This document shows positions 1 through 48,321 of a stretch of DNA of 48,321 bases, one piece after another. Each line of letters opens with the position of its first letter. Within the stretch, counting starts at the first letter, position 1. Below the pieces are notes generated by a model. It searched no databases. It was not told where the DNA came from and saw nothing but the letters and a program-made list of their open reading frames with translations. The position numbers and the translations under genes were made by a program. The DNA is taken from NCBI GenBank assembly GCA_025456175.1, contig JALOLC010000015.1, positions 1 through 48,321 on the forward strand. The letters are read 5' to 3'. This stretch comes from Acidobacteriota bacterium (lineage in GTDB: Bacteria > Acidobacteriota > Aminicenantia > UBA2199).

Positions 1-768
1 AAAAAGAAATCCCGGCGCATCTGGCTTTACGTCGTTGCCGTCGCGCTGGCCCTGATCCTGGCCGGCGGGCTGGCCTTCTGGCTGACGCTGCCCGCGGTCG
101 ACTGGCTGAAGAAGGAGGACCCCAAGGAGACGGCCATGATGCGCTTCCGGGTGGAGCAGGCGCATGAGAAAGGCAGGGAGGCGCGCCGCTTCTCGAGGCG
201 CGTGCCGCTGTCGGGCATCTCGCCCTACCTGATCCAGGCGGTGCTCATCGCCGAGGACGACAAGTTCTTCGAGCACGAGGGCTTCGACTGGGAGTCGATG
301 CGCAAGGCCCTGGATGCCAACATCGCCAAGAAGCGCGTCCTGCGCGGCGGCTCGACCATCACCCAGCAGCTGGCCAAGAACCTGTTCCTCAGCTCCGAGC
401 AAAGCCTGTGGCGCAAGCTGCGCGAGGCGGCCATCGCCTGGAAGCTGGAAAGCGCGCTGAGCAAAAAGCGCATCCTGGAGCTGTACCTCAACGTCATCGA
501 CTGGGGCCGGGGGGCCTACGGCGCCGAGGCCGCGGCCCGCATCTATTTCAATCGCCCGGCAGCGGCCCTGTCCCTCTCCCAGGCCATCCGCCTGGCCTCG
601 GTCCTGCCCAACCCCCGCCGCTTCCCCGTCCTGCGCGCGGACAGCGCCCGCATGAACCGCAAGCGCCGCATCATCGCCCAGCGCATGCTGCAGCGGCACT
701 GGATAAGCCAAGAAATTTATGATCAGGCCCTGGCCGAGATGGGATTAGAAGTACTCAGTGAAAAGTAA
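1..768 (+). CDS. mtgA: Monofunctional peptidoglycan glycosyltransferase (GT51), 5' end off-window
   Basis: The frame of ORF 136..768 stays open back to base 1 (KKKSRRIWLYVVAVALALILAGG, a TM helix). GT51 motifs IAEDDKFFEHEGFD and RGGSTITQQLAKN are present. Confidence 0.85.
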   Translation, partial: KKKSRRIWLYVVAVALALILAGGLAFWLTLPAVDWLKKEDPKETAMMRFRVEQAHEKGREARRFSRRVPLSGISPYLIQAVLIAEDDKFFEHEGFDWESMRKALDANIAKKRVLRGGSTITQQLAKNLFLSSEQSLWRKLREAAIAWKLESALSKKRILELYLNVIDWGRGAYGAEAAARIYFNRPAAALSLSQAIRLASVLPNPRRFPVLRADSARMNRKRRIIAQRMLQRHWISQEIYDQALAEMGLEVLSEK

Positions 769-853
769 AAAGTGAATAGTGAAGTGTAACAGCAAGGTAA
801 CGATCGATTGCTGTTTCTGCAAACTTTTCACTTTTCACCTTTCACTTTTAACT
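757..853. repeat. Long imperfect hairpin with arms made of tandem heptamers, between convergent genes
   Basis: The left arm is AGTGAAA AGTAAAA AGTGAAT AGTGAAG (757-786). An inner perfect 8-bp stem pairs AACAGCAA (788-795) with TTGCTGTT (808-815). The right arm is ACTTTTC ACTTTTC ACCTTTC ACTTTTA (823-853). The element overlaps the mtgA stop codon. Confidence 0.7.
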
Positions 854-862
854 AAGTTCGTT

Positions 863-3388
863 TTATTCTGGATATAATTCCTCCCACCACTCGCCTTCAC
901 CCTTGAGCCAGCGGTCGAACCAGGCCATGATGGTCCTCATCCACCGCACCCGCTGCGGGAACTTCAGGATCCAGTGCTCCTGGTCGGGGAAGGTGACCAG
1001 CGCCGCCTCCTTGTTCAGCAGCTTCAGGGCGGCGAACATCTGGTAGCTCTCGCCCGGGGGCACATTGTTGTCCTCCTGGCCGTGGAGCAGCAGCAGCGGC
1101 TTGCTGACGCGCTCGGCCATGAAGAGCGGGCTGTGCCCGACGTAGAGGTCCTTGCGGTTCCAGGGGAAGCTGTCGGCCGTGGCCACGGCGCTGTAGTTGT
1201 AGCCCCAGTCGCCCACCCCCCAGTAGGAGGAGAGGGAGCTGATGCCGGCGTGGGAGATCAGGCAGGCGAAGAGATCGGTCTGGGTCGCCAGCAGCTGGGT
1301 CATGAAGCCGCCGTAGGAGGCGCCGATGGCGCCGACGCGGCGGTTGTCGATGAACGGGTGGGTGCGCAGCAATTCCTCGACCCCGCGGATGATCTCCCCC
1401 GCCGTGATCTCGCCCCAGTCGTTGACGTGGGCGCTGGAAAACTCCTGGCCGTAGCCGACGGCGCCGCTGGGCTGGATGACACAGATCACGTAGCCGTTGG
1501 CCGCATACCAGTCCAGGGGGTAGCGGCCGCCGAAATTGCGGCCGATGGGCGACGTGCCGCCATAGAAGTTGACGATGCAGGGCCAGAGGCGGGCCGGATC
1601 GAAGTCGGGCGGGTAGCAGATGAAGCCGCCGATGACTTTCCCTTCCCGCGCCTTGAAGCTCCAGCTTTCCGTCCTGCCGAAGCGGACGGCGGCGAAGGCC
1701 TCGCGGTTGTAGTCCTTCAGCACCCGCGAGCCGCCGTCCAGGTTCAGCAGGTACAGCTTCTGCGGCCGGCCCAGGGCCGACCCCGAGTAGGCGGCCCGGC
1801 CGGCCTTGGAAAAGCTCACGCTTTCCAGCGCATCGACAGCGGTCTCCAGGCGGACGAATCTCTTCGCCGCCGGCAGGCAGCGATAGAGGCGATCGAGGTC
1901 CTGGTCGGAGGCTTTCAGGAGCACGCTGCCGTTGGGATGCCAGAAGGCCTGGTCGATGGCCGGGGCGAAACTGCGGGTCAGCGCTTCGGCCTTTTTCGTC
2001 TTCAGGTCGAAGACATAGGCCTGGGTGTCGAAATCATTGGGGATCACGCCGGCCGGCAGCGTGCTGCCCAGTCCGGAAAACGCCGATGGCCCGCCCAACA
2101 GGAGCAATTTCCTGGAATCGGGCGACCAGAGGAAATCGTTGACCCAGGGATCGTCGAGCAATTTTTCGCGGCGGCCGTCGGCGAGCTGATGAAGAAACAG
2201 CGTGTTGCGCTGGTAGGGGCGCTGCCGGTGATCCTCACGCCTGGAAACCAGGAGCAGCGTGCGGTTGTCGGGGCTTACGCGCACCTGGGAGAAGTTGTCG
2301 GCCAAGCCGGCGAGCGGCTGCCGCACTCCCGATGTTGGAAAGAAGAGGGCCAGCGCCTGGCGCGGCTCGGGAGAGCGGGAACGGTCGTCCAGTTTGCGGA
2401 CATGGCGATAGGGCTTGTCTGCCGCCGGCTCCTCGGCCGTGGCATAGACCAGGAAGGAGCCATCGGGAGCCCACCAGTAGTCGGAGAGGTTCTTTTCTCC
2501 CGGCAGCAGCAGGCGGCAGGAGCGGTCGCCCAGGTCGTAGAGATAAAGGTCGCTGGCATCCTTCTCGCTGCGTAAATAGGAGAAGCGGCGCGAGTCGTCG
2601 AGCCATTGGAAGCCGCTGATCTCCCCCAGCCCCTGCGATGTGAAGACGCGGCCGCCGTTGTCACTCTCCAGGATCTCGATCCAGCGGCGGCTGCCTGTGG
2701 CGCCGCGTTCAAGCTGGCTCAAGGCCACGGCGACGTGGCGGCCATCGGGAGACATGAAAACCTCATTGATGGCCAGAGAGTGGAGGAGATCCTCCATGCG
2801 GATGCGGCGGTCAGGAGAGAGGGACAGGGAAAGCGGCGCATTCGCGAAGGCCGGCTTGCGCTTCAGGACGGCTTGCAGCACCCGGTCCTTTCCCGCCATG
2901 ACGGCGTCCCCTTGGGGAGGCAGAATGGCCTTGACCAGAAGCAAGTGCTTGCCGCTGTCCAGGGCCAAGTCAAAGCTTTTCTTGCCTTCCCCGTTCCCCG
3001 CGGGAGCCTGGGGCAGCAGCGCCCCGTCCAGAAAGACGCGGACCGGGAACGGGGAATCCAAGGCCAGGTCGGCCCGCAGCCAGCGGCGGCTCTCCACATA
3101 GGCGGCCAGGTAGACCGCCTGGGGCCGGGAGGAGGCGGTAAACCGAGGCGCGGACTCGCGCCAGGCCAGCGAACGCTCCGCATGCCAGCGCACCTTGAGG
3201 CCCGCGGCCGGGTTGAGCCCAACCGGGGATACGAAATCCCAATCCAACGCCGCATCGGCGCCGTCGGCCAAAAGCTCGGCCGGCCCCAGTACCAGCCAGG
3301 TGTCGATCCTGACCTCACCCGTGCTTTGTCCGGGAAGCGCCGCCGCCAGCATCAGGGCCGCTATGGCAAGAATGATCCTTTGCTTCAT
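863..3388 (-). CDS. Secreted S9-family serine peptidase (acylaminoacyl-peptidase/dipeptidyl-peptidase type) with N-terminal beta-propeller region
   Basis: 841-aa ORF with signal peptide MKQRIILAIAALMLAAALPG. It has the GxSxGG nucleophile motif (GASYGGFMT) and downstream HGQEDNNVP and DQEHW segments that fit the Asp/His of the triad. Confidence 0.85.
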   Translation of the reverse strand: MKQRIILAIAALMLAAALPGQSTGEVRIDTWLVLGPAELLADGADAALDWDFVSPVGLNPAAGLKVRWHAERSLAWRESAPRFTASSRPQAVYLAAYVESRRWLRADLALDSPFPVRVFLDGALLPQAPAGNGEGKKSFDLALDSGKHLLLVKAILPPQGDAVMAGKDRVLQAVLKRKPAFANAPLSLSLSPDRRIRMEDLLHSLAINEVFMSPDGRHVAVALSQLERGATGSRRWIEILESDNGGRVFTSQGLGEISGFQWLDDSRRFSYLRSEKDASDLYLYDLGDRSCRLLLPGEKNLSDYWWAPDGSFLVYATAEEPAADKPYRHVRKLDDRSRSPEPRQALALFFPTSGVRQPLAGLADNFSQVRVSPDNRTLLLVSRREDHRQRPYQRNTLFLHQLADGRREKLLDDPWVNDFLWSPDSRKLLLLGGPSAFSGLGSTLPAGVIPNDFDTQAYVFDLKTKKAEALTRSFAPAIDQAFWHPNGSVLLKASDQDLDRLYRCLPAAKRFVRLETAVDALESVSFSKAGRAAYSGSALGRPQKLYLLNLDGGSRVLKDYNREAFAAVRFGRTESWSFKAREGKVIGGFICYPPDFDPARLWPCIVNFYGGTSPIGRNFGGRYPLDWYAANGYVICVIQPSGAVGYGQEFSSAHVNDWGEITAGEIIRGVEELLRTHPFIDNRRVGAIGASYGGFMTQLLATQTDLFACLISHAGISSLSSYWGVGDWGYNYSAVATADSFPWNRKDLYVGHSPLFMAERVSKPLLLLHGQEDNNVPPGESYQMFAALKLLNKEAALVTFPDQEHWILKFPQRVRWMRTIMAWFDRWLKGEGEWWEELYPE

Positions 3389-3410
3389 GCTTTACCTCCG
3401 AAAAAATGGT

Positions 3411-3439
3411 ATTATACCCCGGGGAGGCGCAAATGAAAA
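3411..3439 (-). promoter_or_regulatory. Putative sigma-70-type promoter for the S9 peptidase gene
   Basis: The minus strand reads TTTTCA-N17-TATAAT about 22 nt upstream of the GGAGG RBS and ATG at 3388. Confidence 0.35.
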
Positions 3440-3489
3440 ATGCGCCGCAAGCAGCGTCCTGTTTTCAGGACGGTTTCCCCTGCATAACT

Positions 3490-3505
3490 TGGCAAGAACA
3501 TTGCT
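3490..3505 (+). promoter_or_regulatory. Candidate sigma-54 (-24/-12) promoter
   Basis: TGGCAAGAACATTGCT has GG and GC separated by exactly 10 nt and a TTGC -12 element. It lies 87 nt upstream of the lipoprotein ATG at 3592. Confidence 0.55.
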
Positions 3506-3591
3506 TCATGATGGATGGCGGTCCTGAAGATTTCCGCAAGGAGAAGCCGGCGTTCTTTCCTGCGGGAAGCCGTTCCGCCCCTGGAGGAACC

Positions 3592-3975
3592 ATGAAAAAA
3601 CGGCTGTGGCTGGGAATCGCTGTGCTGACATCGCTCCTGTTCCTGGTTTCGTGCGTGAAAGTGGAATACGAGGCCTATGTGACCGTGGTCAATATCGGCA
3701 ACATGCCGATGACGGCCTGGGTCGACGGCGACAGGGCCGACATCGCGGCCTACGATTCACTGACCTGGGCCATTCCCCTGGAAACGGAGAACGAGGTGCG
3801 CACCGTCTACCTCGAGGCCGAGCCCCAGGGCGGCGGCGACTATGACGAGGCCATCGTCGACGTGTACGGCGACCGCGATGTGGTCACCTGGCTGACCGGC
3901 TGGGACCTGCTCGCAGGAGCCAATCGGACAAAGAAGAAAAGCTCGCTCCTGCGCGGGCCGGCGCCGGCCAAATAA
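3592..3975 (+). CDS. Small lipoprotein of unknown function
   Basis: An internal ATG is preceded by GGAGGA. The N-terminus MKKRLWLGIAVLTSLLFLVSC has an L-V-S-C lipobox. The longer 3406 start adds a non-signal-like extension. Confidence 0.6.
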   Translation: MKKRLWLGIAVLTSLLFLVSCVKVEYEAYVTVVNIGNMPMTAWVDGDRADIAAYDSLTWAIPLETENEVRTVYLEAEPQGGGDYDEAIVDVYGDRDVVTWLTGWDLLAGANRTKKKSSLLRGPAPAK

Positions 3976-3983
3976 CTCATTGG

Positions 3984-4106
3984 CTCAAGGGAAGAGAGAG
4001 GGAAGACAGAGGGAAAGGCAGAGGGAAGACAAAGTGGGAAAGAGGCCCTGAAAGGGCTTTTTTCACTCTCTCTTCCCTCTCTCTTCTCTCTCTCTTCCCT
4101 GAGTTC
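3984..4106. repeat. Purine-rich palindromic MITE/REP-like element, copy 1
   Basis: A GGGAAGA-type purine arm (3984-4047), a small central hairpin GCCC-TGAAA-GGGC, and a pyrimidine arm ending CTTCCCTGAGTTC. It is homologous to 17585..17717 in inverse orientation and sits between convergent genes. Confidence 0.7.
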
Positions 4107-4110
4107 TTCA

Positions 4111-5025
4111 TCAGTGCGGATACGCCTTCTCCCCGGCCGCGATGGCGACCTCAAGGAAATTCTCCAGCGGCGGCAGCGGGCAGTTGTAGGCCGGTGAATA
4201 ATTGCACAGGGGATTGTAGCAGCGGTTGAAGTCCAGGATGAGCTCGTTGCCTTCCGGCTCCTCCAGGTCGATGAAGCGCCCCACCTCGTACGTGTCCTTG
4301 CCGTTGGTGCCGTCCTTGAAGGGGACGAACAGGTGCTTGGCGCCGGGCCCCTCGAGGCTGGTCTTCAGAGCGGTGAGTTCCAGCTCCCTGCCATCGACCT
4401 GGAAGCGGAGCTTCCCGTAGCGGTAGAAGGTCTTCTCCAGCTGGCGCGTGGTCGTGATCTTCAGCGGCTTGATCTCCGGGAAGCGCTCGAGCCGCGCCCG
4501 GACGGCATAGTTTGCATCGGGCGGATAATAGAGCAGGCGCTCGAAATGGAGTAGCTGCGGCCGCTCCGGGTCGAAGACGATCAGCGCCAGGGTGTCTGGG
4601 CCGGGATAGGCGCCCAGCGTCAGCCTTCCGGCCGTGAACAGGTCGCCCGGGGCCAGCGGTTCGCTCTCCATGGCGACCGGTCGCTCCCCCCGGCGGCAGG
4701 CGACTCCCGTTTTTGCGCTCCAGTGCCACTTCCCGTCCTTGAACAGGACGGCGAACGCGGGCCCATTGCCGGCGGCGCCAGCCGCGACCATGCCGTCGCG
4801 GATCATATGGGACGACCCGGCCGTCCCCGCTATCACCAGCCGCTCGCGGCCGGCCATTGGCGAGGTGACAGAGGTTTTGAACTCAATGTCCTTCTCGACC
4901 CGCTCCTTCAGCAGCGCCTGCTCCCAGGTGGCGGTGCCGCCGGCCTGGGCCAGTAACAGCACGGCGGGCAGCAGCACCAGCGCCGGCAGTATGAAAAACG
5001 TGATCGCGTCGTTCTTTTTCATCAT
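4111..5025 (-). CDS. DUF1684 domain-containing protein with N-terminal membrane anchor/signal
   Basis: The C-terminal block DFNRCYNPLCNYSPAYNCPLPPLENFLEVAIAAGEKAY is typical of DUF1684. The start was chosen at the ATG after AGGAGGG (5027-5033). Confidence 0.8.
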   Translation of the reverse strand: MMKKNDAITFFILPALVLLPAVLLLAQAGGTATWEQALLKERVEKDIEFKTSVTSPMAGRERLVIAGTAGSSHMIRDGMVAAGAAGNGPAFAVLFKDGKWHWSAKTGVACRRGERPVAMESEPLAPGDLFTAGRLTLGAYPGPDTLALIVFDPERPQLLHFERLLYYPPDANYAVRARLERFPEIKPLKITTTRQLEKTFYRYGKLRFQVDGRELELTALKTSLEGPGAKHLFVPFKDGTNGKDTYEVGRFIDLEEPEGNELILDFNRCYNPLCNYSPAYNCPLPPLENFLEVAIAAGEKAYPH

Positions 5026-5032
5026 TCCCTCC

Positions 5033-6055
5033 TCATCCTTCGCCCGCAATGGCCAGCAGGTCCTGCAGGACGCCGGCCGCGGTGTCCAGCAGGTCGGGGT
5101 TTTCCTCCAGGATCCACAGCGGCCCCAGCATGTCGAACTCCAGGCGCAGGGCGGCGGCCCGGCCGTTGATCATGGCGAAGTAATGGTCGCCGGCAATCTC
5201 GCGCGGCTGCACCTCGGCGCGCACCTGGCCGTCCTCGCGCCAGGCGCGGCAGATCAGCTTGATCTTCCTGCCGGCGGCCCTGGCCCTGGCGATGGCATCC
5301 GGCGTGACGCCGGTGATGCCGCAACGGTCAACGCGCAGGGGGTCGATGCCGGCGTCGAGGAAGAAGTTGGCCAGGATGGCGGTCTTGGCCGAGGAGTCCC
5401 ACCCCTCCAGGTCGTTGGCCGGATCGGCCTCGGCGAAGCCCAGCTCCTGCGCCGTTCGGACCGCGCTCGCCATGCTCTCGCCCGCCTCGAGGCGCGACAA
5501 CACGAAGTTGGTCGTCGTGTTGAAGATGCCCGAGAACCCGGTCACCCGGACGCCACGCAGGGCGCGTCCCAGGCAGAAGATGGGGGTGCCGTCCATGACC
5601 GCGCTCTCGAACAGGAAGCGGACCTTCTTCTTTTCAGCCAGCGCGGCCAGCTCGCGGTAGGCGAAGGCGGCCGGCCCCTTGTTGGCCGTGGCCACGTGCT
5701 TGCCCCGGTCCAGCGCCGCCCGCACGTGGGCCATGGCCAGGCCGCCGCGGTTGGCGATGTCCAGGGTCGAGATCTCCACCAGCACGTCGTAGTCCAGCGT
5801 CTCCAGCGCCTGCAGCGCCGTCAGCGGCGTCGCCGGAAAGCCGCCGCTGCCGCGGTATTGCTTCAGCGCCTGCGCCAGGTCGATCCCCTGCGCGTTGACC
5901 AGCCCGCCGTGCCGGCCGGTGAAAATGGCAACCGGCTTCAGCTCCAGATTCGCCAGTCCCGGATACTTATCCCGCTCCTCGGTCAGCATGGCGGCCATTT
6001 TCTGGCCGACATTGCCGAAGCCGACGATCACGGCTCGTAGTTTCGTTTGTCTCAT
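5033..6055 (-). CDS. hom: Homoserine dehydrogenase (no ACT domain)
   Basis: N-terminal Rossmann motif VIVGFGNVGQ, TANKGP, and an LFESAVMDGTPIF segment. 340 aa. Confidence 0.8.
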   Translation of the reverse strand: MRQTKLRAVIVGFGNVGQKMAAMLTEERDKYPGLANLELKPVAIFTGRHGGLVNAQGIDLAQALKQYRGSGGFPATPLTALQALETLDYDVLVEISTLDIANRGGLAMAHVRAALDRGKHVATANKGPAAFAYRELAALAEKKKVRFLFESAVMDGTPIFCLGRALRGVRVTGFSGIFNTTTNFVLSRLEAGESMASAVRTAQELGFAEADPANDLEGWDSSAKTAILANFFLDAGIDPLRVDRCGITGVTPDAIARARAAGRKIKLICRAWREDGQVRAEVQPREIAGDHYFAMINGRAAALRLEFDMLGPLWILEENPDLLDTAAGVLQDLLAIAGEG

Positions 6056-6061
6056 CTATTC

Positions 6062-6090
6062 ATTGTAGCGGGTCCGCCGAACGAAGTAAA
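6062..6090 (-). promoter_or_regulatory. Putative promoter placing the transcription start at or next to the hom ATG (leaderless arrangement)
   Basis: The minus strand reads TTTACT-N17-TACAAT-N6-ATG. There is no Shine-Dalgarno sequence between the -10 element and the start codon. Confidence 0.35.
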
Positions 6091-6182
6091 CCGCCAGCTT
6101 CGCCGGCGGCCTGGAGCCCGGCCACTAGCTGCCCGGATTTCCATTGCCTAAGGATGAATTATTGCGTTCTGACCAGCGGATA

Positions 6183-6764
6183 CTATTTTTCCGCGTCCAT
6201 TTTCTCCAGGATCTCCTTGCCGAAAGCAAGGCACTTCGCCTTGTCCGTGCGGTCGTAATTCTCGTAGGGCTGGTTGACGCTCTTGTAGTAGCCTTCGAGG
6301 CCCTTGAAATCTTCGGGAGAAAGCAGCTCCTTCTTCATCCAGCCGCCGAAGGCCCTGGCGAATTGCGGCTTGGCCCCGCACTGGGCGGCGAACTTCTCCA
6401 GGTAGCGATCGGCATAGTCGGGCGGGGCACCGCAGACGACGAAGAGGGCGAGGAGCTTGCTCCGCACCTCGCTGCCCCTCTTTTCCAGAAATGCCGCCAT
6501 GTCGGCGTGGAGCATGTCGCCGTAGATGCCCGAGCCGAGGATCACGTGCTCATAGCCGCTGATATCGCCGGGGTTTCCGGCCGCAACGAGCGCCGCCTTT
6601 CCCGCCATACCCTCCGCGATCCACTCGGCCGTCTGGGCGGTGCTGCCGTAGCGCGAGCCATAGACGATCACCACGCTCTTCTGCCCCGCGGCCGGTGCCG
6701 GCCCGGAAAAAACCGCAACGCCGCCGATCGCGGCCACCAACAAACCAATGGCAATGATCTTCAT
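6183..6764 (-). CDS. Flavodoxin-like fold protein with N-terminal hydrophobic anchor/signal
   Basis: VVIVYGSRYGSTAQTAEWIAEG and VILGSGIYG are flavodoxin-type segments. The start was chosen at MKIIAIGLLVAAIGGVAVF, which follows AGGAGG. Confidence 0.65.
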   Translation of the reverse strand: MKIIAIGLLVAAIGGVAVFSGPAPAAGQKSVVIVYGSRYGSTAQTAEWIAEGMAGKAALVAAGNPGDISGYEHVILGSGIYGDMLHADMAAFLEKRGSEVRSKLLALFVVCGAPPDYADRYLEKFAAQCGAKPQFARAFGGWMKKELLSPEDFKGLEGYYKSVNQPYENYDRTDKAKCLAFGKEILEKMDAEK

Positions 6765-6885
6765 CCGTTCCTCCTGGCGCTCACGATGATCTTCGCAAAC
6801 CGCCTGCGAGCCTGCCCGCATTCTGCAGGCAAAAGGTTCGGAAGTCAACGGCTCCTATTGCCTTGGGTATGGCACCCCTTTCCCC

Positions 6886-8190
6886 TTGTCAACGACGCGC
6901 GAAGGGCATACAATCGGTTTTTCCGATTCATTGCGAACAGGAGCGATCGTGACCGCAGCTGCAGGGCCGGGACGCCCGTTCATTTCACCGCTCCGGCCGG
7001 TGATGGCCATCACCGCCGCCGGCACCCTGGCCATGGCCGGCTACGAGATGGTGCGCTCGGCCTCGGCCTCGGTGTTCCTGGCCCACCATTCCGCCGCCAG
7101 GCTGCCCGAGGCGCTGATGCTGGTGCCGCTGGCCATGTTCGCCTTCACCTGGCTATTCAGCATGTCGCTGAAGCGCCTGGGCGCCGACCGGACCTTCACC
7201 GCCACCCTGCTGCTCTCCGCCCTGGTGCTGGCCTCGGCGGCGGCGGCCGTGCGCGGCAACGTCCCCGGCTCCGCCTTCCTGCTCTACATCTTCGGCCAGG
7301 CCTACATCGTCTTCATCGTCGAGGAGGTGTGGGCCTTCATCAACAGCCTCTTCGTCCCCGCCCAGGGCAAGCGCTGGAACGGCGTGATCATCGCGGTCAG
7401 CACCGCCGGCTCCGTGACGGGCGGCATCGTCACCGGCCGGCTCTCGGTGGCCATCGGCTCGGAGCGCATCGTGTGGATCGCCGCCGGCCTCACCGCCGTT
7501 GCCTCGCTGCTGGGGCGGCTCGCTTTCCGCCTGGCCGGGAAGCGCCCCACTCCCCCCGACCGGCCGCCCGAGAAGCTGGCCGACCATTTCGCCTGGGACC
7601 TGCTGCGCACCGGCCCCACCATCCGCCGCCTGGCGCTGATCGTCGTCGCCGCCCAGTCGGTGGCGGTGCTTCTGGACATCGCCTTCCACCAGGCGCTGCA
7701 AACCGCGGTGCCGCAGCAGGACCCGCGCACCGCCCTGCTCGGCTACTTCTGGTCGGCGGTCAACCTGTTCGCCTTGGCGTTGCAGCTCGGCGTCTGTCCC
7801 TTCCTGCTGTCGCGCGTGCCGCTGCGCCGCGTTCATGCGGCCATCCCGCTGCTCTTCGGCGCGGCCGCCCTCGCTGCCGTGGCCTTTCCGGTCCTGCCCG
7901 TACTGGCCGCCGTTTTCTTCGTCTCCAAGACGGTCGACTACTCGGTGTTCCGCGCCGCCAAGGAGGTCCTTTATATTCCCCTCTCCTTCACCGCCCGCTA
8001 CCGCGCCAAGATGACCGTGGACGCCCTGATCTACCGCTCCTCCAAGGGAGTGGTCTCGGCCCTGCTCTCCCTCTCCAACCGCGCCTTCGGCCTACTGCCC
8101 CTGCGCTTCTATCCGCTCCTGGTGGTGCTCCTGTGCGGCGGCTGGAACCGCTTCACCCGCGGCCTGCCCGAGCCTCCCGTCGCGCCATGA
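6886..8190 (+). CDS. Polytopic membrane transporter, MFS / ATP:ADP-antiporter (TLC)-like
   Basis: About 12 hydrophobic segments and an AKEVLYIPLS motif resembling TLC/Npt1-like carriers. The start codon is uncertain (TTG at 6886; GTG/ATG near 7000-7003 are alternatives). Confidence 0.55.
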   Translation: MSTTREGHTIGFSDSLRTGAIVTAAAGPGRPFISPLRPVMAITAAGTLAMAGYEMVRSASASVFLAHHSAARLPEALMLVPLAMFAFTWLFSMSLKRLGADRTFTATLLLSALVLASAAAAVRGNVPGSAFLLYIFGQAYIVFIVEEVWAFINSLFVPAQGKRWNGVIIAVSTAGSVTGGIVTGRLSVAIGSERIVWIAAGLTAVASLLGRLAFRLAGKRPTPPDRPPEKLADHFAWDLLRTGPTIRRLALIVVAAQSVAVLLDIAFHQALQTAVPQQDPRTALLGYFWSAVNLFALALQLGVCPFLLSRVPLRRVHAAIPLLFGAAALAAVAFPVLPVLAAVFFVSKTVDYSVFRAAKEVLYIPLSFTARYRAKMTVDALIYRSSKGVVSALLSLSNRAFGLLPLRFYPLLVVLLCGGWNRFTRGLPEPPVAP

Positions 8191-8287
8191 AGATCATCAT
8201 GCCAATGTGAATCCGGAGAAAGTGTTTAAGCTGGCAACTATGTGCGGCATGCGCAGGGGTAGGCCAGCTCCCGTTCCGTCCCAGCCG

Positions 8288-8677
8288 CTATTTTCTTTTC
8301 TTGACCTCGTACAGATTGCCGTCCAGGTCGGATATGAAAGTGACCGAGGAATCACCCTTGGGGGTGCGGTTGACCCTCAGGCCAAGCGCGGTGCAGCGGA
8401 CAAGGAGCCCGTCCGGGTCATCCGCCTCGAGGCAGGTGTGGGCGACGGTCGGCGCCGGCGCCCGGCACGACGGATCGACGAATACCTCGAAATGAATGCC
8501 TTCGGCCCGGTAGTGGATGATCGCCAGCTCGCGCTCGATGGCGAAAATGCTCCGGGAGAGCTCCACGGACAAGCTGACGGGGGCGGCTTTTTCAAGGCCC
8601 AAAAGCTCCTGGAAAAAGAGGTCGGCGTTCCTTTCGCAAGACGCCCCGACGCCGACATGAAGCACGCGCATGGGCAT
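8288..8677 (-). CDS. VOC-family (glyoxalase/bleomycin-resistance fold) protein
   Basis: MRVLHVGVG...FFQELLGL...HTCLEADD...DLDGNLYEV pattern of paired beta-alpha-beta-beta-beta modules. The start lies just downstream of the ADH stop codon. Confidence 0.75.
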   Translation of the reverse strand: MPMRVLHVGVGASCERNADLFFQELLGLEKAAPVSLSVELSRSIFAIERELAIIHYRAEGIHFEVFVDPSCRAPAPTVAHTCLEADDPDGLLVRCTALGLRVNRTPKGDSSVTFISDLDGNLYEVKKRK

Positions 8678-8684
8678 TTCCTGC

Positions 8685-9713
8685 TTACGCACCCCGGCTG
8701 GGGCCGTTCGGCTCGATGATGACCTTGACCGCGTCCTTTCCATCCAGCAGCAGGGCAAAGCCCTCGGCGATCCTCTCCAGCGGCAGCCGGTGGGTCACCA
8801 GGCTGTCCACCTCGATCCTTCCCGCGGCCAGCAGTTCGATGGCTTCCCGGATATCGGGCGGACCGCAATAGTAGGAGGTCAGGACTCTGACCTCCTGGGT
8901 CCAAAAATCGTTGATGGGCATGGTGACGCTGATGTCCGGGCCGGGCACGGCAAAGAACACGATCGACCCGCCCTTGTCCACGCTGCGCCAGGCCTGCTCA
9001 ATGGCCGGCAGCGCGCCCGTGCAGACCATGACCACGTCGGCCTTGCGCCCGGCCTGCTTGGCCAATCGCGCCGGGACATCCTCGCGCCCCGGGATGAGGA
9101 ATTGCGCCCCGGCCTTGCCGGCCAGCACCAGCTTCTGCGGATTGACATCGGTCGCGGCAACGGCCGAATTCCTGAGCCTGGCCAGGCGGATGTGCAGCAG
9201 CCCCGAGACGCCCGAGCCCAGAATCAGGATCGTCTTTCCCTCGGCCGCGCCGCCGATGCGCGCCGCGCGGACCACGCAGGCCAGGGGCTCGATGAACGTG
9301 GCCTGCTCGCAGGAGATGCTTGCGGGCAGGTGATAGAGCCCGTTCTCCACGATGAGCTTTGGGACCAGGACATACTGGGCAAAGCCGCCGCCGAGCCGCT
9401 CCTTGACCTCGGAGCACTGGGGAAAATGGCCGTCGCGGCAATGGCTGCATTTCAGGCACGGGACCTTGGGGGCGGCCATCACCCGGTCCCCGGGTTTGAA
9501 ATCGAGTACCCCGGCCCCGACCTTCTCCACGCAAGCGCCGATCTCATGCCCCTGGACCAGCGGGGCGCGCGGCAGGCGGTACCATTCCACCAGGTCGCTG
9601 CCGCAGATGCCGCAGGCCATGACCTTGAGCAGCACCTCTCCCGGGCCGGGCTCGGGCACGGGGGCGTCCTGGACGCGGATGTCCCGGTTGTTGTACCAGA
9701 GAGAAACCTTCAT
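8685..9713 (-). CDS. Zinc-dependent medium-chain alcohol/polyol dehydrogenase
   Basis: GHEIGACVEKVG catalytic-zinc motif, structural-zinc cysteines CLKCSHCRDGHFPQC, and Rossmann motif ILGSGVSGL. Confidence 0.85.
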   Translation of the reverse strand: MKVSLWYNNRDIRVQDAPVPEPGPGEVLLKVMACGICGSDLVEWYRLPRAPLVQGHEIGACVEKVGAGVLDFKPGDRVMAAPKVPCLKCSHCRDGHFPQCSEVKERLGGGFAQYVLVPKLIVENGLYHLPASISCEQATFIEPLACVVRAARIGGAAEGKTILILGSGVSGLLHIRLARLRNSAVAATDVNPQKLVLAGKAGAQFLIPGREDVPARLAKQAGRKADVVMVCTGALPAIEQAWRSVDKGGSIVFFAVPGPDISVTMPINDFWTQEVRVLTSYYCGPPDIREAIELLAAGRIEVDSLVTHRLPLERIAEGFALLLDGKDAVKVIIEPNGPSRGA

Positions 9714-9723
9714 CCTCGGCAGA

Positions 9724-10605
9724 TCACTTTTGTTTGTTCTTCAGGGAACGGTAGAGCTCCAGGGCCTTTTCCGGTTTCTCGTTCTGGTGCACCACGGCGC
9801 GCACGGCCTGGATCATGGCCAGCGGCGCCTCGGCCTGGAAGATGTTGCGCCCCATGTCCACGCCCGCGGCGCCCTCCTGGATGGCGCGGTAGGCCATGGT
9901 CAGGGCGTCGAGCTCGGCGATCTTCTTGCCGCCGGCGATCACGATGGGCACCGGGCAGGCGGCGGTGACGGTCTCGAAGCCCTCGGGCACGTAATAGGTC
10001 TTGAGGTAATGGGCGCCCAGCTCGGCGCAGAGGCGCGTAGCGAGGCGGAAATAGCGGGCGTCGCGCTTCATGTCCTTGCCGACCGCGGTCACGGCCAGCG
10101 TGGGGATGCCGTAGCGCGTGCCCAGGTCGATCATGCGGGTCATGTTGCCGATGGACTGCTTCTCGTATTCGCCACCGATGAAGACCTGCACCGCCATGGC
10201 GCAGACGTTCAGGCGGATGGCGTCCTCGATGTCCACGGCGATCTCCTCGTTGGAGAGCTCCTTGAGGATGCTCGCCCCGCCCGTGACCCTCAGGACCACG
10301 GCCTTCTGCGAGGAGGGCGGCACGATGCTCCTGAGGATGCCGCGGGTGAGCATCAGCGTGTCGGCATAGGGCGCCAGCGGCAGGATGGTGATGTCGATCC
10401 TCTCCAGGCCGGTGGTGGGACCCTGGAAATAGCCGTGGTCGAAGGCCAGCATGACCGTGCGCCCGGAGACGGGGTTGAATATCCGCGCCAAGCGGTTCTT
10501 CATGCCCCAGTCCAGGGACTGCGAGCCCTTCAGCTGGAACGCTTCCGCCTGCTGCGGCACATCCACGAAAAAATTCTTGGCTTCGTTATCATCGGCTTCG
10601 GGCAT
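9724..10605 (-). CDS. lsrF: DhnA/LsrF-type class I aldolase family protein (3-hydroxy-5-phosphonooxypentane-2,4-dione thiolase-like)
   Basis: Long runs match my recollection of E. coli LsrF ([40 protein letters not shown]). No other lsr genes are nearby, so the functional assignment is tentative. Confidence 0.7.
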
Positions 10606-10857
10606 GGTCTGCTCCTTCCAGGGGCCGAGGAAAACGCCCCCGCTTCCTTCGGGGCGAACCTCGCGTTCGTCCCTGGAACATGGGAAAATTGATTTTCCCA
10701 GGCCGATATTCTAAGGTCAATCCTAGGCGATGTCAATGGATGGGGGGGAAGAGCCGCCAGAGTCATCGAGGTTCGAAGTTCGCCTGGGCAGTGAAAAACC
10801 CTGGACCCTTGAACCTACTATTTTTCCAAACAACAAGCGCCAAACCGGATCCTGTTT

Positions 10858-10866
10858 TGGTATAAT
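10858..10866 (+). promoter_or_regulatory. Extended -10 element (TGGTATAAT) upstream of putP
   Basis: A TGnTATAAT match 40 nt upstream of the GGAGGAG RBS and ATG at 10906. The -35 element is poor. Confidence 0.3.
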
Positions 10867-10905
10867 GCAAAAATCAGATCGATCGCCGCCTGCGGAGGAG
10901 ACCTC

Positions 10906-12477
10906 ATGCCCGATCATTCGCAGATCGTTTTCGTCATGGCCGCTTACATGCTGGTCGTGATCGCGATCGGTCTTTTTTTCGCCAAGCGCGCCAACGCCAG
11001 CTCCGGCAACTATTTCCTGGGCGGCCGAGCGCTGGGCCCGTGGATGACGGCGATGAGCGCCGAGGCCTCGGACATGAGCGGCTGGCTGCTCATGGGGCTG
11101 CCCGGCGTGGCGTACTGGTGCGGCCTCGCCGACGCCTCCTGGACGGCGCTCGGCCTGCTCATCGGGACGTATGTCAACTGGCGCCTGGTCAGCACGCGGC
11201 TGCGCAGTTATTCCGCCATCACGGCCGACGCGATCACCATTCCCGACTTCCTCTCCAACCGCTTCCATGAAGGGAAAAAAATGCTGATGACGATCGCGGC
11301 CTTGTTCATCCTTATTTTCTTCACCGTATACGCCGCGAGCTGCTTCGTCACGGTGGGAAAGCTCTTCTCCTCCGTCTTCGCCATCGACTACCGGGCCTGC
11401 ATGATCGCCGGCGCCGCCTTCGTCGTCCTCTATACCCTCATCGGCGGCTTCCTGGCCGAAAGCGCATCGGATTTCATGCAGGCGCTGGTCATGATCACGG
11501 CGCTGGTGGCCATCCTCGCCGTCGGCGTCATCGCCGCCGGCGGCCCGGCCCGGATCATCGCCAATCTGGGAACCATCCCGGGATTCCTGGACATCTTCGC
11601 CACCGCCGCCCCAACCATGGCGGGCGGCGCGCAGACCGTCGCCGGCGGCCGGGCGCTCTTCGGCACTGCCGGCGACTATTCTTTCCTGGCCATCCTCTCC
11701 ACCATGTCCTGGGGTCTCGGCTATTTCGGCATGCCCCAGGTTTTGCTGCGTTTCATGGCCATCCGCGACCCGAGGGAGCTCGCTTACTCCCGCCGCATCG
11801 CCACGACCTGGTGCTTCATCTCCCTGTTCGCCGCCGTAGCCATCGGGTTGGCCGGCCGGGCGCTCTACCCGGCCGAACTGCTCACCCCGGCGGCTGCGGA
11901 AAGCATCTTCATCGCCGTCGCCACCCGCTTGCTGCCGCCGGTCCTGGCCGGCGTCGCCCTGGCCGGCATCCTGGCGGCGACCATCAGTTCATCCGATTCC
12001 TACCTGCTGATCGCCTCGTCGGCCGTTGCCAAGAATATTTACCAGGGAATCTTCAAGAAAAACGCCGCCGATGCGCAGGTCATGCGCATCTCCCGGCTGA
12101 CGCTGCTCGCCATCTCAGCCACCGGGGTGATCATCGCGCTCGACAGGAATTCCGTCATCTTCCAGGTCGTTTCCTTCGCCTGGGCCGGCTTCGGCGCCGC
12201 CTTCGGTCCCGTCATGCTGTTCTCGCTGTTCTGGAAGCGAACATCCCGTGGCGGCGCGATCGCCGGCATGGTCGCGGGCGGCTCCATGGTCTTCGCCTGG
12301 AAGCTGCTGGTCCGGCCCCTGGGCGGCATCTTCGCCATCTACGAGCTGCTGCCGGCCTTTCTTTTTTCCTGCCTCGTGATCCTCGCCGTCTCCAGGCTGA
12401 CGCCAGGACCGTCGCCGGAAATTCGCAGGGAATTCGAGCAGGCGCGTCAGGCCGCCGCCGGGCGCTCCTTTCATTAG
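10906..12477 (+). CDS. putP: Sodium/proline symporter (SSF family)
   Basis: 523 aa, polytopic. It carries the signature SAEASDMSGWLLMGLPG and overall PutP-like organisation. Confidence 0.85.
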   Translation: MPDHSQIVFVMAAYMLVVIAIGLFFAKRANASSGNYFLGGRALGPWMTAMSAEASDMSGWLLMGLPGVAYWCGLADASWTALGLLIGTYVNWRLVSTRLRSYSAITADAITIPDFLSNRFHEGKKMLMTIAALFILIFFTVYAASCFVTVGKLFSSVFAIDYRACMIAGAAFVVLYTLIGGFLAESASDFMQALVMITALVAILAVGVIAAGGPARIIANLGTIPGFLDIFATAAPTMAGGAQTVAGGRALFGTAGDYSFLAILSTMSWGLGYFGMPQVLLRFMAIRDPRELAYSRRIATTWCFISLFAAVAIGLAGRALYPAELLTPAAAESIFIAVATRLLPPVLAGVALAGILAATISSSDSYLLIASSAVAKNIYQGIFKKNAADAQVMRISRLTLLAISATGVIIALDRNSVIFQVVSFAWAGFGAAFGPVMLFSLFWKRTSRGGAIAGMVAGGSMVFAWKLLVRPLGGIFAIYELLPAFLFSCLVILAVSRLTPGPSPEIRREFEQARQAAAGRSFH

Positions 12478-12488
12478 GCGCGTTGTTT

Positions 12489-12497
12489 TGCTATAAT
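12489..12497 (+). promoter_or_regulatory. Extended -10 element (TGCTATAAT) upstream of the Bat-type operon
   Basis: A TGnTATAAT match 55 nt upstream of ATG 12552. The -35 element is weak. Confidence 0.3.
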
Positions 12498-12551
12498 CAC
12501 TGGGGTAAAAATGAACAGTTCGTCAACTCCAGCAGTCCGCGATAAAAGCCG

Positions 12552-13520
12552 ATGACCTTCGCTTATCCGCACGTCCTTTTCCTGCTGCTCCTGCTCATCC
12601 CCTTCGCCGCGCTGGTCATCCACAATTTCCGCAGAAAAAAGCGGATCTTGCGCGAGTTCATCGCCGAGGAGGCCCAAGGGGCAATGGTCGTGCGGGCGGG
12701 GCGCGAGATCGACTTCTTCAAGGCGTCGCTGCTGATTGCCGCGCTGGCCTTCATCGTCCTGGCCCTGGCCCGGCCGCAGTGGGGGGAGCGCTTCGAAAGC
12801 ACCGACATTCGCGGGCTGGAGATCGTCTTCCTGCTCGACACCTCGGCCTCGATGAACGCCGAGGACCTGCAGCCCTCGCGCCTGGAGGTGGCGCGGAACC
12901 TGATCGTGGCCATCGTCGAAGCCCTGAGGACCGACATGGTCAGCCAGGTCAACTTCGCCGGCGCCGCCTATGTGCAGTGCCCGCCGACCCTGGACTACGA
13001 GGCTTTCAAGCTGCTGGCCCTGGCCTCGGCCACGAGCCCCGAGGAGGAGCAGGGAACCGATTTCGCCAAGGGCTTACCAGCCAGAAGGTGGCCGTCCTGA
13101 TCACCGACGGCGAGGACCACGAACTGGGATGGCGGGAGACGGTCAAGGAGCTGCAGAAGCGGAATATCACCGTGTTCACCGTGGGCGTCGGCGCCCCCGG
13201 CGGCGCCCCCATCCCCATCCGCGACGCCCAGGGGCGGACGACAGGCTGGAAACAGGATCCGCGGGGAGCCATCGTCAAGTCGCAGCTGGAAGAGGCGACC
13301 CTGGCGCGCATCGCCGCCGACTGCGGCGGCCAGTACTACCGCCTGAGCTCCGCATCCGGGATCGCCCCCCTGGTGGGCATCCTGCGCTCCTATGCAGCTC
13401 GCGCGCAAGATCCGCAGCCGCAAGATCGACCGCTTCGCCATCCCGCTGCTGCTGGCCGCGCTGCTGCTGGCCGGCGAAATGGCCCTGAGCGACCGGAGGA
13501 TCGCATGGCGAAGAAGCTGA
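12552..13520 (+). pseudogene. batA: BatA/BatB-type VWA membrane protein interrupted by two frame changes
   Basis: The N-terminal TM helices and MIDAS motif LLDTSASM are in the frame of ORF 12552..13100. The VWA core (KVAVLITDGEDH, TVFTVGVG, GGQYYRL) is in the frame of ORF 12779.. between about 13080 and 13390. The C-terminal TM helix (RFAIPLLLAALLLAGEMAL) returns to the first frame at 13392..13520. Confidence 0.7.
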
Positions 13521-14116
13521 GCCTGCTGCTGTTGCCCCTGCTGCTGGGCCTCGCGTCCGACACCCTGTGGGGCTGGCACTGGTTCGAGCCGGCCGCGCGC
13601 CGCAATCAGAAGGGGATCGCGGCCTACCGCCAGGAAAAGTACGCCGCCGCGCTGGAACAGTTCCTCTCGGCCAAGGGGCTCAGGCCCGACGCCCAGCCGC
13701 TGAAGAACAACACCGCCGCCGCCCTCTACCAGCTGAAGAAATTCCAGGAAGCCGCCGACGAGTTTTCCAGCATCGACCCGGCCCGTCTCGGCAAGGACCA
13801 AGCCGGCCTGCACTACAACCTGGGCAATGCCCAGTATCGCCTGGGGCAGTTTCCCAAGGCCCTGGAGAGCTACAAGCGCAGCCTGCTCCTGGCCCCCGAC
13901 GATGTCCAGTGCAAGAAGAACTTCGAGCTGACCCTGAAGAGGATCCGCGAGCAGCAACCGCAGCCGCAGCAGCAACAGCCGGACAACCAGGCCCAAGCCG
14001 AGCAACAGAAGCAGAAATACGAAGCCATGATGCAGTTCCTCAACCAGAACGAAAAGCAGCAAATGGAAAAAAAGAAACGCAAGGCCAAGCCGGCCCGCAA
14101 TGAAAAAGACTGGTAG
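13505..14116 (+). CDS. BatC-like TPR protein with Gln-rich C-terminus
   Basis: Internal ATG with signal-like MAKKLSLLLLPLLLGLAS. TPR repeats (AAALYQLKKFQEAADEF, GNAQYRLGQFPKALESY) and a QQPQPQQQQ tail. It overlaps the VWA gene end and the BatD start. Confidence 0.7.
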   Translation: MAKKLSLLLLPLLLGLASDTLWGWHWFEPAARRNQKGIAAYRQEKYAAALEQFLSAKGLRPDAQPLKNNTAAALYQLKKFQEAADEFSSIDPARLGKDQAGLHYNLGNAQYRLGQFPKALESYKRSLLLAPDDVQCKKNFELTLKRIREQQPQPQQQQPDNQAQAEQQKQKYEAMMQFLNQNEKQQMEKKKRKAKPARNEKDW

Positions 14117-15863
14117 CGTTCTCCTGCTCGTCCTGCTCCTTGCCGCACCCTGGGCGCTGTCCGGGGCGGATGCCGAAGTCAGCGCCTCGGTGAGCGCTGA
14201 AAAGATCGGCCTCGACGACACGCTCCTTTATACCCTGACCTTCAGCAACATGGAGAACCCGGCCCAGCCCGACCTTTCCCTGCTGGAGGATTTCAAGGTC
14301 CTGCAGACCTCGCGCAGCTCCGAGTTCCAGTTCCGCGGCGGCGCCAGCTCCACCAGCACGCGCTTCACCTATTACCTGATGCCCGTTCGCACCGGCCGAC
14401 TCGAGCTGCCCCCCGTGCGCTACAGCCACCTGGGGCGCGAGTACCGCACGCAGGCCTTCGGCATCGAGGTGGTCAAAGGCAGTCTTGCTCCGCAGAGTGC
14501 TCCGCCCTCAGGCCCGACTTCGCCCTTCGGCGATGATTTCTTCGCCTCCCCGTTCCGCGAGCGCGCGCCGCAGAAGATCGACGCCACCCTGCGCGCCGTC
14601 CTCTCCAAGCCCGCCTGCCTCAGGGGCGAGCAGCTGCTCTACCGGGTCCTGCTCTACACCCGCAACCGCATCGAGGCGGTGAACATGCTTTCCAGCGCCT
14701 CGTTCGCCGGCTTCTGGCAGGAGTGGTTCCCAGTGCCCGAGTCCATCTCCCCTGCCAGCGAGAACGTCAACGGCGTCATCTACCAGGTCTACGAGATCCG
14801 CAAGGCGGCGCTCTTTGCCAGCGAGAGCGGCACCCTGGTCATTCCGCCGCTGCAATTCGAGCTGCAGCTGGCCCCCTTCGGGGCCGGGTCGGCATTCTTC
14901 GGCGCCCAGCCCCTGCGGCGCTCGACCCAGGAGCTCAAGGTCCAGGTCAGCGATCCCCCTGCGCAGGGGGTTGGCTTGCCGGCCGGTCAGTTCTCCTTCG
15001 CGCTGGAGTCGCCCCGGGAGAAGGCCGACGTCAACGAGATCGTCACCCTGAGGATGACGATCAGCGGCACGGGCAACTGCAAGGCGGTCATACCGCCCCA
15101 GGTGCCGGCCAGCGCCATGGTGCTCGTCTACCCGGCCAAGGTCACCCAGGCCGCGGCCTACTCCCCCACCGCCCTGACCGGCACCCTGCGCGCGGAAATA
15201 CCGGTCGCCTTCAAGCAGAAAGGAATGGCCGAGTTCCCGGCCCTGGAGTTCCGCTATTTCGACCCGGCCCGGCGCGCCGTGGTCAGCCTGCGCAGCGCCC
15301 CTTTCCGCATCCAGGTAACGGGCGAGAAGGCTTCCTCCGGGCTCGAGCGCACCCTTGCGGGCGGCGAGGTGGTCCAGAAAGGCGAGGACATCGACTTCAT
15401 CCGCAGCGGCCCGCTGGCCGGCCGCCGCAAGCCCATCCACCGCCAGTTTTGGTTTTGGCTCCTGCTCCTCGCCCCCTTCGTCATCAACCTGCTGGCCCTG
15501 CTCAAGGCGGCTCTGTGGGATCGCCTCATCGCCTCCAGTCCCATGATGCGCAACCGCCGCATCCTGGCGCGGGCCCTGCGGCGGCTGAACGAGGTCCGCG
15601 GCCCCGGGGACATCGCCCCGGTCATGGAAAGCTTTTTCAGCGAGAAGAGCGGGCTGGGCCTTTCCGAGATCAGCGACCGCCGCATCGCCGAGGTCCTGGC
15701 GGCAAAGCGGGTGAACGGGGACGACATCGACAAGTTCCTCTTCATCAAGGGACAGTCCGAGCTGTCCCGCTTTTCGCAGCAGAAACGGTCGGCCCTTGAA
15801 CTGAAGAAGGACCTGCAAACGCTGAAGAACCTGTTCCGCGAGATCGACAGGAAGATGAAATGA
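14100..15863 (+). CDS. batD: BatD-type (oxygen-tolerance family) membrane protein
   Basis: Signal peptide, then a LYTLTFSN...PDLSLLEDFKVL...YYLMPVRTGRLELPPVRY layout typical of BatD. It has a late TM helix (FWFWLLLLAPFVINLLALL). Confidence 0.8.
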   Translation: MKKTGSVLLLVLLLAAPWALSGADAEVSASVSAEKIGLDDTLLYTLTFSNMENPAQPDLSLLEDFKVLQTSRSSEFQFRGGASSTSTRFTYYLMPVRTGRLELPPVRYSHLGREYRTQAFGIEVVKGSLAPQSAPPSGPTSPFGDDFFASPFRERAPQKIDATLRAVLSKPACLRGEQLLYRVLLYTRNRIEAVNMLSSASFAGFWQEWFPVPESISPASENVNGVIYQVYEIRKAALFASESGTLVIPPLQFELQLAPFGAGSAFFGAQPLRRSTQELKVQVSDPPAQGVGLPAGQFSFALESPREKADVNEIVTLRMTISGTGNCKAVIPPQVPASAMVLVYPAKVTQAAAYSPTALTGTLRAEIPVAFKQKGMAEFPALEFRYFDPARRAVVSLRSAPFRIQVTGEKASSGLERTLAGGEVVQKGEDIDFIRSGPLAGRRKPIHRQFWFWLLLLAPFVINLLALLKAALWDRLIASSPMMRNRRILARALRRLNEVRGPGDIAPVMESFFSEKSGLGLSEISDRRIAEVLAAKRVNGDDIDKFLFIKGQSELSRFSQQKRSALELKKDLQTLKNLFREIDRKMK

Positions 15864-16609
15864 GAGCCAAAAACCTATTCCTGGCCGCGGCCCTGCTGAC
15901 GCTCCTTGCCTCAAGGGGCGCGGCCGGCATCCATGATGATTTCGCCGCCGCCAACCGCGCCTACGAAGAGGGAAAGTTCTCCACAGCCCTGGCCAGCTAC
16001 CTGGGGATCGGCCCACAGGTCAATGACTGGCGGGTGTCGTACAACATCGGCAACTGCTATTACAAGCTGGGTCGCTACCTGTCGGCCAAATATCATTTCC
16101 TCAAGGCGCAAAAGCTCAATCCCCTGGAGCCGTCGGTCTCGCGCAACATCGCCATGACCAACCGCCATTTCCGCACGAACGCCAGGCTGCCGGAGCCCGA
16201 CTGGATCACCCGGGCCAGGCAGCGGCTGGAGAGCCGGTTGAGCCTGGACGCGCTGAGCGTCCTGCTGCTGCTGGCGGTCCTGCTGTTCAATCTTCTCCTC
16301 TTCCGGCTGCTGACCCGCGGCCGCAGCAGGAAACTCGCCTACGCCCTGGCCTTTTCCCTGCTGCTGGCGCTGATCCTCGGCGCCTACCACTGCCACCGCG
16401 CTTCCGCGTTGGGCCGCAGCACCGTCGCCATGGTCTGGGACGCGGACGCCCAGCTGCGCAGCGGTCCCGGCGAGGACAACACCGTGCTGTTCACCCTCCA
16501 CCCGGGCCTGGACGTGCGCATCATCGACCGCCACGGCGATTGGCTGCAGGTCGCGGCGGCGGAGCGCATCGCCGGCTGGATCGAGAAAAAAAAGCTGGTC
16601 CTGATTTGA
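15860..16609 (+). CDS. BatE-like protein: TPR + TM + C-terminal SH3b domain
   Basis: ATGA overlap with batD. TPR repeats (ANRAYEEGKFSTALASY, GNCYYKLGRYLSAKYHF), TM helices, and an SH3-like tail VRIIDRHGDWLQVAAAERIAGWIEKKKL. Confidence 0.7.
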   Translation: MRAKNLFLAAALLTLLASRGAAGIHDDFAAANRAYEEGKFSTALASYLGIGPQVNDWRVSYNIGNCYYKLGRYLSAKYHFLKAQKLNPLEPSVSRNIAMTNRHFRTNARLPEPDWITRARQRLESRLSLDALSVLLLLAVLLFNLLLFRLLTRGRSRKLAYALAFSLLLALILGAYHCHRASALGRSTVAMVWDADAQLRSGPGEDNTVLFTLHPGLDVRIIDRHGDWLQVAAAERIAGWIEKKKLVLI

Positions 16610-17552
16610 GCAAGGCCGGGCTCTACGTCCATTTCCCCTTCTGTCGCCGCGCTTGCTTCTACTGCCATTTTTTCAAGAGAAGGCACCGGCCCGCGCCTGT
16701 AGGCGACTACCTCGCCCGGCTGCAGGGCGAGATGCTCCTGAGGCGTGATCCCGCGCTGGAGGTCGATACGGTCTATTTCGGCGGCGGTTCGCCCTCGCTG
16801 CTGGATGCCGGCCAGATTTCCCGGCAGCTGGACGCCGCCGCAAAGCACTTCGGCCTTGCCTCCCGGGCCGAGGTCACGCTGGAAGCCAACCCGGAGGACC
16901 TTTCCCCGCCCCTGCTGAAGGAGCTCCGCTCGGCGGGGATCAACCGCCTCAGCGTCGGGGCCCAGTCGTTCCAGGAGAGGGACCTGCGCTTCCTCAGGCG
17001 CACCCATGACGCGACTCAGGCGATCCAGTCCCTGACCTTGGCGAGGGAGGCCGGCTTCAGGAACATCAGCGTCGACCTGATCATCGGCCTGCCCAGCCAG
17101 ACGGCCGGGAGCATGGAGGCGAATTTTCGCGCCGTCGCCGCGCTGGCGCCGGCCCATGTCTCGGTATACATTCTCGAGAACGTGCCCCGGCCAGCGGCCG
17201 ACGAGCGCGATGCCCGCCTCTATTTCCAGGCACGCCAGGCGCTTCTGGATCTCGGCTTCGAGCACTACGAGGTCTCCAACTTCTGCCGCCCCGGCCGGGC
17301 CTCGCGCCACAACCTCAAGTACTGGCGCATGGAGCCCTAGGGCGTGATTACCGCAATGTCGCCGATCTTCAGAAGTATGGCGTCGCCATCCGGAGCGGGA
17401 AGCTGCCGTTGGTGAGAACGAGGCAGTTGGACCCCGCCAAGAGGCGGATCGTCACCGGCCTGCGCCTGCTTAAGGGCATCCCGGCATCGGCATTCAAGCC
17501 ATTCCCCGCCCCAACCGAATTTCTTCTTGCCGAAGGCCTACTTGTCTATTGA
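16606..17552 (+). pseudogene. hemW: Radical-SAM HemW/HemN-like protein with internal deletion and frameshift
   Basis: A TTG start overlaps the batE stop. CRRACFYCHF is a CxxxCxxC cluster motif. The frame ends at 17340 right after NLKYWRMEP. The HemN_C-like remainder (YRNVADLQKYGVAIRSGKLP...) continues in another frame to 17552. Confidence 0.7.
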
Positions 17553-17584
17553 ATGAAGTCCTTGAATATTTCATTTGACCTATC

Positions 17585-17717
17585 GAACTCAGGGAAGACA
17601 GAGGGAAGAGAAAGGGTAGAATGAGGGAAGACAAAGTGGAAAAGCCCTTTCAGAACTTCGTTATTACTTTTTCTTCCCTCTGCCTTTCCCTCTGACTTCC
17701 CTCTCTCTTCCCTTGAT
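17585..17717. repeat. Purine-rich palindromic MITE/REP-like element, copy 2 (inverted relative to copy 1)
   Basis: The reverse complement of 17666-17716 matches 3985-4035 at 49/51 positions. 17640-17653 matches 4048-4061 (14/14) and 17585-17597 matches 4094-4106 (13/13), both in inverse orientation. Confidence 0.7.
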
Positions 17718-17726
17718 CCCTGTTTC

Positions 17727-19049
17727 TTACAGCCCCGACACGACCACGTTCTCGAAGACCATGCTGGGGAAGCGGGTGGAGGAGTACAGGAACGGATCGT
17801 TGGCCACCTCGACGAGCTTGGGCAGGAACTTCAGGTAGTTGTCGGCGATGTTCATCTCGGAGACGGCCTGCACCGGCTCACCCTTCTCGAAGAGCGTGCC
17901 GATGATGCCGATCGAGGTGTCGCCGGTGGTCGGGTTGGCGTTGCCGCCGATGAAACCGGTGATCAGGATGCCGCGGCCGAGGTCCTTCATGATCTCCTTG
18001 ACCGAGCGCGTTCCGGGCGGGATGACCAGGTTGGAGGGGCTGCCTGAGGTCGGCTCCCAGCCCAGCTTGCGGCTGTAGTACCAATCGACGAAGAACTCCT
18101 TCAGTACTCCGGCCTCGATCAGGACGCGCTTGCGGGCGGCAAGGCCGTCGGCGTCGAAGTGCCGGCTGCCCAGCCCCTTGGGGATGAACGGGTCATCGAC
18201 CACGGTGAGGTGCCGGCTGGCGATCACCTGTCCCTTCTTGTCGGCCAGGAAGGAGCGCTTCTGCTGGATGCTGCGGCCGAACATGGCGCCGAGTACGCCG
18301 TTGAGCATGCGGCCGACGTTTTGGTTCTCGATGATTACCGGCAAGGTCTCGGTCTTGATCTTTTTCGCCCCCAAGAGATCCAGGGTGCGCCGCGCCGCCA
18401 GGGCGCCGATCTCCTCGGGCCGGGGCAGGTCGCCGCGGTGGACCGTGACTGCGTAGCTGTAGCCATTGGGCCGGCGGTCGCCGGCGTCCTGGGCGGTCAT
18501 CTGGGCAAAGGGAGCGTAGTAGGTCCCGCGGGAGTAGCCCTCAAAGCCATTGCTGGCCACCATGACCGATTCCTGGCTGCCGTCCTCCACCTGCGACGTC
18601 ACCGAAACCACCTTGTCGCCCCCGGCCTGCAGGCAGGCGCTTTCCAGGGCTTTGGCCATGTCGTGACGGTTCTCCGGGGAAAATGAGTCGTAGGCGGCAT
18701 CCTGCAGCTCCAGGTCGGCAGGGGTCCGCCCTTCATAGTACTTGGGATCGGGCAGGCTGCGGAAGGGATCTTCGGCCAGCAGCCGAGTGGCGATGACAGC
18801 GTTGCCCAAAAAGTCGCGCAGCGCCTGCTGGCGCAGATCGGACGTACTCTGTACGGAATAGCGGCCGGCGGCGAACACCTGGACATTGAGCGCTTTGGTC
18901 GAGGCTTCCTTGATGTTCTCCGGCTTGCGGTCACGGTAGCTGACCTCGACGGTGCGGTTGGCATCGAGATTGACCACGCAGGCGTCGGCGCCCGCCCCCT
19001 TGGCGGTCTTGACCACCCAGGCACACAATTCGAGCATTTCCTTGTTCAT
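17727..19049 (-). CDS. pmbA: PmbA/TldE-family metalloprotease subunit (no signal peptide)
   Basis: 440 aa with the TldD/PmbA fold pattern and no HExxxH motif. An AAGGAG RBS lies 16 nt after the tldD stop codon. Confidence 0.85.
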   Translation of the reverse strand: MNKEMLELCAWVVKTAKGAGADACVVNLDANRTVEVSYRDRKPENIKEASTKALNVQVFAAGRYSVQSTSDLRQQALRDFLGNAVIATRLLAEDPFRSLPDPKYYEGRTPADLELQDAAYDSFSPENRHDMAKALESACLQAGGDKVVSVTSQVEDGSQESVMVASNGFEGYSRGTYYAPFAQMTAQDAGDRRPNGYSYAVTVHRGDLPRPEEIGALAARRTLDLLGAKKIKTETLPVIIENQNVGRMLNGVLGAMFGRSIQQKRSFLADKKGQVIASRHLTVVDDPFIPKGLGSRHFDADGLAARKRVLIEAGVLKEFFVDWYYSRKLGWEPTSGSPSNLVIPPGTRSVKEIMKDLGRGILITGFIGGNANPTTGDTSIGIIGTLFEKGEPVQAVSEMNIADNYLKFLPKLVEVANDPFLYSSTRFPSMVFENVVVSGL

Positions 19050-19065
19050 TTTTCTGTCTCCTTGC

Positions 19066-20598
19066 TTACGAGCGGACGCCGCCGACGGTCAGCGACTTGA
19101 CCAGGCAGGTGGGCTGACCGAAGCCGCAGGGCACGGCCTGGCCGCCCTTGCCGCAGGCGCCGGTGCCGCCGCGGGAAAGCTCTAGGTCGCCGGCCACCAT
19201 GATGATATTGCGCAGCATCTTGGGCCCATTGCCCATGATATTGATGTCCTTGATCGGGGCGCCGAGCTTGCCGTCCTCGATCATCCGGCCCTGGGACACG
19301 TAGAAAGCGAAATCGCCCTCGCCGATCTTCACCTGGCCGTTGCTGACGTTCTGCACGTAGATCCCCTTGCCGGCGGCGCGGATCGCGTCGGCGGCAGCGG
19401 CCGGGCCCGCCAGCATGAGCGTGTTGCGCATGCGCGGCTGCACATAGTGCTGGTAGCTTTCGCGGCGGCCGTTGCCCGTGGGTTTCACCTTATAAAATCG
19501 GGCCGAGATGCGGTCGTGCATATAACTGGTCAAAATGCCGTTCTCGACCAGGGCTGTCTTCTGCCCGGGGATACCCTCGTCGTCGAAGTTGATGGAGCCC
19601 AGCTGGCCGGGGATGGTGCCATCGTCCAGGATGGTCACGAAAGGCTCGGCCACCTGTTTGCCGATCATGGTGCTGAAGGTCGATGTCTTCTTGCGGTTGA
19701 AATCGGCCTCCATGCCGTGGCCGATGGCTTCGTGCAGCAGGACACCGGTCACGCCGGGTCCCAGCACCACCGGCATCTCTCCGGCCGGCGGCTGCACGGC
19801 ATCGAAGAGTTGCAGGGCGTCGCCCACGGCCTTGGCGGCGATGGCCTCGACCGCATCCGGGGTAAAGAAGGAGAAATCGTGGCGCCCGCCCAGGTTCCAA
19901 CCCGCCTGTTCCTTGCGGCCGCCCTTCTCGGCGATCACGAAGGCCGTGAGGTAATCGCGCGGCTGCAGGTCTTCGGCCTTGGTCCCGTCCGAGGTGACCA
20001 CCATGATGCGCTTCTGCTGGTCGTGGAAGCTGGCGTTGACCTTGACCACCAGCGGTGACAGGGCGAAGCAACGGTCGTTGATCCCCTGCACCAGGGGCAG
20101 CTTGTCCGCCAGGGGGACGTCGCTCAGCAGCTTTTTCAGGGGGTAGTAACTCGCCGTCTTCATCCAGGCCAGGCGCCCAGCCGGGGCGGTGGCGCCGCCG
20201 GCGGCGATGGTGGCGGCGACGGCCGCGGCCTTGAGCATCGCCTTCTCCTCAAGCTCCTGGGTGAAGCCGTAGCCGACCTGATCGCCCTTGACGGTGCGGA
20301 TGCCCACGCCCAGGGCCACGTCGCTGAAGGCGCGGCTCACCTTGCCGTCCTCCAGGACGATCCAGTTGCCGATGGTGTGCTCGAAGTACAGGTCGGCGTA
20401 ATCGCCGCCCTTGGCCAGCGCCGCGGCCAGGACCTTGCGGCAAAGGGCATCGCTGATGCCGAATTCCCGCTCGAAATAGCCCGGGCTTTCGTCGGCCAGC
20501 AGCGTATGCCAGCCTCCGGCTAGAATCGGGACCGCCGCGGCCGCGGCGGCCGCGCCGCCCGTGGTCTTCAGGAAAGAACGCCTGCTCATTTCTGCCAT
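19066..20598 (-). CDS. tldD: TldD-family metalloprotease with twin-arginine (Tat) signal peptide
   Basis: The start follows GAGGAGG. The N-terminus MAEMSRRSFLKTTGGAAAAAAAVPILAG has an SRRxFLK Tat motif. The catalytic motif HEAIGHGME is present. Confidence 0.85.
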   Translation of the reverse strand: MAEMSRRSFLKTTGGAAAAAAAVPILAGGWHTLLADESPGYFEREFGISDALCRKVLAAALAKGGDYADLYFEHTIGNWIVLEDGKVSRAFSDVALGVGIRTVKGDQVGYGFTQELEEKAMLKAAAVAATIAAGGATAPAGRLAWMKTASYYPLKKLLSDVPLADKLPLVQGINDRCFALSPLVVKVNASFHDQQKRIMVVTSDGTKAEDLQPRDYLTAFVIAEKGGRKEQAGWNLGGRHDFSFFTPDAVEAIAAKAVGDALQLFDAVQPPAGEMPVVLGPGVTGVLLHEAIGHGMEADFNRKKTSTFSTMIGKQVAEPFVTILDDGTIPGQLGSINFDDEGIPGQKTALVENGILTSYMHDRISARFYKVKPTGNGRRESYQHYVQPRMRNTLMLAGPAAAADAIRAAGKGIYVQNVSNGQVKIGEGDFAFYVSQGRMIEDGKLGAPIKDINIMGNGPKMLRNIIMVAGDLELSRGGTGACGKGGQAVPCGFGQPTCLVKSLTVGGVRS

Positions 20599-20709
20599 GA
20601 AAACCTCCTCTGTGGCTGCGGGGAACTTTTCCTGCAAGAATCCCGCAGATTGTTTAGACGTTTTTCCCGCAAAAAAAGTTCCGTTCCGGGGAGAAAAAAG
20701 CGATTTTAG

Positions 20710-21063
20710 CTATTTCAACGGCACGGAGTGCGGGCGGGGCTGGGAGCGGTCGCAGCACTCGGCCACCAGCTGCAGGTAAGCAGCGGGGGGGCGGGAGATA
20801 TGGATGCCGATCTCGCGCGGTTTGGCAGCCAGCGCGCCCGTGTATTCATGGGACCAGCGCACCTCGCCGTCGAGGAAGATCGAATCGCTCTCAATGGCCA
20901 AGGCGATGCGCACCTTGTGATTGAGCGCGGGGCACTGCATGGTTTGGATGCCGATGCCGTGCTGGGAGACGTCCTGGGTGAAGCCCGGGTGCATGTCGTC
21001 GCCGCACTTGCAGATGATCAGCTTGCGGAAAGGGACGCGCTTTTCCTCTCTTTTTTTGATCAT
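20710..21063 (-). CDS. PilZ domain protein (putative c-di-GMP receptor)
   Basis: 117 aa. An N-terminal basic stretch REEKRVPF is followed by DVSQHGIGIQT, consistent with the RxxxR / D-x-S-x-x-G PilZ pattern. Confidence 0.6.
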   Translation of the reverse strand: MIKKREEKRVPFRKLIICKCGDDMHPGFTQDVSQHGIGIQTMQCPALNHKVRIALAIESDSIFLDGEVRWSHEYTGALAAKPREIGIHISRPPAAYLQLVAECCDRSQPRPHSVPLK

Positions 21064-21130
21064 AGCAATCCCCTTTTTCTATATATTCAATACTATTCAA
21101 AAAAGGGGAATTTTCAATCAGGAAAATCGC

Positions 21131-21178
21131 TCAACCGATGACCAGGTCGCGTCCGTCGACGAAGGCCGGCTTGGGGAT
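21131..21178 (-). pseudogene. Orphan duplicate of the last 15 codons of the phosphodiesterase-family gene
   Basis: It reads IPKPAFVDGRDLVIG-stop. The intact gene 1.37 kb away ends GIPKPAFVDGRDLKIQD-stop. Confidence 0.6.
21143..21178. repeat. 36-bp direct repeat, copy A
   Basis: CAGGTCGCGTCCGTCGACGAAGGCCGGCTTGGGGAT matches 22513..22548 at 35/36 positions. Confidence 0.85.
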
Positions 21179-21181
21179 AAA

Positions 21182-22360
21182 TTAGGAGACGATTTTTCCG
21201 GCCCAGAGTTCTTCCAGGAAACATCGCCAGGGCATGATGCGGATGGAACCGACGAGGCGTTCATGTCTTTCATTGCCGACCAGGATGGACAGGCGCGGGT
21301 TGAATTCTTCAGCGAAGGCCTTTAGACCGCGCAACAGGGAGGTATCAACACTGCCGGCGCCCTTGACCTCAACGGCCACCTCCCCGTCGCCCAGCACGAA
21401 ATCGACTTCCTGTCCCGACTTGGTTCGCCAGAAGCGGATCGGGTAGTTCAATCCGGAATAGGAGGAGTGAGCCGTCATCTCCATGAGGATGAAATGCTCC
21501 AATGCCTTGCCGAAGACTTCTCCTTTCGTCAGTTCCAGTCGGCGCCGAACCAAGCCCCCGGCCACCCCGACATCGAAAAGGTAGGCTTTGGGCGCGCGGG
21601 TGATGACCTGGCGCGAGGAGCGGCGCTGGAACGGCTCAACCAGCCGCCCCAACAGCGTGTCGGCCAGTATCTGGTAGTATTCCTTGACCGTCTTGGCGTC
21701 CACACCGCAGTCGCGGGCGATGTTGGCATAGTTGGTCAGCTCGCCGTGGCTGTGACCCACGGCATCCAGAAAGCGCGAGAAGGCCGGTACGTTGCGGGTC
21801 AGCCCCTCGGCGAGGATTTCCTCCTTCAAGTAGTCGCGGACATAGCCGGCCAGGGAACGCCCGGGATCGGCGCCGAAGTAGTGGTCGGGAACGAGCCCCC
21901 GGTTCAGGGCGCGCAGCAGGTCGACCTCCCCGAGCTCGGCCGAGGTCAGCGGGAACATCTCGAAGCGCCAGGCCCTGCCGCCCAGGAGGTTGGCCCTGCC
22001 CCGCGTCAGCTTGCGGGCGCTCGAGCCGCAAAGGATGAAGCGCAGGCTTTTGCTTTCGATCAGCCACTGCACTTCGTCCAGTAGGGCCGGGACTTTCTGC
22101 ACCTCGTCAATGATCACCGGGTGGCGCCGGGCTTCGGGCGACGCGGCCAGGAGCCGTTCGCGCAGGAGGGCCGGCCGCTTCAGGAACTCCAATTGCTGGT
22201 CGGTATCCAGCAAGTCGATCACCAGGCTATTGGGATAGGCCGCCTTGAGGTAAGTGGATTTCCCCGTCTTGCGCGGACCCCACAGGAAGGCCGATTGCTT
22301 CTCAGGCAGGGCGATTTTCAGCAAGCGCGGCAGCATCTCCACTCGCGGAATAACCTCCAT
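21182..22360 (-). CDS. AAA-family ATPase (AAA_14/COG1373 type) with C-terminal DUF4143 / PD-(D/E)xK-like domain
   Basis: Walker A motif GPRKTGKST and a Walker B-like VIIDEVQ. The C-terminal segment GQEVDFVLGDGEVAVEVKG fits a D...E-x-K nuclease-fold motif. Confidence 0.8.
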   Translation of the reverse strand: MEVIPRVEMLPRLLKIALPEKQSAFLWGPRKTGKSTYLKAAYPNSLVIDLLDTDQQLEFLKRPALLRERLLAASPEARRHPVIIDEVQKVPALLDEVQWLIESKSLRFILCGSSARKLTRGRANLLGGRAWRFEMFPLTSAELGEVDLLRALNRGLVPDHYFGADPGRSLAGYVRDYLKEEILAEGLTRNVPAFSRFLDAVGHSHGELTNYANIARDCGVDAKTVKEYYQILADTLLGRLVEPFQRRSSRQVITRAPKAYLFDVGVAGGLVRRRLELTKGEVFGKALEHFILMEMTAHSSYSGLNYPIRFWRTKSGQEVDFVLGDGEVAVEVKGAGSVDTSLLRGLKAFAEEFNPRLSILVGNERHERLVGSIRIMPWRCFLEELWAGKIVS

Positions 22361-22379
22361 ATTGGTTTAACTTAAATGG

Positions 22380-22408
22380 AATATATTCCATAATAGTTAA
22401 GTTGTCAA
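22380..22408 (-). promoter_or_regulatory. Consensus sigma-70-type promoter of the ATPase cassette
   Basis: The minus strand reads TTGACA-N17-TATATT. The -10 element sits inside a perfect 16-bp palindrome ATGGAATATATTCCAT (22377-22392). The ATG is 19 nt downstream with no SD sequence. Confidence 0.5.
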
Positions 22409-22497
22409 GCAAATGTTTTTCAAGGGTCTCAATTCGGAAGCCGAGAAGAACTGGTGATTGCTGGCGGTACCAATAAACGATACAAGGAGGCCGCTGC

Positions 22498-24600
22498 TTA
22501 ATCCTGGATCTTCAGGTCGCGGCCGTCGACGAAGGCCGGCTTGGGGATGCCGAAGGCGGCGAATACCGTGGGCGCGATGTCGACCAGGCCCGGATCCTTC
22601 TCGCCGATCTTGCGGTTGCTGTAGAAGATGCCCGGCACCTGGTCGCGGGTGAAGCAATGGTCGCCGCTCCAGGGGCGGGTGTTGTCGGAAAAGACCCGGT
22701 CGCCGACATAGTTCACTGCCGACTCCCAGGATACGCGGTAGCCGGCGCGGTAGCCGACGACGATGTCGGGCGCGTTCTCCACATAGGGACCGCGATAGAT
22801 CTCCTCGCGGATAAAAGCGGCCTTGACAGGGGCCTGGCCGCGCTCCTCGTCCCTGGCCTTGAGCAGCCTTTCCTTGATTTCCGTCTTCAGCCGCTGCGCC
22901 TCCTCGCCCGGATTCACGATGCCCTGGCCTTCCCGTCCCTTGAGGTTGAGGAAAATGCCGTTCAGGCCCTGGCCGTAGGCACGCGAGCGGCTCCAGTCGA
23001 CGTCGGCGTACCACTTGTCGGAGCGGGTCTTGCCTTCCTTCAGCACCAGATAGCCCTCGCGGTTCAGCCAGGAGTTGAGATGAAACTCGCGGTCGAAGGC
23101 GTTGAAGCCGTGGTCCGATACGACGAGCAGCAGGTCCTTGGGCTGCAGTTTGGCCAGCAGCTTTTCCAGGAAAGCGTCCATGCGGCCGTAGCAGCGGGCG
23201 ATCCCCTCGACCACTTCGGGATCGGAGGAAGGCTTGGGGGCGGGCGATTGGGAGCCGGGGAGGTAGCGCCAGCACATGTGCTGGACGCGGTCGGTGGCCT
23301 CGAAGACCTGGACGATCAGGCCCGACTTGATCTTGCCCAGGACGTCGAAAAAGACCTTCTCCCGCTCATCCTGGGTGCCGTAAACCTGGTCGATGAAGGC
23401 CCGCTCCGAGAGGATCCCCTCGTTCACCGACCAGGTGTCCTCGGCCATGCCCAGGGTGGCGTAGGCGCCGTGGAGCTTGGCCAGGTACACGGAGTAGATC
23501 TTGGGGTGGGAGATCGGCATGGCCGGCTTCTCGGGATTGAGGTGGATGGGAGAGAGGTAGAGGCGGATGGGGTCGATCCCCTCGAGCACCCACTGGGCGA
23601 TGCCCGAGACCTTGGCCCAGCCGGCCTTGAACTCGATGGTCTGCCATGCGGACAGGCGGTGCGGCGCCAGGGCGATCTTTTCCCGGCCGACCGACACCTC
23701 GCCGCTGGCGTCGCCGCGTTTCACTTTCAGGGTGAAGGGAATTTCCAGGGGCGGATGCCCCTGCTTGAAGGGATGGCCCGGCCCCTTGATCGTGCCCTTG
23801 TAGCGGCCGTCACCCAGGGGCGTCAGGCTCTCGAAGACCCCTTCCGAGAGATCGAAATCCTGGCTGCCGCCATCGGTGAAAAAAGTGAAGGTGCCCTGGG
23901 TGCCGCGCAGGTCAGGGGTGCCTAGGCCCGAGAGCATGGTGCCGTAGAATTTTTCGGGCGGAAAGGTGAAGGGCACGCGCAGCACGGCCGCGTAGATGCC
24001 CTTGGCCGAGACGATTTTCCAGAAGCTCTGGCTCTTGCGCTTCAGCTCGATCTTGGGGCTGGAAAGGGGGATGATCCATTGGCCGATCTTGAGGGTGCGC
24101 TTGGGAGGCAGGATGTCGGAGCCCGACAGCTTGGGCATGTAGGTGCGGCGGTCGGTGGTCAGGAAGTCGAAGATGTTGTGCTTGCCGGGATTGACGCCGG
24201 TACTGAAGGTCGACCAGGCCACCGGCGAGACGGGCGGCTCCGAGCTCCACAGGGGCGAGAACGTCCCTTGCGCGGCCAGCTTCGCGAAAGCCGGAAATGT
24301 CTTCCCCTCACGCTGGAAGCGCTTCATCAGGTGAAAGTCCATGCCGTCGAAGCCCACGATGACCACCCGCTTGAACTTGGCCTTTTTCATGATGCGCGCC
24401 CGCCTGGCGAGGCGCAGCAGGGCGCGGATGGGAAAGGTCAGGAAATTGAAAACCGCCAGAAAAAAAGCGGCAAAAACGAAAAAGAACGAGCCGACGAAGG
24501 CGAACCCCGCCCCCGGGCCGACGTAGCTCAGGAGAGACAAGGTGGAAAATATGGTTAAAAGCAGGAATATCCGCGATTTTTTCATGGTTAATTTTACCAT
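22498..24600 (-). CDS. Membrane-anchored alkaline-phosphatase-superfamily protein (type I phosphodiesterase/nucleotide pyrophosphatase-like)
   Basis: N-terminal TM helices, then VVIVGFDGMDFHLM and EPPVSPVAWSTFSTGVNPGKHNIFDF motifs, plus LLVVSDHGF. The start was chosen at the ATG after GGAG (24600); 24585 and 24618 are alternatives. Confidence 0.75.
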   Translation of the reverse strand: MVKLTMKKSRIFLLLTIFSTLSLLSYVGPGAGFAFVGSFFFVFAAFFLAVFNFLTFPIRALLRLARRARIMKKAKFKRVVIVGFDGMDFHLMKRFQREGKTFPAFAKLAAQGTFSPLWSSEPPVSPVAWSTFSTGVNPGKHNIFDFLTTDRRTYMPKLSGSDILPPKRTLKIGQWIIPLSSPKIELKRKSQSFWKIVSAKGIYAAVLRVPFTFPPEKFYGTMLSGLGTPDLRGTQGTFTFFTDGGSQDFDLSEGVFESLTPLGDGRYKGTIKGPGHPFKQGHPPLEIPFTLKVKRGDASGEVSVGREKIALAPHRLSAWQTIEFKAGWAKVSGIAQWVLEGIDPIRLYLSPIHLNPEKPAMPISHPKIYSVYLAKLHGAYATLGMAEDTWSVNEGILSERAFIDQVYGTQDEREKVFFDVLGKIKSGLIVQVFEATDRVQHMCWRYLPGSQSPAPKPSSDPEVVEGIARCYGRMDAFLEKLLAKLQPKDLLLVVSDHGFNAFDREFHLNSWLNREGYLVLKEGKTRSDKWYADVDWSRSRAYGQGLNGIFLNLKGREGQGIVNPGEEAQRLKTEIKERLLKARDEERGQAPVKAAFIREEIYRGPYVENAPDIVVGYRAGYRVSWESAVNYVGDRVFSDNTRPWSGDHCFTRDQVPGIFYSNRKIGEKDPGLVDIAPTVFAAFGIPKPAFVDGRDLKIQD
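22513..22548. repeat. 36-bp direct repeat, copy B (inside the 3' end of the phosphodiesterase-family gene)
   Basis: See copy A. There is one mismatch (G/T). Confidence 0.85.
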
Positions 24601-24627
24601 AGCTCGCTCCCGACGCAAAGCGCTGGG

Positions 24628-24727
24628 CCAGTGTCAGTGTCAGTGCCAGTGTCAGTCGAAGGCAATGAAACGAAATCTCGCATTTTTCCTTTATTTTCTT
24701 GCTGACACTGACACTGTCACTGTCACT
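24628..24727. repeat. Hairpin with arms made of tandem hexamers, in a divergent promoter region
   Basis: The left arm is CAGTGT CAGTGT CAGTGC CAGTGT CAGT (24628-24657). The right arm is TGACAC TGACAC TGTCAC TGTCAC (24701-24727). The spacer is about 43 nt and AT-rich. Confidence 0.6.
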
Positions 24728-24763
24728 TTATGTTAAAAGTAGTTAATAATTTAATTTTTCTTA

Positions 24764-24791
24764 TTGATTTCTGGCGAAAAAGCGTTATAAT
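24764..24791 (+). promoter_or_regulatory. Putative sigma-70-type promoter of ackA
   Basis: TTGATT-N16-TATAAT in an AT-rich tract, 34 nt upstream of the GAGGG RBS and ATG at 24825. Confidence 0.4.
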
Positions 24792-24824
24792 TAAAATTAA
24801 AATTTCGGCGGCACAGAGGGCGCA

Positions 24825-25956
24825 ATGAAAATTCTGGTCATCAACTGCGGCAGTTCTTCGATCAAATTCCAGCTGCTCAACATGGACTCATGCACGGTGC
24901 TGGCCAAGGGCCTGCTGGAGCGCATCGGCATCAAGGGGTCGGTGCTGAACTACTACCAGGGCGAGAAGAAGCACGTCATCGAGCGCGACGTGCCCGACCA
25001 CGAGCAGGGCGTCGACCTGATCGTCCGCTGCCTCACCGACGCCGCCAACGGAGTGATCAAGGACAAGAGCGAGATCTTCGCCATCGGCCATCGCGTGGTG
25101 CATGCCGGCGAGAAATTCAACGGCACCGTGCCCATCACCGACGCCGTGCTCGCCGCCCTCAAGGAGTGCATCCCCCTGGCGCCGCTGCACAACCCGCCCA
25201 ACATCACCGGCATCGAGGCCTGCCAGAAGATCCTGCCCGGCATCCCCATGGCCGGCCCGCGAGCACAAGATCCGCCGCTACGGCTTCCACGGCACATCGC
25301 ACTTCTATGTGGCCAAGCAGGGGGCCAAGGCGCTGAGCCGGAAGCTGGAGGAATTGAAAGTCATCACCTGCCACCTGGGCAACGGCTCCTCGATGGCCGC
25401 CATCCGCAACGGCATCTCCGTGGACACCACCATGGGCTACACGCCGCTGGAGGGGCTGGCCATGGGCACACGCTGCGGCGACATCGACCCGGCCATCCCC
25501 CTGGTCCTGCAGCGCACCCTGGGCCTGAGCCATGAGCAGGTGGATGCCGTGCTGAACCGCAAGAGCGGCATGCTGGGCATCTCCGAGGTCTCCTCCGACA
25601 TGCGCGACATCAACGAGAAGGCGGACGCCGGCCACGCCCAGTCCAAGCTGGCCCTGGAGATCTTCGCCTACCGCATCAAGAAGTACATCGGCGCCTACAT
25701 CGCCGCCATGAACGGGGTCGACCTGATCATTTTCACCGCCGGCATCGGCGAGCGCGGCCGCGAGGAGCGGGCGATGATCCTGGCCGACATGGAATCCCTG
25801 GGCATCGAGTTCGACAGCCAGGCCAACCGGGAAGCGTTCGGCAAGTTCGGCGTCATCTCCACCAAGAAATCCAGGGTCTGCGTCATGGTCGTCCCGACCA
25901 ATGAGGAACTGGAGATCGCCGAGCAGACCCTACAGGTCATCGCCAACGGCGACTAG
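24825..25956 (+). pseudogene. ackA: Acetate kinase with an internal deletion and frameshift
   Basis: The 5' part (VINCGSSSIKF, GHRVVHAGEKF, PLAPLHNP) is in one frame up to about 25255. The 3' part (RRYGFHGTSH, CHLGNGSS, GTRCGDIDP, FTAGIGE, PTNEELEIA) is in the +1 frame. The expected VFDTAFHQT... block between them is absent. Confidence 0.8.
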
Positions 25957-25993
25957 CGGCCCCGCTGCCGCTGGCCATCCTCGTCAATCCAGT

Positions 25994-26022
25994 TTGCCTG
26001 TTTCCGCCCATATTGCTATAAT
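25994..26022 (+). promoter_or_regulatory. Putative promoter of the small-protein/kinase/EBP operon
   Basis: TTGCCT-N17-TATAAT with a TG extension (TGCTATAAT), 41 nt upstream of ATG 26063. Confidence 0.45.
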
Positions 26023-26062
26023 TCATCCACAAGGAGACGCGGCCCGAAAGGCGCGCAGCCAA

Positions 26063-26371
26063 ATGAGGAAAATCGTACTGGCCCTGCTGCTGGCGCTGTT
26101 GCTGCTCGTTCCCCGCACCTTCAAGGCCTCGGAGCTGGAGCAGAACCCCGACGGCGCTGTTTCGCCCCGCTATGACGAGGCCGCCCCGCCGCAGAATCCG
26201 TCCGCCCTGCAGGCCAACGGCTACCCCGAGAGCGATGACGATATCTTCTCCTCCGGCTACGAGCGCGAAATGCTGTCCCGGCGCTTCTTTCAGAAGGCCC
26301 TGCCGCCGCTGAAGCCGAGGGAGAAGATCATCTGGGCATTCAAAACCTCCGGCGCCGGCATCCTGCTATGA
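26063..26371 (+). CDS. Small secreted protein of unknown function, translationally coupled to the sensor kinase
   Basis: Internal ATG with signal peptide MRKIVLALLLALLLLVP. 102 aa, acidic and Pro-rich. Its stop codon overlaps the kinase ATG (ATGA). Confidence 0.5.
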   Translation: MRKIVLALLLALLLLVPRTFKASELEQNPDGAVSPRYDEAAPPQNPSALQANGYPESDDDIFSSGYEREMLSRRFFQKALPPLKPREKIIWAFKTSGAGILL

Positions 26372-29123
26372 TCAAGAAGTATCCCTGGCACTTCATCTTC
26401 GCTTTGCTCATCCTCATCAGCCTGGCCAATATCTTCCAGAAACTGAAGTGGAGCTCGGGCTCCGACCACTTGGCCTGGGAGGTCGCCGAGCACGGGATGG
26501 TCTGCCGGGCGGCCCCGGCCAACAGCCAGATCAAGCCGGGAGACATTCTGCTGGCGGTCAACAAGTACCTGGTGCACAGCCCCATCGACCTGCAACGCGC
26601 CATCCACGGGCGCAACTACTGCCGCTACGAGATCGAGCGCGAAGGCATCCTGAAGAACGTCGGCATCGACATCGACCCCATCTTCACTCCCTTTTCCTAC
26701 TACGTCCTGGTGTTCGTCGGCATTCTGGGCATCCTGCTTACCCTGGGCGTGCTCAACGTCTACGTCAAGCAGACGACCTTGTTCCCGCCGCCGCAGGTTT
26801 TTTTCTCCCTCAGCCTGTTCCTGTCGGGCTTTCTGATCTTTTCGCCCGCGGGCGACTATGGCCCGGCCGACTTCCTGTTCCTGACCCTGGACAGCATCTG
26901 CTTTATTTTTTTCCCGGCCCTGCTGCTGCAATATTCGCTGCAGTATCCGCTGCGCGCCAGGGCCCTCAAGAAGCTCAGCCGCCGCTTCCGCACCCTGCTG
27001 ATCTACATGCCGCCCACGCTCCTGCTGCTCCTTAGCGCCTATTTCATCGGGCAGAACCTCTTCACCCCGGAGCCCGAGGCGCTGGTCACCACCATCCGCC
27101 ATTTCCGCTCCCTGGCCCAGAAATACTTCGCCGTCTACATCGTGCTCTCCTGGGCCGGCATCGCGGCCTCGTCGCTGAACCTGGTCCTGCGCAAGAAACA
27201 GAAGCGCTACCTTGTCCCCTTGGCCGGCATTTCTCTCGGCCTGGCCGCGCTGCTGCTGCTCAACTTTTCCCAGCCGTCTCCGGTCACCGGCGACGGCCTC
27301 GCCGTCTCCTTGAGCCTCTTCTTCCTGCCCTTCCTGCCCCTGAGCCTCGTCTACTTCCTGTCGCCGCGGCGGGTCACCGACGTGGAGAACGTCATCAAGA
27401 AAACCCTGTCCATCTCGTCGCTGTTCATCTTCATCTTCGGCGCCTACCTCTTCCTGGGCCTGAACATCGAGCAGAACAAGCTGCTGGGCATCTTCTGGTC
27501 GCTGGCCGCCGTGCTCATGGCCGGCCTGCTGTTCAAGCCCCTGGAGGGCACCCTGCAGCGTTTCTTCGAAAAGCTGTTCTACCGCGAGACATTCAACTTC
27601 AAGCGCAAGCTCAAGGAGCTGGAGGGCTCGATCAGCGCCCAGCGCGACCTCTCCTCCCTCTCGCAGAACTTCCTGGAGATCATCAGCCGCGGCTTCCAGC
27701 TGCAGGCGGCTTCGCTGCTGATCCACTACAAGAACAACCTCTTCTATTCGCTGCCCGGCCGCAGCCACCTATTCCTGAGCCGCAACTTCCTCGGCGCGCT
27801 GCAGAACCAGGGGCGCCTGGTGTTCCTTTCCGAGCAGGAGTTCGCCACCAAGTTCCCCAGCGACCAGACCGCCATGCCCGCCGTCAAGCTGTTCCAGTTC
27901 CTGCCGCTGCAGATCGGCGCGCGCACGGTGGGCATCGTGGCCATGGGCCGCAAGACCGACCAATCGTACCTGACCGTGGAGGACTGGGAGCTGATGGCCA
28001 GCATCGCCTCGCCGCTGGCCCTGTCGGTGGAGAACGCCTTCCTGTACTCGCGCCTGGAGGAGCAGCTCGCCGAGCTCAACCTGCTGAAGGAGTTCAACGA
28101 GAACATCATCGAGAACATCAACCTCGGGATCATGGTCGTGTCGCGCCCGAACCAGGTGCAGACCTGGAATTCCTTCATGGAGGACCGCTTCGCCATCCCG
28201 CGCGACAACGCCCTGCACAAGAAGGCGGCGCAGGTCCTGGGCGCCGATCTGTGGAACAAGCTTCAGGCCGGCCAGACCGGACCCCACGCCCTGCGCAACG
28301 TCACGGTGACCTTGCGCGAGGCGGAGACGTTCTTCGACGTCTACGTCTCGCCGCTGAAGGACGAGGGGGGAAGCGTCTCCGGCCGCATCTTCGTCTTCGA
28401 GGACGTCACCGAGAAGAACCACATCCAGAACCAGCTGATCACCTCGGAGAAAATGGCCTCGCTGGGCCTGCTGTCGGCCGGAATCGCCCATGAGATCAAC
28501 ACCCCGTTGACCGGCATCTCCTCCTACTGCCAGTTCCTGCTCGACAATCCCGGCGGACCCGAGCACCGCGAACTGATCGCCAAGATGCAGGACCAGGTGC
28601 TGCGCGCCAACAAAATCATCCGCACCCTGCTGGACTTCTCGCGCCAGAAGGGGCAGCAGGCGCTGCCGGTCAACCTGGACAAGGTGCTCGACGAAAGCCT
28701 GGCCCTCATCGAGCACAAGCTGAAGAAGAAGAAGATCGTCATCCGCCGCGAAAGCAAGTTCACCCGCACCTTCCACGGCTTCCCCTCGCGCCTGCAGCAG
28801 CTGTTCATCAACCTGTTCATCAACGCCATCGACGCCATCGACCACGAAGGCTGGATCGCGATCAGCGGCGAGGAGACGGATGAGCAGATCCGCGTGCGCT
28901 TCAAGGACAACGGCCATGGCATCGCGGCAGCGAAGCTGGAGAAGATATTCGACCCCTTCTTCACCACCAAGGAGATCGGCCAGGGAACCGGCCTGGGTTT
29001 GGCCATTGTCTACAACATCGTCAAGGAGCACTACGGCAACATCGAGGTGCAAAGCAAGGTCCAGCGCGGCACCACCTTCCTCATCACCTTCCCGCTGCAA
29101 AGTCCGCTGAGGAGCATGAGCCT

Positions 29124-29127
<4 letters not shown>
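26368..29127 (+). CDS. Multi-pass membrane sensor histidine kinase (N-terminal extracytoplasmic module, ~8 TM, GAF/PAS-like, HisKA, HATPase_c)
   Basis: 919 aa. H-box AHEINTPLTGISSY. ATPase boxes DNGHGI and GTGLGLAIV. A GAF-like segment VGIVAMGRK...LALSVENAFLY. A PDZ-like GDILLAVN segment lies near the N-terminus (weak call). Confidence 0.85.
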
Positions 29128-30472
<1,345 letters not shown>

Positions 30473-30476
<4 letters not shown>

Positions 30477-31210
30477 ATGAAATGAAGCTGATGAAGTTTC
30501 TCCAGGACTGCGGGCTGGCCAGCCGGCGCGATATCCGCCAGTCGATCCACGCCGGCCGCTTCCGGGTCAGTGGCCGAGTCGTCACCGACCCCAATTTCCC
30601 GGTGCGCCCCCAGCGCGACGCCATCCACATGGACGGCAAGCCCCTGCGCCTTGCCCCCCGGCCCAAGAGCTACTTCATCCTCAACAAGCCGACCGGCGTG
30701 GTCTCCACCCTGGCCGACCCCGAGGGACGGCCGACGATCCGCGACTTCATCGCCCGCATCCGCGAGCGGGTTTACCCGGTCGGGCGCCTCGACTTCCACT
30801 CCGACGGGCTCATGCTGCTGACCAACGACGGCGCCCTGGCCGACTTCATCCTGGCGGCGCGCAACGCCGTTCCCAAGACCTACCTGCTGAAGATCAAGGG
30901 GGCCCTGGGCGAAGCGGCGCGCAAGAAGCTGGAGCGGGGCTTCGTCTTGGAGGGCGAGCGGCTGAACCCCTTCGCAATCGAGGAGATGAGCACCACCGGC
31001 AGCGGCAACTCCTGGCTGCGCGTGACCATCACCGAGGGCAAGAAGCACATCCTGCGCAAGGCGTTCCTGTACTCCGGCCACCCGGTAGAGAAGCTGCGCC
31101 GCGTGGCCATCGGCAGCCTCACGCTGGGCAAGCTGCCGCTGGGCCATTGGCGCGAGCTGCGCCCCGACGAGATCGTCCGGTTCAAGCACCAGCATCGCTT
31201 CCCTGGATAG
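30473..31210 (+). CDS. rRNA pseudouridine synthase, RsuA/RluB family (S4 domain + catalytic domain)
   Basis: S4-like N-terminus KFLQDCGLASRRDIRQSIHAGRFRV and catalytic motif GRLDFHSDGLMLLTNDG. ATGA overlap with the EBP gene. Confidence 0.85.
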
Positions 31211-31311
31211 GAGCGGATCCCCGCCCAGTCCGCGGTCCGGCGTTGCCCGCAGACTCTGTCCGGCCGTGGCGGCGTTGATTCAGGGTTGACCCCGCGTTTT
31301 CCCGGCAGCAC

Positions 31312-31340
31312 TTGAATTGCCGCTGCCGCTGTTGTATAAA
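31312..31340 (+). promoter_or_regulatory. Putative sigma-70-type promoter of the tandem paralogs
   Basis: TTGAAT-N17-TATAAA, 72 nt upstream of the GGAGGAG RBS and ATG at 31413. Confidence 0.45.
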
Positions 31341-31412
31341 CAGGCCAGGCTGCGGGCGGGCATCATCGCCCGGCGGATTCATGGGGATGCGGCCCGCCAT
31401 GGAGGAGTTTGC

Positions 31413-32942
31413 ATGTCATTGCGCCAACTGTTCATCGTCTGCATTGCGCTGCCCGTGTTTTCCGTTTGCGGCGCCGGGACCGGCCAGCAGGACGAGGCCA
31501 GCGGCGAGCTTGTCTTCAGGGCCTTTCGCCAGGGGCTGCCCGTCACCGGCCTGAAGGCGGAGGATCTCCGCCTGCGCATCGACGGGCGTGAGCAGCCCGT
31601 CGCCGCCTTGAGCGAAGCGAGTCGGCGCCTCGGCGCCGGGACCGCTCCGCGCCTGGTCGCCCTGCTGGTGAACGTCGCCGACGCCAATCTGGACCTGACG
31701 CCGGGGATCGAGTTCCTGGTGACGAAATTCCTGCGCGCCGGCGACCAACTGCTGTTCTGCTCCAACAATTTTTTCCTGAGCACGCACGTGGTGAGCGACC
31801 TGGCGGCGGAGAAGGCGCGCCTGCAGCAGATCATCAGCCTGGAAAAGAGGAAATTCCAGGCGCTCTACCAGGCCATGCGCTTCCAATTGAGCGACCTGCT
31901 CAACCGCACCGGGCGCATGATCGACGGACAGACCTCCGAGGAGGTCGGCTTCGCGACCCCCGAATGGAACCGCCAGGGGGTCTATCCCGAGGCCATCCGG
32001 CGCAACTTCATCCATATCTTCACCCAGACCGCCCAGTCGTACAAGAAGTTCTTCCTGCAGCTCGACGATGAGAAGATGCGGAGCCTGGCCGCCGCCTGCT
32101 CGGGTTGGCAGCAGGACAAGTTGGTTTTCGTCCTCTACGAATGCCCCGGGTTCTTCGCGCCCGAGCCGACCTCCTACATGGCCAGCTACCTGGCGCCCTC
32201 GGAGATGTTCAAGAAGCTCCACGAGGAGCTGTACGTGGCGCCGGCAAGCCAGGGGGAAACGTACGGCCGGCAGTTCGCCCGGCGCGGCACGACCTGGCAC
32301 AGCCTGCTGTTGACCCCGGAGGACCGCATCCCCCTCGAGGTCAGCTCGGAGACCGTCACCTTGCGCCTCGACCGCCGCCGCATCGCTTCGTTGGGCCAGG
32401 AACTGCTCCCCCAGCTCAGCCGCCAGACCGGCGGCATCGTCAGCGAATCCAGCAACTTCACCGAGTTCTTCACCCTTCTCTCCTCCCGTGAGGAGGCTTT
32501 CTACCGCTTGGACTTTGCGCGGCAGCCGGAAGCCCCGGGCCGGGAGATCCGCCTGGAAACGGCGGCGGCGAGCGAGTTGATCTACGACGACCGGCCCGGC
32601 CCGGCCGCCATGGCCTCGGCAACGGGAGAGCAAGCCGCGCCGCTGCTGCGCATCGCCGGCATGGAGGTCGGCAAGCAAAAGCTGAACGTCATGCTCGACG
32701 GAACGGCGCCTCTGGTCAGCGTCAACATCCAGCTGACCGACAAGCAGGTCAACCAGCACCTCAACCAGAGCAGCGAAATCTTTCTGGGCGGCGCCGGCAA
32801 GAAGCTCGTCTTTTCGCTGCCCAAACTCGGACGGGGCGTGTACGATCTGGTCGTCGAAGCCGTCAACACCGCCGGCGGGGAAAACGACATCGTCGTCAGG
32901 CGCTTGCAGGTGGACAAGTCGGGCTGGAGTTTCGAATTTTGA
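31413..32942 (+). CDS. Secreted VWFA-related-domain-like protein, paralog 1 (function unknown)
   Basis: The start follows GGAGGAG, with signal peptide MSLRQLFIVCIALPVFSVCGAG. N-terminal FRAFRQGLPVTGLKAEDLRLRIDGREQPV, a VWA-like core lacking DxSxS, QTGGIV, and a C-terminal Ig-like GVYDLVVEAVN segment. This resembles TIGR03436-type proteins (from memory). Confidence 0.6.
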   Translation: MSLRQLFIVCIALPVFSVCGAGTGQQDEASGELVFRAFRQGLPVTGLKAEDLRLRIDGREQPVAALSEASRRLGAGTAPRLVALLVNVADANLDLTPGIEFLVTKFLRAGDQLLFCSNNFFLSTHVVSDLAAEKARLQQIISLEKRKFQALYQAMRFQLSDLLNRTGRMIDGQTSEEVGFATPEWNRQGVYPEAIRRNFIHIFTQTAQSYKKFFLQLDDEKMRSLAAACSGWQQDKLVFVLYECPGFFAPEPTSYMASYLAPSEMFKKLHEELYVAPASQGETYGRQFARRGTTWHSLLLTPEDRIPLEVSSETVTLRLDRRRIASLGQELLPQLSRQTGGIVSESSNFTEFFTLLSSREEAFYRLDFARQPEAPGREIRLETAAASELIYDDRPGPAAMASATGEQAAPLLRIAGMEVGKQKLNVMLDGTAPLVSVNIQLTDKQVNQHLNQSSEIFLGGAGKKLVFSLPKLGRGVYDLVVEAVNTAGGENDIVVRRLQVDKSGWSFEF

Positions 32943-33022
32943 TGGGCACTCCTTTTCCTGAAGCCGGCGCTCGGTCCGCGACCCGTCTGTCGACAGCGGG
33001 AAAATCCGTCATGGAGGGTAAC

Positions 33023-34570
33023 ATGATGAAGAATCCAAAAACCGGCGGGCGTTTGTTCCTGATCGGCCTGCTTCTCGGCGGCTCACTCCTCGCCGCCGCC
33101 GACGATACGCTGGAGTTTCGCGCCTGGCGCGACGGCAAACCGCTCTCCGGCCTGCAGGCGCAGGACATGAAGCTGAGTGTCAACGGCAACGAACGCCAGG
33201 TCAGCGGTTTGGCTGAAGTGCGCCACAAGCTGGCCGGCAGCGATGCGGCGCCGCCGCGTCTCGTCACCCTCCTCTTCAACCTCAGCGATTACAAGTTGGA
33301 TCTGGATCCGGCCGTCGATTTCATCTTCGCCAGCGTGCTGCGGCCGAACGACCGGCTGTTGGTGCGCAGCAACAATTTCTCGCTCGCTGACCACGCGGTG
33401 TCGTCGCTGGCAAGCGAGAAGAAGCGCTTGCGGCAGATCCTGGATTTCGAGAAGCGGAAATACAACGTGCTCTACCAGTCCGTGCGCTTCCAGCTCACCG
33501 ACCTGCTCAATTCCACCGCGCGCCTGATGAGCGGGCAGGCCTCCGACGGCGGGTTCGCCGAGCCGGATGCCGGGAACCAGCAGGGGGTGTACCCGGAGGC
33601 CATCCGGCGCAATTTCATCCATGTCATCGTGCAAACGGTCCAGGCCTACAAGAAGTTCTTCCTCAACATGGATGAAAGTCAGCTCCGCCGCCTGGCCGAG
33701 TATCTCCGCTTCCAGGACGTGGAGAAATGGGGGTTTGTCTTTTTTGAGCGCCCCAATTTCTTCATCCCCGAGCCGCAGTCGCTGCTGGCCGGTTACCTCT
33801 CGCCCTCGGAATTGTTCCAAAAAATGCACCAGGAATTCCATGGGACCGACAGCCTGAACGACGCCGGCATCGGCAAGTCCTTCATCGGCAGCGGCACCTG
33901 GTCGACGATGCTGCTGACGCCGACCGATCGCATCCCGCTGGCGGTGGCTTCCGAAAAGGGCACCCTGCGCCTGGACCGCTCCAGGATCGCTTCCGCGGGC
34001 GAGCGCGTTTTCCCGCAGATCAGCCGCAGCACCGGCGGCATCGTCATGGACGGCAACCAGTTCGATGGTTTTTTCGCCAAGGTGGCGGGCAGCGAGGACC
34101 TGTTCTACCGCCTGTCGTTTGCCGCCGATCCCGCGTCGCCGTTCCGCAGCGTGGCCCTGACCGCGACAGTGCCGTGCGAGCTTGTTTATGACGATCAAAG
34201 GCGCCCGGCGCGCCCGGCGCGCCCCGTTGCGACAGGCCCGATGCCCGCGGCGCCGCAAATCGCCGGAGTGGAGGTCAAGGAAAAGGGCGTGCAAATCAAA
34301 ATGAGCGCCCAGCCGGCCCCGGCCTCCGGCAGACAAGCGCCAAGGATATTCATCGGCGTGCAGCTGTTTGACGGCAAGATGAACATGGTGTTCAACAAGA
34401 CCGTTGAAAGCGACGCCGCCGCCATGGAAACGGCCGGCTTGGAAGTCTTGCTGCCGGCGCTGGCCAAGGGGGTCTACGATCTCGTCATCGAGGCGACGGA
34501 TGCGGTCACGCGCAAAAACGATCTGGCCCTCTTCTCACTCACCGTTTCCAAGAAGGGAATGCAATTATAA
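33023..34570 (+). CDS. Secreted VWFA-related-domain-like protein, paralog 2 (function unknown)
   Basis: The start follows GGAGGG, with signal peptide MMKNPKTGGRLFLIGLLLGGSLLAA. It is collinear with paralog 1, sharing runs such as QGVYPEAIRRNFIH, LLTP.DRIPL, TGGIV and GVYDLV. Confidence 0.6.
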   Translation: MMKNPKTGGRLFLIGLLLGGSLLAAADDTLEFRAWRDGKPLSGLQAQDMKLSVNGNERQVSGLAEVRHKLAGSDAAPPRLVTLLFNLSDYKLDLDPAVDFIFASVLRPNDRLLVRSNNFSLADHAVSSLASEKKRLRQILDFEKRKYNVLYQSVRFQLTDLLNSTARLMSGQASDGGFAEPDAGNQQGVYPEAIRRNFIHVIVQTVQAYKKFFLNMDESQLRRLAEYLRFQDVEKWGFVFFERPNFFIPEPQSLLAGYLSPSELFQKMHQEFHGTDSLNDAGIGKSFIGSGTWSTMLLTPTDRIPLAVASEKGTLRLDRSRIASAGERVFPQISRSTGGIVMDGNQFDGFFAKVAGSEDLFYRLSFAADPASPFRSVALTATVPCELVYDDQRRPARPARPVATGPMPAAPQIAGVEVKEKGVQIKMSAQPAPASGRQAPRIFIGVQLFDGKMNMVFNKTVESDAAAMETAGLEVLLPALAKGVYDLVIEATDAVTRKNDLALFSLTVSKKGMQL

Positions 34571-34825
34571 CCATTCCCGGCATGTTTCCCCGCCCCAAGT
34601 CTCCCTGATTTCCATCGCGGCGCGAGGTTGGCTCTGTTTATGCTTGTGAACTGCGGAAAAGCAAAAAACATTGGCGTACAAAATATTGAATTTCGGATTC
34701 AAAAAATTGAAGCCATCGTAAAAAAAGCCGATCCAACGTCCAGGACATGGAATTTCGGCAATCCTCCATGCCCGACTGCAAAGCATTTTCGGAGATATCT
34801 CGTTTTCACGCCGACTCCGGCTTAT

Positions 34826-34841
34826 TGGCATCATTCTTGCA
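34826..34841 (+). promoter_or_regulatory. Candidate sigma-54 (-24/-12) promoter upstream of the OMP gene
   Basis: TGGCATCATTCTTGCA has GG-N10-GC spacing and TTGCA at -12. It lies 120 nt upstream of ATG 34961, inside a 390-bp AT-rich spacer. Confidence 0.6.
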
Positions 34842-34960
34842 TAAAATTAAAAGGGAAACATTAAAATGAGAAAAACAAAATGCAAGGAGGTGATTGTCGA
34901 AAGGAGTGATCTTCGCCGCGTTGGCGGTGGTTTGAAAGAAAAAAAAGGAGGAATGAATCA

Positions 34961-37711
34961 ATGAAAAGGAAATGGACGTTGTTTCTCGCGCTTATCATCC
35001 TCGTGGCCACATGGGGCTTTGCCCAGCAGAAGGGCGGCACCATTTCCGGCCGAGTGGTGGAAACCGGCGGCGAGCCGCTGCCCGGCGTTTCCGTCATGCT
35101 GACCGGCTCGGCCATTCAGGGTGAGAAGACCACGATCACCAACGACAGGGGCGCCTACCGCTTCGCGGAAGTGCCGGTTGGCGGTGACTACCAGCTCGTC
35201 TTCACCCTCGAGGGCTTTGGCCGGCTGACCAACAAGAACGTCACCGTGGCCCTTGGCAAGGAGACGGTCATCGCCACGACCATGCAGCTGCTCACGGTCC
35301 AGGAAGAGATCCTGGTCATGGGCAAGCCGATGATCATCGACCCCAAGTCGAGCGTGGCCCAGGTCAACATCACCAAGGACACGATCAACACCCTGGCCAA
35401 CGACCGCCAGTACCAGACGATCATGGGCCTGATGCCCGGCGCCATTGATGGCAACAACCCGTTCATGCTGGGCGGCGGCAGCGCCGACAACATCTACAAC
35501 TTCGACGGCATGGACAACACCGACCCCATGACCAAGACCTGGTCGACGGCCATGAACTTCGACAACTTCGAAGAGATCCAGGTGGTGACCGCCGGCGCCC
35601 CGGCCGAATACGGCCGCGGCACGGGCGCGGTGATCAACGTGGTCACGCGCTCCGGCTCCAATGCCATCTCGGGCACGGCGCGCTTCACCTATTCCAAGAT
35701 CGACTGGATGGCCAAGAAGCTGGGCAACCGCTATTCCTTCTCCGACGCCACCCACTTCACCAACGAAGCGCGGCCGAGCGTCAACATCGGCTTCCCGATC
35801 TTCAAGGACAAGCTGTGGGCCTTCGCCTCCTACGAGCGGCGCAACAAGTGGATCGAGCAGACCACCTACGCCGACTTCGCCGACACGGTGGACAAGGTGC
35901 CCGGCGTCCACGAAAAGTCCTATTACGAGGGCTACTATCTCTCGGGCAAGCTGACCTTCAAGCTGAACAAGCGCAATACCCTGTTCGCCCAGTACTCGAA
36001 GGACCCGATCGAGATCCCCAACCTCTACGGATACCTGGGCTACACCTATTGCCCGCCCGAGATCGACACCGTGCGCTTCCAGGGCGGCTGGAACATGAGC
36101 GGCGAGTGGAACTCGATCCTGGGCAACAACACCAATCTCATCCTGCGCGCCAACATCAAGCGCAACCAGCTGAACAACGAGCCCAAGGACCTGGAGGGCA
36201 TCGCCTACTACGCCAACGGCGTCTACTGGGGCGCCTCCTTCACCACCTACTTCACCAACCGCTACTACAACAACTATGGCCTCATCCTCAATCAGTTCCT
36301 CTCCACCGGCTTCGGCACCCATGACTTCAAGATGGGCGTCGAGCTCCTCGACATCAACCTCTCGCGTTACAGCCAGTCCTACCCGACCAACGAGTACATC
36401 ACCTTCCTGTCCGACGGCGTGACCACCAACAAGCGCTACGTCTACACCGACCGCCCGCAGGACAAATACACCAAGGATTCGTTCAACGACCTCTGGACCA
36501 TCTACCTGCAGGACAAGTGGGAAGTGGCGCGCAACCTGACCCTCAACCTGGGCCTGCGCGCCGAGTCGGGCAAGTGGATCAAGCACGACAAGGAAGTGAT
36601 GTTCAACTGGGGCTTCGGCAAGATGCTGGCCCCGCGCGTCGGCGTCGCCTACAACTTCAAGGGGCACAAGTTCAGCGGCTCCTGGGGCACCTATTACGAC
36701 CTGATGGACGACACGCTGGTCAACAACTTCCAGCCCAACATCTTCAAGGCCTCCTATGACGAGTACAACGGCCAGTACTTCGGCAACGCCGACTGGAAGT
36801 ACTACCGCACCGTCACCTTCGGCTCCGCCTCCTCGGCGACGATCGACCTCGACACCATCAAGCCCATCAAGATGACCGAGTGGTCGCTCAACTACGAGTA
36901 CGCCCTCAGCGACACCATCGGCATCGGCGCCGAGTACCTGAACCGCTCCTGGAAGGACAAGTACGACGACTACGATTATGACCTGAACGGCCAGTGGCAC
37001 TACGCCGGCGCCACCTATCCCGGCAACTCGCCTTTCAAGGACTACAAGCTGCCCGACGGCTCGCAGATGCTGCCCGATTGGGGCTCGACCTTCAAGAAGT
37101 ACGACGCCCTGATCTTCACCCTGAAAAAGAACCTGGGCAACGACAAGTACCAGTTCATGGCCTCCTACACCTACTCGCACCTCAAGGGCTACCAGGGCGC
37201 CGAGGGCGCCAGCACCTTCGCCGACAACAGCTACTCCGACTTCTACGCCTTCGGCTACCTGGGCAACGACATCCGCCACATGTTCAAGCTCAACGCCAGC
37301 GTCTTCGCCCCCTGGGGCATCGTGGTCGGCGCCAACTTCTACTACCTGTCCGGCTCGCCTTACGGGGAATCCGGCTCGGCGGTCTCCCCCAACGGCCTCA
37401 CCAGCTACACCGTGCGCCTCACCGCTCCCGACGCCTTCCGCTACCCGCCCACCTCGCGGCTCGACCTGAACTTCGAAAAGCGCTTCACGATCTGGAAGGA
37501 CGTCAAGGTCGCCCCCTTCATCATGTTCTTCAACATCCTCAACAACCAGGTCGAAGTCGTCCGCGGCAACAGCGTCGGCTCCATCAAGCTCAAGGACACC
37601 TCGGACCCGCTGAAGGGCTACACCGTCACCTCCCCCAGCTCCACCTACAACACCTACACCCGCTGGTTCCCGCCCATGTCCTTCTACCTCGGAGTCAAGA
37701 TCGACTTCTAA
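34961..37711 (+). CDS. Oar-like outer-membrane beta-barrel (CarboxypepD_reg domain + TonB-dependent-receptor-like plug/barrel)
   Basis: AAGGAGGAA RBS and signal peptide MKRKWTLFLALIILVATWGFA. N-terminal GTISGRVVETGGEPLPGVSVML...NDRGAYRF. A long Tyr/Gly/Asn-rich barrel region ends in the aromatic terminus ...YLGVKIDF. Confidence 0.8.
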   Translation: MKRKWTLFLALIILVATWGFAQQKGGTISGRVVETGGEPLPGVSVMLTGSAIQGEKTTITNDRGAYRFAEVPVGGDYQLVFTLEGFGRLTNKNVTVALGKETVIATTMQLLTVQEEILVMGKPMIIDPKSSVAQVNITKDTINTLANDRQYQTIMGLMPGAIDGNNPFMLGGGSADNIYNFDGMDNTDPMTKTWSTAMNFDNFEEIQVVTAGAPAEYGRGTGAVINVVTRSGSNAISGTARFTYSKIDWMAKKLGNRYSFSDATHFTNEARPSVNIGFPIFKDKLWAFASYERRNKWIEQTTYADFADTVDKVPGVHEKSYYEGYYLSGKLTFKLNKRNTLFAQYSKDPIEIPNLYGYLGYTYCPPEIDTVRFQGGWNMSGEWNSILGNNTNLILRANIKRNQLNNEPKDLEGIAYYANGVYWGASFTTYFTNRYYNNYGLILNQFLSTGFGTHDFKMGVELLDINLSRYSQSYPTNEYITFLSDGVTTNKRYVYTDRPQDKYTKDSFNDLWTIYLQDKWEVARNLTLNLGLRAESGKWIKHDKEVMFNWGFGKMLAPRVGVAYNFKGHKFSGSWGTYYDLMDDTLVNNFQPNIFKASYDEYNGQYFGNADWKYYRTVTFGSASSATIDLDTIKPIKMTEWSLNYEYALSDTIGIGAEYLNRSWKDKYDDYDYDLNGQWHYAGATYPGNSPFKDYKLPDGSQMLPDWGSTFKKYDALIFTLKKNLGNDKYQFMASYTYSHLKGYQGAEGASTFADNSYSDFYAFGYLGNDIRHMFKLNASVFAPWGIVVGANFYYLSGSPYGESGSAVSPNGLTSYTVRLTAPDAFRYPPTSRLDLNFEKRFTIWKDVKVAPFIMFFNILNNQVEVVRGNSVGSIKLKDTSDPLKGYTVTSPSSTYNTYTRWFPPMSFYLGVKIDF

Positions 37712-37735
37712 GCGTTCAGCGAACCATAACCAAAA

Positions 37736-37765
37736 GGGGCAGCCTTCGGGCTGCCCTTTTTTTTT
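37736..37765. terminator. Bidirectional intrinsic terminator shared by the convergent OMP gene and sulfatase-like operon
   Basis: AAAA-GGGGCAGCC-TTCG-GGCTGCCC-TTTTTTTTT, 25 nt after the OMP stop codon. Confidence 0.75.
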
Positions 37766-37857
37766 GCGCCGCCGGGGCATTGGGCGCAGGGATTTCTCCA
37801 GGAGCGGGAAACGCATGGATTGCCGGGCAACCCTGCCCGGCGGCCAAAACGGCAGGA

Positions 37858-39972
37858 TCAGATCCGGGCGCGCAGGGCGACGACCAGGCGCTCGGCCTCG
37901 GGCCGGCGCGGGTCGTCGGCTGGGGCCTCGCGCAGGAAGAACTCCACCTTTTCCAGGGCTCCGCGCCAGTCGCCCTGGCGGGCCATGAGGGCGGCGTAGT
38001 CCATGGCCGCCGCCGGGACGGCCGGCAGGACGCGCTCGAAGCATTCCGCCGCGGCGGCGAACTCGCCGAGCTGGCCGAAGGTGACGCCCAGGCCATGCAG
38101 CAGGTCGCTGTCGTTGGGGAAGCGCGGCCTCAGCGCCGAGAGGACCCGATGCGCTTCGGCGAAGCGTTTGCCGGCGACGAGCAGCTTGGCCAGCCACTTG
38201 CCGATGGCCAGCTGCGATTCGTCGCGCCGGAACAGCTCCTGCAGGTGAACGATGGCCGCTGCGCCATCGCCCCGGCGCTCGGCTATTTCGGCTTGCAGCT
38301 GCAGGCGCTGCATCTCCTGGGTGGCGGGTAGTTCCCTCTCCTCCTCCAGCAGCCGGCTGGCCTCGTCCAGGCGGTTCAGGCGGATGAGGAGGGTCGCCAG
38401 GCCGATGCGGATATTGCCGTCGTTCGGAAAGCGCCGGCGCGCCTCCGCGAACAGCGAGCGGGCTTCATTCCCGCGGCCCAGGGTATGGTAGAGGTTGGCC
38501 AGCGTCAGGTAGACGGGGGGAAAGGAGAGGCCCATGTCGATCGCCTGCTTGTAGCGCTCGGCCGCCTCTTGCCGGTGCCCGAGCTGCTCGGCCACGACGC
38601 CGCGGTTGAACTCGAGAAAGGCCGGCGCCATCTGCTTGGGATCGGGCCGCTCGCCCGTGGGCGCCGCTCCTTGCGTGCTGGCCAGATAGCCGAGAGAGGC
38701 CAGGGCCTGCCAGTCGCCGTCTCCTTCCCGGCGCTTGCCGTCGAGGCGGCGTTTGAGCTGCTTCTCATGTCCGGCCAGACTCGTCCTCAGTTGTCGGGCC
38801 AGGAGCGGTTTCCTTTGCAGCAGGTTGTCGCGCTCGCCGGGATCAACGGCCAGGTCATACAGCTCGGCCCGGGGCAGATGGATGTACTTGTGCCCCTCCT
38901 GGATGATGCCGGTCAACGGCGCGCACTGCAGGTTTTCGCTGGAGAACAGGCTTTCAAAATAGATCGGCCGCGCCGCCATGTCGCGGCCGCGGACAAGCGG
39001 GGCCAAGGAAACGCCCTGCATCCCGCCCGGAACAGGGATCCCGGCCATCTCCAAAATGGTCGGCGCCACGTCGGCCAGCGAGACGGGCCGGTCGCTGCGG
39101 CGGCCGCGGCCCACGCCGGCCTTGACCAGCAGCGGCACGTGGAGCGTTTCCTGGTAGCAGAAGAGCTGGTGGCCGATCTCGCCGTGCTCGGCGAAGGCTT
39201 CGCCGTGGTCGCCGGCCACGACGACCAGCGTGCGTTGCCAGCGCTTTCCGGCGCGCAGGCGGTCGAGGATCACTCCCAGCTGCTCGTCCATGAAGGCGAT
39301 CTCGCCGGCGTAGGGCGCGTCGGCGAAGCGGCTGCGCTGCGGCTCGGGCGGATCGTAGGGCAGGTGGGGGTCGAAAAAATGGAGCCAGCAGAACCAGCGG
39401 CTCTCGCCGGCCTGGTCGAGCCAGCGCTGGCAGGCGGCGGCGGTGCGCCCGGCGCGGCGCTCGATCCACTGGCTGCTGCCGGGCTGGATGGCATCGGTCA
39501 GGGTGTCGTCGAAGTGGTCGAACCCCTGGTCGAGGCCGAAGCGCGCCGTGACCGTGAACGAGGAGACGAAGGCCGCTGTCCGATACCCCTGTCGTTTCAG
39601 GATCTCGGCCAGGGTATCCACGGCCGCCGGCAATACGTACGTGTCGTTGTTGCGCACGCCGTGGCCGGGCGGCTGGAGCCCGGTCATGATCGTGCAGTGC
39701 GAGGGCAGGGTCAGCGGCACCGGCGCGTGGGCCTGGGAAAACGTGGTGCCCTCCGTTGCCAGGCGGGCGAAGGCCGGAGTGCGGCCGGCGTCGCCGACAT
39801 GATCGGCGCGGGTGGTGTCGAGGGTGACGAGCAGGATGGCATCGTACTCGGGCCGGGGAGAGCGCAGCAGGAAATAGAGGCCTGCGGCCAGGAGCAACGC
39901 AACGACCGGGGCCGCGATCCAGGCGAGGCGGGGACGGGCAAAAGGGGCTTTGGGTTGGGCGGCCTTCTTCAT
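37858..39972 (-). CDS. Sulfatase-like (alkaline-phosphatase superfamily) hydrolase/transferase fused to C-terminal TPR repeats
   Basis: N-terminal TM helix, ILLVTLDTTRADHVG, and TLPSHCTIMTG in place of the arylsulfatase CxPxR. Also VVAGDHGE. The C-terminal ~250 aa are TPR-like (LANLYHTLGRGNEARSLF...). Confidence 0.8.
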   Translation of the reverse strand: MKKAAQPKAPFARPRLAWIAAPVVALLLAAGLYFLLRSPRPEYDAILLVTLDTTRADHVGDAGRTPAFARLATEGTTFSQAHAPVPLTLPSHCTIMTGLQPPGHGVRNNDTYVLPAAVDTLAEILKRQGYRTAAFVSSFTVTARFGLDQGFDHFDDTLTDAIQPGSSQWIERRAGRTAAACQRWLDQAGESRWFCWLHFFDPHLPYDPPEPQRSRFADAPYAGEIAFMDEQLGVILDRLRAGKRWQRTLVVVAGDHGEAFAEHGEIGHQLFCYQETLHVPLLVKAGVGRGRRSDRPVSLADVAPTILEMAGIPVPGGMQGVSLAPLVRGRDMAARPIYFESLFSSENLQCAPLTGIIQEGHKYIHLPRAELYDLAVDPGERDNLLQRKPLLARQLRTSLAGHEKQLKRRLDGKRREGDGDWQALASLGYLASTQGAAPTGERPDPKQMAPAFLEFNRGVVAEQLGHRQEAAERYKQAIDMGLSFPPVYLTLANLYHTLGRGNEARSLFAEARRRFPNDGNIRIGLATLLIRLNRLDEASRLLEEERELPATQEMQRLQLQAEIAERRGDGAAAIVHLQELFRRDESQLAIGKWLAKLLVAGKRFAEAHRVLSALRPRFPNDSDLLHGLGVTFGQLGEFAAAAECFERVLPAVPAAAMDYAALMARQGDWRGALEKVEFFLREAPADDPRRPEAERLVVALRARI

Positions 39973-39987
39973 GGCTGCCGCCAGCGG

Positions 39988-40926
39988 CTATTTCTTTTCC
40001 AGGAGCTGGATGATGCTGCGCACCGAGTCGGCTTTTTCGCCAGCGGGCTCGAGCTCGAGGAATTTTTTCATGCTGGACAGGGCCTCGTTGGTGCGGCCCT
40101 TGTTCAAATAGGCCATGCCCAGCTGGTAGAAGCCGTCGGCCAGCTTGGCATCCTTCTGCACGGCCTCGGCCAGCGCGGCGATGGCGCTGTCCATGTCGCC
40201 GGCGTTGAAGGCCTTGATGCCCTCGTTGTACTTGTCGATGGCCGTGAAGCCCCCCTTCTGCTGGGCGAGCAGGGTGAATTTCTCCGACTCCTTGGCGTCG
40301 CCCAGCTTTTCATAGATGGCGGCCAGCAGCCGGTAGGTCTCGGGGTAGTCGGGGCTGAGCTCGGCCACCTTCTTCAGCGGCGCGATGGCTTCCTGGTACT
40401 TGGCCTGCAGGAAAAAGACATGCCCCAACTCGAGGTGGGCCTGGTGCATGTCGGGTTTGCTTTGTATCGCCTCCTGCAGCAGGGGCACGGCGCCGGCCAG
40501 ATCGTCTTTCTTGATCAGCAGGACGGCCTTGTTGAAGCGGTTGACGGCCTGGAGATCGGGGTCGCTCGACTCGGCAAGCAGGATCGCTTCATCCGGGGTC
40601 AGGAGCTTGAACTCCTCTTCGGCGATCTCGAAGGCTGGCACCTTGACCTGGCGGCGCTGTCCCTGGTAGCCGGCGAGCTCGACCGTGATGATGTAGACGT
40701 GGTTGTCCAGGGTGCCGTGGGTGGCGACGCCTTTCTTGTCGGTCGTAAGCTTGCCGGTATAGGTGGATTGGGTGTCCTGCAGGGTGATCACGGCCCCGGC
40801 CAGCGGCTGGCCCTGGGAATTGAGGACAGTGAGCTTCATTTTGCTCTTGATGGCCCCCGTCAGCGGCAGACCGGCCCAAACGCCGATCAGCGCGGCAACG
40901 ACGATGGCAATGCGAAATGATTTCAT
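39988..40926 (-). CDS. Secreted CarboxypepD_reg-like domain + TPR repeat protein
   Basis: Signal peptide MKSFRIAIVVAALIGVWA and an N-terminal beta-sandwich-like KLTVLNSQGQPLAGAVITLQD...DKKGVATH. It has multiple TPR repeats (LGHVFFLQAKYQEAIAPL, LGMAYLNKGRTNEALSSM). Confidence 0.7.
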   Translation of the reverse strand: MKSFRIAIVVAALIGVWAGLPLTGAIKSKMKLTVLNSQGQPLAGAVITLQDTQSTYTGKLTTDKKGVATHGTLDNHVYIITVELAGYQGQRRQVKVPAFEIAEEEFKLLTPDEAILLAESSDPDLQAVNRFNKAVLLIKKDDLAGAVPLLQEAIQSKPDMHQAHLELGHVFFLQAKYQEAIAPLKKVAELSPDYPETYRLLAAIYEKLGDAKESEKFTLLAQQKGGFTAIDKYNEGIKAFNAGDMDSAIAALAEAVQKDAKLADGFYQLGMAYLNKGRTNEALSSMKKFLELEPAGEKADSVRSIIQLLEKK

Positions 40927-40944
40927 GGCGCGATACCTCCGGGC

Positions 40945-41853
40945 CTATTTTACGGCAAACACCCTGGACTTGGCAAGCCGCCGGCCGCCGGCCAGGTCGG
41001 CGATGGTCAGCGACACCATGTAGCGGCCCGAGGGCAGCTCGCCCAGCGCGAGCGGCACCTCGATTCTCTCCGGCAGCGCAAGGGGCGACGAATCCCGGGC
41101 GACGGCGATGACGTGGATGCGATCGAGCCGGCGCACCTCCTTCTTCGTCTTCATCTCGCGGATGCGCAGGCGCATGTCCAGGCTGGCCCGGTAGCCGGAG
41201 CTGTCCTCGCTGAAGGTCAGATGGCCGCGGCCGATGGTCAGCCGCAGTTCCCAGCCTCCCGTTGCCGCGGGCACGACGACGATCCTGCCGTCGATGTGGC
41301 TGGCGCGGCCGCCGGTCTCGAGGATCTTGAGCATCTCCTCGCGCACGAGCATCTGGTGCTCGAGGTTCAGGTAATGGAGCTGGAAGTCCTCGTTTTCCCG
41401 CGGATCGACGAACACGACCGGGAAGCCCGGATAGTGCCAGATCTCGCAAGTCACGCCCAGGGGGTTGCCGGCGCCGCGCCGTTCGAATTTCTCGCGCAGG
41501 TCGGGGGGGCCGAGGACGATGTAGGTCTTGCCCCGGTCGCTCAGCCAGCCCGGCCGGCCAACGGTGAAGAGGCGGGTGGCCTCCTCGATGCGCCGCAGGT
41601 GCTCGGTCTTGAATTCGTTCTCCTCGGTGCCGGGGTCGGGGTCGCGCCGCTGCCAGAACTCGGCGATGAAGGCCGGCCGCTCATCCTTGGGCATCTCCAG
41701 GTAGAGGCGCCTCTCCGTGCCGCTGATGATGTAGCGCACGACGGAGAGGAACTCGCGATCCTCGGCGTCCAGGCGCTTCTCGAGGCGGTAGGTGCGGCAG
41801 GCGGGTAAGGCCAGGACCGCCAGCAGAGCCCAGCCCAACAGGCGGCGGCTCAT
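40945..41853 (-). CDS. GWxTD-domain lipoprotein (GWLSD variant)
   Basis: The internal ATG overlaps the upstream stop codon (ATGA). MSRRLLGWALLAVLALPAC has a lipobox. FWQRRDPDPGTEENEFKTEHLRRIEEA...GRPGWLSDRGKTYIVLGPPD matches the GWxTD domain pattern. The C-terminus has an Ig-like SGRYMVSLTIAD segment. Confidence 0.75.
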   Translation of the reverse strand: MSRRLLGWALLAVLALPACRTYRLEKRLDAEDREFLSVVRYIISGTERRLYLEMPKDERPAFIAEFWQRRDPDPGTEENEFKTEHLRRIEEATRLFTVGRPGWLSDRGKTYIVLGPPDLREKFERRGAGNPLGVTCEIWHYPGFPVVFVDPRENEDFQLHYLNLEHQMLVREEMLKILETGGRASHIDGRIVVVPAATGGWELRLTIGRGHLTFSEDSSGYRASLDMRLRIREMKTKKEVRRLDRIHVIAVARDSSPLALPERIEVPLALGELPSGRYMVSLTIADLAGGRRLAKSRVFAVK

Positions 41854-43943
41854 TTCTGCACCTGCTGCAGCAGCTCGCGGATCTGAGGCTGATCGGGGTT
41901 CTTGGCCAGTGAACGCTCCCAGGCCTGGCGCGCCTCGGCCCGTTCGCCCAGCTGCAGGTGGCAGCGGCCGATCTCGTTCCAGACGGCTGCGATCTCGCCG
42001 AAAGTGCCGATGATCTTCTGGAACACGACCAGCGCCGGCCGCCACTCCCGCAAATCCAGGTGCTTCTGGCCGAGAAGCTGCAGCGCTTCCTGGACGGGCT
42101 TTTCCGCCTCGGTCAGGGGGGCCAGGATCGACTCCAGGCGCCCATACTCCTTCAGCCCGTAGAGCAGGCGGGCGAAGGCGAGCGCGTACGGCCCCACGTT
42201 GGGAGCCTGGCTGTAGGCCGATTCCAGGCGCGCCCGGGCGCGGGCAGCGTCGCCGGCGTTCAGGTACTGGGTGCCCAGGATGAAGTCGATCATGGTCGTC
42301 CCGAGGGCGCGCTGCGTCTTGAAGTAGACCTGGGGCCGGTTGAGCCGCGCCATGGGGGTGATCATGAAATCGCGCTCGCCAGTCAGCCAGTTCTCGCCCC
42401 CGGGATTGAGCAGGGCCACCTGCAGCTGGTAATAGTCGGGATTCATCGCCTGCAGCGGAATCTCCAGCAGCAGGTTGCCGCCGCCCCGCAGGGCGTCGTT
42501 CAGCAGCTGCGCCTTTTCCCAGACCATCTCCCGGGGCTGGATGCGCCAGACCCTCACCTGGAGCCGGAGGCGCTCCCTGAGGCCCTCCTCGCCGCCAAAC
42601 AGCTGCGCGAAGAACCAGAGGCTGTCCTGGCGCGCAAAGACGGAATCGGCGGCGACGAGCAGCTGCCCGGTGCCGACGTGAAAGGGGGTCAGGGCCAGCG
42701 GCGCCTCGCTGTCGCGCTTCAGCTCGTAGCCCAGAAGCGGGGCGGTCAGGAAGGGCGGGTGATCGGCCGCGGGGACAAGCAGGTCCTTTTCAACCGAGGT
42801 GAACTCCTTGGAGGTTTCATTGCGCAGCAGCAGCTGCAGGTGGTACTGGCCGGGGATGAGCGGGAAGGCGTCGAGAAGGACAACGGCGCTGTCGTTGATG
42901 CGCTGGACCTGCTCCTCGTCGAAGCGCAGCTCGTAGGACTTGGTGAATTGATGGATTTCCGCGCCGGCGGGGGTGGTGACGCGGCCGTCCAGCTTGAGCA
43001 CGGTCGAGTAGACGCCTTCGTAGAAGTTGACCGACAGCCGGTCGATCTGGATCAGGGCGTAGACCAGTGCCTGGCCGGAGGGGGTGAAGAACAGCTGCAC
43101 CTGGCTGCGGCCCTCAATATAGCGGGTCGAGTAGTCGATCGTCACCGTGTCCTTGTACTGCAGGAAGCGCTCGGCGTAGAGGTCCTTCACCTGCCGGGTG
43201 GGGACCAGGGCGATGTTCTGCAGCAGCAATTCGGAGGACATGGTGGGGCGGCCCTCGGCCATGCCCTCGCCGGGGATGAGCGAGAAGGCGTTGGCCGCCA
43301 GGGCGGTGTTGTACTGGTTGATGGTGTCGTAGATGTTCTGGAAATCCTCGATCCTGCCGTCGAAGCCGACGATCAGGTTGTGCGGCCCGTCGCTGATCGG
43401 CGAATAGGTGACGTACTCGCCCCGGCCGCGCTTGTCGTAAAAAAGCAGGTTGAAGGCCGGCGGCAGGCCGAAGCGCTCCATGCCTTGGTAGGACCAGACC
43501 TCGCAGGGATACATCTTGCCGTAGCCGCTGTAGTTCTGGATGTAGATCGGCTCGCCCAGCAGGATGTAGATGCGGCCGCGATCGGTCTTCCAGCCCGGGG
43601 TCGAGGTGCCGCGGCCATAGATGCGGTTGGCGTGCTCGAAGCGGCGGAGATGCTCGCTGCGCAACTCATTCGCTTCGGTTCCGGGGGTCGGGTCGCGCTG
43701 GCGCCAGAAGGCGGCGATGAAGGCGTCGCGCTCGCTGTCGTTCGCCAGCTGCAGGAAGGCCTTGCGTTCGCGCGGGGAAATGATGTACTTGACCTCCTGG
43801 TTGAGCCAGGCGTCGTAGGCCGGGGACATGCGGACGGCATCGGCCCCGAGCAGCGAGAGGCTGAGAACGGCCGCGGCCGTCCATAGTCGCGGCAGAACGG
43901 GCCTGCCGGTCACGGCCGGAGCCTCGGGGCGCGGCCAAGGCAT
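41850..43943 (-). CDS. GWxTD-domain protein with C-terminal TPR region
   Basis: FWRQRDPTPGTEANELRSEHLRRFEHA...TPGWKTDRGRIYILLGEP is the GWxTD signature. It has a hydrophobic N-terminus and C-terminal TPR-like helices. Confidence 0.75.
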   Translation of the reverse strand: MPWPRPEAPAVTGRPVLPRLWTAAAVLSLSLLGADAVRMSPAYDAWLNQEVKYIISPRERKAFLQLANDSERDAFIAAFWRQRDPTPGTEANELRSEHLRRFEHANRIYGRGTSTPGWKTDRGRIYILLGEPIYIQNYSGYGKMYPCEVWSYQGMERFGLPPAFNLLFYDKRGRGEYVTYSPISDGPHNLIVGFDGRIEDFQNIYDTINQYNTALAANAFSLIPGEGMAEGRPTMSSELLLQNIALVPTRQVKDLYAERFLQYKDTVTIDYSTRYIEGRSQVQLFFTPSGQALVYALIQIDRLSVNFYEGVYSTVLKLDGRVTTPAGAEIHQFTKSYELRFDEEQVQRINDSAVVLLDAFPLIPGQYHLQLLLRNETSKEFTSVEKDLLVPAADHPPFLTAPLLGYELKRDSEAPLALTPFHVGTGQLLVAADSVFARQDSLWFFAQLFGGEEGLRERLRLQVRVWRIQPREMVWEKAQLLNDALRGGGNLLLEIPLQAMNPDYYQLQVALLNPGGENWLTGERDFMITPMARLNRPQVYFKTQRALGTTMIDFILGTQYLNAGDAARARARLESAYSQAPNVGPYALAFARLLYGLKEYGRLESILAPLTEAEKPVQEALQLLGQKHLDLREWRPALVVFQKIIGTFGEIAAVWNEIGRCHLQLGERAEARQAWERSLAKNPDQPQIRELLQQVQK

Positions 43944-43971
43944 TTCGCCGCGCCGCAGTTCCAGTTCAGCT

Positions 43972-45012
43972 TCATTTCTTTTTCGCGGGAGCCTTGGCGG
44001 CCTTGGCCGCAGCCTGCTTCTGCTGCTGGATCAGGGTCCCGAGCTTTTCCAGGAAAACCCTGTACTTGGCAATATCCGGCGACTGGGGGTAGAAGGTGAC
44101 CAGCTCGGTGTAGGTCTTCTGCGCCAGCTCGTAATTCTTTTCGTAGGCATAGAGGTTGCCCAGCATGACGTGGGCGTTCTCGATCGGGACCTTGAGCTCG
44201 ATCGCCTTGAGGAAATAGGGCTCGATCTCCCGGGCCTTGGCCGCCAGCTCATCCTCCTTCATGGCGCCGACCTTGGGCTCGAGCTCGAGGTACAGGTTGG
44301 TGCCGACGAAGAACCACGCCTGGGGCAGAAACTCGGACGTCCTGTCGCCCGCTTTGTAGAAATCGAGGAAGCGCAGGAAATACTTGTTGGACTCGCCGTA
44401 GCGGGAGAGCTGGTGATGATTCATCCCCTGGAAATAGATGATGTTGGAAAACGTCGCGAAGCTCTCCTGCTCGAGGTCGCCGAAGCCCAGGCACTTGTCG
44501 AACGCGTCGATGGCCTCGCTGAATTTCCTCAGATAATAGAAATTGACGCCGCAAACGTAGGCGGCGTTGATCGCCATGGTCTTGTCGCTGCTTTCGATCC
44601 CGGGCCGGGCCAGCAGCCGCTGCAGGTAGCCGTTGGACTTCTCATATTCCTGGGCGCCGTTGGCCTTGACGCCGAGATCGTATAGGGACTTGTGCAGCGC
44701 CTGGATGGCATGATCGTAGTCGGGCTGGTTCTTGACGGCGTTCTCGAAGAAACCCACGGCTTCCTCCATCTTGCCCGTCTGCCAGTAGATGACGCCGATG
44801 TTGAAGTAGGGAATGGCGTACTCGGGCTCGAGCTCGATGACCTTCTGGAAGAGCGCAACGGCTTCCTCGGCCTTTTTGGCCTTGATGGCGGCAAAGGCCT
44901 CTTTCATGACCTTCTGCGCCTTGCTGGAGATCTTTTTCTCGGCGGAGCCTGACAGGGCCAGGGAAAACGAGACAAGGACGATCGTCAGTATGACGAGGAA
45001 ACTCTTTTTCAT
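43972..45012 (-). CDS. Secreted TPR repeat protein (first gene of the minus-strand operon)
   Basis: The start follows GGAGGAG, with signal peptide MKKSFLVILTIVLVSFSLALSGSA. TPR repeats run through the protein (IGVIYWQTGKMEEAVGFF, LGNLYAYEKNYELAQKTY). It has a Lys/Ala-rich tail. Confidence 0.7.
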   Translation of the reverse strand: MKKSFLVILTIVLVSFSLALSGSAEKKISSKAQKVMKEAFAAIKAKKAEEAVALFQKVIELEPEYAIPYFNIGVIYWQTGKMEEAVGFFENAVKNQPDYDHAIQALHKSLYDLGVKANGAQEYEKSNGYLQRLLARPGIESSDKTMAINAAYVCGVNFYYLRKFSEAIDAFDKCLGFGDLEQESFATFSNIIYFQGMNHHQLSRYGESNKYFLRFLDFYKAGDRTSEFLPQAWFFVGTNLYLELEPKVGAMKEDELAAKAREIEPYFLKAIELKVPIENAHVMLGNLYAYEKNYELAQKTYTELVTFYPQSPDIAKYRVFLEKLGTLIQQQKQAAAKAAKAPAKKK

Positions 45013-45039
45013 GCGTGCTCCTCCTTTCGCTACCATTCC

Positions 45040-45060
45040 ATTATAGCAAATTCGCAGCCA
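45040..45060 (-). promoter_or_regulatory. Overlapping candidate sigma-54 (-24/-12) and extended -10 sigma-70 elements upstream of the TPR/GWxTD operon
   Basis: The minus strand reads TGGCTGCGAATTTGCTATAAT. TGGC-N8-TTGCT has GG-N10-GC spacing, and the same bases form TGCTATAAT. The start codon is 28 nt downstream. Confidence 0.45.
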
Positions 45061-45090
45061 AATAAAAAGGGCGGACACAGGGGTCCGCCC
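45061..45090 (-). terminator. Intrinsic terminator downstream of the prolyl oligopeptidase gene
   Basis: The minus strand reads GGGCGGAC-CCCTGT-GTCCGCCC followed by TTTTTATT. Confidence 0.7.
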
Positions 45091-45115
45091 CTTCAGAGCC
45101 ATTGCCTTTCCCTTC

Positions 45116-45145
45116 GCGTAACGCGTTACGCGTCACGCGTCACGC
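45116..45145. repeat. Tandem heptamer repeat (GCGTNAC)x4 containing nested ACGCGT palindromes
   Basis: GCGTAAC GCGTTAC GCGTCAC GCGTCAC GC. The first 16 nt (GCGTAACGCGTTACGC) are a perfect palindrome. Confidence 0.7.
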
Positions 45146-45156
45146 AAGGCCGCTGT

Positions 45157-47280
45157 TTACCTGCAGTCCATGCCCAGGTTCTTGAATACGAACGCCCAGG
45201 TGTCGGCCGCGATCTCGATGGCCTTGCGCAGGTTGGACGAGCCGTGGCCCGAGCGTGTCTCGATGCGGATCAGCACCGGGTTCTCCCCCGTGTGCCTCTC
45301 CTGCAGGGCGGCAATGAACTTGAAGGAGTGGGCCGGGACGACGCGGTCGTCATGGTCGGCGGTGGTCACCAGCGTGGCCGGGTAGCTCACCCCCGGCTTC
45401 AGGTTGTGCAGCGGCGAATAGGCATGAAGGTACTTGAACTGCTCGGGTTTGTCGCTGGAGCCGTACTCCACCGCCCAGCCCCAGCCCACGGTGAACTTGT
45501 GGAAGCGCAGCATGTCCATGACGCCCACAGCCGGCAGGGCGACCTGGAAGAGGTCGGGGCGCTGGGTCATGACGGCGCCGACCAGCAGTCCGCCGTTGGA
45601 GGCGCCGGAGATGGCCAGCTTGCCGGCGCGGGTGTACTTCTCGGCGATCAGATACTCGCCGGCGGCGATGAAGTCGTCGAAGACGTTCTGCTTCTTCTCC
45701 AGCATGCCGGCCTTGTGCCAGGCCTCGCCGTACTCGCCGCCGCCGCGGATGTTGGCCACGGCGTAGACGCCGCCGTTCTCCAGGAAGACGAGGTTGCCGG
45801 CGTTGAACCCGGGAGCCATGCTGGCGTTGAAGCCGCCATAGGCGTACAGGTAGAGGGGGTTGTTGCCGTCACGCTTCAGCCCCTTCCTGTGCACGATGAA
45901 CATGGGGACGCGCGTGCCGTCCTTGCTGCGGTAGAAGACCTGCCGGACCTCGTAGTCGTCGGGGTTGAACTTGGCCTCGCTCTTGCGGAACAGCTTGCTC
46001 TCCCCGGAGGCGATGTCGTAGTGGAAGATCACCGGCGGGTAATTGAAGGAGGTGAAGGTGTAGAAGAGGGCCTTGTCCTCCTTCTTGCCGCCGAAGCCGC
46101 CGGCCGAGCCCAGCCCGGGCAGAACGATCTCGCGCTCCAGCTTGCCGGCGAGATCATGCTGGGTGACGCGGGTGGTGACGTCCTTGAGGTAGTGGCAGAA
46201 GAGCTTGGTGCCGGCGCTGCCGACGCCGCGCAGCACCTCGGTTTTCTCGGCGATCACCGTCCTCCAGTTCTCGCGGGCGGGGTTGGCGCCGTCGATGGCC
46301 ACCACCCGGTAGTTGGGGGCGCCGTCGTTGGTGTGCACCAGGAACGTGTCGCCGCTATTGTCGACCGCATCGTAATCGAATTCGAATCCCGGGCACAGGA
46401 CGTGGAAGGGGTCATCCTTCCTGCTGAGGTCGCGGAAACGGAGCTCCGAGCCGTGCGTCCCCTCGGATACGCTCAGCAGCAGAAAGCGCTTGTCCTCGGA
46501 GACCCAGACGCCGTAGTAGCGCAGCGGGTGCTGAGGGTCGGCGAAGACCAGCGTGTCCTGTTCCTGGGTCTCGCCCAGCCTGTGGAAATACACTTTTTGG
46601 TTTTCGTTCTTGCCCTTCAGCTCCTCGCCCGCCTTGGGCTCGTCGTAGCGGCAGTAAAAGAAGCCGTCGCCGCTCCAGCCCGCCCCGGAGAACTTCACCC
46701 AGCGCAGGCGGTCGGGAAGCTCGCGCCGGCTGGCGATCTCCATGACGCGGATCTCGCCCCAGTCGGAGCCGGCTTCGGAGCGGAGAATGGCCATGTAGCG
46801 GTCGTCCTGCGACTCGCCCAGCAGGCCGACGCGCACCGTGCCGTCGGTAGACAGCGTGTTGGGGTCGATGAAGACCTGCGCCTCGCCGTCCAGCCCCTTC
46901 TGGAAGTAGATGACCGACTGGTTCTGCAGACCGTCGTTCTTGGCGAAAAAGTAGTAGGCGCCCACGCGGAAAGGGGCCGAATAGCGCGGATAGTTGAAGA
47001 GCTCATCCAGGCGCTTGGCGATCCCCGGGCGGCAGGCGATGCCGTTCAGGTAGCCGAAGGTCACCCGGTTCTGCTCCTCGACCCAGGCTTTGACCTCGGG
47101 GGCGTTGTCGTCCTCGAGCCAGCGATAGGGGTCGGCGACCTGGGTGCCGTGGTAGTCGTCGACCACGTCGACCTTCTTGGTTTGGGGATAAACGATCTTT
47201 TTCTCTTGGTCCCCATTGCTTGCGGCCAGAAAGGAGAATAGGACCACGATCCATAACATGGAAAACAGGACCTTTTTCAT
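45157..47280 (-). CDS. Prolyl oligopeptidase (S9A prolyl endopeptidase), secreted or membrane-anchored
   Basis: The start follows GAGGAGG, with N-terminus MKKVLFSMLWIVVLFSFLAAS. It has an N-terminal beta-propeller region, nucleophile motif ISGASNGGLLVG, and TADHDDRVVP and RSGHGSS for the Asp/His of the triad. Confidence 0.9.
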   Translation of the reverse strand: MKKVLFSMLWIVVLFSFLAASNGDQEKKIVYPQTKKVDVVDDYHGTQVADPYRWLEDDNAPEVKAWVEEQNRVTFGYLNGIACRPGIAKRLDELFNYPRYSAPFRVGAYYFFAKNDGLQNQSVIYFQKGLDGEAQVFIDPNTLSTDGTVRVGLLGESQDDRYMAILRSEAGSDWGEIRVMEIASRRELPDRLRWVKFSGAGWSGDGFFYCRYDEPKAGEELKGKNENQKVYFHRLGETQEQDTLVFADPQHPLRYYGVWVSEDKRFLLLSVSEGTHGSELRFRDLSRKDDPFHVLCPGFEFDYDAVDNSGDTFLVHTNDGAPNYRVVAIDGANPARENWRTVIAEKTEVLRGVGSAGTKLFCHYLKDVTTRVTQHDLAGKLEREIVLPGLGSAGGFGGKKEDKALFYTFTSFNYPPVIFHYDIASGESKLFRKSEAKFNPDDYEVRQVFYRSKDGTRVPMFIVHRKGLKRDGNNPLYLYAYGGFNASMAPGFNAGNLVFLENGGVYAVANIRGGGEYGEAWHKAGMLEKKQNVFDDFIAAGEYLIAEKYTRAGKLAISGASNGGLLVGAVMTQRPDLFQVALPAVGVMDMLRFHKFTVGWGWAVEYGSSDKPEQFKYLHAYSPLHNLKPGVSYPATLVTTADHDDRVVPAHSFKFIAALQERHTGENPVLIRIETRSGHGSSNLRKAIEIAADTWAFVFKNLGMDCR

Positions 47281-47376
47281 GCAAAGCCTCCTCGTTTTAA
47301 TCGCAATAGTTCGGAATGGACATTGTACGAAATTTTTGATATTTTGGTTCATTCAATGGATGGGTCACGAGTTTTT

Positions 47377-47479
47377 GCCCCATCCCCTGCCCCTTCCCCT
47401 GAAGGAGAAGGGGGGAATCAATCAGATTCTTCCTTAATTCTTCCCCCTCGCCTTTAGGAGAGGGGGGTGGGGGTGAGGC
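47377..47479. repeat. Pair of similar C-tract/G-tract hairpins downstream of rpoC
   Basis: CCCCTTC-N10-GAAGGGG (47390-47413) and CCCCCTC-N10-GAGGGGG (47443-47466). They are flanked by a further C-rich run (47378-47389) and a further G-rich run (47467-47478). Confidence 0.5.
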
Positions 47480-47540
47480 TGCGAGCGTCAACTAATTTTA
47501 CTACCAAACGTACGCCAAGCGGACAGCCGATTGGGCCGCC

Positions 47541-48321
47541 CTATTTCGCGATGGTGAACTTGTCCTCGACCACGTCGTGCTCGACCTGCTGGTAGTAGGA
47601 GTAGCCCGTGCCGGCGGGGATCAGCCGGCCCATGGTCACGTTCTCCTTGATGCCCAGCAGGTGGTCTTCCTTGCCGGCGATGGCGGCGTCGGTCAAGACG
47701 CGCGTCGTCTCCTGGAAGGCGGCGGCGGAGAGGAAGCTGTCGTTGGCCAGGGCGGCGCGGGAGATGGGCAGCAGCGCGGGCTTGGCCTTGGCCGGGCGCC
47801 CGCCCTCGGACTCGACGCGGGCGTTCTCTTCCTCGAACTTCCACTTCTCGATGATCTGGTCGGGGATGAACTGCGTGTCTCCGGTCTCCTCGACGCGCCG
47901 CCACTTGATCATCTGGCGGATGATGATCTCGATGTGCTTGTCGTTGATCTCCACCCCCTGCAGGCGGTAGACGTCCTGGATCTCCTTGAGCAGGTACTCG
48001 GCCAGCTTCTGCTCGCCCAGGACGGACAGGATGTCGACCGGGTTGAGCGGCCCGTCCATCAGCGGCGTGCCGGCCGTGATCTTGCTGCCGTCGTCGACGA
48101 TGATGTGGGCGCCGCGCGGGATGGTGTGCTCGTCGGGCTTGATGTTCTTGTCGAAGGAGCGGATGGTGATCTTGCGCGCCCCGTGCTGCACCTTGCCGTA
48201 CTCGACGGCGCCGTCGATCTGGGCCATCTTGGCCGGGCTCTTGGGCTTGCGCGCCTCGAACAGCTCGGTGACGCGCGGCAGGCCGCCGGTGATGTCCTTG
48301 GTCTTGGCGAACTCCGAGGGG
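47541..48321 (-). CDS. rpoC: DNA-directed RNA polymerase beta' subunit, C-terminal part (5' end off-window)
   Basis: The ORF is open to the right edge of the window. Conserved beta' C-terminal segments are present: LSAAAFQETTRVLTDAAIAGKEDHLLGIKENVTMGRLIPAGTG and QGVEINDKHIEIIIRQM. Confidence 0.95.
   Translation of the reverse strand, partial: PSEFAKTKDITGGLPRVTELFEARKPKSPAKMAQIDGAVEYGKVQHGARKITIRSFDKNIKPDEHTIPRGAHIIVDDGSKITAGTPLMDGPLNPVDILSVLGEQKLAEYLLKEIQDVYRLQGVEINDKHIEIIIRQMIKWRRVEETGDTQFIPDQIIEKWKFEEENARVESEGGRPAKAKPALLPISRAALANDSFLSAAAFQETTRVLTDAAIAGKEDHLLGIKENVTMGRLIPAGTGYSYYQQVEHDVVEDKFTIAK

Follow-up and report, generated by a model that had tools for sequence, protein, structure and literature searches.

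A Recurrent Gene Module with an Oar-Class Transporter-Like Protein and GWxTD Proteins in Uncultured Aminicenantes: A Possible Regulated Uptake Locus

Introduction

Oar of Myxococcus xanthus, the type member of its class of TonB-dependent transporters, is needed for the secretion of PopC, that is, it serves the export of a protein and not import (PMC6434023). Another known arrangement is that of the SusC/SusD polysaccharide utilisation loci of Bacteroidota, in which a TonB-dependent transporter is accompanied by lipoproteins, helical-repeat partners and an optional hydrolase. The literature searched contains no mention of GWxTD or of the TIGR/Pfam identifiers that are used below. Here, we describe a cluster of eight genes at positions 31312–45090 of a 48,321-nt window (the whole stretch of DNA that was analysed) from Acidobacteriota bacterium GCA_025456175.1, contig JALOLC010000015.1.

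Organization of the Gene Cluster

31413–32942, plus strand: G1, secreted VWA-like protein that lacks a MIDAS and is remotely related to TIGR03436
33011–34570, plus strand: G2, tandem G1 paralog with an ambiguous start codon (33011, 33023 or 33026)
34961–37711, plus strand: G3, Oar-class TonB-dependent-transporter-like outer-membrane protein of 916 aa
37732–37765, both strands: intrinsic terminator shared by the converging genes G3 and G4, with an A-tract, a GC-rich 13-bp stem and a T-tract
37858–39972, minus strand: G4, membrane-anchored sulfatase-fold (alkaline-phosphatase-superfamily) domain with C-terminal TPR; accessory part
39988–40926, minus strand: G5, CarboxypepD_reg and TPR protein, secreted or anchored; core part
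40945–41853, minus strand: G6, GWxTD lipoprotein whose C-terminal region is beta-sandwich-like; core part
41850–43943, minus strand: G7, secreted protein with GWxTD, two beta-sandwich domains and TPR; anchor gene of the module
43972–45012, minus strand: G8, secreted TPR-only protein heading the operon; sporadic part

By their coordinates, the minus-strand genes are separated by gaps of 28, 18 and 15 nt, and an ATGA overlap joins G7 and G6. The terminator stem (13 bp, 37732–37761) is followed by a T-run, has an A-tract on the opposite side and folds at −22.7 kcal/mol (z = −2.25); a consensus terminator scan picks up its minus-strand version. All eight N-termini carry a hydrophobic segment (12-residue Kyte-Doolittle maximum 2.05–3.09), and among the eight proteins a lipobox-like Cys is found in G6 only. 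An earlier note on this DNA had claimed a tightly packed cluster of eight genes whose products all bear an export or anchor signal and which converge on a single bidirectional terminator. The genes, their domains, the spacing, the overlap and the shared terminator with its 13-bp stem and oppositely placed T-run and A-tract are indeed all present, and the N-terminal segments, together with the Cys of G6, agree with the predicted export or anchoring of every product. Domains of G3–G8 were called with Pfam and NCBIfam at curated cut-offs. Of the families that the note had named, CarboxypepD_reg, GWxTD, sulfatase and TPR pass their cut-offs, whereas TIGR03436 stays below its own.

Recurrence of the Module in Aminicenantes

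Synteny was analysed in 80 species-level Aminicenantes loci anchored on G7 (69 assemblies); the informative subset comprises the 48 loci whose downstream sequence extends for 6 kb or more. In these 48, the partner types beside G7 are the Oar-like outer-membrane protein (G3) in 30 loci, G5 in 23, G6 in 21 and G4 in 17. Across all 80 loci, gene order and orientation vary, yet the genes stay adjacent. The commonest layout is that of the window itself, G7>G6>G5>[G4]G3<, and the co-directional order G4>G5>G3>G7> occurs besides the convergent G7>G6>G5>G3<. Among neighbour families, the G5 type ranks second in recurrence (35 loci), and TPR-only genes make up 12/100 of the cluster neighbours; no further recurrent neighbour family was found around G7 beyond these and the other module families. 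Genes for TonB, ExbB or ExbD are absent from the window and do not recur near the module. In about a quarter of the informative loci, e.g., those of Saccharicenans, G7 stands without any module partner within 10 kb.

The conserved adjacency in Aminicenantes loci bears out the proposal that the five minus-strand genes and the convergent outer-membrane protein gene form one recurrent module. It is widespread and often multi-copy in these uncultured bacteria, the locus described here being one copy: three loci lie in CAYFXE01 and two in each of nine other assemblies (at least 10 assemblies with two or three), while loci L061 and L077 each contain two G7 genes. A word-index search with G7 scored 1143 proteins at E ≤ 1e-5; nearly all of the 120 matches listed are full-length, with about 40% identity. 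In the species-representative collection, 536 tblastn-confirmed stretches encode a relative.

GWxTD and TPR Proteins

G6 and G7 match the GWxTD family TIGR04514 with 95.6 and 112.7 bits, respectively (cut-off 28), and Pfam also finds TPR in G7. The lipobox-like motif of G6 is LPAC; 16/38 homologs of the protein carry a lipobox-pattern Cys, and visual inspection adds several others with an SSC/FC Cys. Elsewhere, G6-type genes often come as one to three tandem copies. The AF2 model of G7 has a pLDDT of 78 and that of the GWxTD domain alone 83.7; the domain model gave no fold match in the PDB (best Foldseek E 0.76). G5 combines CarboxypepD_reg (PF13620, 40.2 bits) with TPR families, which are also matched by G8. 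The latter has an ortholog at 84% identity in L007, a relative with 74% identity.

The Transporter-Like Protein G3

G3 matches CarboxypepD_reg PF13620 (60.7 bits) and OMP_b-brl_4 PF25183 (96.4 bits), and the Plug HMM scores 21.6 bits, just under the cut-off of 23.9. NCBIfam names no family for G3, and a comparison with solved transporters yielded no detectable sequence match. The protein is built of a signal peptide, an N-terminal CarboxypepD_reg extension, a plug-like region and a large beta-barrel, an architecture that looks like that of an Oar-class TonB-dependent transporter.

The Sulfatase-Fold Protein G4

G4 scores 131.7 bits with Sulfatase PF00884 and 50.1 bits with PF01663 over aa 47–112, and it also contains TPR. 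The earlier note had reported TLPSH at the place where arylsulfatases carry CxPxR and had doubted textbook sulfatase chemistry. The motif is T88-L-P-S-H92, its T aligning with the sulfatase Cys/Ser position in a PDB alignment, and the doubt is justified by the Thr motif and the conserved His/Asp ligands. In a set of 30 orthologs with 30–40% identity, T/S-x-P-S/A-H and an N-terminal hydrophobic segment are present in all; D52, R55, D57, H92, D201, H256 and H268 are invariant, and T88, H203 and D255 are each found in 29/30. A degenerate sulfatase is rejected, since the Thr motif and the His/Asp ligand set are conserved throughout the 30 orthologs. G4 thus looks like an active enzyme, with a predicted active site that resembles those of NPP-type phosphodiesterases. 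Weak matches to YejM/LapC and VP1736 were also obtained. Present in 17/48 informative loci (about a third) and absent from L007, G4 appears to be an optional add-on anchored in the inner membrane, in which a sulfatase fold would carry an NPP-like Thr/His active site.

The G1/G2 Pair

G1 and G2, with 46% identity, have in common the sequence runs quoted in the earlier note, which rightly called them tandem paralogs. Its label 'VWFA-related' applies only transitively: G1 has no Pfam match and scores 17 bits with TIGR03436 against a cut-off of 81.25, G2 has no TIGR03436 match, but 42/44 members of the wider family match it at E ≤ 1e-3. A word-index search with G1 found five proteins and a profile search 326 representatives. 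Doubt about textbook VWA chemistry is warranted: NVADA and NLSDY stand at the expected MIDAS position in place of DxSxS, which the whole subfamily lacks, the family consensus being FVLxFN. The profile search of the PDB with the family found no VWA structure.

The pair had also been counted among the parts of the envelope system, which is not upheld. G1/G2 accompany the cluster in the closest relatives L005–L007 only, L007 keeping the G2-type copy alone. Family members lie in or beside 4/80 G7-anchored loci, and 2/38 family-anchored metagenome loci touch a GWxTD cluster, the family occurring mostly in tandem arrays of its own. A rough estimate that assumes about ten 10-kb clusters per 4-Mb genome (both figures assumed) puts such overlap around chance level. 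Membership of G1/G2 in the module is not supported because the family normally lies away from the clusters; the two genes are probably a lineage-specific tandem pair inserted beside the module, outside the module proper. A Bat VWA/TPR operon is also encoded in the window, at 12552–16609.

Promoters and Candidate Regulators

26368–30476, plus strand: sensor histidine kinase (GAF-HisKA-HATPase) and NtrC-type sigma-54 activator (REC-AAA+-HTH_8), by Pfam
34686–34711, plus strand: two overlapping palindromes, TTGAA-N7-TTCAA and TTCAA-N4-TTGAA, a candidate enhancer-binding-protein site (UAS)
34826–34841, plus strand: sigma-54 −24/−12 promoter of G3, TGGCATCATTCTTGCA, 120 nt upstream of the G3 ATG
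45040–45060, minus strand: promoter region of the G8–G4 operon, with an extended −10 sigma-70 box TGCTATAAT at 45048–45040 and a sigma-54-like match at 45060–45045

Strict sigma-54 motif matches number four in the window vs. 1.05 expected. The element of G3 is unchanged in L007, where the surrounding spacer has diverged. Among 36 G3 homologs, 13 have a strict motif within 450 bp upstream, vs. 1% of random windows. The palindromes lie about 115–140 nt upstream of the −24 element of G3; TYCAA-N4-TTGRA occurs once in the window and is retained in L007. A conserved pattern of TGGCAY-N6-TTGCW and tandem TYCAA-N4-TTGRA palindromes precedes convergent, monocistronic G3 homologs, and in most of their promoters the palindromes lie 67–141 nt ahead of the sigma-54 motif. 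Palindrome and promoter occur together in 12/36 homologs (palindrome background 1.2%), and of the 29 palindromes counted over 1.25 Mb, about 16 have a G3 homolog no more than 500 bp downstream.

Sigma-54 control had been suspected for the cluster as a whole. For G3, the conserved promoter and palindromes make the predicted control well supported, and for no other gene of the cluster. Upstream of G8, the sigma-54-like match overlaps a perfect extended −10 box, and in L007 its −24 GG has become AG, whereas TGCTATAAT is kept; sigma-54 control of the G8 operon is not supported on these grounds. In this genome, the G8–G4 operon probably uses the sigma-70 extended −10 promoter. The NtrC-type two-component pair about 4 kb upstream of G3 is a candidate regulator of the G3 promoter by its proximity only. 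The order RR-RluA-G1-G2-G3 is preserved in L005; among the G7-anchored loci, the regulator has one weak synteny-BLAST match, in L019.

Proposed Function and Alternatives

The module may serve regulated TonB-dependent uptake with the help of novel accessory proteins, a reading that we hold with slightly less than even confidence. From gene content, conservation, copy number and the conservation of promoter, UAS and active site, we infer protein contacts, transport direction and cargo as follows. G3 would be transcribed alone from its sigma-54 promoter, driven by an enhancer-binding protein on the tandem TYCAA-N4-TTGRA palindromes. At the outer membrane, GWxTD and beta-sandwich proteins would bind a substrate that is macromolecular or scarce, and G3 would import it with TonB energy, the components being bridged by TPR proteins (G8 and G5 as scaffolds). 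Where present, G4 could cleave a phosphoester of the cargo in the periplasm; G4, the only pointer to such a cargo, is absent from two thirds of the loci and from L007. A multi-copy pattern is typical of substrate-specific uptake loci rather than of a single-copy biogenesis machine; the paralogous, shuffled loci therefore favour capture and uptake over envelope remodelling or biogenesis.

It is conceivable, if rather unlikely, that the module serves export or surface assembly, with G3 moving a periplasmic protein outward, as in the Oar/PopC case. GWxTD proteins or G6 would be the candidates for such a cargo and the TPR proteins periplasmic chaperones; TPR proteins are commonly chaperones or pilotins. 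GWxTD proteins are exported, no other genes accompany G3 as constantly as theirs do, and Oar itself is required for protein secretion (PMC6434023). However, there is no gene for a protease or another obvious cargo, the variable number of GWxTD genes in paralogous multi-copy loci fits a diversity of substrate binding better, and the optional periplasmic hydrolase G4 suggests the processing of incoming material, although the direction of transport is not readable from sequence. We regard as unlikely a complex for envelope remodelling or biogenesis, in which a lipid, lipopolysaccharide or glycan head group would be the target of G4 as a transferase or hydrolase, in the manner of LtaS/EptA/YejM-type enzymes, with TPR and GWxTD proteins scaffolding G4 to the outer membrane. 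Sigma-54 regulons often concern the cell exterior, and G4 is a membrane-anchored protein of sulfatase fold with a Thr nucleophile, as in lipid-linked transferases, and with the weak YejM/LapC and VP1736 matches. Nevertheless, G4 cannot be the core activity because it is found in 17/48 loci only and the nearest genus-level relative lacks it. It has one anchor helix instead of the multi-helix lipid-binding domain of the LtaS/EptA/YejM type, and we take its motif T-x-P-S-H...TG..P..HG to resemble NPP phosphodiesterases rather than LtaS/EptA (the PF01663 match is the computed part of this comparison). Multi-copy loci would also be unusual for biogenesis machines.

That the VWA-like pair, the transporter gene and the TPR/GWxTD operon are independent and merely adjacent seems very improbable. 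The G1/G2 family does live mostly in its own tandem arrays (2/38 loci adjoin GWxTD clusters), G3 and the operon are separate transcription units with different promoters, and the phylum is said to be rich in Oar-like transporter genes. Against this, G3, G5, G6 and G4 types are kept beside G7 types across many species despite rearrangement, and the upstream regions of cluster-linked G3 genes are where the sigma-54/UAS signature is concentrated (about 16/29 palindromes in 1.25 Mb).

Comparison with Known Systems

G3 shares with the Oar subclass the signal peptide, the PF13620 extension, the plug-like region and the large beta-barrel, although its Plug HMM score is below the cut-off. Oar has a dedicated Ton system (PMC6434023), whereas G3 has no Ton genes nearby. 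Neighbours of the GWxTD, CPD-TPR and AP-like types and sigma-54/UAS control, as seen for G3, are not described for Oar. With NPP phosphodiesterases and PafA-like phosphatases, G4 appears to have in common the Thr of T-x-P-x-H followed by TG..P..HG, the D...DH metal-ligand motifs and the PF01663 match (aa 47–112). It differs in that the rest of the domain, including the C-terminal subdomain, scores best as an S1 sulfatase and in its N-terminal membrane anchor and 250-aa TPR domain. The G1/G2 family, of secreted proteins about 520 aa long, resembles the TIGR03436 'VWFA-related Acidobacterial domain' family in being arranged in tandem paralog arrays, and most of its members match TIGR03436 weakly; G1 and G2 themselves are below the cut-off, and the subfamily lacks DxSxS.

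By analogy, the module may be likened to SusC/SusD loci in its TonB-dependent transporter with a CarboxypepD_reg-like N-terminal domain, in the lipoproteins, helical-repeat (TPR-like) partners and optional hydrolase alongside it, and in being multi-copy and shuffled within each genome. In contrast, no gene here has a SusD-family match, the GWxTD partners are of unmatched fold and no glycoside hydrolases recur in the module. Furthermore, SusC/SusD regulators are hybrid two-component or ECF/anti-sigma systems, while the module would use sigma-54 and an enhancer-binding protein. We know of no earlier description of the palindrome TYCAA-N4-TTGRA with an Oar-class transporter gene as its target. 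In general, the upstream region of G3 is similar to NtrC-type sigma-54 promoters with tandem upstream sites, having −24 GG/−12 GC at canonical spacing, tandem palindromes about 70–140 bp upstream and a gene for a REC-AAA+-HTH_8 activator nearby.

Organization of the Gene Cluster

An Oar-class transporter, GWxTD proteins and a CarboxypepD_reg-TPR protein make up a conserved, multi-copy and shuffled module, of which TPR-only and nucleotide pyrophosphatase/phosphodiesterase (NPP)-like components are optional parts. The window's genes and their immediate flanks are as follows.

26368-29127: histidine kinase (flank)
29124-30476: NtrC-type sigma-54 activator (flank)
30473-31210: RluA-like pseudouridine synthase (flank)
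31413-32942, plus strand: G1, VWA-like paralog (ORF listing and translation; no Pfam family)
33011/33023-34570, plus strand: G2, VWA-like paralog (ORF listing and translation; no Pfam family)
34961-37711, plus strand: G3, Oar-class transporter-like protein (Pfam: CarboxypepD_reg and outer-membrane barrel)
37858-39972, minus strand: G4, sulfatase fold and TPR (Pfam/NCBIfam)
39988-40926, minus strand: G5, CarboxypepD_reg and TPR (Pfam/NCBIfam)
40945-41853, minus strand: G6, GWxTD (NCBIfam, 95.6 bits)
41850-43943, minus strand: G7, GWxTD (NCBIfam, 112.7 bits)
43972-45012, minus strand: G8, TPR (Pfam/NCBIfam)
45157-47352, minus strand: prolyl oligopeptidase (flank, directly beside G8)

The GWxTD, CarboxypepD_reg, sulfatase and TPR families that the earlier note had read from the sequence match as predicted in Pfam and NCBIfam. 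The coordinates likewise bear out the tight packing of the minus-strand genes (gaps of 28, 18 and 15 nt, with an ATGA overlap between G7 and G6), and the convergent stops do share a terminator, a GC-rich hairpin of 13 bp (37732-37761; -22.7 kcal/mol) between an A-tract and a T-tract. Of the export or anchor signals proposed for all products, a hydrophobic N-terminal segment was found in 8/8, and a lipobox-like Cys in G6 only; a Cys after the hydrophobic region also occurs in many G6 homologs. All module parts are exported or anchored. The named TPR systems PrsT, GltE, Tgl, PilW, LapB, BamD, YbgF, PorW and MamA were rejected as identities, their NCBIfam scores lying far below cut-off with matches to TPRs only.

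The transporter G3 carries a CarboxypepD_reg N-terminal extension (PF13620, 60.7 bits vs. a cut-off of 32.3, aa 27-109) and a large outer-membrane beta-barrel (PF25183, 96.4 bits vs. a cut-off of 30). PF00593 reaches just 17.9 bits vs. a cut-off of 27, and the Plug domain PF07715 (aa 137-222) scores 21.6 bits, under its cut-off of 23.9. A TonB-box-like strand, EEILVMG, follows the extension and was recognized by eye only. Ton genes (TonB/ExbB/ExbD) are absent from the window and do not recur in related loci. A PDB sequence search with G3 gave no match, and BLASTP gave no alignment between the CarboxypepD_reg domains of G5 and G3.

Several features elsewhere in the window were recorded. A Bat-like (Bacteroides aerotolerance type) operon at 12552-16609 comprises VWA_2 (12552-13100), VWA+TPR (12779-14116), BatD (14100-15863) and TPR+SH3 (15860-16609) genes; its first two ORFs overlap in different frames, perhaps as two separate genes, perhaps through a frameshift or sequencing error. 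Acetate kinase (24825-25956) is represented by two overlapping ORFs in different frames, 24825-25535 (profile positions 1-139) and 25102-25956 (168-392), pointing to a frameshift, pseudogene or assembly error. Peptidases are numerous in the window, with an S9 family protein, a Tat-signal TldD/PmbA pair and the prolyl oligopeptidase (863-3388, 17727-20637 and 45157-47352, all on the minus strand).

Conservation of the Module in Aminicenantes

More than 1100 homologs of G7 were found, full-length at about 40% identity among the matches listed, and nearly all of those with a source name are labelled Aminicenantes. One genome per species was scanned, which confirmed 536 stretches that encode a relative; the best 80 loci, from 69 assemblies, were analysed by comparing the window proteins with all their ORFs. 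The synteny expected from the earlier note is evident in the 48 loci whose sequence continues for 6 kb or more downstream of the G7 homolog: an Oar-like transporter is present in 30/48, a G5 type in 23/48, one to three G6 types in 21/48 and a G4 type in 17/48. The window's own layout, G7>G6>G5>[G4]G3<, is the commonest; others are co-directional (G4>G5>G3>G7>) or split, e.g., in L003. About a quarter of the informative loci have a solitary G7. Ten assemblies contain two or three loci, and the loci L061 and L077 have two G7 genes each.

Clustering of all neighbours revealed TPR-only proteins as the sole further recurrent family, and local housekeeping genes accompany the clusters only in closely related genomes. 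Among the closest relatives, L005 and L006 (89-96% identity) keep the full arrangement, RluA-G1-G2 included, and L007 (74% identity) has a single VWA-like gene and lacks G4. Peptidases of the S9, S41, M14 and S46 families lie near some related clusters (L003, L063), not recurrently.

GWxTD Proteins

Both G6 and G7 far exceed the 28-bit cut-off of the GWxTD family (TIGR04514/PF20094). Within the GWKTDRGR motif, W118, G123 and R124 are invariant in 70 sequences, and G117, T120, D121 and R122 reach 90% conservation or more. Many Trp, Arg, Asp, Glu and Tyr residues of the domain are invariant, a pattern that could fit a role in binding a ligand or in catalysis.

The AlphaFold model of G7 (pLDDT 78) consists of a helix-rich alpha/beta N-terminal region, two beta-sandwiches (278-541) and a TPR domain (549-696). 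Foldseek with the full model retrieved only TPR and tandem beta-sandwich matches (e.g., factor XIII barrels, RbmA and arrestin-like folds) at a TM-score of about 0.13. A model of the GWxTD domain alone (pLDDT 83.7) yielded nothing significant against the PDB (best E 0.76), and a PDB sequence search with the G7 profile matched the TPR part alone. A transglutaminase reading of G7 was rejected, as it has no conserved Cys/His/Asp triad. A literature search on GWxTD, TIGR04514, TIGR03436 and PF20094 found no mention of them.

A short strand motif, L-P-x-L/G-x-x-G-x-Y-x-L-x-V-E/x, is common to G1 (469-490), the C-termini of G2 and G6, and G7 (360-375), lying in a C-terminal beta-sandwich of each; the motif also aligns to a glycosyl-hydrolase accessory domain (3nqh, E 4.7e-4). 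Common ancestry of the G1/G2 family and this 'PxGxYxL' beta-sandwich of G7 is not claimed, the profile-profile probability being 8%.

The Sulfatase-Fold Protein G4

G4 has a sulfatase-fold domain (PF00884, 131.7 bits vs. a cut-off of 25), and the earlier observation of TLPSH in place of the sulfatase signature is confirmed by PDB alignments, in which T88 aligns to the formylglycine Cys/Ser and H92 to the Arg. G4 thus differs from the S1 (formylglycine) sulfatases in lacking C/S-x-P-x-R. In a set made up of G4 and 29 cluster-linked orthologs of 30-40% identity, the nucleophile position is Thr in 29/30 and Ser in 1/30, and the His is invariant. D52, R55, D57, H256 and H268 are also invariant; H104, H203 and D255 are found in 29/30, and an N-terminal hydrophobic anchor in 30/30.

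The NPP family PF01663 matches the N-terminal part of G4 with 50.1 bits, restricted to aa 47-112, and T-x-P-x-H...TG..P..HG is what we take to be the motif of nucleotide pyrophosphatase/phosphodiesterases. G4 shares a Thr nucleophile and Asp/His metal ligands with NPP and alkaline-phosphatase-type phosphoesterases, the NPP ligands having been mapped by motif rather than by structure. Given the Thr nucleophile, the other conserved residues and the PF01663 match, G4 is presumably a conserved, active Thr-nucleophile phosphoesterase or transferase, neither a sulfatase nor a dead enzyme. Within the module G4 is optional. As a correction to annotation, 'sulfatase' genes with T-L-P-S-H should not count as sulfatases in metabolic reconstructions. 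A second alkaline-phosphatase-superfamily protein of 706 aa is encoded at 22498-24618 on the minus strand, a few kb upstream of the two-component genes, with PF01663 (Phosphodiest) matching aa 430-629 only.

The VWA-like Paralogs G1 and G2

The earlier note had assigned G1 and G2 to the VWFA-related family TIGR03436 and counted them as parts of the system. Neither proposal is supported as stated. G1 scores 17 bits (aa 40-71 only) vs. a cut-off of 81.25, and G2 has no match. A word-indexed search found five relatives of G1, and an exhaustive profile search 326 cluster representatives, mostly of 500-550 aa. In this wider family 42/44 members match TIGR03436 weakly at E <= 1e-3 (best 2e-21), on the strength of which we read G1 and G2 as remote members of that superfamily. 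The doubt about a VWA MIDAS was justified. DxSxS...T...D does not appear in the paralogs, where G1 has NVADA, G2 has NLSDY and the family consensus is FVLxFN (positions equated by a strand-then-motif pattern, not by a VWA alignment), and DxSxS is absent from the whole subfamily. Pfam gives no VWA match on either protein, and a profile search of the PDB retrieves no VWA structure.

As to membership in the system, the family HMM finds members in or beside just 4/80 G7-anchored loci. A metagenome scan with the tighter subgroup alignment A9 gave 80 loci anchored on the family, and among the 38 that are 8 kb or longer only two are next to a G7>G6>G5>G3< cluster; the family members are mostly in tandem arrays of themselves, and their own recurrent neighbours are unrelated. 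By a rough estimate, this adjacency to multi-copy clusters is about at chance level; G1 and G2 are therefore treated as a lineage-specific neighbour, a weak link to the module being possible. Mere adjacency of genes, as an explanation of the cluster, fits only these two.

The VWA-like arrays of the metagenome loci (L088-L167) usually contain 2-5 paralogs. In 9-10 loci they are preceded by a protein of ~1026 aa without a Pfam family or by an 831-aa Sortilin/BNR-repeat protein (e.g., L095 5730-8807, L099 6200-8692), and this arrangement could be a separate conserved unit.

Regulation

A sigma-54/enhancer signature is conserved at the transporter gene. The window contains four matches to the strict sigma-54 pattern TGGC-N7-TTGCW vs. 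1.05 expected; two of these are in intergenic DNA, one of them 120 nt upstream of G3 and the other 33 nt upstream of G8. Sigma-54 control, which the earlier note had suggested as possible for the cluster, is supported for G3 and not for G8. The G3 element TGGCATCATTCTTGCA (34826-34841) has the canonical -24 GG/-12 GC spacing and is conserved in L005 and L007, being identical in L007 amid diverged sequence. Among the G3 homologs of species-level loci, 13/36 have the motif within 450 bp upstream, vs. 1% of random windows. Of the 17 G3-homolog promoters examined, 13 have at least one strict TYCAA-N4-TTGRA palindrome a further 67-141 nt upstream, and near-variants can be seen by eye in the rest. 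Promoter and palindrome occur together in 12/36 homologs (palindrome background 1.2%), and 1.25 Mb of sequence contains 29 palindromes, about 16 of which are within 500 bp upstream of a G3 homolog. In the window there is exactly one such site (34698-34711), which overlaps a partner at 34686-34702. Every G3 gene that scored positive is monocistronic and convergent.

Upstream of G8, the sigma-54 match overlaps a perfect extended -10 box, TGCTATAAT; in L007 the GG has become AG and the -10 box is retained. Because of this overlap and the loss of GG, sigma-70 is the likelier reading for the G8-G4 operon promoter. A strict sigma-54 motif without the palindromes precedes five G7 homologs (L001 9696, L010 9599, L018 9816, L025 1414, L030 5097), so in some genomes the GWxTD operon may depend on sigma-54 and another activator. 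Proximity alone makes the adjacent NtrC-type pair a candidate regulator of the G3 promoter; the pair has no link to the module in the G7-anchored loci of other genomes, and rpoN is absent from the window. The ~480 N-terminal residues of the 919-aa histidine kinase (window 26368-27800) have no Pfam match.

Well before the real ribosome-binding site, the ~105-nt leader that separates the G3 promoter from the ATG (34842-34963) has another Shine-Dalgarno-like block, AAGGAGGTGA, which is conserved in L005 and L007. The leader also includes a short ORF (ATG at 34867) that has an ATGA overlap with the G3 start, its peptide not being conserved in L007. Rfam and tRNA scans across the window gave no match, hence no riboswitch is recognized upstream of G3.

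Possible Function and Comparison with Known Systems

Aminicenantes are uncultured and abundant in anoxic sediments and the subsurface, and their uptake is inferred almost wholly from genomes. A literature search on Aminicenantes and TonB-dependent transport returned nothing relevant. The Oar-class transporters and the GWxTD proteins, both large families, have had almost no function assigned to them, and the recurrent module provides them with a first functional context. It further brings in a sulfatase fold whose variant active site is conserved and, with its enhancer site, a conserved sigma-54 promoter. It offers hypotheses on partner binding, cargo, phosphoesterase activity and the identity of the regulator.

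The module parts may form an envelope-spanning complex, in which TonB-powered uptake would be followed by periplasmic processing of the substrate. We propose this because of the analogy with SusC/SusD loci, the paralogous expansion and the optional hydrolase. Its main rivals are an export module, for which Oar/PopC sets a precedent of export by an Oar-class transporter (PMC6434023), and envelope remodelling.

The individual domains are already catalogued, and transporter-centred loci are a familiar kind. As far as we can tell, the systematic GWxTD-Oar link, the conserved T-L-P-S-H enzyme and the sigma-54/TYCAA-N4-TTGRA signature are undescribed. Unlike SusC/SusD polysaccharide utilisation loci, the eight proteins and 100 cluster neighbours show no SusD-family Pfam match. 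Returning to the uptake complex, we tentatively suggest, while thinking it rather doubtful, that the GWxTD and CarboxypepD_reg-TPR proteins are dedicated accessory subunits of Oar-class TonB-dependent transporters, i.e., a functional counterpart, outside Bacteroidota, of SusD and surface glycan-binding proteins, with a previously unseen fold and a conserved sigma-54/enhancer switch. If true, the Aminicenantes, and possibly other GWxTD-carrying phyla, would have a new family of loci for nutrient acquisition.
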